From: Anaeramoeba ignava BMAN
Lineage: Eukaryota > Protista > Anaeramoebae
Assembly: GCA_028826165.1 (NCBI GenBank)
Contig: JAPDFW010000136.1
Location: forward strand, 868,001-932,000
DNA length: 64,000 nucleotides
Direction of reading: 5' to 3'
A program made the position numbers and the translations under genes. Each line of letters opens with the position of its first letter. Position 1 is the stretch's first letter. Below the pieces are notes generated by a model. The model searched no databases and had not been told where the DNA came from. It saw only the letters and a list, made by a program, of their open reading frames with translations. Positions 1 to 64,000 of the stretch are shown here, one piece after another.

Positions 1-3000
1 GTGCATTCATCAAACAAACATACTTTAGGAGAACCAACTAAAGCAATTGCAAGAGAAAGTCTTCTTTTCATCCCTCCAGAAAAAGAAGAAACAAGACTAT
101 TCTTTACATCAAGAAGATCAACATCTTTGAGTCTTTGGTCAATTTCTTCTTTGATTTCCTTTTTGGGAACATTTTTCAAATGAGCAAAAAGATCAAGAGT
201 TTCTTTTGGAGTTAATTCATTCCATAAAATATCATGTTGAGGACAAACACCAAGATCTTTACGAATTTCTCCCAAATGTGACAGGATCGATTTATTCAAA
301 ATTAAAGCATCTCCATATGTTGGTCTAAATCTCCCAATAAGCATGTTAATTGTTGTTGAGTTGTGAGTCACTGTGAAATCTTCCAAAAGAAATCTTCCAT
401 TTCCGCTAATTTCAAATCCATAGTAATTTCCAACACAATCTTCTTCAACACTTATTGGTGCTGTCAAAATATCAACTGGTTTCTTTCCGTTTTGCTTATT
501 TCTTGCAAATTCACTAATTTCGGATCCAAAAACGGAAATTAAATCGAAATTCGCATTTTTTTGATTGATTTGAACACCTAAACCCAATGAACGAATCGAA
601 AAGAGAATTTTCTTCAGAATATTTTCATCTGATTTTTTTGAATTAATTTCAAATTCAAAGGTTTGATTCCCATTTTCATTTCCAATTGAATCAAAAATTC
701 CTGATAAAAATGAGAGCCGAATTGCGCGTGAATTTGTTCTTATTAAGTCAAGTGTATCGCCAAATTCTGCGGTGATTGGAAGCACTTGTTGTGTCTCATC
801 TGAACAAAAACGCGCCAAAAGAAAATCCAAATTGATAAGCTTCTTTCAAAGTGATTTTGTTATTGCAAGGAAATTCAACACCAACTTTGAATCCGTGATA
901 ACAATCTTTCCATTCTTGAGATTTTGCAAGATAATCTTGAACAGAAATATCAACAACTTCACCTATTTTTGACATTAAAGGGATTTTTCTAGCGATGAAT
1001 TTTTTCAAGGAATTTCTGGCGCAATTTTCATCATTTGCAAAATTTTTGAGATGAAAAAACTTGTTCATTTGGTGGTGATCTTGGATCCAAACGAGAAGGA
1101 AGGCGTTTTTCTTAGGGAGAAAAGAAACGGAGTATTGTTTAATAAGTTTGAGAGAAAGAATATGGTGAGAATTAACGCGATAAAGAGATTTTGAGAAATT
1201 AGGATTTTTGGAAGAAGGGACAATTCGGTACAAAGGGGATCTTCCTTTTGTAAGAGAAAGTACTACGCGAGGCAAGGAATCATCGCCAAGAAGAAGATCA
1301 CCAATTTGGATATCTTGAACCATTTTTGACTCCCCATTGTACATTAAAACAGGCGTGTTTTCCGCTAGGCATTTCCCAGACCCATTCGGTCCCAGAAGAG
1401 CCAGAAGCTCGCCTTCATGAAGTGAAAGATACACAGAATCAACGGCGCGGAAATTATGGATTTTGGAATGAAGAAATGACTTGCGAAACTCTTTTGTCAA
1501 ATTTAGAATTTTAACAGTCGCGTTATTTTCTGTTTCATTGTTTGTAAGTGTTTTTTTCTCTTCAAGAACATCATCATCCATTGTGTTCTCATCATCCTCG
1601 TTTTCCAAATTCACTTTTTTGGAGGATTTTCTTTTTTTGGGTTTTCTTTTGCCAGTCCAATATGATTTCTGAAGGAAAAATAACGGATGTTGAGTGATCC
1701 CGTAATCAGTAGGTAAAACTTGGTCGAGATATAAAGCAAGAACAATATAAATCGCAAAATCAATGAGCATCCAATAATAGCATGTTGTCAATGGATAAAT
1801 TTGGCCGTTGCTTCGTTCCGACCAAGACATTCCAGGCATAGATTTCATTTTTGTTGCTGTGGCGAGTAATTGTACTCCTCGTGCAAATACTACTGGTGAT
1901 AGAAATGAAAAACCTGTTCGGTAGCTTTTATCGATTCCTGGCTCAAATATCACATTGTTCGTGATAGGGTTTAATATCGTAAACACAAAGAAAAATACAA
2001 ATCCAAATGTTGTTGCTGCTTTTGTTTTAGATGATAATGTTGTTAATAGAAATGCTATTGTGATTACTGTTTCTCCAAATATAAAAAAAAGGAAGAAATA
2101 TGTCCCAAATGCGTTTTTTAAGAAGAAGTTGAATTGGAATGCTGCTCCACTTGCGATAAGGAATAAAGTTGAGAGTAAATTGATTATAGTGTTTGTGATA
2201 AACCAGGAGATCCAATAGGAAGAAGCTAAATATTTTTTTGAATATTATTTATTTGGATATTAATTAATTGGATATTAATTATTTGAATATTATTTATTTA
2301 AATATTATTTATTTGAATATTATTTATTTGATAATTATTTATTTAAATATTATTTATTTAAATATTATTTATTTGAATATTATTTATTTAAATATTATTT
2401 ATATGAATATTATTTATTTAAATATTATTTATTTAAATATTATTTATTTAAATATTATTTATTTAAATATTATTTAATTAAATATTATTTATTTAGATAT
2501 TATTTATTTGAATATTATTTAATTGAATATTATTTAAAGAACATTTAATTGAATATTATTTATTTGAATATTATTTATTTGAATATTATTTATTTGATAA
2601 TTATTTAATTGAATATTATTTATTTGATAATTATTTATTTGAATATTATTTATTTGAAAATTATTTATTTGAATATTATTTAATTGAATATTATTTATTT
2701 GAATATTATTTAATTGAATATTATTTATTTGAATATTATTTAATTGAATATTATTTAATTGAATATTATTTAATTGAATAATTATTTATTTAAATATTAT
2801 TTATTTAAATATTATTTAATTGGATATTATTTATTTGAATATTATTTATTTGAATATTATTTATTTGAATATTATTTATTTAAATATTATTTATTTAAAT
2901 ATTATTTATTTGAATATTATTTATTTAAATATTATTTATATGAATATTATTTATTTAAATATTATTTATTTGAATATTATTTATTTGAATAATTATTTAT

Positions 3001-5243
3001 TTGAATATTATTTAATTGAATATTATTTAAAGAACATTTAATTGAATAATTATTTATTTGAATATTATTTATTTGAATATTATTTATTTAAATATTATTT
3101 ATTTAAATATTATTTAATTGAATATTATTTATTTGAATATTATTTATTTTAAATATTATTTAATTGAATATTATTTATTTGAATATTATTTATTTAAATA
3201 ATTATTTATTTGAATATTATTTAATTGAATATTATTTAATTGAATATTATTTATTTATTTAAATATTATTTATTTAAATATTATTTATTTAAATATTATT
3301 TATTTAAATATTATTTAATTGAATATTATTTATTTAAATATTATTTATTTAAATATTATTTATTTAAATATTATTTATTTAAATATTATTTAATTGAATA
3401 ATATTTATTTGAATATTATTTATTTGAATATTATTTAATTGAATATTATTTATTTTGAATATTATTTAATTAGATATTATTTATTTGAATAATTATTTAT
3501 TTGAATATTATTTATTTAAATATTATTTATTTGAATATTATTTATTTGAATATTATTTATTTAAATATTATTTATTTAAATATTATTTAATTGAATATTA
3601 TTTAATTGAATATTATTTATTTAAATATTATTTAATTGAATATTATTTATTTGGATATTATTTATTTGAATATTATTTATTTGAATATTATTTATTTGAA
3701 TATTATTTATTTGGATATTATTTAATTGAATATTATTTATATAAATATTATTTATTTGAATATTATTTATTTAAATATTATTTAATTGAATATTATTTAT
3801 TTAGATATTATTTATTTGAATATTATTTAATTAGATATTATTTATTTGAATATTATTTAAAGAACATACTCTTTAAACCCATTACTGTCATTCCAAATCG
3901 AATTCTATATTCTTTCTCTTGTACAATTTGCGTTATTTGAATAACTAATTGAAATAAACTTGCCCAGAAATAAAATGTAGGTCCCATTGCAGGAATAGCA
4001 TCTAATGGCTTTAATTGAGGATGTGGATATCCCATTGTTGTAACATCAAAATTAATATTTTTTCCTCCAACAACTGCAAATAATGCTTTTTGAAGTTCAT
4101 ATTGAAATGGAACAAAAAGATCCAAAAAATCATCATATCCTGTATCTTGATAATATGATGATTCATTCACTTGAACACTAAACTGTTTTGATTATAATTT
4201 TGATTTTGATTTTGATTTTAATTTTAATTTTGATTTTAATTTTGATTTTAATTTTAATTTTAAATTTCAATTTTAATTTTAAATTTCAATTTTAATTTTA
4301 ATTTTAATTTTAATTTTAATTTTGAATTTAATTTTGATTTTAATTTTGATTTTAATTTTGATATTAATTTTGATTTTAATTTTAATTCTCTTAAAAATAC
4401 TTGAGCATCGTCTGGAATTATAGAATGTTCAGTGTCACTAAAATTAAAATTATATGCTGCTAAAGTTGTATTATAATTATTATAAAGAAAATCATCTACT
4501 TCAATACTTGTGTTAAAACCGCGTACATCTGTTAAATTATTCAATCCAATCTCATTACAAATCTATTTTTACATTATATATTTTTTAATTCATTTATTTT
4601 CAAATTTTTTCAAATTTTTTCAAATTAAACTAAAATTTACAAAATTAATAACTTCCATAACTTGTGCATTGTCTTGTCTACTATAAACGAAGGTGTAACA
4701 AAAATTTTTATCACTCTTTAATTTTAAATTGAATTTTAATTTTAATTTGAATTTTAAATTGAATTTTTAATTGAATTTTTAATTGAATTTTTAATTTGGA
4801 TTTTGATTTTAATTTTAATTTGGATTTTAATTTTAATTTTAAATTTTGAATAAAACCCTTGAACAATCAGGAACAGAAATAGAATTAGCAGGAGAATGAG
4901 GAGCTAAAAGAAAATAAATGAAAAAAAAAAACGTAAATAAAAAATTTTTGATAAATAAATATAAATATCAAATACTGTTTTCATCTTTGCTTGATCGAAC
5001 AGATTGAATGATTGCACCAAAAGCAAGAAGAAGTAAATTGAAAACAACTGGAACCAAAATAACAGCACATCTAATTTAAAAGGAAAAAATTTTTTTGAAT
5101 TTTTTTTTTTGAGTTTTTTTTTTTGATTTTTTTTTGTAATTTCAATAAATCTTTTTTATTTACAATGTGCTTTTTAAATTTCTTTTGGAAAGGATCCAGT
5201 TTTTTTTTAATAATAAATTTGTTTGTGTAAAACGAGTTTTCAT
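1..5243 (-). CDS. ABCA-subfamily ABC transporter, 7 exons, intein-containing, 3' end outside the window
   Basis: Manual splicing gives exons 5243-5164, 5070-4976, 4903-4857, 4715-4641, 4562-4401, 4182-3870 and 2225-<1, all GT-AG. N-terminus MKTRFTQTNLLLKKNWILSKRN; ABCA motifs QEKEYRIRFGMTVMGL and LALYLDQVLPTDYG. NBD: LLGPNGSGK[intein]STTINML, GVCPQHDILW, signature FSGGMKRRLSLAIAL, Walker B VCLFDE. Confidence 0.93.
360..1371 (-). mobile_element. Intein with degenerate LAGLIDADG homing endonuclease, inserted in the ABCA Walker A motif (GK|S)
   Basis: Starts CLAENTPVLMYNG (block A, Cys1 codon 1371-1369) directly after GPNGSGK. Block B: YRVNSHHILSL. LAGLIDADG-like segment: NSRAIRLSFLSGIFDSIG. 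Ends YYGFEISGNGRFLLEDFTVTHN (blocks F/G), followed by Ser+1 (STTINML). Length is 1012 nt, i.e. one extra base between about 796 and 846. Confidence 0.95.
2226..3869. repeat. 15-bp minisatellite (GAATATTATTTATTT)n filling ABCA intron 6
   Basis: Tandem 15-mer visible across the 1644-nt intron; it produces the YLNII/EYYLF artefact ORFs. Confidence 0.92.
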
Positions 5244-5466
5244 TCAAAAAAAAAATTAAAATGAATGAAAAAAAATGATCAGAAAAAAAATAAAAAAATA
5301 AAAAATAATTTTGTTTTGGATTTTTTGTTTTTTGTTTTTGTTTTTGTTTTTGTTTTTGTTTTTGTTTTTTGTTTTAAAAATTTGAACAGGTGTCAGAAAA
5401 TTTTTTTTTTTTGCTTCATTTTTGAATTAAAAAAAGATAAAAATGGTAAAAAGGAACAAAACGTAA

Positions 5467-6070
5467 GACAAAAATAAGAAAAGATTATATTTAGATTAAT
5501 TATAATTATAATTCAATTTAATTGAAATTAAATTATTTCAAAAGGAAAAAGAAAATGATTTTTTTTATTGATCGATATTTTAATTAAAATGAAGAATATA
5601 TTTTTTAATTGAAAATTTAAATGAATAATTTTAATCCAAAATTTAAAACAAAAATAAGAAAAGATTATATTTAGATTAATTATAATTATAATTGAATTTA
5701 ATTGAAATAAATTATTTCAAAAGGAAAAAGAAAATGATTTTTTTTATTGATCAATATTTTAATCAAAATGAAGAATATATTTTTTAATTGAAAATTTAAA
5801 TGAATAATTTTAATCCAAAATATAAAACAAAAATAAGAAAAGATTATATTTAGATTAATTATAATTATAATTCAATTTAATTGAAATAAAATTAAATCAA
5901 AAGGAAAAAGAAAATGATTTTTTTTATTGATCAATATTTTAATCAAAATGAAGAATATATTTTTTAATTGAAAATTTAAATGAATAATTTTAATCCAAAA
6001 TATAAAACAAAAATAAGAAAAGATTATATTTAGATTAATTATAATTATAATTGTATTTAATTGAAATAAT
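5467..6070. repeat. ~180-bp tandem repeat, about 3.3 copies, intergenic
   Basis: ACAAAAATAAGAAAAGATTATATTTAGATT recurs at about 5468, 5648, 5827 and 6007. Confidence 0.9.
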
Positions 6071-6075
6071 TATTT

Positions 6076-8815
6076 TTATAACCAAATAATTGAAACTTTG
6101 GTTTTTGCAAATTTTTCATCTCTTCTTATTTCCATTTCATTAGTATTTCCAGAAAATTCCATTTCATTTGTTTGAACTATTGAAGGAATAGTTAAATTTG
6201 GAGTTTTTTCTTGAAGTAAATTTTTTAATTGAAAAAGAACTGAATTTAATTTTTGATTTTGTTCTTTTTCTTTTTTTTGTAAAATTTCTTCTTCATTTAA
6301 TTTTTTTGTATATGAATCCATAATATTTGTTGTTCTCTCAATATGATCTTCGAAATCTTTCATTTCTTGATTCTTTATATGATCAATTGTTGACAATTTA
6401 TGTTGAGAAAATCGATATAATTTATCAAGATCTTTTTGTGCTTCATTTAAAATTTGAAGAAAATTAAGTTTTGATTGTTTTTCTTCTTCTGTTTTTGGAA
6501 TAACTTTTAAATTCGATTCGATTTCTTCTAATCCTCTTATCAAAATTGGTTTTTCTTCTTCGATATCATTTTGTTCATCAATTTTTTTTGTAGTTTTGTT
6601 TACATCTTTTTTGTTTTTGAGATTTTGGATTGAGTTTTCTATTTTTTTGTTGATTCTTTTATTTTGTGATAAAACTTCGTTTTCTGATATTTCAAGTCTT
6701 TCCAATTTAGATTCAATAGGTTGTGCCTTTTCATTTATACTTTTTGCAATGATTTGTGCAAAAAAATCTGAAGTATCGTTTAGAAAAAATGAAATACAAC
6801 AAGAAAGTGTGATTTCTCCTTTTTTATGGGAAAATGTCCAAGGAAATTGGAATAAAGATTGTTCAGAACTTGATAAAATTGATTTAAAATTGATATAAAA
6901 TTAATTTAAAATTGATTTAAAATTGATTTAAAATTGATATAAAATTGATATAAAATTGATATAAAATTAATTTAAAATTGATTTAAAATTGATTTAAAAT
7001 TGATTTAAAATTGATATAAAATTGATATAAAATTAATATAAAATTGATTTAAAATTGATTTAAAATTGATTTAAAATTGGTATAAAATTAATATAAAATT
7101 AATATAAAATTAATATAAAATTAATATAAAATTGATTTAAAATTGATATAAAATTGATATAAAATTGATATAAAATTGATTTAAAATTGATTTAAAATTG
7201 ATTTAAAATTGATATAAAATTGATTTAAAATTGATATAAAATTGATATAAAATTGATTTAAAATTGATATAAAATTGATATAAAATTGATTTAAAATTGA
7301 ATTAAAATTGATATAAAATTGATTTAAAATTGATATAAAATTGATATAAAATTGATTTAAAATTAATTTAAAATTGATATAAAATTAATTTAAAATTAAT
7401 TTAAAATTGATTTAAAATCGATTTAAAATTGATTTTAAAATTAATATAAAATTGATTTAAAATCGATTTAAAATTAAAATAATATAAAATTAATTTAAAA
7501 TTGGATTTAAAATTGATTTAAAATTGATTTAAAATTGATTTAAAATTGATATAAAATTGATTTAAAATTGATTTAAAATTGATATAAAATTGATATAAAA
7601 TTGATTTAAAATTGATTTAAAATTGATTTAAAATTGATTTAAAATTGATATAAAATTGATTTAAAATTGATATAAAATTGATTTAAAATTGATTTAAAAT
7701 TGATTTAAAATTGATTTAAAATTGATTTAAAATTGATATAAAATTGATATAAAATTGATTTAAAATTGATATAAAATTGATATAAAATTGATTTAAAATT
7801 GATATAAAATTGATTTAAAATTGATTTAAAATTGATTTAAAATTGATTTAAAATTGATATAAAATTAATATAAAATTAATTTAAAATTGATTTAAAATTG
7901 ATTTAAAATTGATTTAAAATTGATTTAAAATTAATATAAAATTGATTTAAAATTGATTTAAAATTGATATAAAATTAATATAAAATTGATTTAAAATTAA
8001 TTTAAAATTGATTTAAAATTAATATAAAATTGATTTAAAATTGATTTAAAATTGATTTAAAATTGATTTAAAATTGATTTAAAATTGATTTAAAATTGAT
8101 TTAAAATTGATTTAAAATTGATTTAAAATTGATTTAAAATTGATTTAAAATTGATTTAAAATTAATTTAAAATTGATTTAAAATTGATTTAAAATTAATA
8201 TAAAATTGATATAAAATTGATTTAAAATTGATTTAAAATTGATTTAAAATTGATTTAAAATTGATATAAAATTGATTTAAAATTGATATAAAATTGATTT
8301 AAAATTGATTTAAAATTGATTTAAAATTGATTTAAAGTTAATTTAAAATTGATTTAAAATTGATTTAAAATTGATTTAAAATTGATTTAAAATTGATTTA
8401 AAATTGATTTAAAATTGATTTAAAATTGATTTAAAATTAATATAAAATTGATTTAAAATTGATTTAAAATTTATATAAAATTGATTTAAAATTGATATAA
8501 AATTGATTTAAAATTGATATAAAATTGATTTAAAATTGATTTAAACCTTTTTGCTTTAGAAAAGATAAAATTAGAAGCATTTTCAAAATCTGTGGAATAA
8601 AAAGATTGAAAATTTGAGGAGATTTCTTCAATATAAAAATTAGAAAATATTTTTGGATTATCTAAACCAAAAAATTGAACAAAGGATTGATTCATAAAAG
8701 TAATAAGACCAGATTGATTTAAAATTAAAACAGCCTCTTTTGCCTGTTGAAGTTCTCTAAAATATTTTTTAGTTTGCTTTTTTGTAATTTTTATTGTATT
8801 TGTTGAATTTCCCAT
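6076..8815 (-). CDS. PAS-domain coiled-coil protein with possible N-myristoylation, 2 exons
   Basis: Exons 8815-8547 and 6868-6076 join in frame (KAKS|SEQSLF). PAS-like EAVLILNQSGLITFMNQSFVQFFG; MGNS start; coiled-coil C-terminus. Confidence 0.75.
6869..8546. repeat. 11-bp minisatellite (AAAATTGATWT)n making up the whole PAS-gene intron
   Basis: The repeat runs from the GT donor (8546) to the AG acceptor (6869), 1678 nt. Confidence 0.93.
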
Positions 8816-9007
8816 TTATTTTAATTAATAATTTTGTTATTTTTTGTTGTTGAAATATTTCCCAAATAATAAAAATAATAAAAATAATAAATGATCAAAA
8901 AAAGAATTATAATTTAGGGGTTTAATTTTTTTTTAAAGAGAAAAAGTAAAAAGTGAAAAAAAAATGGAATTTTGATTTTTCATTTTTTTTCATTTTTTTT
9001 TTTAAAA

Positions 9008-10131
9008 ATGGATTTTGTTATTAAAAGTAAAGAATTACAAAAATCAACAATGATTTTTTTACATGGACTTGGAGGTAAAATTAAAATTAAAATTAAAATT
9101 AAAATTAAAATTAAAATTAAATTTAAAATTAAAATTAAAATTAAAATTAAAATTAAAATTAAAATCAAAATTAAAATTAAAATTAAAATTGAAATTCATT
9201 TATAAAATTAAAATTAAATTTAAAATCAAAATTAAAATTAAATTTAAAATTAAAATTAAAATTAAATTCATAAATTAAAATTAAAATTAATATTAAAATT
9301 AAAATTAAAATTTAAATTAAAATTAAAATTAAAATTAATATTAAAATTAAAATTATAATTATAATTAAAATTAAAATTAAAATTAAAATTAAAAATTAAA
9401 ATTAAATTCATTTTGAAATCAAAATTAAAATTAAAATTAAAATTAAAATTAAAATTAAAATTAAAATTAAAATTAAAATTAAAATTAAAATTAAAATTAA
9501 AATCAAAATTAAAATTATAATTAAAATTATAATTAAAGATGTTGGACAAAGTTGGGCACCATTAGCATATTTTATCCAAGAAAAAATTCCAAGTATGAAG
9601 TTTATATTTCCAACAGCAGAAACACGAGCAGTTACGATTAATTCAGGAATGAAAATGCCAGCATGGTATGATCTTGATAGCCTCAGTTCACGAAGTCAAA
9701 AAGAACTTATTGGACTAGAGGAATCAAGTTCTCGACTTGAGAAAATAGTCAAACAAGAAAAACAGGCCAACTCTATTGGTTCCATATTTGTTGGTGGATT
9801 TTCACAAGGAGGAGCTTTGGCACTTTTTACTTCACTTCTTCGTTTAAATCAAAAAATTGATGGCATACTTGGTCTTAGTTGTTATATGCCAAAACCCCAT
9901 TTATTCCCAAAGGAACTTCGTCCTGAAAATAAGGATACTTCAATACTCTTATGTCATGGGGATTCAGATCCTATGGTTCTTCCTGAATGGGGAAAATCTA
10001 CTTTTAATCTGTTAAAAAATCAAAATTTAAAAATTGAACAAAAAATTTATCCTTTTTTACAACATGATATTAATCGAGATGAATTGGATGATATTAGAGA
10101 ATGGATTGAAAAACGATTGAAAAACAATTAA
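9008..10131 (+). CDS. Acyl-protein thioesterase / lysophospholipase (APT1/LYPLA family), 2 exons
   Basis: Exons 9008-9074 and 9539-10131 give IFLHGLG|DVGQSW. GGFSQGG nucleophile elbow, HGDSDPMV and catalytic His (LQHDI). Intron 9075-9538 is (AAAATT)n. Confidence 0.93.
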
Positions 10132-10233
10132 AAAAATAAGTGAATAAATTGAATTATAAATAATTTTAAAAAGAATAAACTAAAAAAGAAATAATTTTGA
10201 TTTTGAACTGGAAATTTTTATTCATTTTGAAAT

Positions 10234-10638
10234 TTAAAGATTGAAAGGCAATTTATAATAATAAACCCAAATAATATAAATAGCTAAAATTAAAGAAACG
10301 TAAACACAAATATCAAGTTTTGTACCAAGTCTTATTTGAGTACCAGCTTTTCTTTCTCTATAATATTTAAGTAATTTTTGTTTATCAATTTCTAATTTTT
10401 TATCAAGAAGTGAATTTTCAATTAATTTTTCATTTGTTTTTTCATTTGAATTTTCATTTGTTTTTTCATTTGAATTTTGATTTGAATTTTCATTTGATTT
10501 TTCATTTGATTTTTCATTTGAATTTTGATTTGAATTTTCATTTGTTTTTTCAATTAATTTTTCATTTGAATTTTGATTTGAATTTTGTTTTGTTTTTTCA
10601 TTTGTTTTTGTTTTTCTTTGATTTAAATTATTTTCCAT
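10234..10638 (-). CDS. Small hypothetical tail-anchored membrane protein with N/Q/E/K repeats
   Basis: 134-aa ATG ORF with a single C-terminal hydrophobic helix (ICVYVSLILAIYIIWVYYY). Confidence 0.6.
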   Translation of the reverse strand: MENNLNQRKTKTNEKTKQNSNQNSNEKLIEKTNENSNQNSNEKSNEKSNENSNQNSNEKTNENSNEKTNEKLIENSLLDKKLEIDKQKLLKYYRERKAGTQIRLGTKLDICVYVSLILAIYIIWVYYYKLPFNL

Positions 10639-10934
10639 TTATTTTAATTTAATTTAATTTAATTTTGTTTTAAAAAAAAATGAAAGAAAAAAATGAAAAA
10701 TGATTTTTTTTAATTTTGTTTTTTTTTTATTTCGAACTTTTTTGAATTAAAAATTGCTGTATTAATTTCTTATCTTTTTATCTCTTATCTTTTATCTTTT
10801 AATTCCTATCTTTGTCAAAAAACCCAAACAGCACAAACAACAGCAATTTTAAAAAAAAAAAACGGAAAAAAAAATCAAAAAAAAAAAAGAATTAAAAGAG
10901 AATTAAAAAAAAAATTAAAAGAGAATTAAAAGAA

Positions 10935-13900
10935 TTATTTCTTCCAAAGATCTGGGAAAAGATTAAGTTTCAAGAAATAATCAAGTTGTTCTTGAACTAA
11001 TTCTTGAGTCATTTTTGGATATTTGTATTGGAAACCCAATTCCTTCTCAATTTTAGTTCCATTAATAGAAAGTGGATTTTTGTATAAAAGTTCTTTATCA
11101 AGATAAGGAGTTAATGGAGTTGATAAAATGCCATGTTGTTTGCATAAATCAGCCCATGGTGTTAAATGTTTTTCATTGACTTCTTCAGTTACACTTGTCA
11201 TGTTCATTTTCGCAAAAGTTGATGCCATGTTTCCAGCAAATCCAGTTTCAATTCCAAACATTTTTTCAAGGATTACATTGATTGATTTTTGAGCTAAAAA
11301 ATTTTAATTTTAATTTTAATTTTAATTATTTTTGATTTCAATTTTAATTTTAATTTTAATTTTGATTTTTGATTTCAATTTGAATTTTAATTTTAATTTT
11401 AATTTTAATTTTAATTTTGATTTTAATTTTGATTTTAATTTTAATTTTAATTTTAATTTTAATTTTAATTTTAATTTTAATTTTAATTTTAATTTTAATT
11501 TTAATTTTAATTTTAATTTTAATTTTAATTTTAATTTTAATTTTAATTTTAATTTTAATTTTTATATTAATTTTAATATTAATTTTAATTTTAATTTTAA
11601 TTTTGAATTTTAATTTTAATTTTAATTTTAATTTTAAATTCAATTTTAATTTTTATATTAATTTTAATTTTAATTTTAATTTTAATTTTAATTTTGATTT
11701 TGATTTTAATATTAATTTTTGATTTCAATTTTGAATTTTAATTTTAATTTTTAATTTTAATTTTAATTTTAATTTTAATTTTAAATTTTAATTTTAATTT
11801 TAATTTTAATTTTAATTTTAATTTTGATAATTTTATCAGCAAGATTTAAATTGATCCAACTTTTCCTTTTGTGAAATTAACCATAAAGCAGCACAAACAT
11901 CATTTTATTCATTTTCAAATTACCATAAAAATTTCATTTTTTTTTAAGTTGTTTGTTTAATAATTCTTGGTTTTAAATTTTTAAATTATAAAAATAATAA
12001 TAAATTGTTTCTTAATTACAAATTTAATTCCCTTTTAATTTTAATTTTTAATTTTAATTTTAATTTTGATTTTTTTTAAAGCTTCTTTTAATTTGAATTT
12101 TTTTTTGATTTCAAGGTTTAAGTTTAGCAGTTTCAATTTTAAAAATTTTAATTTTTTAATTTTAATTTTTATTTTAATTTTAATTTTTATTTTTATTTTA
12201 TATTTATATTTATATTTTAATTTTATATTTTAATTTTATATTTAATTTTATAATTTTATATTTTTATTTTATATTTTAATTTTTAATTTTATATTATTAA
12301 TTTTAATTTTATATTTTAATTTTAATTTTTATATTAATTTTAATATTAATTTTAATTTTAATTTTAATTTAAATTTTAATTCTAATTTTAATTTTAATTT
12401 TAATTTTAAATTCAATTTTAATCATTTACTGGTATCATTTTTATCAGCAAGATTGTAAATTGATCCAACTTTTCCTTTTTGTGAAATTAACCATAAAGCA
12501 GCACAAACATCATAAACGTGAACTGTATTCATTTTCAAATCACCTGACCATAAAAATTTCATTTTCTTTAATTTGTATGAAGTAATAATTCTTGGTGCTA
12601 AAATAAAATAAAATAATTAAAATAAACTATAAAAATAATAATAAATTGTTTCTTAATTACAAATTCCTTGAATATCTCCTGGTCCATAAACAAGTGCTGG
12701 TCTAACAATAATTAATCCTGGAACTTTGATTTCTTTTAAAGCTTCTTCGGCTTGAAGTTTGAATTTTGCTACATTAGTCCAAGGTTTAAGTTTAGCAGTT
12801 TCATCTGAAACATTCTATAAAAAATAAATTATATTTATATTTATATTTATATTTATATTTATATTTATGTTTATATTTATAATTATATTTATTTTTATTA
12901 TATTTTTATTTATTTTATTTTTATTTTTATATTTATAATTTATATTTATATTTTATATTTATATTTATGTTTTATTTCTTTTATTATATATTTTATGTTT
13001 ATTTTTTTTTATATTTCATATTTTATTTATTTTATATTTATATTTTATATTTATTTATATTTTATATTTATATTTTATATTTATATTTTATTTATATTTA
13101 TATTTATATTTTATATTTATATTTATATTTATATTTTATATTTATTTTTATTTTATATTATGTTTGTTTTATTTTATTTATATTTTATATTTATATTTTA
13201 TATTTATATTTTATTTTTATGTTTATGTTTATATTTTGTTTTATTTATTTTATATTTTATATTTATATTTTATTTTATGTTTTTATTTATTTTATATTTT
13301 TTTATTTTACATTTATATTTATTTTATATTTATATTTTTTTTATATTTTTATATTTATATTTTATATTTTATGTTTATATTTTATATTTATATTTTATAT
13401 TTATATTTATGTTATGTTTATATTTTATATTTTATATTTATGTTTATATTTATAATTTATATTTTTATGTTTTATTTTATATTTATATTATTTTATGTTT
13501 ATATTTATATTTATGTTTTTATATTTATATTTTATATTTTATGTTTATATTTATATTTATATTTATATTTATATTTATATTTATATTTATATTTATATTT
13601 ATATTTATGTTTATATTTATATTTATATATTTTTTATTTTATTTATGTTTTATTTATATTTTATTTATATTTTATTTATATTTTATATTTTATGTTTTAT
13701 TATTTTATGTTATATGTTTTATATTTATGTTTATATTTTATTTTATTTTTATGTTTTATATTTATATTTTATATTTTATATTTATATTTATATTTATATT
13801 TATATTTATATTTATTTTTATATTTATTTATATTTATGTTTATATTTATGTTTATGTTTATATTTATATATTTTATATTTTATTTATTTATATTTATATT

Positions 13901-14527
13901 TATATTTATATTTATAATTATATTTATATTTATATTTATATTTATATTTATATTTATATTTATATTTATATTTATATTTATATTTATATTTATATTTATA
14001 TTTATATTTATATTTATATTTATATTTATATTTATATTTATATTTATATTTATATTTATATTTATATTTATATTTATATTTATATTTATATTTATATTTT
14101 TATTTATTTTTGTTTTAATTACTTTTTTTGCGTGATAAATTTGAGCAGTTGAAACTTCAATATATTTTTCAACACCATATTCTTTTGCATAAGTACCGCA
14201 TTTCTTAGCAACATCAAGAACTTTTTCTTGATAAACATCTTCAGGTTGACCGTATTTAGTTTCAGCAGCAAGACTAAAAACGATTTGGAATTTACCATCA
14301 GGATCATCAAAACATTTCTTAATTGAAGCTTCATTTCCAAGATTTCCTTGTTTGAATTCAACTTTTTGAAACGCTTCTTCAATTTCTTTTGAAAAATATG
14401 CTGTTACTGGTAATACTTTATCAATAACTCGGATTTTTGAACATAAATCATTCTCAACTAAATATTTTACTAGATTTCTTCCAATGAATCCTGTTCCTCC
14501 TAAAATTAATACTCTTGGTTTTGACAT
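10935..14527 (-). CDS. NAD-dependent epimerase/dehydratase (extended SDR), 4 exons
   Basis: Exons 14527-14123, 12814-12661, 12597-12430 and 11293-10935. Motifs GGTGFIG, EVSTAQIY, VRPALVYGPGD and NTVHVYDV. Introns 1 and 3 are (TATATT)n and (TTTTAA)n satellites on the plus strand. Confidence 0.9.
11826..12140 (-). pseudogene. AT-eroded duplicate of epimerase exon 3, intron 2 and part of exon 2, lying inside intron 3 (real decay or assembly artefact)
   Basis: Blocks such as TTTTATCAGCAAGAT..AAATTGATCCAACTTTTCCTTTT, ATAAATTGTTTCTTAATTACAAATT and CAAGGTTTAAGTTTAGCAGTTTCA match 12430-12810. Confidence 0.7.
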
Positions 14528-14893
14528 TCTTTTTGTCTAAAATTTTATTTTTTTATTTTAATTAATTTTTTATTTAATTTTTTTATTTAATTAAAATGAT
14601 ATTATTTACTAAATTTAAAAAGTAAAAAAATGAAATTTAAAAAAAAAATGAAAAAAAAAAAAAATTTTTTTTAATTAAAAAATAAAAGAAGGCAAAAAAA
14701 AATAAAATTAAAATTAAAATTAAAAATAAAAATTAAATAAAAATTAAAATTAAAAATGTTTTTTGTTTTTTGTTTTTTGTTTTGAATGATCAATTAAAAA
14801 GAAAATCAATTAAAAAATTAAAAAGAAAAAAAGAAAAAAAGAAAAAGAAAAGAAGAAGAAAAAAAAAAATTATTATCAAAATTATTATAATTA

Positions 14894-17422
14894 TTATCGA
14901 TTAAATCCTTCTACTTTGAATAATTTTGCTCTATCAATTAAAGCTAAAAGAGTTTTATGAATAACAGAATTTTCTGATTGTTTCTTTTTAGATTTCTTTT
15001 TAGAATTTTTGATTATTTTTTTCTGAGAAAATAAATCTTTAAGAATTTCATAATTTTCACCAGAAGAATTAAAAACAGTTAAATAAGCATCAGGTTGATT
15101 CATTTTTTTAAGAAATTCTTGAACAACACGAACTCCTTTTTTAAAAATCAAACGGAAAACAATTCTTTGTGTTTTAGCAAGAAACTCAAAGAATTGTTGA
15201 TTATTAAGCAATTTGCTGTCAGAAAAAAAGAGCATTTGATTGACAATAAACAAGGATTCAATATGAACGCCACTTTTATGATAAAGATCAATAAGACTGT
15301 TCCAAATATCCCAAGTAGATAAACTGAGAATATCCTCGCTCTTTCTGATCGCGAGAAGGAACGCAATTTCGCTGTCTAAATAACGCTTGATTCTGTTAGC
15401 AATTGCGCCAATACGTTTCCATTCGGCTTGTGACTTGACAAGACTGCTTGCTCTTAAAGAGCCTTTTTCTGTCGAATATTTAAACATACTTGACACATCA
15501 GAGTATAAGTGCTGAATCAATGAATCAAACCACGATTTGTATTCCAGATTCTCGGTTTTTGACGTGACAAGATTGACAGGTGTGTCTCCTTTTGGGTGAA
15601 TTTTGATTTCCGTTATAAACGGCTTATTAATGTTTGCTAGTTCAGTTTTTTCTTTTTTCATTTCGGAAGATTCGTCACCAGCAATAAAGCCCTGATCGTA
15701 ATCAAACTTGTTGAAAATGATGGCGTTTCCCGAGATGTTCATTTCGTAGTTGGAATCCAAGTGTGGTTCTGATTCTTTGTTTCTATTTTGATTGAAAATT
15801 TTTTCGAGTTCATTTTCTGAGTTTGATTCTGAATAGTGATCGATTTCCTCTCCGAAGCAGTAGGGATTGTGTCTGTCGTTTGCGGAGGGACCGTGTGCAT
15901 GAGGACGAGAGTGGTTGTGGTTGTGGTTGTGGTTGTGCAAAGAGCTTTTTGTTGGAGAATCGCGGATGTTCATCTGGAAAACATCGATCCGCAACTTCAT
16001 AAGCTCTTCCCATCCCTCACTGTTCAGAAGATCAACAAGAATATCATACGCTCTATTGAGTATATGCAACTCGTTCTTGTTGACCTGGAACTTGAATGTC
16101 AGACTCTGCTCTGGCGGCGAGTGCAAGATGTGCGGAGACTCATCCACATAAAATTGCGACTCGGAAGGCACAGTGATCCGAGACGCTTTGGGAAAGTAAC
16201 TCACCACATCGTCGCTGTTTTTCTCGTGATCTTGATCCATATAGATGATTTCTTTGTGCACATACGGGTTGTTGGCGTTTGTGTGAGAAGAATTGAATTC
16301 GACCCACTGGTTATTTGGATTATTTTGATTTTTGACATTTTTTTTTGAATCGTGGATCATGTAGTCATCATCGTTGTCGCTCTGCTCGCGCTCATCATCG
16401 ATCTTCAGCGAGACAGAATTCAGCGACACCAGCACACGATGCAGATTTTTCTCTGCAAGATAAAAGCGTGAGAGCCCGAAACAGGCATCGTCAAAAAAGG
16501 GTGTTAAATTTTCGACTTTTTGGATCAACTTGAATTTCTTTAAAGAATCCATTGTTAATATTTTTTTATATTTTGGATTGATGAACTCAATAAGGAGCAG
16601 GCTTGTCGGATGCTCGTTCTTGAGATACCCCTCCAGATGCGACACGCCCTTCTCAATGTTGTTCAATTTGAAGTATGCGCGACTGATATAAATGGCGAGT
16701 TCGGGTTCCTGCTTGACGAACCTTTTGAAAAATTGGATCGCCTCCGAATACCGTTTATTTTGGAAAAAATATTTTTTCAAAAGAACAACCAGATAATTAT
16801 TAGCGTGGGAAGGCAGCATTCTCCAGAAGGGAGTGCCGAGTAATTTGCCGTTCCAAAAAAGTTTTTCAACGGAAAATAGGGTCGTTTTTTCTGTCAAAAG
16901 TGAACAGAAGTCATCGAGAATATGCAAGCACGGAAACTGCGCAAAGGGATATTCAACATTGATGAATCGCAGAAAACTCGAGACTTGCGTTTCAGCCCAT
17001 AATTGCTCTGTCTCTTCGACCTTATCGCCGTTACCAGTGACAAAATACGTTGTGAAATTTCCCGGCAAATTAAATTCAACCACAAGATCCATTTTTCGGA
17101 AGCTATTATGACTCAAGTAAGTTCCCGACAGGAAAGTGTATGTCCCCGCAGATTTCGTGTTTCTTGCTTCTTCCTGCGACTGGATTAGCCGCCCGAAATA
17201 GCTTGCTACACTCGACACACTGGATGTGTCAAGTCCAATAACATGATGATAAAAACCAAGTTTAATTGTTTCTTTTTTCCGTTGATTTTCTTTGATAATG
17301 TGACAAAGATCAGGTGGTCCAATTCCTTTCATTTTCTCAAGTATTTTCTTCCGTGTAGCTATAGATTCGTTAAGTTGATTTTCTACACTTTCGTGTGTGT
17401 GTTTTAATGATTCTGATGTCAT
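14894..17422 (-). CDS. Exomer cargo adaptor, ChAPs family (Chs6/Bud7/Bch1-like TPR protein)
   Basis: 842-aa single-exon ORF. N-terminal GPPDLCHIIK...GFYHHVIGLDTSSVSSVASY, LWAETQVSSFLR and TPR helices are typical of ChAPs. Confidence 0.85.
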   Translation of the reverse strand: MTSESLKHTHESVENQLNESIATRKKILEKMKGIGPPDLCHIIKENQRKKETIKLGFYHHVIGLDTSSVSSVASYFGRLIQSQEEARNTKSAGTYTFLSGTYLSHNSFRKMDLVVEFNLPGNFTTYFVTGNGDKVEETEQLWAETQVSSFLRFINVEYPFAQFPCLHILDDFCSLLTEKTTLFSVEKLFWNGKLLGTPFWRMLPSHANNYLVVLLKKYFFQNKRYSEAIQFFKRFVKQEPELAIYISRAYFKLNNIEKGVSHLEGYLKNEHPTSLLLIEFINPKYKKILTMDSLKKFKLIQKVENLTPFFDDACFGLSRFYLAEKNLHRVLVSLNSVSLKIDDEREQSDNDDDYMIHDSKKNVKNQNNPNNQWVEFNSSHTNANNPYVHKEIIYMDQDHEKNSDDVVSYFPKASRITVPSESQFYVDESPHILHSPPEQSLTFKFQVNKNELHILNRAYDILVDLLNSEGWEELMKLRIDVFQMNIRDSPTKSSLHNHNHNHNHSRPHAHGPSANDRHNPYCFGEEIDHYSESNSENELEKIFNQNRNKESEPHLDSNYEMNISGNAIIFNKFDYDQGFIAGDESSEMKKEKTELANINKPFITEIKIHPKGDTPVNLVTSKTENLEYKSWFDSLIQHLYSDVSSMFKYSTEKGSLRASSLVKSQAEWKRIGAIANRIKRYLDSEIAFLLAIRKSEDILSLSTWDIWNSLIDLYHKSGVHIESLFIVNQMLFFSDSKLLNNQQFFEFLAKTQRIVFRLIFKKGVRVVQEFLKKMNQPDAYLTVFNSSGENYEILKDLFSQKKIIKNSKKKSKKKQSENSVIHKTLLALIDRAKLFKVEGFNR

Positions 17423-17701
17423 AACTTATTTTTAAATAAAAAAATTTTTTTTTTGTTTTGCTTTTGATTTATTTGAAGAATTTTTTCTGTTTTAGAATTT
17501 ACAAAAAAAAAAATGAAAAATGAAAAATGGAAAAAGAAAAAAATTTTTGAGAATTAAAAAAACAACAAATTAAAAAATAAATTAAAAACAAATTAAAAAA
17601 ACAAAATTTTATTTTTCATTTTTTTTCTCTTTTTCTTTATTTTCTCCTTTTAAAATAATTTTAAAATAATTTATAAAATAATTTATAAAATAAATTATAA
17701 A

Positions 17702-19309
17702 ATGTTTCCTTTTGTTCAAGTTAATCAAAATATTGCTTTAAAATTTAATAATGAAAAAACAAAATTATTTTTAGTTCAAAAAAAAGCTATTGGAAGATTT
17801 GGTAAACTTCGTTTTAATTTAGATTCTTTTATTGGAGAACCATATGGATCAATATGGAAAATTACACCAAAAGAATTAATAAAAATTAATTCATTTGAAG
17901 AGTATAAAGAAATACAAAAAGAATTAAAAATTTTAGAAACAGATGAAAATTTAAATCAAAAAAAGAATGAAAATTTAAATCAAAATCAAAATCAAAATCA
18001 AAATCAAAATCAAAATCAAAATTTAAATGAAAATCAAAATCAAAATCAAAATCAAAATCAAAATCAAAATCAAAATCAAATCCAAAATTTAAATGAAAAT
18101 CAAAATCAAAATCAAAAAAAAAGACGCAAAAAGAAAAAGAAAAATAAAAACAAAAATCAAAATTTAAATCAAAATCAAAAAATTCCCAAAAAGAAAAGTC
18201 AATATACAAATGAAAAATATTTAATTAGAAAAAACAAAAGAAATATTTACATTGCTACTTTATTACAAACAAATGCAAAAACTATCACAGAAGCAAATTT
18301 CGAAGTTACTCCCAAAAAAATAGGTAATTTAAGATGGGACACTCTTGCAAGAATCCTTAATTTATCAGAAATTCATGCAATGAAAAAAGAATATAATGAA
18401 CCAAATAACGAAAAACAAATCCAAAAAATAATACAAAACCACAAGGATATGAATAAAGAACAAATGCAAAATTTATCACTAATAATTGAACAACAAAGAA
18501 ATGCACTCCAAGAATCAGGAAAAAATATCAAAGAAAAAGAGTTTCTTAGTTTATCAGAAGAAAGTGATGATTTAATTACTTTTTATAAAAATCAAACAAA
18601 TTTGAAAAAATTAAAACGTTTCCAAAAAACACTTCTAACACAAGAAATAATTCTTGAGAATCGGAAATCAAAACGATTAGTGTTAGTATTTGAAGACTGT
18701 GCAGGATTGATTTCTGGATCTATTTTTGAAAGGACAACTTTTTTGGATAATTCAGTCATTTCAAGTAATTTATATATCATCAACATTTTTCGAGAAAAGA
18801 TAGGATTTTTACAAGGTGCACTTCAGAGATTTAATTTCACAACAGAATTTCTTAATCATCATCTTCTGAATTGCAAAGTTTCTTGGTTGGAAAAAATATT
18901 GAGAACAAAAATTGATTTGGAAAAATTGAATTTTTTTGATGAAGAAGAAATGTTAAGAAATTTGAATGATCATCGATCATCTTTTTCTTTGATTTCCACA
19001 ATTCTATCTGCAGAGAAAGCTAGTTCTTTGATTGTTGCAACAAATGAAGGATTTGTTGAGGAAATTTTTTGGGTTATGTTTCCTTTTCTTAAAAGTAACG
19101 GTCATTTTGTTGTTTATTCACCTTTTATTCAACCTTTATCTCAAATTCAATATAAATTGATGCAAGAAAAATTAGCTGTAAATTTACTTTTAAGTGAGAC
19201 TTGGTTAAGGAAGTATCAAGTTTTAGAAAATCGAACACATCCTGAAGTTGATATGAATACTGCAAGTGGATTTTTACTTTCAGGAGTGAAAGTTTTAAAA
19301 GACAATTAA
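17702..19309 (+). CDS. TRM6: tRNA (adenine58-N1)-methyltransferase non-catalytic subunit
   Basis: IGNLRWDTLARIL, LKSNGHFVVYSPFIQPL and LSETWLRKYQVLENRTHPEV...SGFLLSG are Gcd10/Trm6 motifs; contains an NQ-repeat insertion. Confidence 0.9.
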   Translation: MFPFVQVNQNIALKFNNEKTKLFLVQKKAIGRFGKLRFNLDSFIGEPYGSIWKITPKELIKINSFEEYKEIQKELKILETDENLNQKKNENLNQNQNQNQNQNQNQNLNENQNQNQNQNQNQNQNQIQNLNENQNQNQKKRRKKKKKNKNKNQNLNQNQKIPKKKSQYTNEKYLIRKNKRNIYIATLLQTNAKTITEANFEVTPKKIGNLRWDTLARILNLSEIHAMKKEYNEPNNEKQIQKIIQNHKDMNKEQMQNLSLIIEQQRNALQESGKNIKEKEFLSLSEESDDLITFYKNQTNLKKLKRFQKTLLTQEIILENRKSKRLVLVFEDCAGLISGSIFERTTFLDNSVISSNLYIINIFREKIGFLQGALQRFNFTTEFLNHHLLNCKVSWLEKILRTKIDLEKLNFFDEEEMLRNLNDHRSSFSLISTILSAEKASSLIVATNEGFVEEIFWVMFPFLKSNGHFVVYSPFIQPLSQIQYKLMQEKLAVNLLLSETWLRKYQVLENRTHPEVDMNTASGFLLSGVKVLKDN

Positions 19310-19920
19310 ATTCAAATTCAAATTCAAATTCAATTTAATATTCAAATTTAAATTCAAATTCAAATTCAATTTAATATTCAAATTCAATATTCAATTTCAA
19401 ATTCAAATTCAAATTAATATTCAATTTAATTCAATTCAATATTCAAATTCAAATTCAAATTCAAATTCAATTTAATTCAAATTTAAATTCAAATAAATTT
19501 AATTCAATATTCAAATTCAAATTCAAATTCAAATTCAAATTTAAATTCAATTTCAATATTCAAATTCAATATTCAAATTCAATATTCAAATTCAAATTCA
19601 AATTCAAATTCAATATTCAAATTTAATATTTAATATTTAATTCAATATTTAATATTTAATTCAAATTCAAATTCAATATTCAATTTAATATTTAATTTAA
19701 TTTAATATTTAATTTAATTCAATTCAATATTCAATTTCAATATTTAATCCAAATTTAATTCAAATTCAAATTCAAATTCAAATTCAAAATCAAATTTAAA
19801 TTCAAATTTAATATTCAATATTCAAATTCAATTTAATATTTAAATCAATATTCAATATTCAACTCAATTTAATATTTAATTCAAATTCAAATTCAATTTA
19901 AATTCATATTTAAATTTAAA
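19309..19920. repeat. Degenerate (TTCAAA)n microsatellite
   Basis: Seen directly; starts at the TRM6 stop codon. Confidence 0.85.
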
Positions 19921-20162
19921 TGAAAAATTCCAATAAGAAAATTGGAAATTCGAAAAAAAAAAAATTTTTTTCTTCTTTTTTTTTTTTTTCTTTTTCAATT
20001 AAATAGAAATAAACAATTTAAAATTAAATTTTAAATTCATTTTAAATGAGTCACAAAAAAAAAAACAAAAACCAAAAAAAGGAAAAAAAGATCAAAAAAA
20101 AAAAATTTTTTTCATTTTTCTTTTTTCATTTTTTTTATTAATTAAAAAAAAAAAACAAAATA

Positions 20163-23105
20163 ATGAGTGATAAATTAGATGAAAGCACACCATTATTTGG
20201 AAACGATAACAGCAACAACGATAACAATAAAATAGGAATAAATAACGATATTGATGTTAATCCAGAAAATCAATTTCTTTCATCATCAATTTCTTCAAAT
20301 GATGAACATTTTGATGAAAATCAAAATGAACAATTTGAACTTGAAGAACATAAAATTTCTAGATTAACTTTGGAAGACAGACATAAACAACTTAATATGT
20401 TGTTTGGTGTAAAACCTTGGAAATCTCATATCCAAAAAAAAGATATTCAAACCCATTCTGCTGTTTATAAATCTCTTCTCGATTCTCCTTCAAATGTTGA
20501 AAATAAAGGAATTGAGAAGGAAAGTAAATTATATTCAAAATCAAAATCAAAATCAAAATCAAAATTAAATATTAAAATTAAAATTAAAATTAAAACAAAA
20601 ACCAAAAAATAAAAATCAAAAAATTTTTTTTTTCATTTTTAAAATTTAAAAACAAAATAAATTCAAAATTAAAATTACAAATTCAAATTCATTTAAAAAA
20701 ATTAAAATTAAAATTAAAATTTAAATCAAAAATTTCAAAATTAAAATCAAAATTAAAAATTAAAATTAAAATTAAAATTAAAATTAAAATTAAAATTAAA
20801 ATTAAAATTTAAATTCAAAATCAAATTCAAAATTAAAATTAAAATTCAAATTCATTTATAAAATTAAAATTAAAATTAAAATTAAAATTTAAATCAAAAT
20901 TTAAAATTAAAATTAAAATCAAAATTAAAATTAAAATTAAAATTAAAATTAAAATTAAAATTAAATTTAAAATCAAAATTCAAAATTAAAATTAAAATTA
21001 AAATCAAAAATTAAAAATTAAAAAAAATTAAAATTAAAATTCAAAATTAAAATTAAAATTTGTTTAATTTTCTTTAAGATAAATTGTTTACATTTGGAAA
21101 TATACTTTGGGTTATTTTATTTGGTTGGTGGTTAAGTTTAGTTTATTTATTTACTGCTTTAATTATGTTAATTACAATTGTTGGAAGAAAATATTCAAGA
21201 ACTTCATTAATTCTTGCTGGTTATATTATTTGGCCATTTGGAAAATATTTAGAAAAAAAACAAACAATAAATGAAAAATCAACACAAGAAAAAGCTTCAA
21301 GAATAATTTGGCTTTCATTTCCTGGTTTGTGTTGATTCTGAGAAAATTTATTTCAAAATTAAAATTAAAATTAAAATTAAAATTAAAATTAAAATTAAAA
21401 ATTAAAATTATATTTTAAAATCAAAATTAAAATCAAAATTAAAATTAAAATTAAAATTAAAATTAAAATCAAAATTAAAATTAAAATCAAAATTAAAATT
21501 AAAATTAAAAATTAAAATCAAAATCAAAATTAAAATTAAAATTAAAATTAAAATTAAAATCAAAATCAAAATTTATTTCAAAATCAAAATTAATTAATAA
21601 TTAAAGCACCATTACTCGCAATATCACATGGTGCATGTATGCTAATAAATTGGTTTATTGTTGTATTTATACCAATGGGAAAAGTGAACTATGCATTAAT
21701 CAAAGTGATATTTCAATACCCAGAACTTGTTCACGTATCAAATGCATTTTCATCAACACCTAATCTTGAATCTAAACCAATTTTACTGACTGTACGAGCA
21801 GTGAACGGGAATTATTACAAATATTCAATAAGCGGAGTAAATATCATGTTGATCAATTTGATTCCCTTTGTGATAATTTCGATCCTATTTGGATTGCTTA
21901 TTCCAGAAGACAAACCATTAGGCAATCCGCTATTCATTTTCTTCTGCTGTTTATTATCAACAATACCATGTGCCTATTTTATCGGGCTTGCTATTAGCAG
22001 TCTCTCTGCACAGAGCACATTTGCTGTGGGTGCAGTGCTTAACGCCTCTTTTGGATCAATTGTCGAGTTGATTTTATACTTTTTCTCTGTCAGAAAACAT
22101 CTCATCAGTCTTGTGCGATCTGCAGTCACTGGATCCTTAATGGGAACAATGCTTTTATTACCCGGATTATCAATGATTTTTTCCGGTATCAAATACAAAG
22201 AGCAAAGTTTCAATACAATCGCCGCAGGTGTTTCTTCTGTTCTTTTATTGATTTCCGTAATTGGCGGTTTTATTCCAACAGTCTATTATCAAACATACGC
22301 AAAATACGAGCTCAAATGCGCCAACTGCAATACTCTTCCTTCGGGTGAATTTGACTGCGAAGGATGCAACTACAAGGAACATGATTTGGATCACGACACA
22401 AACTACACACACGGCGCAAAACCCTTAATGTACGTTTGCGCCGTCATACTCCCTATTGCGTATTTCGTCGGCCTCATCTACACCCTCAAGACTCATGCCC
22501 ATATCTACGACCAACAATATTTTGTCAACCGCGAAAACGAACGCAAAAATCGCGCTCTTTCCGGTGAGAAAACAAAAAAAGGAGAATCGGGACATGATGC
22601 CCCAGAATGGTCGCGTCCAAAATGCATCATTATTCTTTTGATTGCGACCGTTATTTTTGCTACTGTTGCCGAAATTTTGTCAAATAAGATTGAACCTTCT
22701 TTAAAAAAACTTGGTCTTTCTGAAGGTTTTGTTGGTCTTACTTTTATTGCTCTTATCCCAAATACTGCCGAGTTTGTCAACGCAATCCAATTTGCTCTTC
22801 AAAAAAATATCCCTCTTAGTATTGAAATTGGATCTTCTGCTGCTGTTCAGATTGCTTTGATTCAAATTCCTGTTTTGGTTTTGTTTACTGCTGTTGCTGG
22901 TGGTGGTCATGTTAAAACTTCTTATACTTTGATTTTCTCAACTTTGGATGTTTTTAGTGTTATTTTTGCTGTTATTATTTTGAATTATATCTCTGCTAGA
23001 GGAAGAGCTAATTATTTTGAAGGTTTTGCTCTTGTTGCTATTTATGTTTTATTCCTTTCTGCTTTTTATTTTGTTCCTGAAAGTGCCAATGATTCATCTG
23101 ATTAA
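20163..23105 (+). CDS. Vnx1/type II CAX-like cation/H+ exchanger with N-terminal YccF (DUF307) domain, 3 exons
   Basis: Exons 20163-20523, 21079-21324 and 21607-23105. GNILWVILFGWW...YIIWPFGK (YccF domain); alpha-repeats LNASFGSIVEL and ALIPNTAEFVNAI. Confidence 0.92.
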
Positions 23106-23184
23106 CCAAACAAAAACAAAATCCAAAACAAATTAAAACAAACAAAATCAAAACCAAAAATCAAAAACCTTTTTTAATTTTCTT

Positions 23185-23430
23185 TTTTAAATAAGAAAGA
23201 ATAAAAGTGGAACAAAAATTAAATCAATTTAAATAAAATTAAATAAGAAAGAATTAAATCAAAATTAATTTAAATAAGAAAGAATAAAAATGGAACAAAA
23301 AATTAAATTAAATTTAAATCAATTTAAATAAGAAAGAATTAAATTGGAACAAAAATTAAATTAAATCAATTTAAATAAGAAAGAATAAAAATGGAACAAA
23401 AAATTAAATTAAATTAAATTAAATTAAATT
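23185..23430. repeat. Short imperfect tandem repeat (AAATAAGAAAGAATAAAAATGGAACAAAAA core, about 4 copies) 3' of the tRNA
   Basis: The core recurs at about 23189, 23272, 23326 and 23373. Confidence 0.7.
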
Positions 23431-23461
23431 CAAATTAAAAATAAAAAATAAAAAAAAAATA

Positions 23462-23535
23462 CGATCCTGATGGGACTTGAACCCACAACCTTTAGATCCG
23501 AAGTCTAACGCGCTATCCAATTGCGCTACAAGATC
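23462..23535 (-). tRNA. tRNA-Arg (anticodon TCG)
   Basis: Reverse complement GATCTTGTAGCGCAATTGGATAGCGCGTTAGACTTCGGATCTAAAGGTTGTGGGTTCAAGTCCCATCAGGATCG folds into a cloverleaf: anticodon arm TTAGA-CTTCGGA-TCTAA, T-loop GTTCAAGTC; no intron. Confidence 0.96.
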
Positions 23536-23579
23536 TTTTTTTTTAATTAAATTTTCTTTTTTTTCTTATTTTTTTTTTA

Positions 23580-25670
23580 AAAATTATATTATTTATATAT
23601 TATTTATTTAAAATATTTTATTTTAAATTATTTAATAAAAATATATTAATTTCTAAATAAATAATATATTAATAATTAATTATAATTTATTTTAAAATTA
23701 TTAAATAAATTAATTTATATTATTAAAATTATATTATTTTTATATTAATTATTTTTAATATTTTATTTATTTAAAATATTTTATTCCACTTTTTATTTAA
23801 TAAAAATATATTAATTTCTAAATAAATAATATATTAATAATTAATTATAATTTATTTTAAAATTATTAAATAAATTAATTTATATTATTAAAATTATATA
23901 TTATTTATATTTAATTATTTTATATTTTATTTTATTTAAAATATTTTATTTTTAAATTATTTAATAAAAATATATTAATTTCTAAATAAATAATCTATTA
24001 GTTAATTATAATTTATTCTAAAATTATTAAATAAATTGATTTATATTATTAAAATTATATTATTTAAATTAATTATTTTTATATTTTATTTATTTAAAAT
24101 ATTTTATTCTAAATTATTTAATAAAAATATATTAATTTCTAAATAAATAATCTATTATTAGTTAATTATAATTTATTCCAAAATTATTAAATAAATTAAT
24201 TTATATTATTAAAATTATATTATTTATATTAATTATTTTTATATTTTATTTATTTAAAATATTTTATTATTTAATAAAAATATATTAATTTCTAAATAAA
24301 TAATATATTAATAATTAATTATAATTTATTTTAAAATTATTAAATAAATTAATTTATTTTATCAAAATTATATTATTTATATTAATTATTTTTATATTTT
24401 ATTTATTTAAAAATATTTTATTCCACTTTTTATTTAATAAAAATATATTAATTTCTAAATAAATAATATATTAATAATTAATTATAATTTATTCCAAAAT
24501 TATTAAATAAATTGATTTATATTATTAAAATTATATTATTTATATTAATTATTTTTATATTTTATTTATTTAAAATATTTTATTCCCTTTTATTTAATAA
24601 AAATATATTAATTTCTAAATAAATAATATATTAATAATTAATTATGATTTATTCCAAAAATTATTAAATAAATTAATTTATATTATTAAAATTATATTAT
24701 TTATATTTATTATTTTTATATTTTATTTATTTAAAATATTTTATTCCACTTATTATTTAATAAAAATATAATAATTTCTAAATAAATAATCTATTATTAG
24801 TTAATTATGATTTATTCCAAAATTATTAAATGAATTAATTTATATTATCAAAATTATATTATTTATATTTAATTATTTTTATATTTTATTTATTTAAAAT
24901 ATTTTATTATTTAATAAAAATATAATAATTTTCTAAATAAATAATATATTAATAATTATTAATAATTTATTCCAAAATTATTAAATAAAATAATTTATAT
25001 TATTAAAATTATATTATTTATATTAATTATTTTTATATTTTATTTATTTAAAATATTTTATTCCACTTTTTATTTAATAAAAATATATTAATTTCTAAAT
25101 AAATAATCTATTATTAGTTAATTATAATTTATTCCAAAATTATTAAATAAATTAATTTATATTATTAAAATTATATTATTTATAATAATTATTTTTATAT
25201 TTTATTTATTTAAAATATTTTATTCTAAATTATTTAATAAAAATATATTAATTTCTAAATAAATAATCTATTATTAGTTAATTATAATTTATTCCAAAAT
25301 TATTAGATAAATTGATTTATTCGATTAAAAATTATATTATTTATATTAATTATTTTTATATTTTAATTATTTAAAATATTTTATTCCACTTTTTATTTAA
25401 TAAAAATATATTAATTTATAAATAAATAATATATTAATAATTATTAATAATTTATTCCAAAATTATTAAATAAATTAATTTATATTATTAAAATTATATT
25501 ATTTATATTAATTATTTTTATATTTTATTTATTTAAATTATTTTATTCCACTTTTTATTTAATAAAAATATATTAATTTATAAATAAATAATATATTAAT
25601 AATTAATTATTATTTATTTTAAAATTATTAAATAAATTGATTTATTCGATTAAAATTATATTTTTCCTAT
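23580..25670. repeat. ~160-bp satellite, about 13 copies, almost pure A/T
   Basis: TAATAAAAATATATTAATTTCTAAATAAATAAT recurs at about 152-165 bp spacing from about 23633 to 25560. Confidence 0.9.
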
Positions 25671-26159
25671 TTTTTTTTTTAATTTCTAAATAAATAATCA
25701 ACTTGATTAGATGAATCTTGATCTTATTGTTTAAACACATCTTTAAATAATTCATTTATCAAATTTTAAATAATTCATTTTCTAAGCTTTAAATAATTCA
25801 TTTATCAAATTTTAAAATTTATTTATCAAATTTTAAAATCTTTATTCATTTTTCATTTATTTAATTCAATTTTTTCATTTTAAACCAAAAAATTAAAACA
25901 AAGAAGAAAATCCAAAAATTTTAAGTGTGGGAAAAAGAACCAAATAAAAAGATAAAAAAATAAAAAGATAAAATTTAAAAGATAAAATTTAAAAGATAAA
26001 ATTTAAAAGATAAAATTTAAAAGATAAAAAAATAATCAGTGTTAAATTTTTTTTTTTTTTTTGGGGATCTCAATCAAAAATTTGAAGATTCATTTCTTTC
26101 TTTTGATTTTTTTTGTATTTTTTTTGTTTTTTTTTTTTTTTGATTTTTTTTTGTATAAA

Positions 26160-27646
26160 ATGATCAATTCAAAAAATGTTGGCAAAAAAAGGAAAGCCCA
26201 TTTTAAAATGGCAATAATTGGTGAAGAAAATGTGGGTCGAAAAACCATAATCTTGAGAGTTTGTGAAACAAAAGAAGTAGATAATAGGTTTGAAGAGTTG
26301 GGAAATCAATTTCAATTCAAGCAAATGAAAGGTCCTATTATTGATTTTACTTGGGAAATTTGGAAAGGACTTCCTGAACATTCAAGTTTGTTTTCAATAA
26401 ACCAAAAACAAATATAATATTATTAATATTGGATAATTTGGAAAAAAAAATTTTTACACTGATTGATTTTAAAGAATTTTTGCTTCATAAAAGAAAATTG
26501 ATTTAAATTGATCAACTAAAAACTAAAAACTAAAAACTAAAAACTAATAACAATGAATCTTATTTTTGAATTTTTTTTTTCTCATTAGATAATTTCAGAG
26601 GCGCAAATGGAATAATGATTGTTTATGATATCACAAATGAAAAATCTTTGACTAGAGTCAATTCTCTCTATCATAAATTGAGAGATTGGGAAAATGAAAA
26701 TGCTGAATTTGTTCTAATTGGAAATAAATGTGATTTGCAAAAGAAAAGAAAAATATCTTCTGAAAGGGGAAAAGCTCTTGCTGATGAATTGAAAATTCCC
26801 TTTTATGAAACATCAGCTAAAAAGGATATCAACCTCAAAGAGGCTTTCGATAATTTAATAATGAATTGTTTTGAAAGAAGTTTGCCTGACAAATTCATCA
26901 AGAACTTTGAAAACTTTTCATTGAGCGATGATTTGAGGCATTTATTAGAAAGAAAAGAGTTTTGTGATTTTGAAATTGAATGTCAAGATGACCGAAATCC
27001 ATTCAAGAAAATCACAATTCCAGTTCATAAATTAATCATCCAAACCAGATTGAAAATTAATGAAAATCAACTCAAAAACCAATTTTATTCCATTTTATAT
27101 CAAAATCCAAAAAAAAAAGTTGATGTTTTATTGAGATGGATTTATTATGGAAGAGTTTTGAATTCAAATTTGCTAATTTTTGAGGAATGGAAGAATAGAC
27201 TTTCAAATATTTCTACAGCCAATTTCAAAAAAGGAAAGAAGTATCTTGTTGAAGATTTAAAAAATCTAATGACACAAGAAGAAAATAAAGATTTTCAAAT
27301 CATTTCAAATGATCAAATTATTACTGTTCATAAGATAATCTTGATCGCAAGAAGTGAATTATTTAGAGGAATGTTTATGTATGTAACTGAAGATGAATCA
27401 AACCAAGTTCATGAATACAGTCATAAACAAACAGAAACTATGAAATCCTTGATTCATTTTTTTTATACTGATGAACTTCCTCAAACTAACAATCAAATAA
27501 TTTATCAAGAACTAAAGGAATTGCTTCTTTTTAATTTCTTTTTGTTTATTTTCAAATTTATCATGATAAAAGAAAATAAATTAATTGTTGAATTGTTTCA
27601 TTTGATTTTTTTGAATAATCATGAACTTGATTTGATGAATCATTAA
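26160..27646 (+). CDS. Degenerate Rab-like GTPase fused to two BTB domains, 2 exons; 3' end chimeric
   Basis: Exons 26160-26385 and 26589-27646 join in frame (HS|NNFRGANGIMIVYD). G4 GNKCD and G5 ETSAK present; BTB motifs DFEI..VHKLII and DFQI..VHKIILIARSELFRGMF. The last ~40 codons are antisense to an ANK-BTB gene end. Confidence 0.85.
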
Positions 27647-29794
27647 CATTTAATAAAAACATTCCTTTTTATATAATTCACTTCTTAATATTAATATTAA
27701 TTTATGAACTTTAATTTCTTTTTCATTCTGAAAAAATTATTGTAAAATCTTTTGTTTCATTTTGTTTGATATAATTTTGATAAATCTTCCCCCAATATTC
27801 CTTTTCTTCCTTTTTAGATTCAATCCAATTTGATCAAATCCAATTCTTTTTGAAAAATTTTTAATTTATTTTCTTTTTCATTTTCTTTTTTTTTTTGGAT
27901 TTTCATTTTTTTTTTTTTTGATTTTTCATAGTCAAAAAATCATCTGAATGAATTATGATTCTTAGATGATTGATGAATTTGATATTTTGTTTTTAATTTT
28001 TGTTTTTTCCAATCTTTTGTTTAATTTTGAAAAAAAATCTTCAAAATCAACAAATCCAGTATAAATGAAATTTAAAGCAATTTCAACTTCTTCTTTTGAT
28101 TTTTGTGAACAAATTTATTGATAAATTTTGATAAAATTGTTTCATTATTATCAAATCTTGTTAATAAAATTAATTTATGAACTTTGAATTTAAAAGAATC
28201 ATTTGATTGAATTTCAAAATCTGAAAAATTATCTTCATTTGATTTTAATAAATTGTTTAAATCTTGATTAATTGAATAAACTTGATTAATAAATTTCAAA
28301 AATTTTTGATAAATTAAAATTTTAATAAAAATCAAAAGGATTTGCATTATTCATTAATAATAAAAATTGAGCAACTTTTTCTTTTTGATCATTTCTGATT
28401 GCATAATATAAAGGAGTTTTATTTTTATTATTCTTGGTATCAACATCTGCTCCATTTTCAATGAGAAATTGAATAATTTCAATTGAATCACTTTTATTTT
28501 CATTTTGACAAATTAAATGCAAAGCATTTTCATTATTAATTGTGGTGGCATTGGCATTTGAACCTTTTGAAACAAGAAATTTGATAACTTCAAATGGATA
28601 TTTTTCATCACAAGCATAATGCAAAACTGTTTCTTGATCTTTGTTTTTGACATTGATATCTGCTCCTTTTGAAACAAGATATTTAATAGCTTCAAATAAA
28701 TTCTCATTTTTATTTGGATTAACAAAAAGAAAATGCAATAGAGTTTCTTTATAATTATTTTTGGCATTGATATCTGCTCCTTTTGAAACAAGATATTTAA
28801 TAATTTCAAGTAAATTTTCATTTTGACTTTGACAAATAAAATGAAAAAGTGTTTCTTTATAATTATTTTTGGCATTGATATCTGCTCCTTTTGAAACAAG
28901 AAATTGGATAATTTCAAATGAATTTTGATTTGGATTTTTACCAATTAAATGTAATGGAGTTTCTTTATAATAATTTTCAATATTAATATCTGCTCCTTTT
29001 TCAATGAAAAATTGAATAATTTCAAATAATTTTCAAAGAATTTTTATTTTGACTTTGACAAATTAAGTGTAATGGAGTTTCTTTATAATTATTTTTGGCA
29101 TTGATATCTGCTCCTTTTTCAATGAAAAATTGAATAATTTCAAATGAATTTTGATTTATATTTTTACAAATTAAATGTAAAATTGTTTCTTGATTTTCAT
29201 TTTTGGCATTGATATCTGCTTTTTTTGAAACAAGAAATTTAATAATTTCAAATGAATTTTCATTTATATTTTGCAAAGCAAAAGATGTAATGGAGGTTCT
29301 CTTTTTGAAACAAGAAATTAATAATTTCAAATGAATTTTGATTTAATTTTTACAAATTAAATGTAAATAAAGTTTTTTTTTTTTGTTTTTTATTTTGCAT
29401 TTTTGCTTTTTCAATTAAAATTTTTAATTTTTTTTTGAAGAAATTTAATAATGAAAAATGAATTTAATGATGTTTTCAATTTTTTTTGGCAAAATTAAAT
29501 TTAAAATTAAATCAAAAAATTTTAATTTTTGATAATTCTTTAAATTTTTATTTATTAATATAAAAATTTCCATTTGAAACAAAGAAATTTAATTTTAAAT
29601 TTCAATTTTTGAATTTTTCATTTTATTTTTGCAAATTAAAATAAATTGTTTTTAAATTTTTATTAAATTTTAAATTTCAAAAAAAATGAAAAATTAATTA
29701 ATTTTTAATTTTTTTAAATTAAATTAATTTTTTTAAATCAAAAATTTGATTTAATTAAAATCTTTTAATTTTTCTTTAAATTTTTTCTTCCCAT
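27522..29794 (-). pseudogene. ANK-BTB-BTB copy 1, multiply frameshifted and 3'-truncated
   Basis: ORF fragments 29022-29330, 28322-28738 and 28072-28347 carry GADIN/ETPLH and FKVHKLILLTRFDN motifs. Confidence 0.75.
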
Positions 29795-29830
29795 TTTTAT
29801 TTTCATTTTCAAATTTAAAATAAAGAAAAA

Positions 29831-32128
29831 TTAAAAATAAATTAAATCAATAATTGAATTTTGATTTAATTGATAATAATCTTTTAAATCTGAAAATTCT
29901 TCTTGAGTTTCTTTTGGAATTTCATTTTCAAATTTATCATGATAAAGAAAATAAATTAATTCTTGAATTGTTTTAAATGATTTTTTTGAATAATCATGAA
30001 CTTGATTTGATGAATCTTGAACATTTAATTGAAACATTCCTTTATATAATTCACTTCTTATTATTAATATTAATTTATGAACTTTAATTTCTTTTTCTTT
30101 TTCTTCTTTAATAATTGTAAAAATCTTTTGTTTCATTTTGTTGATATAATTTTGATAAATCTTCCAATATTCCTTTTCTTCCTTTTTTAGATTCAATCCA
30201 ATTTGAATCAAATCCAATTTCTTTGAAAAAATTTTTTTTTTATTTTTTTTCATTTTTTTCATTTTTTTTTTTTCATTTTTTTTTTATTTTTTCTGAAATT
30301 TTTGAATTTATTTCAAAAATTCAATTTTTTTTTTTCAAATTTGAAATTTTTGATTTTTTTTTTTTTTATAATTTTTTTTGATTTTTAATTTATAATTAAA
30401 TTTTTGTTTTTCAACTATTTTATTTTATCAATTTTTGAAGAAAATAATCAAAATTAGGAAAACCAGTATAAATGAAATTTAAAGCAATTTCAACTTCTTC
30501 TTTTGATTTTTGTGAACAAATTTCAATAAATTTTGATAAAATTGATTGATTATTATCAAATCTTGTTAATAAAATTAATTTATGAACTTTAAATTTAAAA
30601 GAATCATTTGATTGAATTTCAAAATCTGAAAAATTATCTTCATTTGATTTTAGTAAATTGTTTAAATCTTGAATAATTGAATAAATTTGTTTCAACATTT
30701 CAAAAACTTCTTTTGATAAATTATATTTCAATAAATCAAAAGGATTTGCATTATTCATTAATAAGAATTGAATTAATTTTTCATTTTTTCTTTGATTTTG
30801 AATACAAGTGAAAATTATTTTTTTTTTTTTGGCATTTGATATCTGTTCCTTTTGAAACAAGATTTCAAACAAAAACTGATTTAAAATTTTACAAATTAAA
30901 ATAAATTAAATTCTTTTGGATTTTTTTATTGATTTTTGACAAATTTTAAATGAAAAATTTTTGTTTCTTCATTTTTTTTTTTCATTAATATCTGCTCCTT
31001 TGAAAATAAATAAGATATTTTTTATTTGAAATTGAATCTGCACCATTTTGAAATGAGAAAAAATATTTTTCAATTTCATTTTGATTTTGATTTGATTTTG
31101 ACAAATTAAATGTAAAAGGTTTTTCTTGTTTAATATTTGTTTTGGCATTGATATCTGCTCCATTTTGAATTAAAAAATTTAATAATTTCAAATGAATTTT
31201 GATTTTTTTTTTTTTTTGACAAAATTAAATGTAAAAGGTTTTTTTTATATTTTTTTTTTTTGGCATTGATATCTGCTCCTTTTGAAACAAGAAATTGAAT
31301 AATTTCAAATGAATTTTTTGATTTTTTTGAATTTTGACAAATTAAAATGTAAAGAAGTTTGTTTTCATTTTATTTTTTGCATTAATATCTTTTCCTTTTC
31401 AAGAAAAAAATTTAATAAAAATCTTTAATTTTTTTTTTTGATTTTTTGACAAATTAAATGTAAAATGTGTTTTTCTTGATTAGAATTTTTGGCATTGATA
31501 TCTGCTCCGTTTTTGAAACAAGAATTTAAATTTTCAAATGTTTTTCATTTTTTGATTTTGACAAATTAAATGTAATGGTGAGTTTCTATTTTTTCATTTT
31601 TGGCATTAACATCTGCTCCTTTTTGAAACAAAAAAATTGAATCATTTCAAATAAATTTTCATTTTCATTTTTTTTATTTTTTTGACAAATTAAATAAAAT
31701 GATGTTTCTTCAAAAATTTTTTTCCAATTAATAATTTCAAATAAATTTGTAATTTGATTTTGACTTTGATTTTGACAAATTAAATGTAATGGTGTTTGTT
31801 TATAAGTTTTGTGTTTTGGCATTGATATCTGCTCCACCTTTTTCAATTAAAAATTTAATAATTTCAAATGAATTTTCATTTTGATTTTGACAAATTAAAT
31901 GTAAAGGGTTTTGCCTTCTTTTTTGTTTTGGCATTGATATATCTCTTTTTCCTTTTTAAAATTAAAAATTTTTTAATAATTTTTTTTGAATTTTCTGTTA
32001 AATTTTTATTTTGACAAATTAAATGTAAAATTGTTTCCTTGAAATTAAATTTTTGAAATTAATTTTTAATATCTTTAATTGAATTTTTCACAAGCAATAA
32101 ATTTTTTTTTTTGAATTTTTTGTCCCAT
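29831..32128 (-). pseudogene. ANK-BTB-BTB copy 2, heavily frameshifted
   Basis: Fragments 31586-31846, 30985-31191, 30420-30872 and 29831-30262; ATGGGACAA start at 32128. Confidence 0.75.
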
Positions 32129-32169
32129 TTTTATTTTTAAAAAAATGAAAAATGAAAAATGAAAAATTT

Positions 32170-32450
32170 AAAATTTTTTAAAAAATCAATAATTGAATTT
32201 TGATTTAATTGATAATAATCTTTTAAATCTGAAAAAATTCTTTTTTTTAATTTTTTTTTTTTTTTTCAAATTTATCATGATAAAGAAAATAAATTAATTG
32301 TTGAATTGTTTCATTTGATTTTTTTGAATAATCATGAACTTGATTTGATGAATCTCGAACATTTAATTGAAAAATTCCTTTATATAATTCACTTCTTAAT
32401 ATTAATATTAATTTATGAATTTTAATTTTTTTTTCTTCATAATAAAGAAA
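32170..32450 (-). pseudogene. Isolated C-terminal BTB fragment of the ANK-BTB family (copy 3)
   Basis: Matches the conserved HKLILILRSELYKG...DSSNQVHDYSKKSNETIQQL...DYYQLNQNSIID block. Confidence 0.7.
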
Positions 32451-32552
32451 ATAAATAATTTTAATTGTTTCAAATTTTTTTTTAATTTTTAAAAATTATT
32501 CAAAATAAAATAAATTTCCTTTAAAACATTTTAATAATAAAATAAAATTATA

Positions 32553-34512
32553 TTAAAATTTCTTTGAAAAGAAATTTGGGACAAAAAAAAAATTTTTGAT
32601 CTTGTAAGAAATAGGATATTTAGGTTCTTCAAATGTTTTTGGATTGAAATCATTAAAAATTAAATCAATTATGGAATTTTCGTTTAATTGATAATAATCT
32701 TTCAAATCATCAAATTCTTCATTAATTGTTGTTCCTTTATCAAATTTATCATGATAAAGAAAATAAACTAATTGTTTAATTGTTTCAAATGATTTCCCTG
32801 TATAATCATGAACTTGATTTGATGTGTCTTGGACATTTAATTGAAACATTGCTTTAAATAATTCACTTCTTGAAAATAATATTAATTTATGAACTTTAAT
32901 TTGTTTTTCAATTTGTTTTTCAATTTGTTTTTCAATTTGTTTTTGTTTTTCATTTTCATTTTCATTTAAATTTAAATTTTCGTTTTGATTTTGATTCCAT
33001 ATTATTGTAAAATCTTTTGTTGATTCTGCTTTATATAACTTATCTAAATCTTCCAATATTCCTTTTCTTCCTTGAATTTTTAATTGATTCCATTTTGATT
33101 TTAATCATCGCAAAATAAATTTTTGAACAGTTTTTTTTGATCTTTTATTTATTATTTTCTTTATAATTACTTTTTTTTCATTTTCAATTTTTTTGTTTTG
33201 AGTTACACTTGCAAGTTGATTGATAAATTTTTGTAATTGTTCAAAATCAGGAAATCCAGTATAAATGAAATTTAAAGCAATTTCAACATCTTCTTTTGAC
33301 TTTCGTTTACAGATATTGATAAATTTTTGTAAATTTGTTTCATTATTATCAAATCTTGTTAAAAAAATTAATTTATGAACTTGAAATTTGGAATAATCAT
33401 TTGATTGAATTTCTAAATCTGAAAAATTATCATTTGAATTTAATAAATTGTTTAAATCTTCAATAATTGAATAAATTGGAATCAATAAATCAATATTTCT
33501 TTTTGAAATTCGATCACTTTTTAAATCAAAAGGATCTGCATTATTTATTAATAAAATTTTGATAATTTTTTGATTTGGTTTTTGAGGTTCAATTAAAAAT
33601 GAAATAGGACTTTGTAGATAGTTATTTTTGGCATTAACATCTGCTCCATTTGAAATAAAAAATTGAATAATACCAAACGAATTTGTATTTTGATTTTTGC
33701 TTTGACAACTAAAATGAAAAGGTGTTTCTCTCTCTTTATTTTTGGCATTGATATCTGCACCTTTTGAAACAAGAAATTTGATAATTTCAAATGCATTTTG
33801 ATTTTTGTTTTGACAAATTGAATGTAACGCAGTTTGATAATTATGCTTTGTTTTGGCATTGATATCTGCTCCATTTAAAACAAGAAATTTGATAATTTCA
33901 AATTGAATTTTGATTGTGATGTTGATTTTGACAAATAAAATGTAAAGGAGTTTCTTCTTTTTCAGTTTTGGCATTAACATCTGCTCTTTTTGAAATGAGA
34001 AATTTAGTCATTTCAAGTGAATTTGTATTTATATTCTGACTTTGACAAATTAAATGTAAAACTGTTTCTTGATTTTTGTTTTTGGCATTAACATCTGCTC
34101 CTTTTTCAATGAGAAATTTAACAATTTCAATTAAAATTTGACTTCGATATTGATAAATTAAATGTAACGGAATTTGTTGATTATTCTTTATGTTGAGATT
34201 TAAATTCACTCTTTGGGGAGCCATAACACCAAGTTTAATTGAATTTTCGTTGATTCTTTTAAAAATTAAATGCAAAGAAGTTTCTTGATTGTTATTTTTG
34301 ACATTAATATCTGCTCCATTTGAAACAAGAAATTTAATAATTTGAAATGAATTTTCATTTAGATTTTGATTTTGACAAGCAATAAACAAAGGTGTTTCTC
34401 CATTTTCATTTTTGGGATTGAGATCTACTTTTTTTGAAATTAATTTTTGAATATCTTCAATTGAATTTTGTTCACAAGCAATAAATAATTTTTTTGAACT
34501 TGATTGACCCAT
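32553..34512 (-). CDS. ANK-BTB-BTB copy 4, two apparent frameshifts
   Basis: ORFs 33898-34512 (MGQSSS), 33105-33980 and 32553-33056 tile one gene. Confidence 0.75.
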
Positions 34513-34570
34513 TTATTTATTTTTTTATTTATGAAAAAAATGGAAAAATGAAAAAAATGAAAAAAAAATT

Positions 34571-36307
34571 CTAAATTAAATCTTTTAAAAATAAATCAAT
34601 TATTGAATTTTCATTTAATTGATAATAATCTTTCAAATCTTCAAATTCTTCAATCATTTTAGAATTAATTTTAGAATTAATTTCTTTTTCCTCATCGTGA
34701 TAAAGAAAATAGATTAATTGTTGAATTGTTTCATTTGATTTTTTTGAATAATCATGAACTTGATTTGATGAATCATTAACACTTAAAAACATTCCTTTAT
34801 ATACTTCACTTCTTAATATTAATATTAATTTATGGACTTTAATTTCTTTTTCTTCTGAAATAATAATTGTAAAATCTTTATTTTGATTTTCTTCATATAA
34901 TTTATGTAAATCTTCTAATATTCCTTTTCTTCCTTTTTTAGATTCAATCCAATTTGAATCAAATCCAATTTCTTTGAAAAATTCTTTTAATTTATTTTCT
35001 GAAGAACGTTCTTTTTTTTTTAAATCTTCTTTTTTTGTTGAAATTAATTGTTGTTCTTTTTTTGTTTTAGAATAAAATGAATCTGTTATTTTTTTTAAAA
35101 ATTCAATTTGTTGATTGAAAATTTCAAAATCAGGAAATCCAGTATAAATGAAATTTAAAGCAATTTCAACATCTTCTTTTGACTTTCGTTTACAGATATT
35201 GATAAATTTTTGTAAATTTGTTTGATTATTATCAAATCTTGTTAATAAAATTAATCTATGAACTTGAAATTTAAAAGAATCAATTGATTGAATTTCTAAA
35301 TCTGAAAAATTATCATTTGATTTTAATAAATTGATTAAATCTTGATTGATTGAATAAATTTGAATTAATAAATCAATAAATTCTTTTGGAAATAAATTTA
35401 TATTTGAATGGAAAAGATTTGCACCATTCAATAATAAAATCCTAATAACTTTTTGATTTTGATTTTGAATTGCAAGGGAAAGTGGAGTTTGATAGTATGA
35501 TGTTCGGGTATTTAAATTAGCTCCATTTAAAACAAGAAACTTAACAATCTCAAATGAATTTTCATTTTGGTTTTGGTTGTGGTTTTTACAAATTAAATGT
35601 AAAGGAGTTTCATTATAAAGCTTTGATTTTAAATTAATATTTGCACCATTTGAAACAAGATATTTGATAATTTCAAATGAATTTTGATTTCTATTTTGAT
35701 ATTCATTTTTACAAATTAGATGTAAAGCTGTTTCTTGATTTTTATCTTTTATATTAACACCTGTTCCATTTGAAACAAGATATTTGATAATTTCAATTGA
35801 GTATTCGTTTCTATTTTGATTTTGACAGACTAAATGTAATGGTGTTTGTTGCTTATTTCCTGTTTTTGAATTGATATCTGCACGTTTCGAAACAAGATAT
35901 TTAATAATTTCAACTGAATTCTCATTCGGATTTTCATTGCGACAAATTAAATGTAATGGATTTTCTTGAGTATATCCTGTTTTGACATTGATATCTGCTC
36001 CTTTCTCTGAAACAAGATATTGAATAATTTCAACTGAATATTGACTTTGATTTGAAATTTGACAAATTAAATGTAAAGGAGTTTCTTGATGTTTATTTTT
36101 GACATTAATACCTGCTCCATTTTCAATTAAAAGTTTAATAATTTGAAGCGAATTTTCATTTATATTTTGACAAATAATATGTAATGGAGTTTCTCCCTCA
36201 AAATTTGTAATATTGATATCAATTCTTTGTGAAATTAGTTTTTGAATATTTTCAAGTGAATTTTGTTCACAAAAAATAAATAATTTTTTTGAATTTGTTT
36301 GATCCAT
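34571..36307 (-). CDS. ANK-BTB-BTB copy 5, intact, 578 aa
   Basis: About 8 ankyrin repeats followed by two BTB domains. Confidence 0.92.
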   Translation of the reverse strand: MDQTNSKKLFIFCEQNSLENIQKLISQRIDINITNFEGETPLHIICQNINENSLQIIKLLIENGAGINVKNKHQETPLHLICQISNQSQYSVEIIQYLVSEKGADINVKTGYTQENPLHLICRNENPNENSVEIIKYLVSKRADINSKTGNKQQTPLHLVCQNQNRNEYSIEIIKYLVSNGTGVNIKDKNQETALHLICKNEYQNRNQNSFEIIKYLVSNGANINLKSKLYNETPLHLICKNHNQNQNENSFEIVKFLVLNGANLNTRTSYYQTPLSLAIQNQNQKVIRILLLNGANLFHSNINLFPKEFIDLLIQIYSINQDLINLLKSNDNFSDLEIQSIDSFKFQVHRLILLTRFDNNQTNLQKFINICKRKSKEDVEIALNFIYTGFPDFEIFNQQIEFLKKITDSFYSKTKKEQQLISTKKEDLKKKERSSENKLKEFFKEIGFDSNWIESKKGRKGILEDLHKLYEENQNKDFTIIISEEKEIKVHKLILILRSEVYKGMFLSVNDSSNQVHDYSKKSNETIQQLIYFLYHDEEKEINSKINSKMIEEFEDLKDYYQLNENSIIDLFLKDLI

Positions 36308-36345
36308 TTATTTATTTTTGAAAATGAAAAATGAAAAATGAATTT
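36308..36345 (-). promoter_or_regulatory. 38-nt conserved intergenic element (TAA-AAATTCATTTTTCATTTTTCATTTTCAAAAATAAATAA-ATG); putative 3'-processing signal plus Inr-like promoter
   Basis: The same element lies at 34513-34570, 40094-40146, 41566-41606, 43830-43866, 45565-45599 and 46841-46877. Function is inferred. Confidence 0.55.
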
Positions 36346-39300
36346 TTAATTTAAATCTTTTAAAATTAAATCAATTATTGAATTTTGATTTAATTGATAA
36401 TAATCTTTTAAATCATAAAATTCTTCTTTTTTAATTTCTTTTTCTTTTTCAAATTTATCATGATAAAGAAAATAAATTAATTGTTGAATTGTTTCATTTG
36501 ATTTTTTTGAATAATCATGAACTTGATTTGATGAATCATTAACACTTAAAAACATTCCTTTATATAATTCACTTCTTAATATTAATATTAATTTATGAAC
36601 TTTAATTTCTTTTTCTTCTGAAATAATAATTGTAAAATCTTTATTTTGATTTTCTTCATATAATTTATGTAAATCTTCTAATATTCCTTTTCTTCCTTTT
36701 TTAGATTCAATCCAATTTGATTCAATTCCAATTTCTTTGAAAAATTCTTTTAATTTATCTTCTTTTTCTTCAAATTTTGGTTTTTGATTTTGTTCATTTT
36801 CTGTTTTTTGGTGTAAAAATTCAAGTTCTTTAATAAAATTTTGTAATAGTTCAAAATCAACAAATCCAGTATAAATGAAATTTAAAGCAATTTCAACATT
36901 TTCTTTTGGTTTTGTTTTACAGATATTGATAAATTTTTGTAAAATTGTTTCATTATTATCAAATCTTGTTAATAAAATTAATTTATGAACTTTAAATTGA
37001 GAAGAATCATTTGATTGAATTGTTAAATCTGAAAAGTTATCATTTGATTTTAATAAATTGTTTAAATCATCATTGATTGAATAAATTGGAATGAATAAAT
37101 CAAGAAAGTCTTTTGGAATTCGATAATAGAATCCATAATTTTTTTGGATTTTTTGCAAATCAAAAATATTTGCATGATTTATTAATAAAAATTGAGTCAA
37201 TTGTCGATTTAAATTTCTAAATGAAATTATTAAAGCAGTTTGATGATAGTTATTTTCTATATTGATATCTGCTCCATTTGAAACAAGATATTTAACAATT
37301 TCAATCGTATATCTGTTTTTTTGGTATTCACAAACAAAGTGTAAAGCTGTTTCTTGATATTTATCTTTGGCATTAATATCTGTTCCATTTTCAATTAAAT
37401 ATTTAACAATTTTAATTAAATTTGGATTTTCCTTTTGATATTTGCAAGCAAAATGTAAAGGAGTTTCTTCATCTATATTTTTAGCATTTACATCTGCTCC
37501 ATTTGAAACAAGATATTTAACAATTTCAAATGAATTTTCATTTTTTTGATTTTGACAAACTAAATGCAATATAGTTTCTTGAGAATAATAACTTTCAATA
37601 TTAACGTTTGCTCCATTTGAAACAAGAAACTTGATAATTTCAAGAGAATTTGGATTTTGATTTTGAGTTCGACAAACAGAACTTAATGGTGTGTTATTAT
37701 ATTTTGTTTTGGCATTAATATCTGCTCCTTTTGAAACAAGATATTTAATAATTTCAAGTGAATTTGAATTTGAAATTTGGCAAACAAGATGTAAAGGAGT
37801 TTCATTATTTGCGTTTTTAATATCAATTTCAATTCCTTTTGAAACAAGAAATTTGATAATTTCAAGTGAATTTGAATTTTCACTTTGACAGATTAAATGC
37901 AAAGGGATTTCTTGAGTGTGTTTATTTCTGGCGTTAATATCTGCACCTTTTGAAACAAAAAATTTAATAATTTCAAGTGATTTTGGATTTAAATTTTGGC
38001 AAACAAGATGCAAAGGTGTATTATCAATAGTATTTTTAGTATCAATTTCAATTCCGTTTGAAACGAGGAATTTGATAATTTTCAATGCTTTTGGATGTAA
38101 ATTTTGACAAGCAAAATGTAAAAGTGTTTCGTTATTATCATTTTGAGTATGAATTTGTGCTCCACATTCAATAAGATATTCAATAGGATGAATTGAGTTT
38201 TGACTAAGACATAAGAAATGTAATGGGGTATCTTTATTAGTTGTCTTTGCATTAACATCAAGACCTTTTGAAACAAGAAATTTGATAAATTCAAATGAAT
38301 TTGCATTTTGACAAGCAAGATGTAAAAGTGTGTCATTCTTATAATTTGTATAATCAAATCTTGCTCCTGATTCAACAAAAAGTTTGATAATTTCAATCGA
38401 AGTTTTGCTTCTAAAGGCAATATTTAAAATTGTATTTTGATTTTCTGACTTCAAATCTGCTCCTTTTGAAACAAGATATTTGATGATTTCGATTGAATTT
38501 TGTAATTGAAAAGAAAAATATAGTGGCGATTTGTTATCTGTCGTTTTTGCATTAACATTAGCTCCTTTTTCCACAAGAATTTTGATAATCTCAAATGATA
38601 GTTCATTTTTATTTGAAATTTGGCAAATTAGATGTAAAGGTGTTTGACGGTTTTCAAGATGTGTATTGACATCCGCACCTTTTGAAACAAGATATCTAAT
38701 AATTTCGATTGAATGTTCATGTGGATTTTTGCAAATATAATATAAAGGTGTTTCTTGAAGTTTATTTTTAGCATCAATATCAACTCCTTTTTCAACAAGA
38801 ATTTTCACAATTTCGATTGAGTTTTGGTTTCTATTTTGGCAAGCTAAAATGTAAAGGAGTTTGTAAATATTTTGTCTTTGAATTGATATCTGCTCCTTTC
38901 TCAATAAGATATTCAATGATTTCTTTTGAATTGAGATGATGACAAGCTAAATGTAAAGGTGTTTCGTTGTTCCTATTTTGTGAATTCACATCAATACCAT
39001 TTTCAACAAAAAATTTGATAATTGGAAGTGTATTTTCTTTCTGGTTTTTACAAATCAAATGCAGACAAGTTTCTTCATGGAAATTTTTTTCATGAACATC
39101 AAATCCTTTTTGAATAAGAAATTCAATAATTTGCAGGGAATTATTCCGACAAGCAAAATGCAAAGATGTTTCATTTTTCAGACTTTTTGCCTGACTATCT
39201 ACTCCTTTTTCAATAAGAAATTCAATAATTTGCAGGGTATTATTTTGGCAAGCAAAATGAAATGGATATATTTCTAACCAATCATGAAAATGAATATCTG

Positions 39301-40093
39301 CTCCTGATTCAATCATTAATTTCATAACTTCAATAGATTTTTGATATTTGCAAACAAAATGAAAAGATGATTCATTAAGAATATTTGTTCTATTGATATC
39401 TGCTCCTTTTGAAATAAGATACTGAATAATTTCAAATGCATTTTGATCCTGTTGATATTTGCAAGCAAAATGTAATGCTGTTTGTTTTGTATCAAATGTT
39501 TGTGTGTTTAGCTCAACACCTTTCTCAACAAGATATTTAACAATTTTGAATGAATTTTGGTTTTTTTGATATTGGCAAACATAATGCAATAGTGTTTTGT
39601 TATTAAATGTTTTTGCTTTTAAATCAATTCCTAAATCCACAAGATATTTGATAATTTCAAATGAGTCTTTTTTTGTTTGATTTTCGCAAACAAAATGTAA
39701 TAATGTTTCGTTGAAATTTGTTTTTGGATTTATATCTGCTCCTTTTTCAATAAGATATTTAGTCATTTCAAGTGTATTTTTGTTTTGTTTTCTCAAAAAT
39801 AAATGCAGTATTGTTTCATTATCAGTTGTTTTGTTATTCAAATTAACTCCTTTATCAATAAGAAACTGAATTATTTCTAAAGATGAATTGTTTATAATTG
39901 CAAAATGTAATGAGTTTCTTCCTTTTTGATCTTTTAAATTTGGATTTATTCCTGTTGAAATTAAATATTCAATAATTTCTTTTGAGGCTTTTTTTTCTAT
40001 TGCAAAATTTAACAATTTGGTTTTTGAAACGAAATTAATTTGTTTTAATTTTTCGATATTATTTTCTTCAATAATTTTATAAATAAAATTCAT
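36346..40093 (-). CDS. ANK-BTB-BTB copy 6, more than 25 ankyrin repeats, one frameshift near 38845
   Basis: ORFs 38831-40093 and 36346-38916 overlap and switch frame inside one ankyrin repeat (TPLHF / LACQN). Confidence 0.85.
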
Positions 40094-40146
40094 TTTATTT
40101 AAATTATTTTTGAAAATGAAAAAAATGAAAAATGAAAAATGAATTT

Positions 40147-41565
40147 TTAATTTAAATCTTTCAAAATTAAATCAATTATTGAATTTTGATTTAATTGATA
40201 ATAATCTTTTAAATCATAAAATTCTTCTTTTTTAATTTCTTTTTCTTTTTCAAATTTATCATGATAAAGAAAATAAATTAATTGTTGAATTGTTTCATTT
40301 GATTTTTTTGAATAATCATGAACTTGATTTGATGAATCTTGAACACTTAAAAACATTCCTTTATATAATTCACTTCTTATTATTAATATTAATTTATGAA
40401 CTTTAATTTCTTTTTCTTCTGAAATAATAATTGTAAAATCTTTAGTTTGATTTTCTTGATATAATTTATGTAAATCTTCTAATATTCCTTTTCTTCCTTT
40501 TTTAGTTTCAATCCAATTTGATTCAATTTCAATTTCTTTGAAAAATTCTTTTAATTTATCTTCTTTTTCTTGATTTTCTTTATTCAAATATTCTATTTCT
40601 TTAGCAATATCATTTTGTGAATTAAATTTTAAATGGTATTTGTTAATTTGTTTATTAAATTTATCAAAATCAACAAATCCAGTATAAATGAAATTTAAAG
40701 CAATTTCAACATTTTCTTTTGGTTTTGTTTTACAAATATTGATAAATTTTTGTAAATTTGTTTCATTATTATCAAATCTTGTTAATAAAATTAATTTATG
40801 AACTTGAAATTTGGAATAATCAATTGATTGAATTGTTAAATCTGAAAAATTATCATTTGATTTTAATAAATTGTTTAAATCATCATTGATTGAATAAATT
40901 TGAATCAATACCTCAATAATTTCTTTTGTGAAACAATCGCTTGTTAGATTAGAAATATCTGCATTATTCATTAATAAAAATTTTATTATTTTTTGATAAG
41001 TATATTTACAAGCAAAAAATAATGGGGTTTGATTTATATCATTTCTGGCATTTATATCTGTTCCATTTTCAATAAGAAATTTAATAATATTAAGGGGACA
41101 TCGATGTTGACAAGCATAATGTAAAGGAGTTTCTTGCTCTTCTGTTTTGGAATTAATATCTGCTCCATTTTCAATTAAATATTTAATAATTTGAAGTGAT
41201 TTTTGATAAAGACAGGCTAAATGTAATGGAGTTTCTTGAAATGATTTTTTTGAATTAACATCTGCTCCATTTTCAATTAAATATTTAATAATTTCAATTG
41301 AATTTTGTGAAGAGTTTTGACAACAATAATGTAAAGGAGTTGCTTGATAATTATTTTTTGCATTAATATCTGCTCCATTTTCAATTAAATATTTAATAAT
41401 TTGAAGTGAATTTTTATTTATATTTTGACAAATTAAATGTAAAGGTGTTTCTTGTTTAATATTTTTCTCATTAACATCAATTCCACTTTCAATTAATTTT
41501 TTAATATTTTTAATTGAATTTTTTTCACAAGCAATAAATAATTTTTTTGAATTTGTTTGTCCCAT
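40147..41565 (-). CDS. ANK-BTB-BTB copy 7, intact, 472 aa
   Basis: MGQTNS start, about 5-6 ankyrin repeats, two BTB domains. Confidence 0.92.
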   Translation of the reverse strand: MGQTNSKKLFIACEKNSIKNIKKLIESGIDVNEKNIKQETPLHLICQNINKNSLQIIKYLIENGADINAKNNYQATPLHYCCQNSSQNSIEIIKYLIENGADVNSKKSFQETPLHLACLYQKSLQIIKYLIENGADINSKTEEQETPLHYACQHRCPLNIIKFLIENGTDINARNDINQTPLFFACKYTYQKIIKFLLMNNADISNLTSDCFTKEIIEVLIQIYSINDDLNNLLKSNDNFSDLTIQSIDYSKFQVHKLILLTRFDNNETNLQKFINICKTKPKENVEIALNFIYTGFVDFDKFNKQINKYHLKFNSQNDIAKEIEYLNKENQEKEDKLKEFFKEIEIESNWIETKKGRKGILEDLHKLYQENQTKDFTIIISEEKEIKVHKLILIIRSELYKGMFLSVQDSSNQVHDYSKKSNETIQQLIYFLYHDKFEKEKEIKKEEFYDLKDYYQLNQNSIIDLILKDLN

Positions 41566-41606
41566 TTATTTTTGAAAATGAAAAATGAAAAATGAAAAAT
41601 GAATTT

Positions 41607-43829
41607 TTAATTTAAATCTTTTAAAATTAAATCAATTATTGAATTTTGATTTAATTGATAATAATCTTTTAAATCATAAAATTCTTCTTTTTTAATTTCT
41701 TTTTCTTTATCAAATTTATCATGATAAAGAAAATGGATTAATTGTTGAATTGTTTCATTTGATTTTTTTGAATAATCATGAACTTGATTTGATGAATCAT
41801 TAACACTTAAAAACATTCCTTTATATAATTCACTTCTTAATATTAATATTAATTTATGAACTTTGATTTCTTTTTCTTCTGAAATAATAATTGTAAAATC
41901 TTTAGTTTCATTTTCTTGATATAATTTATGTAAATCTTCTAATATTCCTTTTCTTCCTTTTTTAATTTCAATCCAATTTGATTCAATTCCAATTTCTTTG
42001 AAAAATTCTTTTAATTTATCTTCTTTTTCTTCAAATTTTTCTTTTTCTCTCTTTTCATTTTCATCTTCAAGATCTGATCTGGAAAATCGAAAATCTGAAG
42101 AAGGGTCTGAGTCAAGTAAGGATTCTGATAACATTTTTCTTTTCTTTTCTTTTTCTGTTTGATTTTCTTTTTTCAGTATTCTCTGTTTTTTTTTTTCAAC
42201 TTTCTCTTTTAATATTTGATAAAATTTATCAAAATCAACAAATCCAGTATAAATGAAATTTAAAGCAATTTCAACATCTTCTTTTGGTTTTATTTTACAG
42301 ATATTGATAAATTTTTGTAAATTTGTTTCATTATTATCAAATCTTGTTAATAAAATTAATTTATGAACTTGAAATTTAAAAGAATCAATTGATTGAATTT
42401 TTAAATCTGAAAAATTATCATTTGATTTTAATAAATTGTTTAAATCATCATTGATTGAATAAATGGAAACTATTGAATTAAGAATTTCTTTGGAAAATTT
42501 ATATCCTTTTAAAAAAAAAGAATTTGTCATGTGCATTAATAAAAATAGAATAAGTTTTGGGTTATTATTATCAATTATAAGTGAAAGTGGAGTTTGAAAA
42601 TTTTTATTTTTAGCATAAATATCCAATCCTTGTGAAACAAAAAATTTGATAATTTCAAGTGAATATTGATTTGGATTTCTATTATGACTTTGACAAGCTA
42701 AATGCAAAACTGTTTCTTCCTCTTTGTTTTTGTCATTAATATCTGCACCTTTTGAAATAAGATATTTAATAATTTCAAATGTATTTTCATTTTTTTGACT
42801 TTGATATTGACAAATCAAATGTAATGGTTTTTCTTGACTAATATTTGTAGCATTGATATCTGCTCCATTTTCTATTAAGACTTTAATAATTTGAAGTGAA
42901 TTTTGATGTTGATATCTACAAGCTGAATGTAAAGGTGTTTCTTTATATTTCTTTGTTTTTGCATTTAAATCTGCTCCTTTTGAAATTAACAATTCAATAA
43001 CTTCACTTAAATTTCTTTTGCAAATAATATGTAAAGATGTTTCATTTTCATTATTTGGATAATTAATTGAAATTCCAGATTCAAGAAAAAAATTAATTAT
43101 TTCAATTAAAATCTTTATTTCTTCTTTTCCATTTTGTTGTTCAGTTTTACAAATCTCATGTAAAAGTGTTTCTTGATATGAATTTTTGGCATTGATATCT
43201 GCTCCTTTTGAAATAAGATATTTAATAATTTCAAATGTTTTTTCATTTAGAAATTGACAAACATAAAACAATGGTGTTGCTTTATTGTGGTTTTTGGCAT
43301 TAACATCTACTCCTTTTTCAACAAAAAATTTGATAATTTCAAATAAATTCTCATTTTGAAATTGACAAGCAATGTGTAAATATGTATCTTCATTTTTGTT
43401 TCTGGCATTGATATCTGCACCTTTTTCAATAAGAAATTTAGCAATTTCAAATACATTTGCATTTTTATTTTGGCAAATTAAATGTAATGGAGTTTCTTCA
43501 AAAAAATTTTTAGCATTAATATCTGCACCTTTTTCAATAAGAAATTTAACAATCTCAAATATATTTACATTTTTATTTTGACAAATTAAATGTAAAGGTG
43601 TTTGTTTATAAGTTTGTGTTTTAGCATTAATATCTGCTCCTTTTTCAATTAAAAGTTTAATAATTTGAAGTGAATTTTTATTTGTATTTTTACAAGCAAA
43701 ATGTAAAGGAGTTTCTTCATTTTCATCTTTTAAATTAACATCAATTCCATTTTCAATTAATTTTTTAATATTTTTAATTGAATTTTTTTCACAAGCAATA
43801 AATAATTTTTTTGAATTTGTTTGTCCCAT
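41607..43829 (-). CDS. ANK-BTB-BTB copy 8, intact, 740 aa
   Basis: MGQTNS start, about 12 ankyrin repeats, two BTB domains. Confidence 0.92.
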   Translation of the reverse strand: MGQTNSKKLFIACEKNSIKNIKKLIENGIDVNLKDENEETPLHFACKNTNKNSLQIIKLLIEKGADINAKTQTYKQTPLHLICQNKNVNIFEIVKFLIEKGADINAKNFFEETPLHLICQNKNANVFEIAKFLIEKGADINARNKNEDTYLHIACQFQNENLFEIIKFFVEKGVDVNAKNHNKATPLFYVCQFLNEKTFEIIKYLISKGADINAKNSYQETLLHEICKTEQQNGKEEIKILIEIINFFLESGISINYPNNENETSLHIICKRNLSEVIELLISKGADLNAKTKKYKETPLHSACRYQHQNSLQIIKVLIENGADINATNISQEKPLHLICQYQSQKNENTFEIIKYLISKGADINDKNKEEETVLHLACQSHNRNPNQYSLEIIKFFVSQGLDIYAKNKNFQTPLSLIIDNNNPKLILFLLMHMTNSFFLKGYKFSKEILNSIVSIYSINDDLNNLLKSNDNFSDLKIQSIDSFKFQVHKLILLTRFDNNETNLQKFINICKIKPKEDVEIALNFIYTGFVDFDKFYQILKEKVEKKKQRILKKENQTEKEKKRKMLSESLLDSDPSSDFRFSRSDLEDENEKREKEKFEEKEDKLKEFFKEIGIESNWIEIKKGRKGILEDLHKLYQENETKDFTIIISEEKEIKVHKLILILRSELYKGMFLSVNDSSNQVHDYSKKSNETIQQLIHFLYHDKFDKEKEIKKEEFYDLKDYYQLNQNSIIDLILKDLN

Positions 43830-43866
43830 TTATTTATGAAAAAAATGAAAAATGAAAAATAAAAAT

Positions 43867-45564
43867 TTAATTTAAATCTTTTAAAATTAAATCAATTATT
43901 GAATTTTGATTTAATTGATAATAATCTTTTAAATCATAAAATTCTTCTTTTTAATTTCTTTTTCTTTATCAAATTTATCATGATAAAAGAAATGGATTAA
44001 TTGTTGAATTGTTTCATTTGATTTTTTTGAATAATCATGAACTTGATTTGATGAATCTTGAATATTTAAAAACATTCCTTTATATAATTCACTTCTTAAT
44101 ATTAATATTAATTTATGAACTTTAATTTCTTTTTCTTCTGAAATAATAATTGTAAAATCTTTGGTTTTATTTCCTTGATATAATTTATGTAAATCTTCTA
44201 ATATTCCTTTTCTTCCTTTTTTAGATTCAATCCAATTTAAATCTATCCAAATTTCTTGAAATATTTTGATAAGTGTTGCTTTTTTGGTTTGTCTTTGATT
44301 TTCATTTTGAATTTGATATAAATAATCTAAATTATCTGATTGGAAAAAAAAATCATAATCTTCATCAGGTTTTGATTTCTTTGGATCTTTAATTTGTTGA
44401 ATAAATTTATCAAAATCAGGAAATCCAGTATAAATGAAATTTAAAGCAATTTCAATATCTCTTTTTGATTTTGTTTTACAAATATTGATAAATTCTTGTA
44501 AAATTGCTTCATCATTATCAAATCTTGTTAATAAAATTAATTTATGAACTTTAAATTGAGAAGAATCAATTGATTGAATTGTTAAATCTGAAAAATTATC
44601 ATTTGATTTTAATAAATTGTTTAAATCATCATTGATTGAATAAACGTGAAGCAAAAAATCAATAATTTTTTGAGAGAAATCATCAGATGGTATATCAAAA
44701 GGATTTGCATTATTCATTAATAAAAATTGAACAGCTTTTTCTTTCATTTTTTCGTTTTGATTTTGATAAATCAAATTTAAAGGTGTTTCTTGTTTTTTAT
44801 TCTTGATATTCACATCTGCTCCATTTAAAACAAGAAATTTGATTGTTTCAAATAAATTTTCATTGATATCTTTACTTTTACAAAGAATATGTAAAGATGT
44901 TTCTTGATAATTATTTGTTAAATTAGGATCTCCTTTTTTCTCAATTAGAAAATGAATTATTTTATTTGAATTTATATTTTTATGATATTTTTGACAAATC
45001 AAATATAAAGGTGTTTCTTGTTTATTATTTTTGAAATTCACATCTGCTCCATTTGAAACAAGAATGTTAATAGTATCAATTGATTTTTCATTTGTATTTT
45101 TACAAGCAAAATGTAAAGGAGTTTCTTGAAATTTATTTTTGGCATTGGCATATGCACCTTTTGAAATGAGAAAATTCATAGTTTCAATTGATCTTTCTTT
45201 CATTGTTTGACAAATATAATGTAAAGGAGTTTCTTGGTTTTCATTTCTGGCATTGACATCTGCTCCTTTTTCAATTAAATTTAATAATTTCAATTGAATT
45301 TTCACTTAATATACGACAAATATAATGTAATGGAGCTTCTTGATATTTATTTTTGGCATTTACATCTGCTCCTTTTTCAATTAAGAATTTAATAATTTCA
45401 AATGAAAATTGATTTTGATCGTTACAAATAAAATGTAAAATTGTTTCTTCATTTTCATCTTTTAAATTCAAATCAATTCCTTTTTCAATTAATTTTTCAA
45501 TATCTTTAATTGAATTTTTTTCACAAGCAATAAGTAATTTTTCTTTTGAATTTGTTTGTCCCAT
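43867..45564 (-). CDS. ANK-BTB-BTB copy 9, frameshifts near 45280 and 43950
   Basis: ORFs 45271-45564 and 43929-45305, plus the conserved terminus ending KDLN* at 43867. Confidence 0.8.
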
Positions 45565-45599
45565 TTATTTATGAAAAAAATGAAAAATGAAAAAAAAAT

Positions 45600-46840
45600 T
45601 TAATTTAAATCTTTTCAAAATTAAATCAATTATTGAATTTTGATTTAATTGATAATAATCTTTTAAATCATAAAATTCTTCTTTTTTAATTTCTTTTTCT
45701 TTATCAAATTCATCATGATAAAAGAAATGAATTAATTGTTGAATTGTTTCATTTGATTTTTTTGAATAATCATGAACTTGATTTGATGAATCTTGAGCAT
45801 TTAAAAACATTCCTTTATATAATTCACTTCTTAATATTAATATTAATTTATGAACTTTAATTTCTTTTTCTTCTTCAGTAATAATTGTAAAATCTTTATT
45901 TTGATTTTCTTGATATAATTTATGTAAATCTTCTAATATTCCTTTTCTTCCTTTTTTAGATTCAATCCAATTTGATTCAATTCCAATTTCTTTGAAAAAT
46001 TCTTTTAGTTTATCTTCTTTTTCTTGATTTTCATGCGTAATTCGATACAAATACTTTTCATCATCTGAACAAAAAGAATCATAATCTTCATCATCAGGTT
46101 TTAATTTTGCTCGGTCTTTAATTTGTTGAATAAATTTATCAAAATCAGGAAATCCAGTATAAATGAAATTTTAAAGCAATTTCAACATTTTCTTTTGATT
46201 TTGTTTTACAAATATTGATAAATTTTTGTAAAATTGTTTCATCATTATCAAATCTTGTTAATAAAATTAATTTATGAACTTTAAATTGAGAAGAATCAAT
46301 TGATTGAATTGTTAAATCTGAAAAATTATCATTTGATTTTAATAAATTGTTCAAATCATCATTGATTGAATAAATTTGACTGAATAAATCAATAAATTCT
46401 TTTGAAAAATAGTTAATTGATAAATCAAAAGGATTTGCATTATTCATTAATAAAAAATGAATAATTTTTTGATCATTTTCTTCTAAAGCAAAGAATAAAG
46501 GAGTTTCTTCATTTTTGTTTTTGGAATTAATATCAGCACCTTTTTCAATTAAATATTTAAGTATTTCAATTGAATTTTCATTTGGATATTGGCAAATTAA
46601 ATGGAAAGGAGTTTCTTTATATTTGTTTTTGGAATTAATATCTGCTCCTTTTTCAATTAAATATTTAATAATTTCAAGTGAATTTTTATTTGTATTTTTG
46701 CAAGCAAAATGTAAAGGTGTTTCTTCATTTTCATTTTTGAAATTCACATCTGCTCCTTTTGAAATATGAAATTTAGTTTCTTTAATTGAATTTTTTTCAC
46801 AAGAAAGGAATAATTTTTTTGTTGAAGCATCTTGTCCCAT
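45600..46840 (-). CDS. ANK-BTB-BTB copy 10, about 3 ankyrin repeats, homopolymer frameshifts
   Basis: ORFs 46145-46840 (MGQDAS) and 45565-46050; extra bases near 46170 and 45615. Confidence 0.8.
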
Positions 46841-46877
46841 TTATTTATGAAAAAAATGAAAAATGAAAAAAAAAAAT

Positions 46878-49121
46878 TTAATTTAAATCTTCTAAAATTA
46901 AATCAATTATGGAATTTTGATTTAATTGATAAAAATCTTTTAAATCTTTAAATTCTTCTTTTTTAATTTCTTTTTCTTTATCAAATTCATCATGATAAAA
47001 GAAATGGATTAATTGTTGAATTGTTTCATTTGATTTTTTTGAATAATCATGAACTTGATTTGATGAATCTTGAACATTTAAAAACATTCCTTTAAATAAT
47101 TCACTTCTTAATATTAATATTAATTTATGAACTTTAATTTCTTTTTCTTCTGAAATAATAATTGTAAAATCTTTATTTTGATTTTCTTGATATAATTTAT
47201 GTAAATCTTCTAATATTCCTTTTCTTCCTTTTTTAGATTCAATCCAATTTGATTCAATTCCAATTTCTTTGAAAAATTCTTTTAGTTTATCTTCTTTTTT
47301 TTGGATATCTGTAATTTTTTCAATTTGTGGTTTAGTTTTTTGATCATATGAAAAATAATCGAAAAAATCAAAAATTGGTTTTCTGGATTTTCTTTGGATT
47401 TCATTTTTTCGCATATTTTGATTTAACTGTTGAATAAATTCTTTAAAATCAGGAAATCCAGTATAAATGAAGTTTAAAGCAATTTCAACATATTTTTTTG
47501 ATTTTTGAGAACAAATATTGATAAATTTTTGTAAAATTGTTTCATTATTATCAAATCTTGTTAATAAAATTAATTTATGAACTTTAAATTTAAAAGAGTT
47601 GTTTGATTGAATTGTTAAATCTGAAAAATTATCATTTGATTTTAATAAATTATTTAAATCATCATTGATTGAATAAACGTGAATAAATACATTAACAAAT
47701 TTTTCTGTAATTACATCTTTTTTTAAATTAATATTTGCGTGATTGATTAATAAAAGTTGAATTTTGTTGATATCACCGTTTTTGATTGAATATGAAAGAG
47801 GAGTTTCTTGATAATAATTCTGAGCATTAACATCAGCTCCATTTCGGATAAGTAGCTTGATTACTTCAATGTTATCATTATAGCAAGCCAAATGTAAAGC
47901 TGTTTCATTTTGGTTGTTTTTGGCATTAATATCAATTCCGTTGTCAATCAAGTATTTGACAACTTGATTTGAGCATTGCTTGTTTTGGACGACCAAATGC
48001 AAAGCTGTTCTGTTTCCAGCAGTTTTTGCATGAATATCAACTCCTTGAGAAATGAGGTATTGGATAACTTCGACTGTATTGTTTTGGCAAGCGATATGCA
48101 AGACTGTTTGATTTTCATTTATTGCTGCATTGATATCAGCTCCTTTTGAAAGTAAGTAATGGATAACTTCAACTGTATTATTTTGGCAAGCAAAATGCAA
48201 AATGGTTTCGTTTCCATATTTGGTTTTGGAATTCATATCCACTCCCTTTTCAATCAAATACTGGATCACTTCAAGTGAATTACTTTTGCAAGCATAATGC
48301 AAAATGGTTTGATTATCTTTTGTTTTTTCGTGAATATCAAGACCTAATGAGATGAGAAAATCAATCACTTTGACTGAGTTATTTTGGCAAGCAAAATGCA
48401 ATGCTGTTTGGTCTTCAGATGTTTTCCCGTTGATATATGCACCTTTATTAATGAGATATTTGATGACATCGATTGAACCATTTTGACAAGCAAATTGGAA
48501 AGGTGATTGAATCCATGCAATGCTTGGATTGATATCAGCACCTTTTGAAAGCAAGAATTTGATCAATGGGAATGAATTATTTTGACAGGCAATATGTAAA
48601 GGTGTTTTATTTTCTTTTGTTTTTGCATTCACATTTGCTCCTTTTTCAACTAACAAACTAATTAATCGAAGTGGTTGATTTTTAATGCAGGCAATATGCA
48701 AAATTGTTTCTCCACTCGATATTTTTGTTGAGTTTGTATTAAATCCTTGTGAAATCAAATACTCAATCACCTCAAGTTTTTTCTCACTTTTCAAATGATT
48801 CATTGAATAATCAAATGCTTCATAATTATTTTTTTCATTTGGAGAAAATTTCAAAATTTGCTTAATTAAATATTTGATAACTTCAATTTCTGAATCCTTT
48901 ATAATTGCATAATGCAGAGAATTCCGTTTTGATTTATCAACTGATTTTGGATTGACTCCTTTTGAAATGAGTAATTTGATCATTTCTTTTGAAGAGTTAT
49001 TTTCAATTGCAAAATGTAAAATGGGTTGTTCTTCACTTTCTTCAATTTCAATTTGTGGAATAAATTCAATTTCTTTAAGCCATTCAATATCATTTTCTTC
49101 AATAACTTGATAAATTTCCAT
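46878..49121 (-). CDS. ANK-BTB-BTB copy 11, intact; likely start MEIYQVIEEN at 49121
   Basis: About 13 ankyrin repeats and two BTB domains; N-terminus resembles copy 6 (MNFIYKIIEENN). Confidence 0.88.
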   Translation of the reverse strand: MEIYQVIEENDIEWLKEIEFIPQIEIEESEEQPILHFAIENNSSKEMIKLLISKGVNPKSVDKSKRNSLHYAIIKDSEIEVIKYLIKQILKFSPNEKNNYEAFDYSMNHLKSEKKLEVIEYLISQGFNTNSTKISSGETILHIACIKNQPLRLISLLVEKGANVNAKTKENKTPLHIACQNNSFPLIKFLLSKGADINPSIAWIQSPFQFACQNGSIDVIKYLINKGAYINGKTSEDQTALHFACQNNSVKVIDFLISLGLDIHEKTKDNQTILHYACKSNSLEVIQYLIEKGVDMNSKTKYGNETILHFACQNNTVEVIHYLLSKGADINAAINENQTVLHIACQNNTVEVIQYLISQGVDIHAKTAGNRTALHLVVQNKQCSNQVVKYLIDNGIDINAKNNQNETALHLACYNDNIEVIKLLIRNGADVNAQNYYQETPLSYSIKNGDINKIQLLLINHANINLKKDVITEKFVNVFIHVYSINDDLNNLLKSNDNFSDLTIQSNNSFKFKVHKLILLTRFDNNETILQKFINICSQKSKKYVEIALNFIYTGFPDFKEFIQQLNQNMRKNEIQRKSRKPIFDFFDYFSYDQKTKPQIEKITDIQKKEDKLKEFFKEIGIESNWIESKKGRKGILEDLHKLYQENQNKDFTIIISEEKEIKVHKLILILRSELFKGMFLNVQDSSNQVHDYSKKSNETIQQLIHFFYHDEFDKEKEIKKEEFKDLKDFYQLNQNSIIDLILEDLN

Positions 49122-49239
49122 TTCATAAAAAAAATAATTTTTGTTTTTGAAAAGAAAAGAAAAGAAAAGAAGAAAAAAAATGAAAAAAAGAGAAAAGAAT
49201 TTTTTAATGTTAAATTTTGATGTTAAAAAAATTTTTGAA

Positions 49240-52200
49240 TTAAACGAAATAAGTTTGTCCTTGGTTTTCATATTTCAATTCCATCAATAAATCAAGTTGT
49301 TCTTTTGATAATTTAGATTGTAAAAATTTCATTTCATGAGTTTTAAAGAATTCATTAAAAGCATCTTTAATAACGTTTTGGATTTCTTGATGATTCCAAG
49401 TAAGATCAGATAATTCAGTAAGAGCATCGAGTTGTTGTTGGTTAATAGAATAAGGATCGCGGAGAACAATAGCGGAAAGAAATATTGAATAGCCATGTGC
49501 GAGTCTAAGAATTTGAGGATCTTTGATAAAACGAACTCGGATCTTTTTATGAACGTTGTTTGTCAATTTGCAGAATTCTGTTTTGAGATCTTTGATGTTA
49601 TTTAAGTCGTAAAGTCGCAATAATCCAGAGAGTGTGGTTCCTGCAAGGATACGCACTTCCCGTTGAGAATCAACGAGAAAATTAAGGATCAATTTGATCA
49701 CTTCTTGGAATGTTTTTTGCGAAATGATGAAGAAATGGTTGAATGTGAAGACCTGAACAAAGGAAAGTGCGGCTATTTTGATGTGGTAATCGTCATAAGT
49801 AGCAACTGTTGAAATGACTGTATTCAATATTGATTCTGCAGTCTGAGAAATACCGTCAACAAATGGCGAAACAAAAGAACTTGTTGAGATCAATTGAAGC
49901 GTTATTTTCGCGGTAGAAACAAGATCGGGCTGTGAACCAAATCGCCGATCAAGAACCGCGAAGACAAAAGGAATAAGCTTGTTTATGAATGGCAGAACTG
50001 AGATTTGGTAGTGATAACCGTTCCAAAAAACAAGAGAAAGCCAAGTCATAATTGTTTCGAAATAATCAAGTGCAATTGCTAATTTCTTTTGTTCTTCGCT
50101 CATTTCAGATTTGACAGCTGTTTCCGTTAATTTGGAAGAATTTTTTGGATCATTTTGATTTTGATTTTGATTTTGATTTTGATTTTGATTTTGATTTTGA
50201 TTTTGATTTTGATTTTGATTTTGATTTTGATTTTGATTTTGATTTTGATTTTGATTTCGATTTTGATTTTGATTTTGATTTTGATTTTCATCTTGTGTTT
50301 TTTTGGATTCTGATTCTTGAAACACAAATTTTTCTTGCAGAAGCAATTTCTCGAGAATGGAATCGATAAACCACTGGAAATCTGGAGAAAGTTGAACAGA
50401 AAAAAGAAGACTTGGCTCGCGATTCTTGTTGCGTGGAACTTGAGAAGCAATGGAAAAAAGAACAAGAAGACAATCAGAGATGACAGAACGAACGCTTCTT
50501 GAAGGATGAAATAAATGCTTATCGACAAATCGAGCGAATTGAAGAGCCAAAGCAGGAGCTTTCCAAGAAACTTCCATCAGGAATTTGCGGATGTAAGATA
50601 GACGTTTTGTCATTACAATGCTTCCTTCATCTTCAGAGTTGAGATTTGAAAAAAGAATATCAATGAGACGAATCAATCTTCGCGGATCAAGATCAAACGA
50701 CATGAATTGGATTGCATCAGCAAAGGCAATAAAAACATCGAGATTTGGAACGAAAAGAGCTTGTTGAAGAAGCGGACCGACAAGTTTCCAAAGGGATTCT
50801 GTCTCTTCGAAATTGAAGTGTTTTGCACCTCTAACAAGTCCACTTAAAATTTCAATTGCGGTTACAACTGAGGCGTTATTTTCCCGATTTCGAAGTAAAT
50901 TTTCTGTTTCCGAGATGGCAACTTCTGCGAAAGGAAGTCTTAAAATTTGTGTGAAACCCTTAATGAGTTGTGCGATATGAATACGGAATTCCTCCTCACC
51001 GAAAACTTGAGAAGTTGCTAGATGACTGAAAAGTGGGGAAAGAAATTGCTTGTCAGAAATGACAGCTAGGAAAAAATTATGATCAAGAGAAGGATCATGA
51101 GTTGGTTGGATCGAATAATCGTATTGGAACGAGAAACGGGAATGCGGGGCAAGATCGCCATTCCAACCTATCCATGCCTTATCATGGAAACGAGTACCAA
51201 GCCATGTTGTAGGATCTTTTGGATACTGAGACAAATCAAGCTTTGTGATATCAGAGTATATTGTGAATTGTGTTGGATCGTAATTGAGAGGTTTTCGGGT
51301 AATTTTGGGTTTGAAAAGCGCAGTGACAACACCGAGAGCTTCGATGCCTGCGTCTCTAGCGCTGACAATATCTGAATTTATTCTGTCAATGAAAAAGTGC
51401 CAATGCTTGGAACTTGGCTTGCTGTCTTTTCGAGAAAGGAGAAGAAGACTGATTGTGATCATGTGGATGTATTTCCAGTTGAGTTGTTTTTGGGTCGTTT
51501 TTGTGTGGAGAAGTTGCAAAAGAGAAGATTGTTTTTTGAGCTTTTCTGAGCGAATGACAGTTTCTGTTTGCTGGTTAATTGCCTGGCGTGAGAGGTCGTG
51601 GGTTGAGTCTTCGCTCTCGATCATCATGTCTTCGTCCTTATCACTCGAAAGTTCTTTGCGCAAATTTGAAGAAAGTTGTGACTCGAGCGGATTTGTTTTG
51701 ATCATTTTGAGTAAAGCTCGAACAAGTTGGTCGTAGATCTTCCCGTTGTGAGCATTGCTTTCTTTGTGCATGAGATCAGCTTTGTCAAACAGCTCCTTTG
51801 GTACCGTTGGGAACATATCAAGCAGCTCTTTGTTTTCTGGGCGGCGCATTATGTCTGAGTGTTTGTGCATGAAAGGAGCGTGATAGAAGTAGGTGATGAA
51901 GTTGTCAAAAACTTCGCTTATTTTTTCCTGTATTTGTTCTTTATTGTTGAAACTTGAACTACAAATTGAGATGATAAAACGAGAAAAAAATGCCCAATTC
52001 TTGATAATCTTCCCCAGAATTGAGGAATCGGAAAGAATGGAAACAGCGCCTTTTATTGCATCAGTTTTTGCTTTTTGGTCTGATAAAATATCAATAAAAT
52101 CAGGCAAAATATGATGAGTTGAAACTGGGAAATTTGAGAATAATTTTAGCATCACAGGATGGATCTTAAGTCGGACATTCTCGTATTGATGTGTGCACAA

Positions 52201-55200
52201 CTTGAAGATATCCTCGACAAGAAGAGCAAGAGGTTTTGTGTATTTGATGTTTCTGATGATATTGTTTGTGCGAAAGATGTGCTGTGTGTGCGATCTCTCA
52301 ACCATAAAATAGCGAGGATGACACTTTTCAGAAGAAATTTGGTTTGAAAAATACTTCTCACTTCTGTAACTGATTTTTCTATTAACTAATTGGGCCACGC
52401 TTAGTCCTCGAATGTTAAGAAGAGGATGCAAAATTTTGACAATCGAAATCATCACTGAGGATTCTTCATTGAGTTGTTCAAACACACGACCACAGAAAAT
52501 ATGCATTGCCTCCATTGTTCGTAATCGCCATTGGTTCTGTGGATAGTTTGCTCCACGACCGCACTTGACTGGAGGTTTTTTCCAGTTAATTATGGAGGGA
52601 TGAACCGATGATCTTTTGACAGGAAAAATTTCCGCTTTGATTTCGCTCATGTATTTTGTCGATCCCTTAACTGCATTCCTCAGAAGTGATAGCATCTTCA
52701 ACAACTCAGCTTTGTTGTTGATTATTTTATCTGTGCTAATTTCCTCAAGAGTGGGTTCGAGAAACATCGAAAGAAGCTCTTCTGCAAATTCGAATTCTTC
52801 CTTGCTCGGGACATGCCAATTAACTTCCAGATTCTCGACCCAGTTTGTATCAATAACTCCCCATAATTTCCAGTGGTTCAGACGATATTGCGGATCTTTC
52901 CATACGCTTGGAGGCACTGATCGCTTTTCAAGCGGGTAATGTGTTGTTAAAGATTTGAGAACATTTCTGATTATTTTTCCGGCCATTTTATATATTTTTT
53001 TTGAAGAGTGATTTGAATATTGTTTGATTATCAAAATGATTTCTTTTCGGAACGGCAATAACGATAATCCGTTGGTTGACATTATTGAAGCGAATATTTT
53101 AAGGAACCATATCAATTCTGTTTCAGAAAGGGTTTTAGGGATATAAAGAAAAGAATCGAATTCAATTTCTTTTTCTTTTTCTTTTTTAATTTTAATTTCT
53201 TCTTCTTTTTTAATTTTAATTTCTTCTTCTTTCTTCTCAATTTTCGTCTGATCAAACAATTTATTGAAAAGCATAGGCACAAACTGAGAGAGCACAATCT
53301 CAGGTTGCGCCTGACTTGCAGATGTGCAAATATATCCGATCTGCTTGACGGTTGAGACAATCAGAGAATCTTCTATAAATTTGCGCAATTTTTCAAGAAC
53401 AATTTTAAAAAGCGGCACAGAACATTGTTGGAGCATCACATTGCAAGTGAGCTGCAACTGAGAAGGGCTCACTGATGTTGTGAATCGTTTTTTCTGTGTG
53501 GTGTTGGGGACAAGATACTGCAGAATCTGGAGAATCTTCTCAAAAAAACGTGCGAGCCAATCAGCAAATCCCGATGTTGTTCGTTGGAAAATTTCCTTTG
53601 CAGAAGGTAATCCAAGATGCTGAAGATCAGGGTTGCTCCGCAAAAATTCCTGTTTGGATATGATCTGCATTTCTTGGTATTTTCCATTGGGGTATTTGCT
53701 GTCGTCCTCATTGAGCCATTTCTCATAAACTTCTCGATCCACTATGTCATCATGACTGGGATCAATCAAAGGAACGCAAGTAAAGAGATTGCGGTAGAAA
53801 AGCAGCGCCAAAAACGTCTTGGGAATGTCATTAAGATCGATTCCGTTGAGCGTCAACTCAAGAAGGTCTTGTAAATAAAGCAATCCATAAGAAGGCCCTT
53901 TTTCCCCAATTCGTACCTTCAAGGAAAAAAGCGAAATTGCAATTGATCCAAGTAAATTAAACGCTGCTTGTGTTTGGTGAATTTCCGTTATTGTTGCCAA
54001 GCCCATATGCGTTATATCCATGATTTTTGGAACAATCAAAATCGGGCTTATTGGCAAGATCTTCAAACAAGCCAATCCAGAAAAAGTCATGATCAACTGG
54101 CTTTTCGAGTAAATCATCTGCTGCAATAAATGTATGATAACTCCGTTGAGCTCGTCGCATTCCTCTTGCGTTAGAAAATCCTCTTTCTCAAGCTCCTGAA
54201 ACCTTGAAATATATTCTTTTTCTTCGTCCGAAATTTCCGTTTTTTTTTGGATCTTCTCAATTTCCATTTTTTTGTTATGAAGATCAAGTTTCCTTTTATT
54301 CAAGCATTCCGCCATGAAATACAAAATGCCAACAAGCGACACACTCCACTCTCCTGTGCTTGAAGGATGGAAATACGGCTCAAGAAAGGTCATCAACTTT
54401 CTGAAATGTTCTTTTGTTTTTTTCGACCAAGAATAAACAAGAATTACTGCTAATCCTCTTTCTTTCCACAGCAAATCGTTTCCTTGTTCCGGATACAGAA
54501 TCCTTGCAATCATTGGTGATTGATGTTGTTTTGAGCGGATTTGATTTTCACTTCCAAGTGGTACGTTGATTATTGATATTGCTTTAGAAAAAAAGAATGG
54601 TAAATATTCTTGTATTTTTTGATCAACTTGTTTTCGAATAACTGATAATGATTCAAATGAATCTTGAATCAATCGCGAGTATAATCCAAAGAAAACACCA
54701 TCCCAATCTCCGACGTTATCTTTTTTTTTTCAGGAATAAATTAAATCAAATTAAATTAAATCAAATATTAAATTAAATATTAAATTAAATATTAAATTAA
54801 ATTAAATTAAATTAAATATTAAATATTAAATTAAATATTAAATTAAATATTAAATATTAAATTAAATATTAAATTAAATATTAAATATTAAATTAAATAT
54901 TAAATTAAATATTAAATATTAAATTAAATATTAAATCAAATTAAATATTAAATTAAATATTAAATTAAATATTAAATTAAATATTAAATTAAATTAAATA
55001 TTAAATCAAATTAAATATTAAATTAAATATTAAATTAAAATTAAATATTAAATCAAATTAAATATTAAATTAAAATTAAATATTAAATATTAAATTAAAT
55101 ATTAAATATTAAAATTAAAAATTAAATATTAAATTAAAAATTAAATATTAAATTAAATATTAAATTAAATATTAAATTAAATTAAATATTAAATCAAATT

Positions 55201-57396
55201 AAATATTAAATCAAATCAAATTAAATTAAATATTAAATTAAATATTAAATTAAATATTAAATTAAATATTAAATTAAATATTAAATCAAAATTAAATATT
55301 AAATTAAATTAAATTAAATTAAAATATTAAATTAAATTAAATTAAAATTAAATATTAAATTAAATTAAATTAAATTAAATTTAAATATCTTTCTACCTTC
55401 CCAATCCCAAACAGATAATAAATAATCAAACCAAATTGGGAAATTTTTTAAATTCCATGTTGGTAAAAATAAACATAAAAATCCTTGCCCAATCATTAAA
55501 CTAGAATCATGAATACAAAGCATTGGCTTAAATTCTTCAAGTATTTCTTTTGTTGATGATTCTGGAAAAAATTTTCTTGCATTTTCTACAAAAGAAATTA
55601 ATGGAATTCCTATTCCTTTATCATTTTCTTCTGCTCGTGTTTTTTGAAATGAATCTTCAACTATTAAATTATATAATTCTCTCCAAGAAATTTTAAGTTC
55701 TTTAACTAATTTTTCTGGATTTTTCTTTATTAATCGATTCAACATTGCAATAATTCCTTGTGCAAGATGTGAATCAATATCTGGTACTTTTAAAAATTCA
55801 ATAAGTAATCTTATAATATTTGATTGCTCCTTTTCTGGTGGTCGATATCCAAAACTTAAATATCTATTTCAATTTAATTTTAAAATAAAACATAAATAAA
55901 AATGTAAATATAAATATAAATATAAATATAAATATAAATATAAATATAAATATAATTATAAATATCAATATAAATATAATTATAAATATAATTATAAATA
56001 TAAATATAAATATAATTGTAATTATAAATATAAATATAAATATAATTATAATTATATAAAATAAAAATATAAATATAAAATATAAATTATATATAAATAT
56101 AATTATAAATATAAATATAAATATAAATATAAATATAATTATAAATATAAATATAAATATAAATATAAATATAAAATATAAATATAAATTAAATATAAAT
56201 ATAAATATAAAATAAAAATATAATTATAAATATAAATATAAAATATAAATATAAATATAAAATAAATAAATATAAATATATAAAATAAATAAATAAACAT
56301 AAAAAATATAAAAATATAAATATAAATATAAATATAAATATAAATAAATAAATATAAACATAAAAATATAAATATAAAAAAATATAAATATAAATATAAA
56401 TATTTCCAATCGCAAATATATAAACATAAACATAAATATAAATATAAATTGTGTTATAAATATAAATATAAATTATAAATATAAATATAAATATAAATAT
56501 AAATATAAAATTTTAAATATAAATATAAAAATATAAATATTTTAAAAATATAAATATAAATATAAATATAAATATAAATATAAATATAAATTAAAAATAT
56601 AAATATAAATATAAATATAAATATAAATATAAATAAAAATATAAATAAAAATAAAAATATAAATATAAATATAAATATAAATATAAATATAAATATAAAT
56701 TATAAATATAAATATAAATATAAATATAAATATAAATATAAAATATATAAATATAAATATAAATATAAAATATAAAAATATAAATATAAATAAATATAAA
56801 TATAAAATATAAATATAAATATAAATATAAATATAAATATAAATATAAATATAAATATAAATATAAATATAAATATAAATATAAATATAAATATAAATAT
56901 TAATATAAATATAAATATAAATATAAATATAAATATAAATATAAATATAAATATAAATATAAATATAAATATAAATATAATATAAATATAAATATAAATT
57001 ATAAATATAAATATAAAATATAAATATAAATATAAATATAAATATAAATATAAATATAAATATAAATATAAATATAAATATAAATATAAATATAAATATA
57101 AATATAAATATAAATATAAATATAAATATAAATATAAATATAAATATAAATATAAATATTATTATAAATTTTATTATAAATTTTATTATAAATTGGTTGT
57201 AAATAAAAAAAGGAAAAAAATTTTAAAGAATAAAATAAATATTTTACTTTGATAAGCATGAAATTACACTTGAAGAACCTTTTGGATTATCTTGTAAACA
57301 AAATGCTTGAATTAATCCTAATTTAATATGTTCTAATAATTTATCTTCTTCATCTTTAATTTGTTCATAATAAGGAAGTTGTTTATTATATTGCAT
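49240..57396 (-). CDS. PSME4: Proteasome activator PA200/Blm10, 3 exons
   Basis: Exons 57396-57248, 55863-55397 and 54719-49240. Motifs [57 protein letters not shown] and [18 protein letters not shown]; C-terminus TYFV. Confidence 0.93.
54720..55396. repeat. (ATTAAATATTAA)-type satellite filling PA200 intron 2
   Basis: Seen directly between donor 55396 and acceptor 54720. Confidence 0.85.
55864..57247. repeat. (AAATAT)n microsatellite filling PA200 intron 1
   Basis: Seen directly. Confidence 0.9.
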
Positions 57397-57505
57397 TTTT
57401 TATTTTAAAAAGAGAAAAGAGAAAAGGAAACAAAAAATGAAAAATGAAAAATGATTTTAAAATTTTTTTTTTGCTTTTTTTTTATTTTTCCTTTTTAAAA
57501 TAAAT

Positions 57506-57940
<435 letters not shown>

Positions 57941-58066
57941 AAATTAAAATGAATTCTTTTTTGTGTTTTTATTTGATTTGAATTTAATTGAAAAAAAAAA
58001 TGGAATTTGGAATTTAAATTATTTTGCTTATTTTCTGTTTTTGTTTTTGTTTTTGTTTTTGTTGAT

Positions 58067-61000
58067 TTAGTTTGATTCTAAATTATCTTCACAAATTACG
58101 TAAAAATCAATTAAATTTGATAATTTTAATTTTAAATCTTGAAGGTTTTTCAAACGAGCAATATCTTCAAAACCAATGAAATCATTAGCAAATAATTCAT
58201 TAAAAATTTCATCTTCTTTAATTGATTTAGGTTCTTTTGGTTTTTCTTTTAAATGTTTAAATAATTTACTCAAACCTCTAAATAATTTATTTTGGATATT
58301 ATATTCCAATTTTTGGAATTCTTGATTAATTATTTGTTTTTCTTGAGGTTGTGTTTGTAATTTATATTCTTGAGGCAAAACTCGAGAAGGATGATTTAAT
58401 TCTTTAACAATTTCTTGAAATAAATGAACTAATTGAGAAATTTTAATTTTCTTAAAACTTAAACATTTATCAATATTTTCTCTTACTCCTTGAAATAATC
58501 TAATTTGATTTAATTGAAATAATTCTTTATAAATGGAATTTTCTTTTTGTTCTTTTTGTTCTTTTTGATTTTGAGGTTTAATAAAATCAATAATACTAAA
58601 TTCTTTAATCTCATTAAGTTCTTGTTTTTTTTCTTTTTCTTTTTCTTTTTCTTTTTCCTTTTCTTTTTCTTCTTCTAAACATTTTTCAAAACATAAGCAA
58701 AATATCCAAAATTTTCTAATATTCTGAATGAATCTAATTCTTTAATAATATTATCTTTAATTAGCATATTGATTTTTTCATTTCCGATTTTGTTTTCTAC
58801 TTTTTCCAACATTTCTTTTTCAATAATTGGAATTGGAGGTATTTTGATTTCTGGAAGTTCTAATTTATGAACTTGAATTGAAATAAATTGTGATTCTAAA
58901 TAATCCTCTAATAAATGAAGACTTTGTGTTTCTTCAATTAAATTTTTAATAATGAATTCTTCAGTTGTTTTTGTTGTTAATTTTAAAATATTTGGGAAAT
59001 TCATTCCTTTTTTGATTTTAAATCAATTTTTTGAGCAATACAATCTTTGGGATTAATTAATAATTTTGTTGAAATTTTGGAAATTAGATTGTTGTAAATT
59101 TCAATATACTTTTCAAATATTCTTTCTAATTCAATTTAAAATTTGGAATTTGTTTGATAAATGTTTCTGTTGAAATCATTTTGCTTTTCTTAATTTCTTT
59201 TTGTAATTGTTCATAATTCCAAACTTGACAAAATTCTTCAAGATTTTCTTGATTTTCTTTTAATAAATCTTTAATTTTTGATTCTTTCTTGAATCTTTGA
59301 TTTGAATTTAATATTGCTTTGGAATATTGGAAAAATGATGGGAATTTACTTATAATTTCAAATTTTTCATAATTTTCAAAATAAAAATGAGAAATTGGAT
59401 TTTCCTTTTCAATTTGATTTTGATTTTGATTTTGATTTTGATTGAATAATGAAATAAGTTGTTCAATTCCAATTTTAGGGAAAGAATACCAACACCAAAT
59501 TTTGTTTTCTTTAGGTAAATTAGATATAATAAATTGTTTTTCTTTTTGGCTTGTTTGAATAATTTCTTTTATAATTTGATCAAATGTTTTTGTTTTCTTG
59601 TTTTTCATGTTGATTGATATTTTTTGACATTTGAGAAAATTGGATAATAATTGATTAATATTCTTTTTGAATGTTAATTTTAAATTTTTATTTTTTGGTA
59701 ATTCTTGATAAAATGATTTAGAAATCTTTTTAAGTTCTTCTCCATTTTCAATTTTTTGATTTAAAATGATTTTCTCTAATAATTCAAAAAATGATTTCAT
59801 TGAATTTGGTTCTTTTGCATTTTTTTTTAATTTTTTAATTTCTTTTCTAAGATTTTGTTCCAATGATAATATTATTTTTCTTATTTCAATTTTCTTTTCT
59901 AACAATATTGTATTTGAATTTAATTTTAAATGAAATTTTGAAATTTCTTCAAATTTTTCTTGATTAAAATTAGTTTGATTTGTAACAATATTCTTAATTT
60001 CATTTAATAATTCTTTTTCTTTTTCTTTTTCTTTTTCTTTTTCTTTTTGATTTTCATTTTGAATTTGAATTTGATTTTGATTTTGATTTGAAGTATTAAT
60101 TAAATATTCAAGATATTTTTCAGCTAATAAATTATCATATGTTTCTTTCTCATTTAATTTTATTTTTCCAAATTTCATTCCTTTTAAAATATTTGGGAAC
60201 TTGTTTTCAAAATAAAATATCATAAATCTAATAATTTTAAGAGGTAAATCTCGAATATTTTGAGATAATTTTGGTTCTTTTATAATTTCTTCTGTAAATG
60301 CTTTTAAATAATCCAATAAATTTTTTGTTGTTTCATCATTTTGATTATTATTTTCATTTTGATCATCATAATTTTCATCAAATTCACTTTTTTTCAATCT
60401 CAAAAATAAAGAATCCAAAATAAATCTTGTAATTAATTTATATACTTCTGTTATCACTTTTTTACTTTCTTCATTTGAATAACATTCAGAAATGATTTGA
60501 ATTAAAAAGTTTGGATTTGTAAATTCTTTTGATTTAAATTTTTCTCGTGAATTAGATGGAAGTTTGCAAATTATTAATAAAGTATTAAATTCAATATCTT
60601 CCCATTTTTGTAATAAATCTTCTTTTTCATATTCTAATTCTTCAATTATTTTCTTGATATTTTTTGATTTTTGGATAAATTTGTATCTTATATCTAAATT
60701 AGATTCTGTAAGTGAATTTAATTGTGAAATAACCTTTTCAATAAGTTTCTTTTTATTAAATTCAGCTTTTTCCAAAATTTCTAAATTAAGACCAAATTCT
60801 TTCAATAATGTTACACATTCAATAATTGAAATGAAATCTTTCCATTCTTTTTTCTTTTTGATTTCTATTGTTTTTGTTTCTAATTCAATTAAACTTTTTG
60901 GTTTTTCTTCTTCATTTGGAAATAATATATCATATGGATTAAATTTTCCAAATTTTTCTAATTCTTGATAAGTTTGTAAATATTTTGGAGATAATGAATA

Positions 61001-63873
61001 TTTCACAAAATCTGTAAAATAATTTATAATTAATTTTTCAATTAATTGTTTGCTATTTTTCTTTTTCTTCATTTCTTGATCAATTTCTTGAAATGCTTGA
61101 ATTGCTTTATTTTCATTTTCATTTTCATTTTGATTTTGATTTTGATTTTGATTTTCATTTTGATTTTCATTTTGATTTTGATTTTGATTTTCATTTTCAT
61201 TTTGATTTTGATTTAATTTTCTTTTTGATGAATAAAAATAAAAACTAAATGGGAATTGAATATTTTGGATTATATTTAATTTAGCGTAATTAAATTTAAA
61301 TGGTTCAAAATATTTCAAGCATATTTCCCATATTTTTTTGTTTTCTATAGTTAATGTTTTTAAATTATTAAATTGATCAATTTCTTTAATAATATTTACT
61401 AAAAATTGAACTGAAAAATTATGAATATGTCTATTGAAACTTGAATTAATTGATTCAAATGAAATTTGTGATTCTTTGTTAAGATAAATTGATTCTGTTA
61501 TTCTATCCCATTCATTTTTTATTTTCTTGCTTTTCAAACTTTCATTAAATTTTGATTTTAATAATTCTTCAAAAATTTTATCAGATTTATCAATGTTTTT
61601 GTTTAATTTTTGTAAGGATAATTGATAAATTTTATGAAATAAATTTGATTCTTGTTTTTCTTGTTTTTCTTGTTTTTCTTGTTTTTCTTTTTCTTCATAA
61701 ATTTGATCAAAAGGAAGAAGAAATGTATCAATTGTTTTAAAACCTGGATTTAAATCATCTAAATAATATATTTCCCATTTTTCTTCAAAACAAATTCCGA
61801 ATGTTTGGTTTTCACTTGATGAAAGATGAACAAAAAGAATAATAGTTTGTCTTTCTTTTTTCTCAAAATTTTCATTAGATTCAATTAAACTTTTAATATG
61901 TTGAAATGATTTCATAATGTTTTTATCTGAAGATACTTCAAATTGAATGAAAATTGCTTTTTTATTTTCTTCTTGTAAATGAGAATTAATTGAGTTATTA
62001 AAATCATCTGTTTTCTCAAAACTTGTAATATTGATTAATGTGTAATTTTTGGTTTCATTTTTACAAAATTTCTCTAAATCAAATGGTGGTGAATTTGTTA
62101 AAATAATCAAATTATTTTCCTTTTCATTTTCCTTTTTTGATATTTTATCAAGTAAATCTTTTAAATCTGATGCTGTGTTTTGACTATAATTATCCAAATC
62201 TTTTTGAAGTGTTTCTTCAAATTCATTTAGTTTTTCTTGTTGTTCTTGTTTTTGTTGTAAATGTTTTTTAAGATGAATCATTGTTCCTAATTTAGCAATT
62301 TTGTGCCAATAATTTTGATGAGGAATTGTTTTATGTTTTGTTGGTTTTGATTCTTTTTCTTGTAATTTGAATGAAAGAGAAGAAATTAAATCAGGATGGA
62401 AACCTGCTAATAATTGTGATGTTTTTGTTGATGTTATTTTTTTGATTCTTCCAAAATAATTTTGTATTTTTTGTTGATAATTTTTTCCTATCTCATTAAG
62501 AAAATCATTTGAAGTAACAAGTTGCTTTTCAAATCGATTTAAAATTGCTGGTGATAAATCTATATAAGCTCTTTCTTTAGGCATAATAACAACAATTCTT
62601 GATGCTGGATTAATAAATACTCTTGTTGTTGATGCTCTAAAACTTACATTTGAAATGCATTTATTCCCAATAACTGTATATTTTTGATTTAATACATCAT
62701 ATAATGGTTCAAATAATTGTTCTTGATTACATAAAACAATAATATTTTTATCAGCAATTAAATTGGAAACATTTTTCAAATCATGATAAGTTTGAATTTC
62801 TTTATCTTCATTGAAATATGATCCATATAAAAGTTTAATGTTTCTTTCTTTAACATCTTTTTTCAATTTTTCAATAATTAATGGAAGAATTGCTATTTCT
62901 TCACAAATTATCATTAGATGTCTTGATTTTATTTTTCGTTCATTTGGATTGATTTCTAAATTATCAGTAATTAGGTTCATTGTTGATTTTTTTTTCATTA
63001 TCTCATCATTCCAATAACCATATTTTTTTAATAATGGTTGGATAATCTCATCAAAAAATTTTTTAGGTGCTCCTCCAAAATTTCTGAGAAATGATTGAAA
63101 AACAATTCCCAAAATTTCTTGTTTTGAACATTTCTTTTTCCTATCTTTCTCTTTTTTATCTTTCATATCATATCCAATCATTTTAATTAAATAATAAAAA
63201 TCTCTTAATCCAAAGAAATTTTCCCTAATTATTCTTTCTTCACTTTCTTCAATTTTTTTGATTTTTTTTTGTTGTGCTTGAAATATTTCAAGATAAATTT
63301 CTGCAAAATTTTCTGGTATTTTGATTTCTTTTTTACTTGGTTTATATTTTGATGAAATGAAAATTGATTCAAAAATCGTTTTTCCTGTTTCTTTTAATCC
63401 TTCTTTATCTGGATCATTTTTTTGAAGGAATATTCCTCGATTTGTTTTACTTGCATCAAGTTTCCAATTTGAAATTGCAATAATTGGGAATTTTTCATCA
63501 TCACTTGTTCCATCTTGATTAGATAATTCAAGTTCTTTATGTAATACTTTTAATGGGAATTCTGGATTCATTTCTGCAAGTTCAACTTTATTTAATAAAA
63601 CAACTGGAACATTTTCTTTTCTTTGAAATTCTTGATTTTCTTGATTTTCTTGATTTTCTTGATTTTCTAAATTTGCTAAATATTCTCTTTGTTGTTGTTG
63701 ATATCTTCTTGCTTGTTCAAATATTTTTTCTATAGCTCTTGGTGTTGTTTGAGGTGAACATTGTAATGGGAAAACTCGAATTCTTTTAAGTTTTCCTTCT
63801 CTAACATATTCATTATTTGATGAATTACTTAACCAATTCTTTAAAATATCGATTGATAATGATTTTGAAGTTC
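58067..63873 (-). CDS. RNF213/mysterin-like dynein-related AAA+ protein, 3' part; 5' exons outside the window; several frameshifts between 58.4 and 59.1 kb
   Basis: The exon from 63873 reads (G)TSKSLS..FPLQCSPQTT..LAEMNPEFPLKVLH..IAISNWKLDASKTNRG..FFGLRDFYYLIK..FLRNFGG..SRHLMII..GSYFNED..LYDVLNQKY..LNRFEKQ, matching the motif order of the RNF213 AAA core. Intron (AAAATT)n at 63874-64000. Confidence 0.82.
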
Positions 63874-64000
63874 CTAATTTATTTTTAATTTTAATTTTAA
63901 TTTTAATTTTAATTTTAATTTTAATTTTAATTTTAATTTTAATTTTAATTTTAATTTTAATTTTAATTTTAATTTTAATTTTAATTTTAAATTTAATTTT

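Follow-up and report, generated by a model that had tools for sequence, protein, structure and literature searches.

A tandem array of ankyrin-BTB-BTB genes in Anaeramoeba ignava belongs to a very large family of candidate Cullin-3 adaptors with variable ankyrin repeats and a conserved double-BTB module

The ankyrin-BTB-BTB protein Btb3p of S. pombe binds the Cul3 homologue Pcu3p, and both of its BTB domains are needed (Stogios 2005, PMC1257465). The genes analyzed here share with Btb3p, and with the human ABTB1/BPOZ type, an order of domains in which the ankyrin repeats come ahead of two tandem BTBs. However, when compared by architecture, the Btb3p/ABTB1 type has approximately two ankyrin repeats, a C-terminal helical region of approximately 300 residues, and one or few genes, whereas the family described below has 4 to 26 repeats in the local array, no C-terminal region, a hypervariable linker, and approximately 400 copies genome-wide. 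An Atlas feature match to a chordate Ank-BTB cluster reached a score of only 0.78. A second comparison is offered by RhoBTB, whose tandem adjacent BTB domains have been suggested to dimerize intramolecularly; the second BTB is the more typical one, and Cul3 is a partner (PMC1257465). The array resembles RhoBTB in its adjacent BTB domains, which form an intramolecular dimer in the predicted model of the module only, and in having a neighboring gene that joins a Ras-family domain to the same module (Table 1). It differs in that the insertion of RhoBTB separates A2 from B3 in BTB1, whereas the variable segment of the array lies after A3; in that RhoBTB has a C-terminal tail and uses its first BTB for Cul3; and in that the array genes are without a GTPase domain, as judged by Pfam.

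Other families combine BTB domains with a substrate-binding part. Among the whole-module matches in the ESM Atlas, the top one was an RCC1-BTB protein (RCBTB/IBtk-like; TM 0.70, 225 residues), and LZTR1 was also matched (TM 0.66, 240 residues). Both differ from the array genes in their substrate-binding domains (RCC1 and Kelch, respectively) and in belonging to small families, and LZTR1 has BACK domains in addition. Lineage-specific expansions of BTB adaptors have been noted (PMC1257465). The MATH-BTB families of C. elegans and grasses are similar to the array family in that a single lineage has amplified a constant BTB combined with variable substrate-binding parts, but the array family has ankyrin repeats of variable length, a double BTB, and several-fold more copies. 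For the MATH-BTB families, positive selection on the MATH domain and a role in targeting pathogens have been proposed; in the ankyrin units of the array family, in contrast, positive selection was undetected. Plant NPR1 (BTB-ankyrin) and the poxvirus ankyrin/PRANC proteins also combine ankyrin repeats with an adaptor domain for cullin ligases and function in immunity or in the manipulation of hosts, but differ from the array genes in domain order or in the adaptor domain itself, which is F-box-like in poxviruses, and have no tandem BTB.

We analyzed a stretch of 64,000 nucleotides from A. ignava BMAN (the window), in which 11 ankyrin-BTB-BTB copies are arranged head to tail on the minus strand between positions 27560 and 49121, intron-free and separated by spacers of 37 to 58 nt. 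As listed in Table 1, the copies are numbered c1 to c11 from 5' to 3' on the minus strand; copies 6, 7, and 8 of the initial annotation correspond to c6, c5, and c4. A tblastn search with the double-BTB of c5 as the query recovered 11 minus-strand copies, from 27570 to 47756, together with the plus-strand Ras-family-BTB gene, whose module is 35% identical to those of the array. The predicted series of about 11 head-to-tail intronless genes was therefore found, but only about half of it is intact: 5 of the 11 copies are intact (c6 among them), 2 carry one or two frameshifts, and 4 are degraded. The ankyrin units, expected to range from about 3 to more than 25, were counted as approximately 4 to 26 per copy. 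Using Pfam, Ank and BTB were identified in all ORFs that still reach the BTB block, with Ank_2 and Ank matches down to an E value of 1e-129; c4, c5, and c6 each show two BTB stretches.

Table 1. Positions of the array copies, selected blocks, and the neighboring gene within the window
Feature	Position	Strand	Description
c1	46878-49121	-	Intact, 747-797 aa; long type-B N-terminal cap, ~12 ankyrin units, BTB1, 67-aa linker, BTB2
c2	~45600-46840	-	Short; starts MGQDASTKK; ~4 ankyrin units; assembly frameshifts within BTB1 and toward the 3' end
c3	43870-45564	-	Starts MGQTNSKE; two frameshifts, one among the ankyrin units and one close to the end of BTB2
c4	41607-43829	-	Intact, 740 aa; starts MGQTNSKK; ~11 ankyrin units; 86-aa linker
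c5	40147-41565	-	Intact, 472 aa; starts MGQTNSKK; ~6 ankyrin units; source of the structure model
c5 BTB1 block (example of first constant block)	40675-40899	-	IYSINDDL...FIYTGF
c5 BTB2 block (example of second constant block)	40150-40563	-	EDKLKEFF...ILKDLN; includes V-x-D motif and NQVHDYS
c6	36346-40093	-	Long; type-B cap; ~26 ankyrin units; two overlapping ORFs in the assembly
Surplus assembly base in c6	~38846		Short A run; missing from contigs of four sequencing runs
c7	34571-36307	-	Intact, 578 aa; starts MDQTNSKK
c8	32553-34512	-	Starts MGQSSSKK; frameshift near 33908 and in-frame stop ahead of BTB2
c9	32179-32438	-	Fragment, BTB2 only, two frames
c10	29831-32052	-	Degraded, heavily frameshifted; ankyrin units across all three frames; BTB1 and BTB2 remnants in different frames
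c11	27560-29390	-	Degraded, heavily frameshifted; ~seven ankyrin units in one frame; module split over three frames
Neighboring gene, tail to tail with the array	26615-27646	+	C-terminal half of a Ras-family GTPase and double-BTB module; non-member sharing the module

Some of the frame breaks could be traced to individual bases. Those of c2 are single-base indels within homopolymer runs of the assembly sequence, and c6 appears broken because the assembly carries one extra base; when this base was left out computationally, c6 became a single frame of 1,248 aa. Introns or microexons in c8, c10, and c11 were ruled out, as the ankyrin units are contiguous and merely shift frame. The ORF of c1 extends to position 49271 via the T-rich spacer. 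In c7, the start sequence implies the loss of Gly2 of the myristoylation-type motif.

Rather than being a self-contained local system, the array is one among many that together hold a family of approximately 360 to 410 double-BTB modules in the 42.8-Mb genome of A. ignava, where the BTB2 motif gave 410 matches (9 in the control) and the BTB1 motif gave 361 (5 in the control). From 2,306 first-look candidates, 140 module matches were scored, all with E values of <1e-30. Genome-wide, the members carry from 0 to more than 50 ankyrin units. This family of approximately 400 copies appears to be specific to A. ignava: the protein matches to it carry the name of this species, and searches of A. flamelloides returned only distant relatives, plus two that are close to each other, and no such expansion. 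No discussion of the family was found in the main text or supplements of the genome paper, and the supplements yielded no expression values for its members; among the sequencing runs that contain the present stretch, none is recorded as RNA.

Next, DNA identity was compared along the copies. Among c1 to c7, mean identity is 92.5% in BTB1 and 93.6% in BTB2 versus 69% in the junction preceding BTB1 and 59% in the inter-BTB linker, the composition-matched chance level in the window profiles being approximately 58% (60-nt windows). The sliding-window comparison thus showed divergence to be nonuniform, and the layout of variable ankyrin and constant double-BTB parts is real, with the boundaries of identity falling on domain boundaries in every copy pair. 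As described initially, the terminal EDKLKEFFKEI...ILKDLN segment is nearly base-identical in c4, c5, and c6, whose BTB2 blocks are 97.3 to 98.1% identical pairwise; over the array, both blocks are conserved, but the near identity described initially amounts to 86 to 98%. The BTB blocks, with pairwise omega values of 0.15 to 0.40, are under purifying selection, and both the linker between them and the ankyrin arrays are free to diverge. Because unlinked copies, from different arrays, are still 83.5 to 85.8% identical in BTB DNA (91 to 99% within an array), with a codon identity at identical residues of 0.88 to 0.94 between arrays, purifying selection and extreme codon bias explain much of the BTB identity.

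The double-BTB module of c5 was then modeled using AlphaFold2 (pLDDT, 90.7; pTM, 0.90). In the predicted model, the whole module superimposes on the tethered BTB heterodimer 4u2m_D (Z 14.1, 212 residues across both BTB domains, rmsd 4.2 A), and BTB2 superimposes on the BTB of SPOP taken from its Cul3 complex (Z 12.7, rmsd 2.6 A, 112 residues). Against Pfam PF00651, the module scored 60.5 bits in two stretches (cut-off, 20.5), as expected for members of the BTB family, and the family profile matches KBTBD4, KBTBD2, and SPOP. BTB1 is weaker, aligning with the CP190 BTB at an E value of 1e-5; its model is without strand B3, and its last helices fall in the hypervariable linker, the variable segment starting after FIYTGF, at the end of A3. 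In the profile alignment, the V-x-D of the family aligns with L-K-E of KBTBD4, that is, at the phi-x-E site, and its D, which is near-invariant (at least 90% of 49 sequences), occupies the position of the E. No 3-box or BACK follows BTB2, as the ORFs end right after its last helix (...IIDLILKDLN, stop), and the proteins are thus without the element that strengthens Cul3 binding in the SPOP and KLHL adaptors. At least eight cullin loci are present in the A. ignava genome; for one of them, on contig C58, Cul3 is the best solved relative (401 bits versus 343 for Cul4), and those of the remaining loci that were tested resemble Cul4 or Cul1/2. The fold, the V-x-D motif, and the Cul3-like gene make a Cullin-3 adaptor role plausible. 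In this respect, the adaptor function proposed initially is plausible by homology, with BTB2 near the SPOP/KBTBD BTB domains, and is weakened by the absence of a 3-box or BACK.

The same features could be read differently, with the double-BTB having no Cullin-3 role and serving as a structural or oligomerization module, in which case the family would consist of membrane- or cytoskeleton-associated ankyrin scaffolds. A degenerate BTB1, a V-x-D in place of a phi-x-E, and the missing 3-box/BACK would fit such a role, as would the myristoylation-type N termini of several copies and a top whole-module structural match that is a transcription-factor-type BTB dimer. Nevertheless, we consider this unlikely, given that BTB2 is closest, by sequence and by structure, to the proven Cul3 adaptors KBTBD4, KBTBD2, and SPOP, that the other matching tandem-BTB architectures (LZTR1 and RCC1-BTB, TM 0.66 to 0.70) are Cul3 adaptors, as are the tandem-BTB proteins RhoBTB and Btb3p (PMC1257465), and that the genome holds a Cul3-like gene.

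We favor, with moderate confidence, the interpretation that the array belongs to a very large A. ignava family in which a variable ankyrin solenoid is joined to a recombination-homogenized double-BTB, its members being candidate CRL3 adaptors. Each protein consists of an N-terminal cap, an ankyrin solenoid that varies in length, and the C-terminal double-BTB module, the two BTB domains of which may pack as an intramolecular pseudodimer, as suggested by the model. BTB2, the domain most like the SPOP/KBTBD BTB domains, would recruit the Cullin-3-like protein of the genome, and the ankyrin surface would pick the substrate, so that every copy would serve a target of its own as a monomeric CRL3 substrate adaptor. 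The copies that start with MGQ(T/S)xSKK are probably N-myristoylated and membrane-associated, and two N-myristoyltransferase loci are present in the genome.

From the putative substrate-binding part, 792 well-filled ankyrin units of 11 arrays were aligned; they conform to a unit of 35 states that includes T-(A/P)-L-H and G-x-D-I-N, in agreement with the tandem repeats of approximately 33 residues and the TPLH...GADVN signature of ankyrin repeats. Variability is highest at the canonical target-binding sites, HMM positions 4 and 5 and 15 to 17. Using the GY94-F61 model on 119 reciprocal-best repeat pairs, position 5, at the loop tip, gave an omega of 1.01 (2 delta lnL of 0.0 against 1), and all other positions gave values of 0.56 or lower; the hairpin tip is therefore the least constrained site of the repeat and evolves at an approximately neutral rate. 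The NG86 pN/pS of 1.9 at the loop tip, attributable to AT bias, was rejected as a sign of positive selection in view of the converged GY94-F61 estimate (an unconverged run had given 3.2). The diversifying selection postulated for the ankyrin surface was thus not borne out, as no position exceeds an omega of 1 once AT and codon bias are modeled; given its dependence on the model, this result is not proof that positive selection is absent.

These data bear on the idea that the family provides, in the germline, a repertoire of receptors that target foreign proteins (symbiont, prey, or virus) for ubiquitylation, with diversifying selection on the ankyrin repeats and the BTB blocks as crossover points. 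Gains and losses of repeats, together with changes at the loop tip, would then create new specificities, and gene conversion would keep the double-BTB tails compatible with one Cullin-3. Several observations are consistent with it: a very high and apparently species-specific copy number, decayed copies within tandem arrays, the genome-wide range of repeat number, the peak of variability at target-binding positions with the loop tip least constrained, the recombination between copies described below, and the bacterial symbionts that A. ignava houses (PMC11550330). However, the codon-frequency-aware model places no position above 1; neither recent exchange nor duplication inside a gene is seen among the ankyrin units of the array, for which the best same-gene match is approximately 76%; and A. 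flamelloides also keeps symbionts, yet no such expansion was found in the searches made. We therefore regard this repertoire as improbable, and equally doubtful that the approximately 400 adaptors form a fast-turning protist counterpart of immune receptor families, tagging foreign proteins for ubiquitylation.

Recombination between copies was detected with the PHI test (P < 0.0005), in line with the recombination suspected initially. In the BTB tree, the modules of each array form one clade, and the array label requires 12 changes versus a minimum of 10 and 32 for shuffled labels, whereas forcing the genes with the same long N-terminal cap into one clade was rejected (delta lnL of 510, p-AU of 1.8e-11). 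Likewise, c7 and c8 differ by approximately 5.5% in BTB1 (94.7% identical) but by 23.5% in BTB2 (P = 1.5e-9), the BTB2 of c8 being at the between-array level of approximately 83% identity. For the same gene pairs, neutral distance is 0.2 to 1.2 in the BTB parts versus 3.4 to 79 in the best-matched ankyrin units, the latter inflated, as reciprocal-best units are not necessarily orthologous. Within the array, ankyrin units are merely 1.5 points more alike than in samples of other arrays, which were size matched because pool size biases a best-match comparison. Two opposite-strand genes on contig C75 have BTB2 blocks that are 98.2% identical and ankyrin units at background. The family therefore displays the marks of concerted evolution, namely, a greater likeness within than between arrays, conflict with other gene parts, and detectable recombination. 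Overall, these results support recombination between neighboring copies, by gene conversion or unequal crossing-over, as what keeps the BTB blocks alike within arrays; from the recombination-driven repertoire proposed initially, the exchange between copies is retained, and recent reshuffling of ankyrin units in this array is not.

It is very unlikely that gene conversion is absent and that recent whole-gene tandem duplication with purifying selection and codon bias, or an assembly or polishing artifact, produced the BTB identity: the high identity and shared codons of unlinked copies, the domain-bounded identity that differing constraint alone would give, and at least one assembly indel error in this array are in its favor, but neutral sites are saturated in the ankyrin parts and unsaturated in the BTB parts of the same gene pairs, BTB1 and BTB2 relationships conflict, cap types common to several arrays disagree with the BTB tree, the inverted gene pair shares its BTB2 over unrelated ankyrin arrays, and graded, array-specific variants speak against collapse. 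Assembly collapse, named at the outset as a possible source of the identity, was ruled out, as the copies differ by 2 to 14%, each with a linker and an ankyrin array of its own, and short-read contigs match unique parts without differences (contigs were used from sequencing runs of two samples that contain this stretch). Polishing with multimapped short reads could have homogenized the BTB blocks by a few percent.

The ankyrin-BTB-BTB architecture, known from one or few genes, is here amplified to approximately 400 modules in 42.8 Mb, and the family amounts to a naturally occurring series of ankyrin binders, resembling designed ones, that share a single constant scaffold. If its members are adaptors, the family would rank with the largest expansions of substrate receptors known outside plants and nematodes, and its host is an organism with a biology centered on housing bacteria.

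Copies of the array, numbered c1 to c11 in the 5′-to-3′ direction of the minus strand, lie in a region with a G+C content of approximately 20%, where the minus strand carries long ORFs. Pfam detected ankyrin repeats in all array ORFs and a C-terminal BTB domain wherever the ORF extends to it, with two BTB stretches in c4, c5, and c6. When the C-terminal 277 aa of c5 (472 aa in total), the double-BTB module formed by BTB1, a linker, and BTB2, served as tblastn query, 11 minus-strand copies were recovered between positions 27570 and 47756 of the window, as well as one plus-strand gene. Each copy harbors approximately 4 to 26 ankyrin units, and some copies have decayed; no arrangement with 3-nt microexons at ankyrin loop tips was found in the local copies. 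The intergenic spacers (34513 to 46877) span 37 to 58 nt, carry two to four TCATTTT(T) repeats each, and end in ATAA immediately before the ATG; they are conserved as a component of the duplicated unit. BTB2 of c8 contains an insert of N/E/Q-rich repeats (…EKQIEKQIEKQI…) and is approximately 83% identical to its neighbors, the same distance as to other arrays of the family; between the BTB1 blocks of c8 and c7, identity is 94.7%.

Features of the array and its flanking genes (window positions)
Feature	Position	Strand	State or content
c1, c4, c5, c7	starts of c4, c5, c7: 43829, 41565, 36307	minus	intact
c2, c3	starts 46840, 45564	minus	one or two single-base frameshifts
c6	36346-40093	minus	two overlapping ORFs in the assembly
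c8	start 34512; BTB2 32553-33056	minus	frameshift and in-frame stop 5′ of BTB2
c9		minus	BTB2 fragment
c10, c11		minus	heavily frameshifted
Ras-family GTPase C-terminal half + double-BTB module	26615-27646, possibly with 26061-26417	plus	tail to tail with the array; module 35% identical
PSME4/PA200-type proteasome activator	49240-54672	minus	1810-aa ORF; Pfam E 4e-65; long (NQ)n run

The assembly was checked over positions 38000 to 43900 with contigs from four public runs of two samples. In all four runs, the contig across the c6 ORF overlap was one letter shorter than the window at a reported position of 38846, where the surplus assembly base sits in a short A run and splits c6 into two ORFs. 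Computed removal of one base at this position yielded a single 1248-aa frame, which, together with the shorter contigs, indicates that c6 is intact. Since the assembly contains indel errors, the frameshifts of c2 and c3 are not certain, and further frameshifts may, like that of c6, be errors of the AT-rich assembly. Unique linker and ankyrin segments showed zero differences from the short-read contigs, and the BTB blocks appeared in the run contigs as short, very deep pieces, as expected of multicopy sequence.

Mean pairwise DNA identity in the module alignment of c1 to c7 was 92.5% for BTB1 and 93.6% for BTB2 versus 69% for the junction preceding BTB1 and 59% for the inter-BTB linker. Sliding 60-nt windows found best matches in another local copy of 97 to 100% identity in the BTB blocks versus 60 to 93% in the ankyrin part, with a composition-matched chance identity of approximately 58% for windows of this length. 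Three copies singled out by the initial annotation for their nearly identical ends (its copies 6, 7, and 8) correspond to c6, c5, and c4, and their BTB2 blocks are 97.3 to 98.1% identical. These segment identities and the window profile relative to chance confirm its observation of variable ankyrin repeats joined to near-constant BTB blocks; the ankyrin arrays and the linker diverge freely.

To explain why the BTB blocks are alike, ten other arrays from the A. ignava genome were used for comparison. BTB identity was 91 to 99% within an array versus 83.5 to 85.8% between arrays, a likeness to which short-read polishing could have contributed some artificial component. Codon identity at identical residues was 0.94 to 0.96 within arrays versus 0.88 to 0.94 between them, and the pairwise omega of the BTBs was 0.15 to 0.40. 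Since BTB and codon identities stay high between arrays and omega is low, most of the BTB identity is due to purifying selection and extreme codon bias, on top of which there is an array-specific component of approximately 8 points.

On the BTB1+BTB2 tree, each array formed a clade, save two near-duplicate arrays that intermix, and the array label changed 12 times (minimum, 10; shuffled labels, 32). Two kinds of N-terminal cap occur across many arrays, one short (often with an MG start) and one long (pattern ..IY.IIEEN.IE.LK..), and constraining 11 long-cap genes to one clade cost 510 log-likelihood units (p-AU 1.8e-11). The PHI test detected recombination both among nine copies (p<0.0005) and among c1 to c7 (p 0.011). 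Distances in BTB1 and BTB2 also conflict, as seen for c7 and c8, which differ by 5.5% in BTB1 versus 23.5% in BTB2 (p 1.5e-9), and for c1 and c2, with 8.5% versus 2.5% (p 0.0014). For the same gene pairs, neutral distance under a codon model was 0.2 to 1.2 for the BTBs versus 3.4 to 79 for the best-matched ankyrin units, which are perhaps not orthologous. In size-matched samples, the ankyrin units of this array were 79.4% identical within the array versus 78.0% to other arrays (+1.5 points); the corresponding excess in younger arrays was +7 to +14 points. Moreover, another contig (C75:342001-352000) carries a pair of family genes, one on each strand, that are 98.2% identical in BTB2 and 89.6% in BTB1, with ankyrin arrays at background, making this inverted pair a clean candidate gene-conversion tract. 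Taken together, these results indicate that the array-specific component does not derive from recent whole-gene duplication, and they support homogenization of the BTBs among neighbors, array by array, through gene conversion or unequal crossing-over. Recombination between copies, as initially proposed, is thus supported. As a caveat, the identity boundaries are domain boundaries in every pair, a pattern that differing constraint would produce by itself.

Next, a 35-state unit model recovered 962 ankyrin units, 792 of them well filled. Variability was highest at unit positions 4 and 5, which we take to be the hairpin tip, equivalent to randomized positions 2 and 3 of designed ankyrin proteins, and was also high at positions 15 to 19. 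Among 119 reciprocal-best unit pairs from different ORFs, NG86 gave a pN/pS of 0.52 overall and 1.9 at position 5. The latter value was rejected as evidence of positive selection, since AT bias inflates such a simple estimate: converged GY94 with empirical codon frequencies gave an omega of 1.01, no different from 1, so that the loop tip is unconstrained. At the remaining positions omega was ≤0.56, reaching 0.02 to 0.16 at the most conserved framework positions.

Protein matches to the module carried the name Anaeramoeba ignava, and a first look at its own 42.8 Mb assembly gave 2306 module candidates; all 140 that were scored had E < 1e-30, 57 to 83% identity, and open frames of 233 to 2684 aa. 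Genome-wide, a conserved 18-nt BTB2 motif occurred 410 times versus 9 for its reversed control, and a 21-nt BTB1 motif 361 times versus 5. Therefore, the array is one of many. A. flamelloides yielded only distant module relatives (37 to 44% identity) in a word-based search, so that an expansion specific to the A. ignava lineage looks likely; a search started from one of these relatives added a single close relative. Rab-like, RCC1, Sel1, G-alpha, EF-hand, and Kelch parts can likewise precede this module in Anaeramoeba. In its main text, the A. ignava genome paper (PMC11550330) is silent on ankyrin, BTB, and ubiquitin, and its supplements contain incidental rows only. Many family copies lie in the first 40 kb of contigs or close to contig ends, and the window lies 22 to 43 kb from the end of its own contig; this bias could reflect subtelomeric arrays or merely assembly breaks at repeats. 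The arrays on contigs C48 and C144 intermix on the BTB tree and have ankyrin units 97 to 98% identical to each other, pointing either to a segmental duplication of recent date or to a pair of haplotype contigs.

An AlphaFold2 model of the module, built from a 49-sequence alignment, reached a pLDDT of 90.7 and a pTM of 0.90. In the model, BTB2 has a complete BTB core plus an N-terminal helical extension, and BTB1 has B1, B2, and A1 to A3 without the B3 strand, its last helices falling within the hypervariable linker (pLDDT 75 to 88). The whole module matched a single-chain tethered Miz1-BCL6 BTB heterodimer (Z 14.1, 212 residues, 4.2 Å), and BTB2 alone matched the SPOP BTB from its Cul3 complex (Z 12.7, 2.6 Å); the best whole-module matches in the ESM Atlas were RCC1-BTB proteins (TM 0.70) and LZTR1 (TM 0.66). 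BTBs matched by the family profile were those of KBTBD4, KBTBD2, and SPOP (E 2e-10 to 1e-5), which carry the phi-x-E motif that contacts Cul3; at the position of its glutamate, the array family has a near-invariant aspartate. No 3-box or BACK was found after BTB2. The leading functional alternative, which we consider unlikely, is a role of the family that does not involve Cul3. The genome contains at least eight cullin loci, and for one of these (on contig C58) the best solved relative is Cul3; the remaining loci tested are Cul4-like or Cul1/2-like. Ankyrin-BTB-BTB proteins have been described (Stogios et al. 2005, PMC1257465), both BTBs of S. pombe Btb3p are reported to be needed to bind the Cul3 homologue, and an intramolecular dimer has been proposed for the tandem BTBs of RhoBTB (PMC1257465). 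In the Cullin-3 adaptor reading, which we favor, the two BTBs would pair as an intramolecular pseudo-dimer, BTB2 would bind Cullin-3, and the ankyrin solenoid would choose the substrate.

Copies c2 to c5 and c8 begin with MGQ(T/S/D)xS(K/T)K, an N-myristoylation-type motif, and are probably N-myristoylated; c7 begins with MDQTNSKK, having lost Gly2. Two N-myristoyltransferase loci are present in the genome. The architecture of the plus-strand GTPase gene resembles RhoBTB, with the N-terminal half of its GTPase outside the same ORF. The position of the PSME4/PA200-type gene directly upstream of the array is probably a coincidence.

The initial annotation had seen in this locus a candidate immune-like, ubiquitin-targeting repertoire whose ankyrin surfaces diversify to recognize foreign proteins. 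Its combination of variable ankyrin and constant BTB parts with recombination between copies stands; no GY94 position exceeded an omega of 1.01 among the 119 unit pairs, so positive selection was not borne out, and the array, one of many, is not a self-contained local system. An immune-like role of the family seems quite improbable. Overall, the locus belongs to a lineage-specific expansion of probable BTB adaptors on the known ankyrin-BTB-BTB architecture, in which likeness of the tails would allow every copy to work with a single ligase core.
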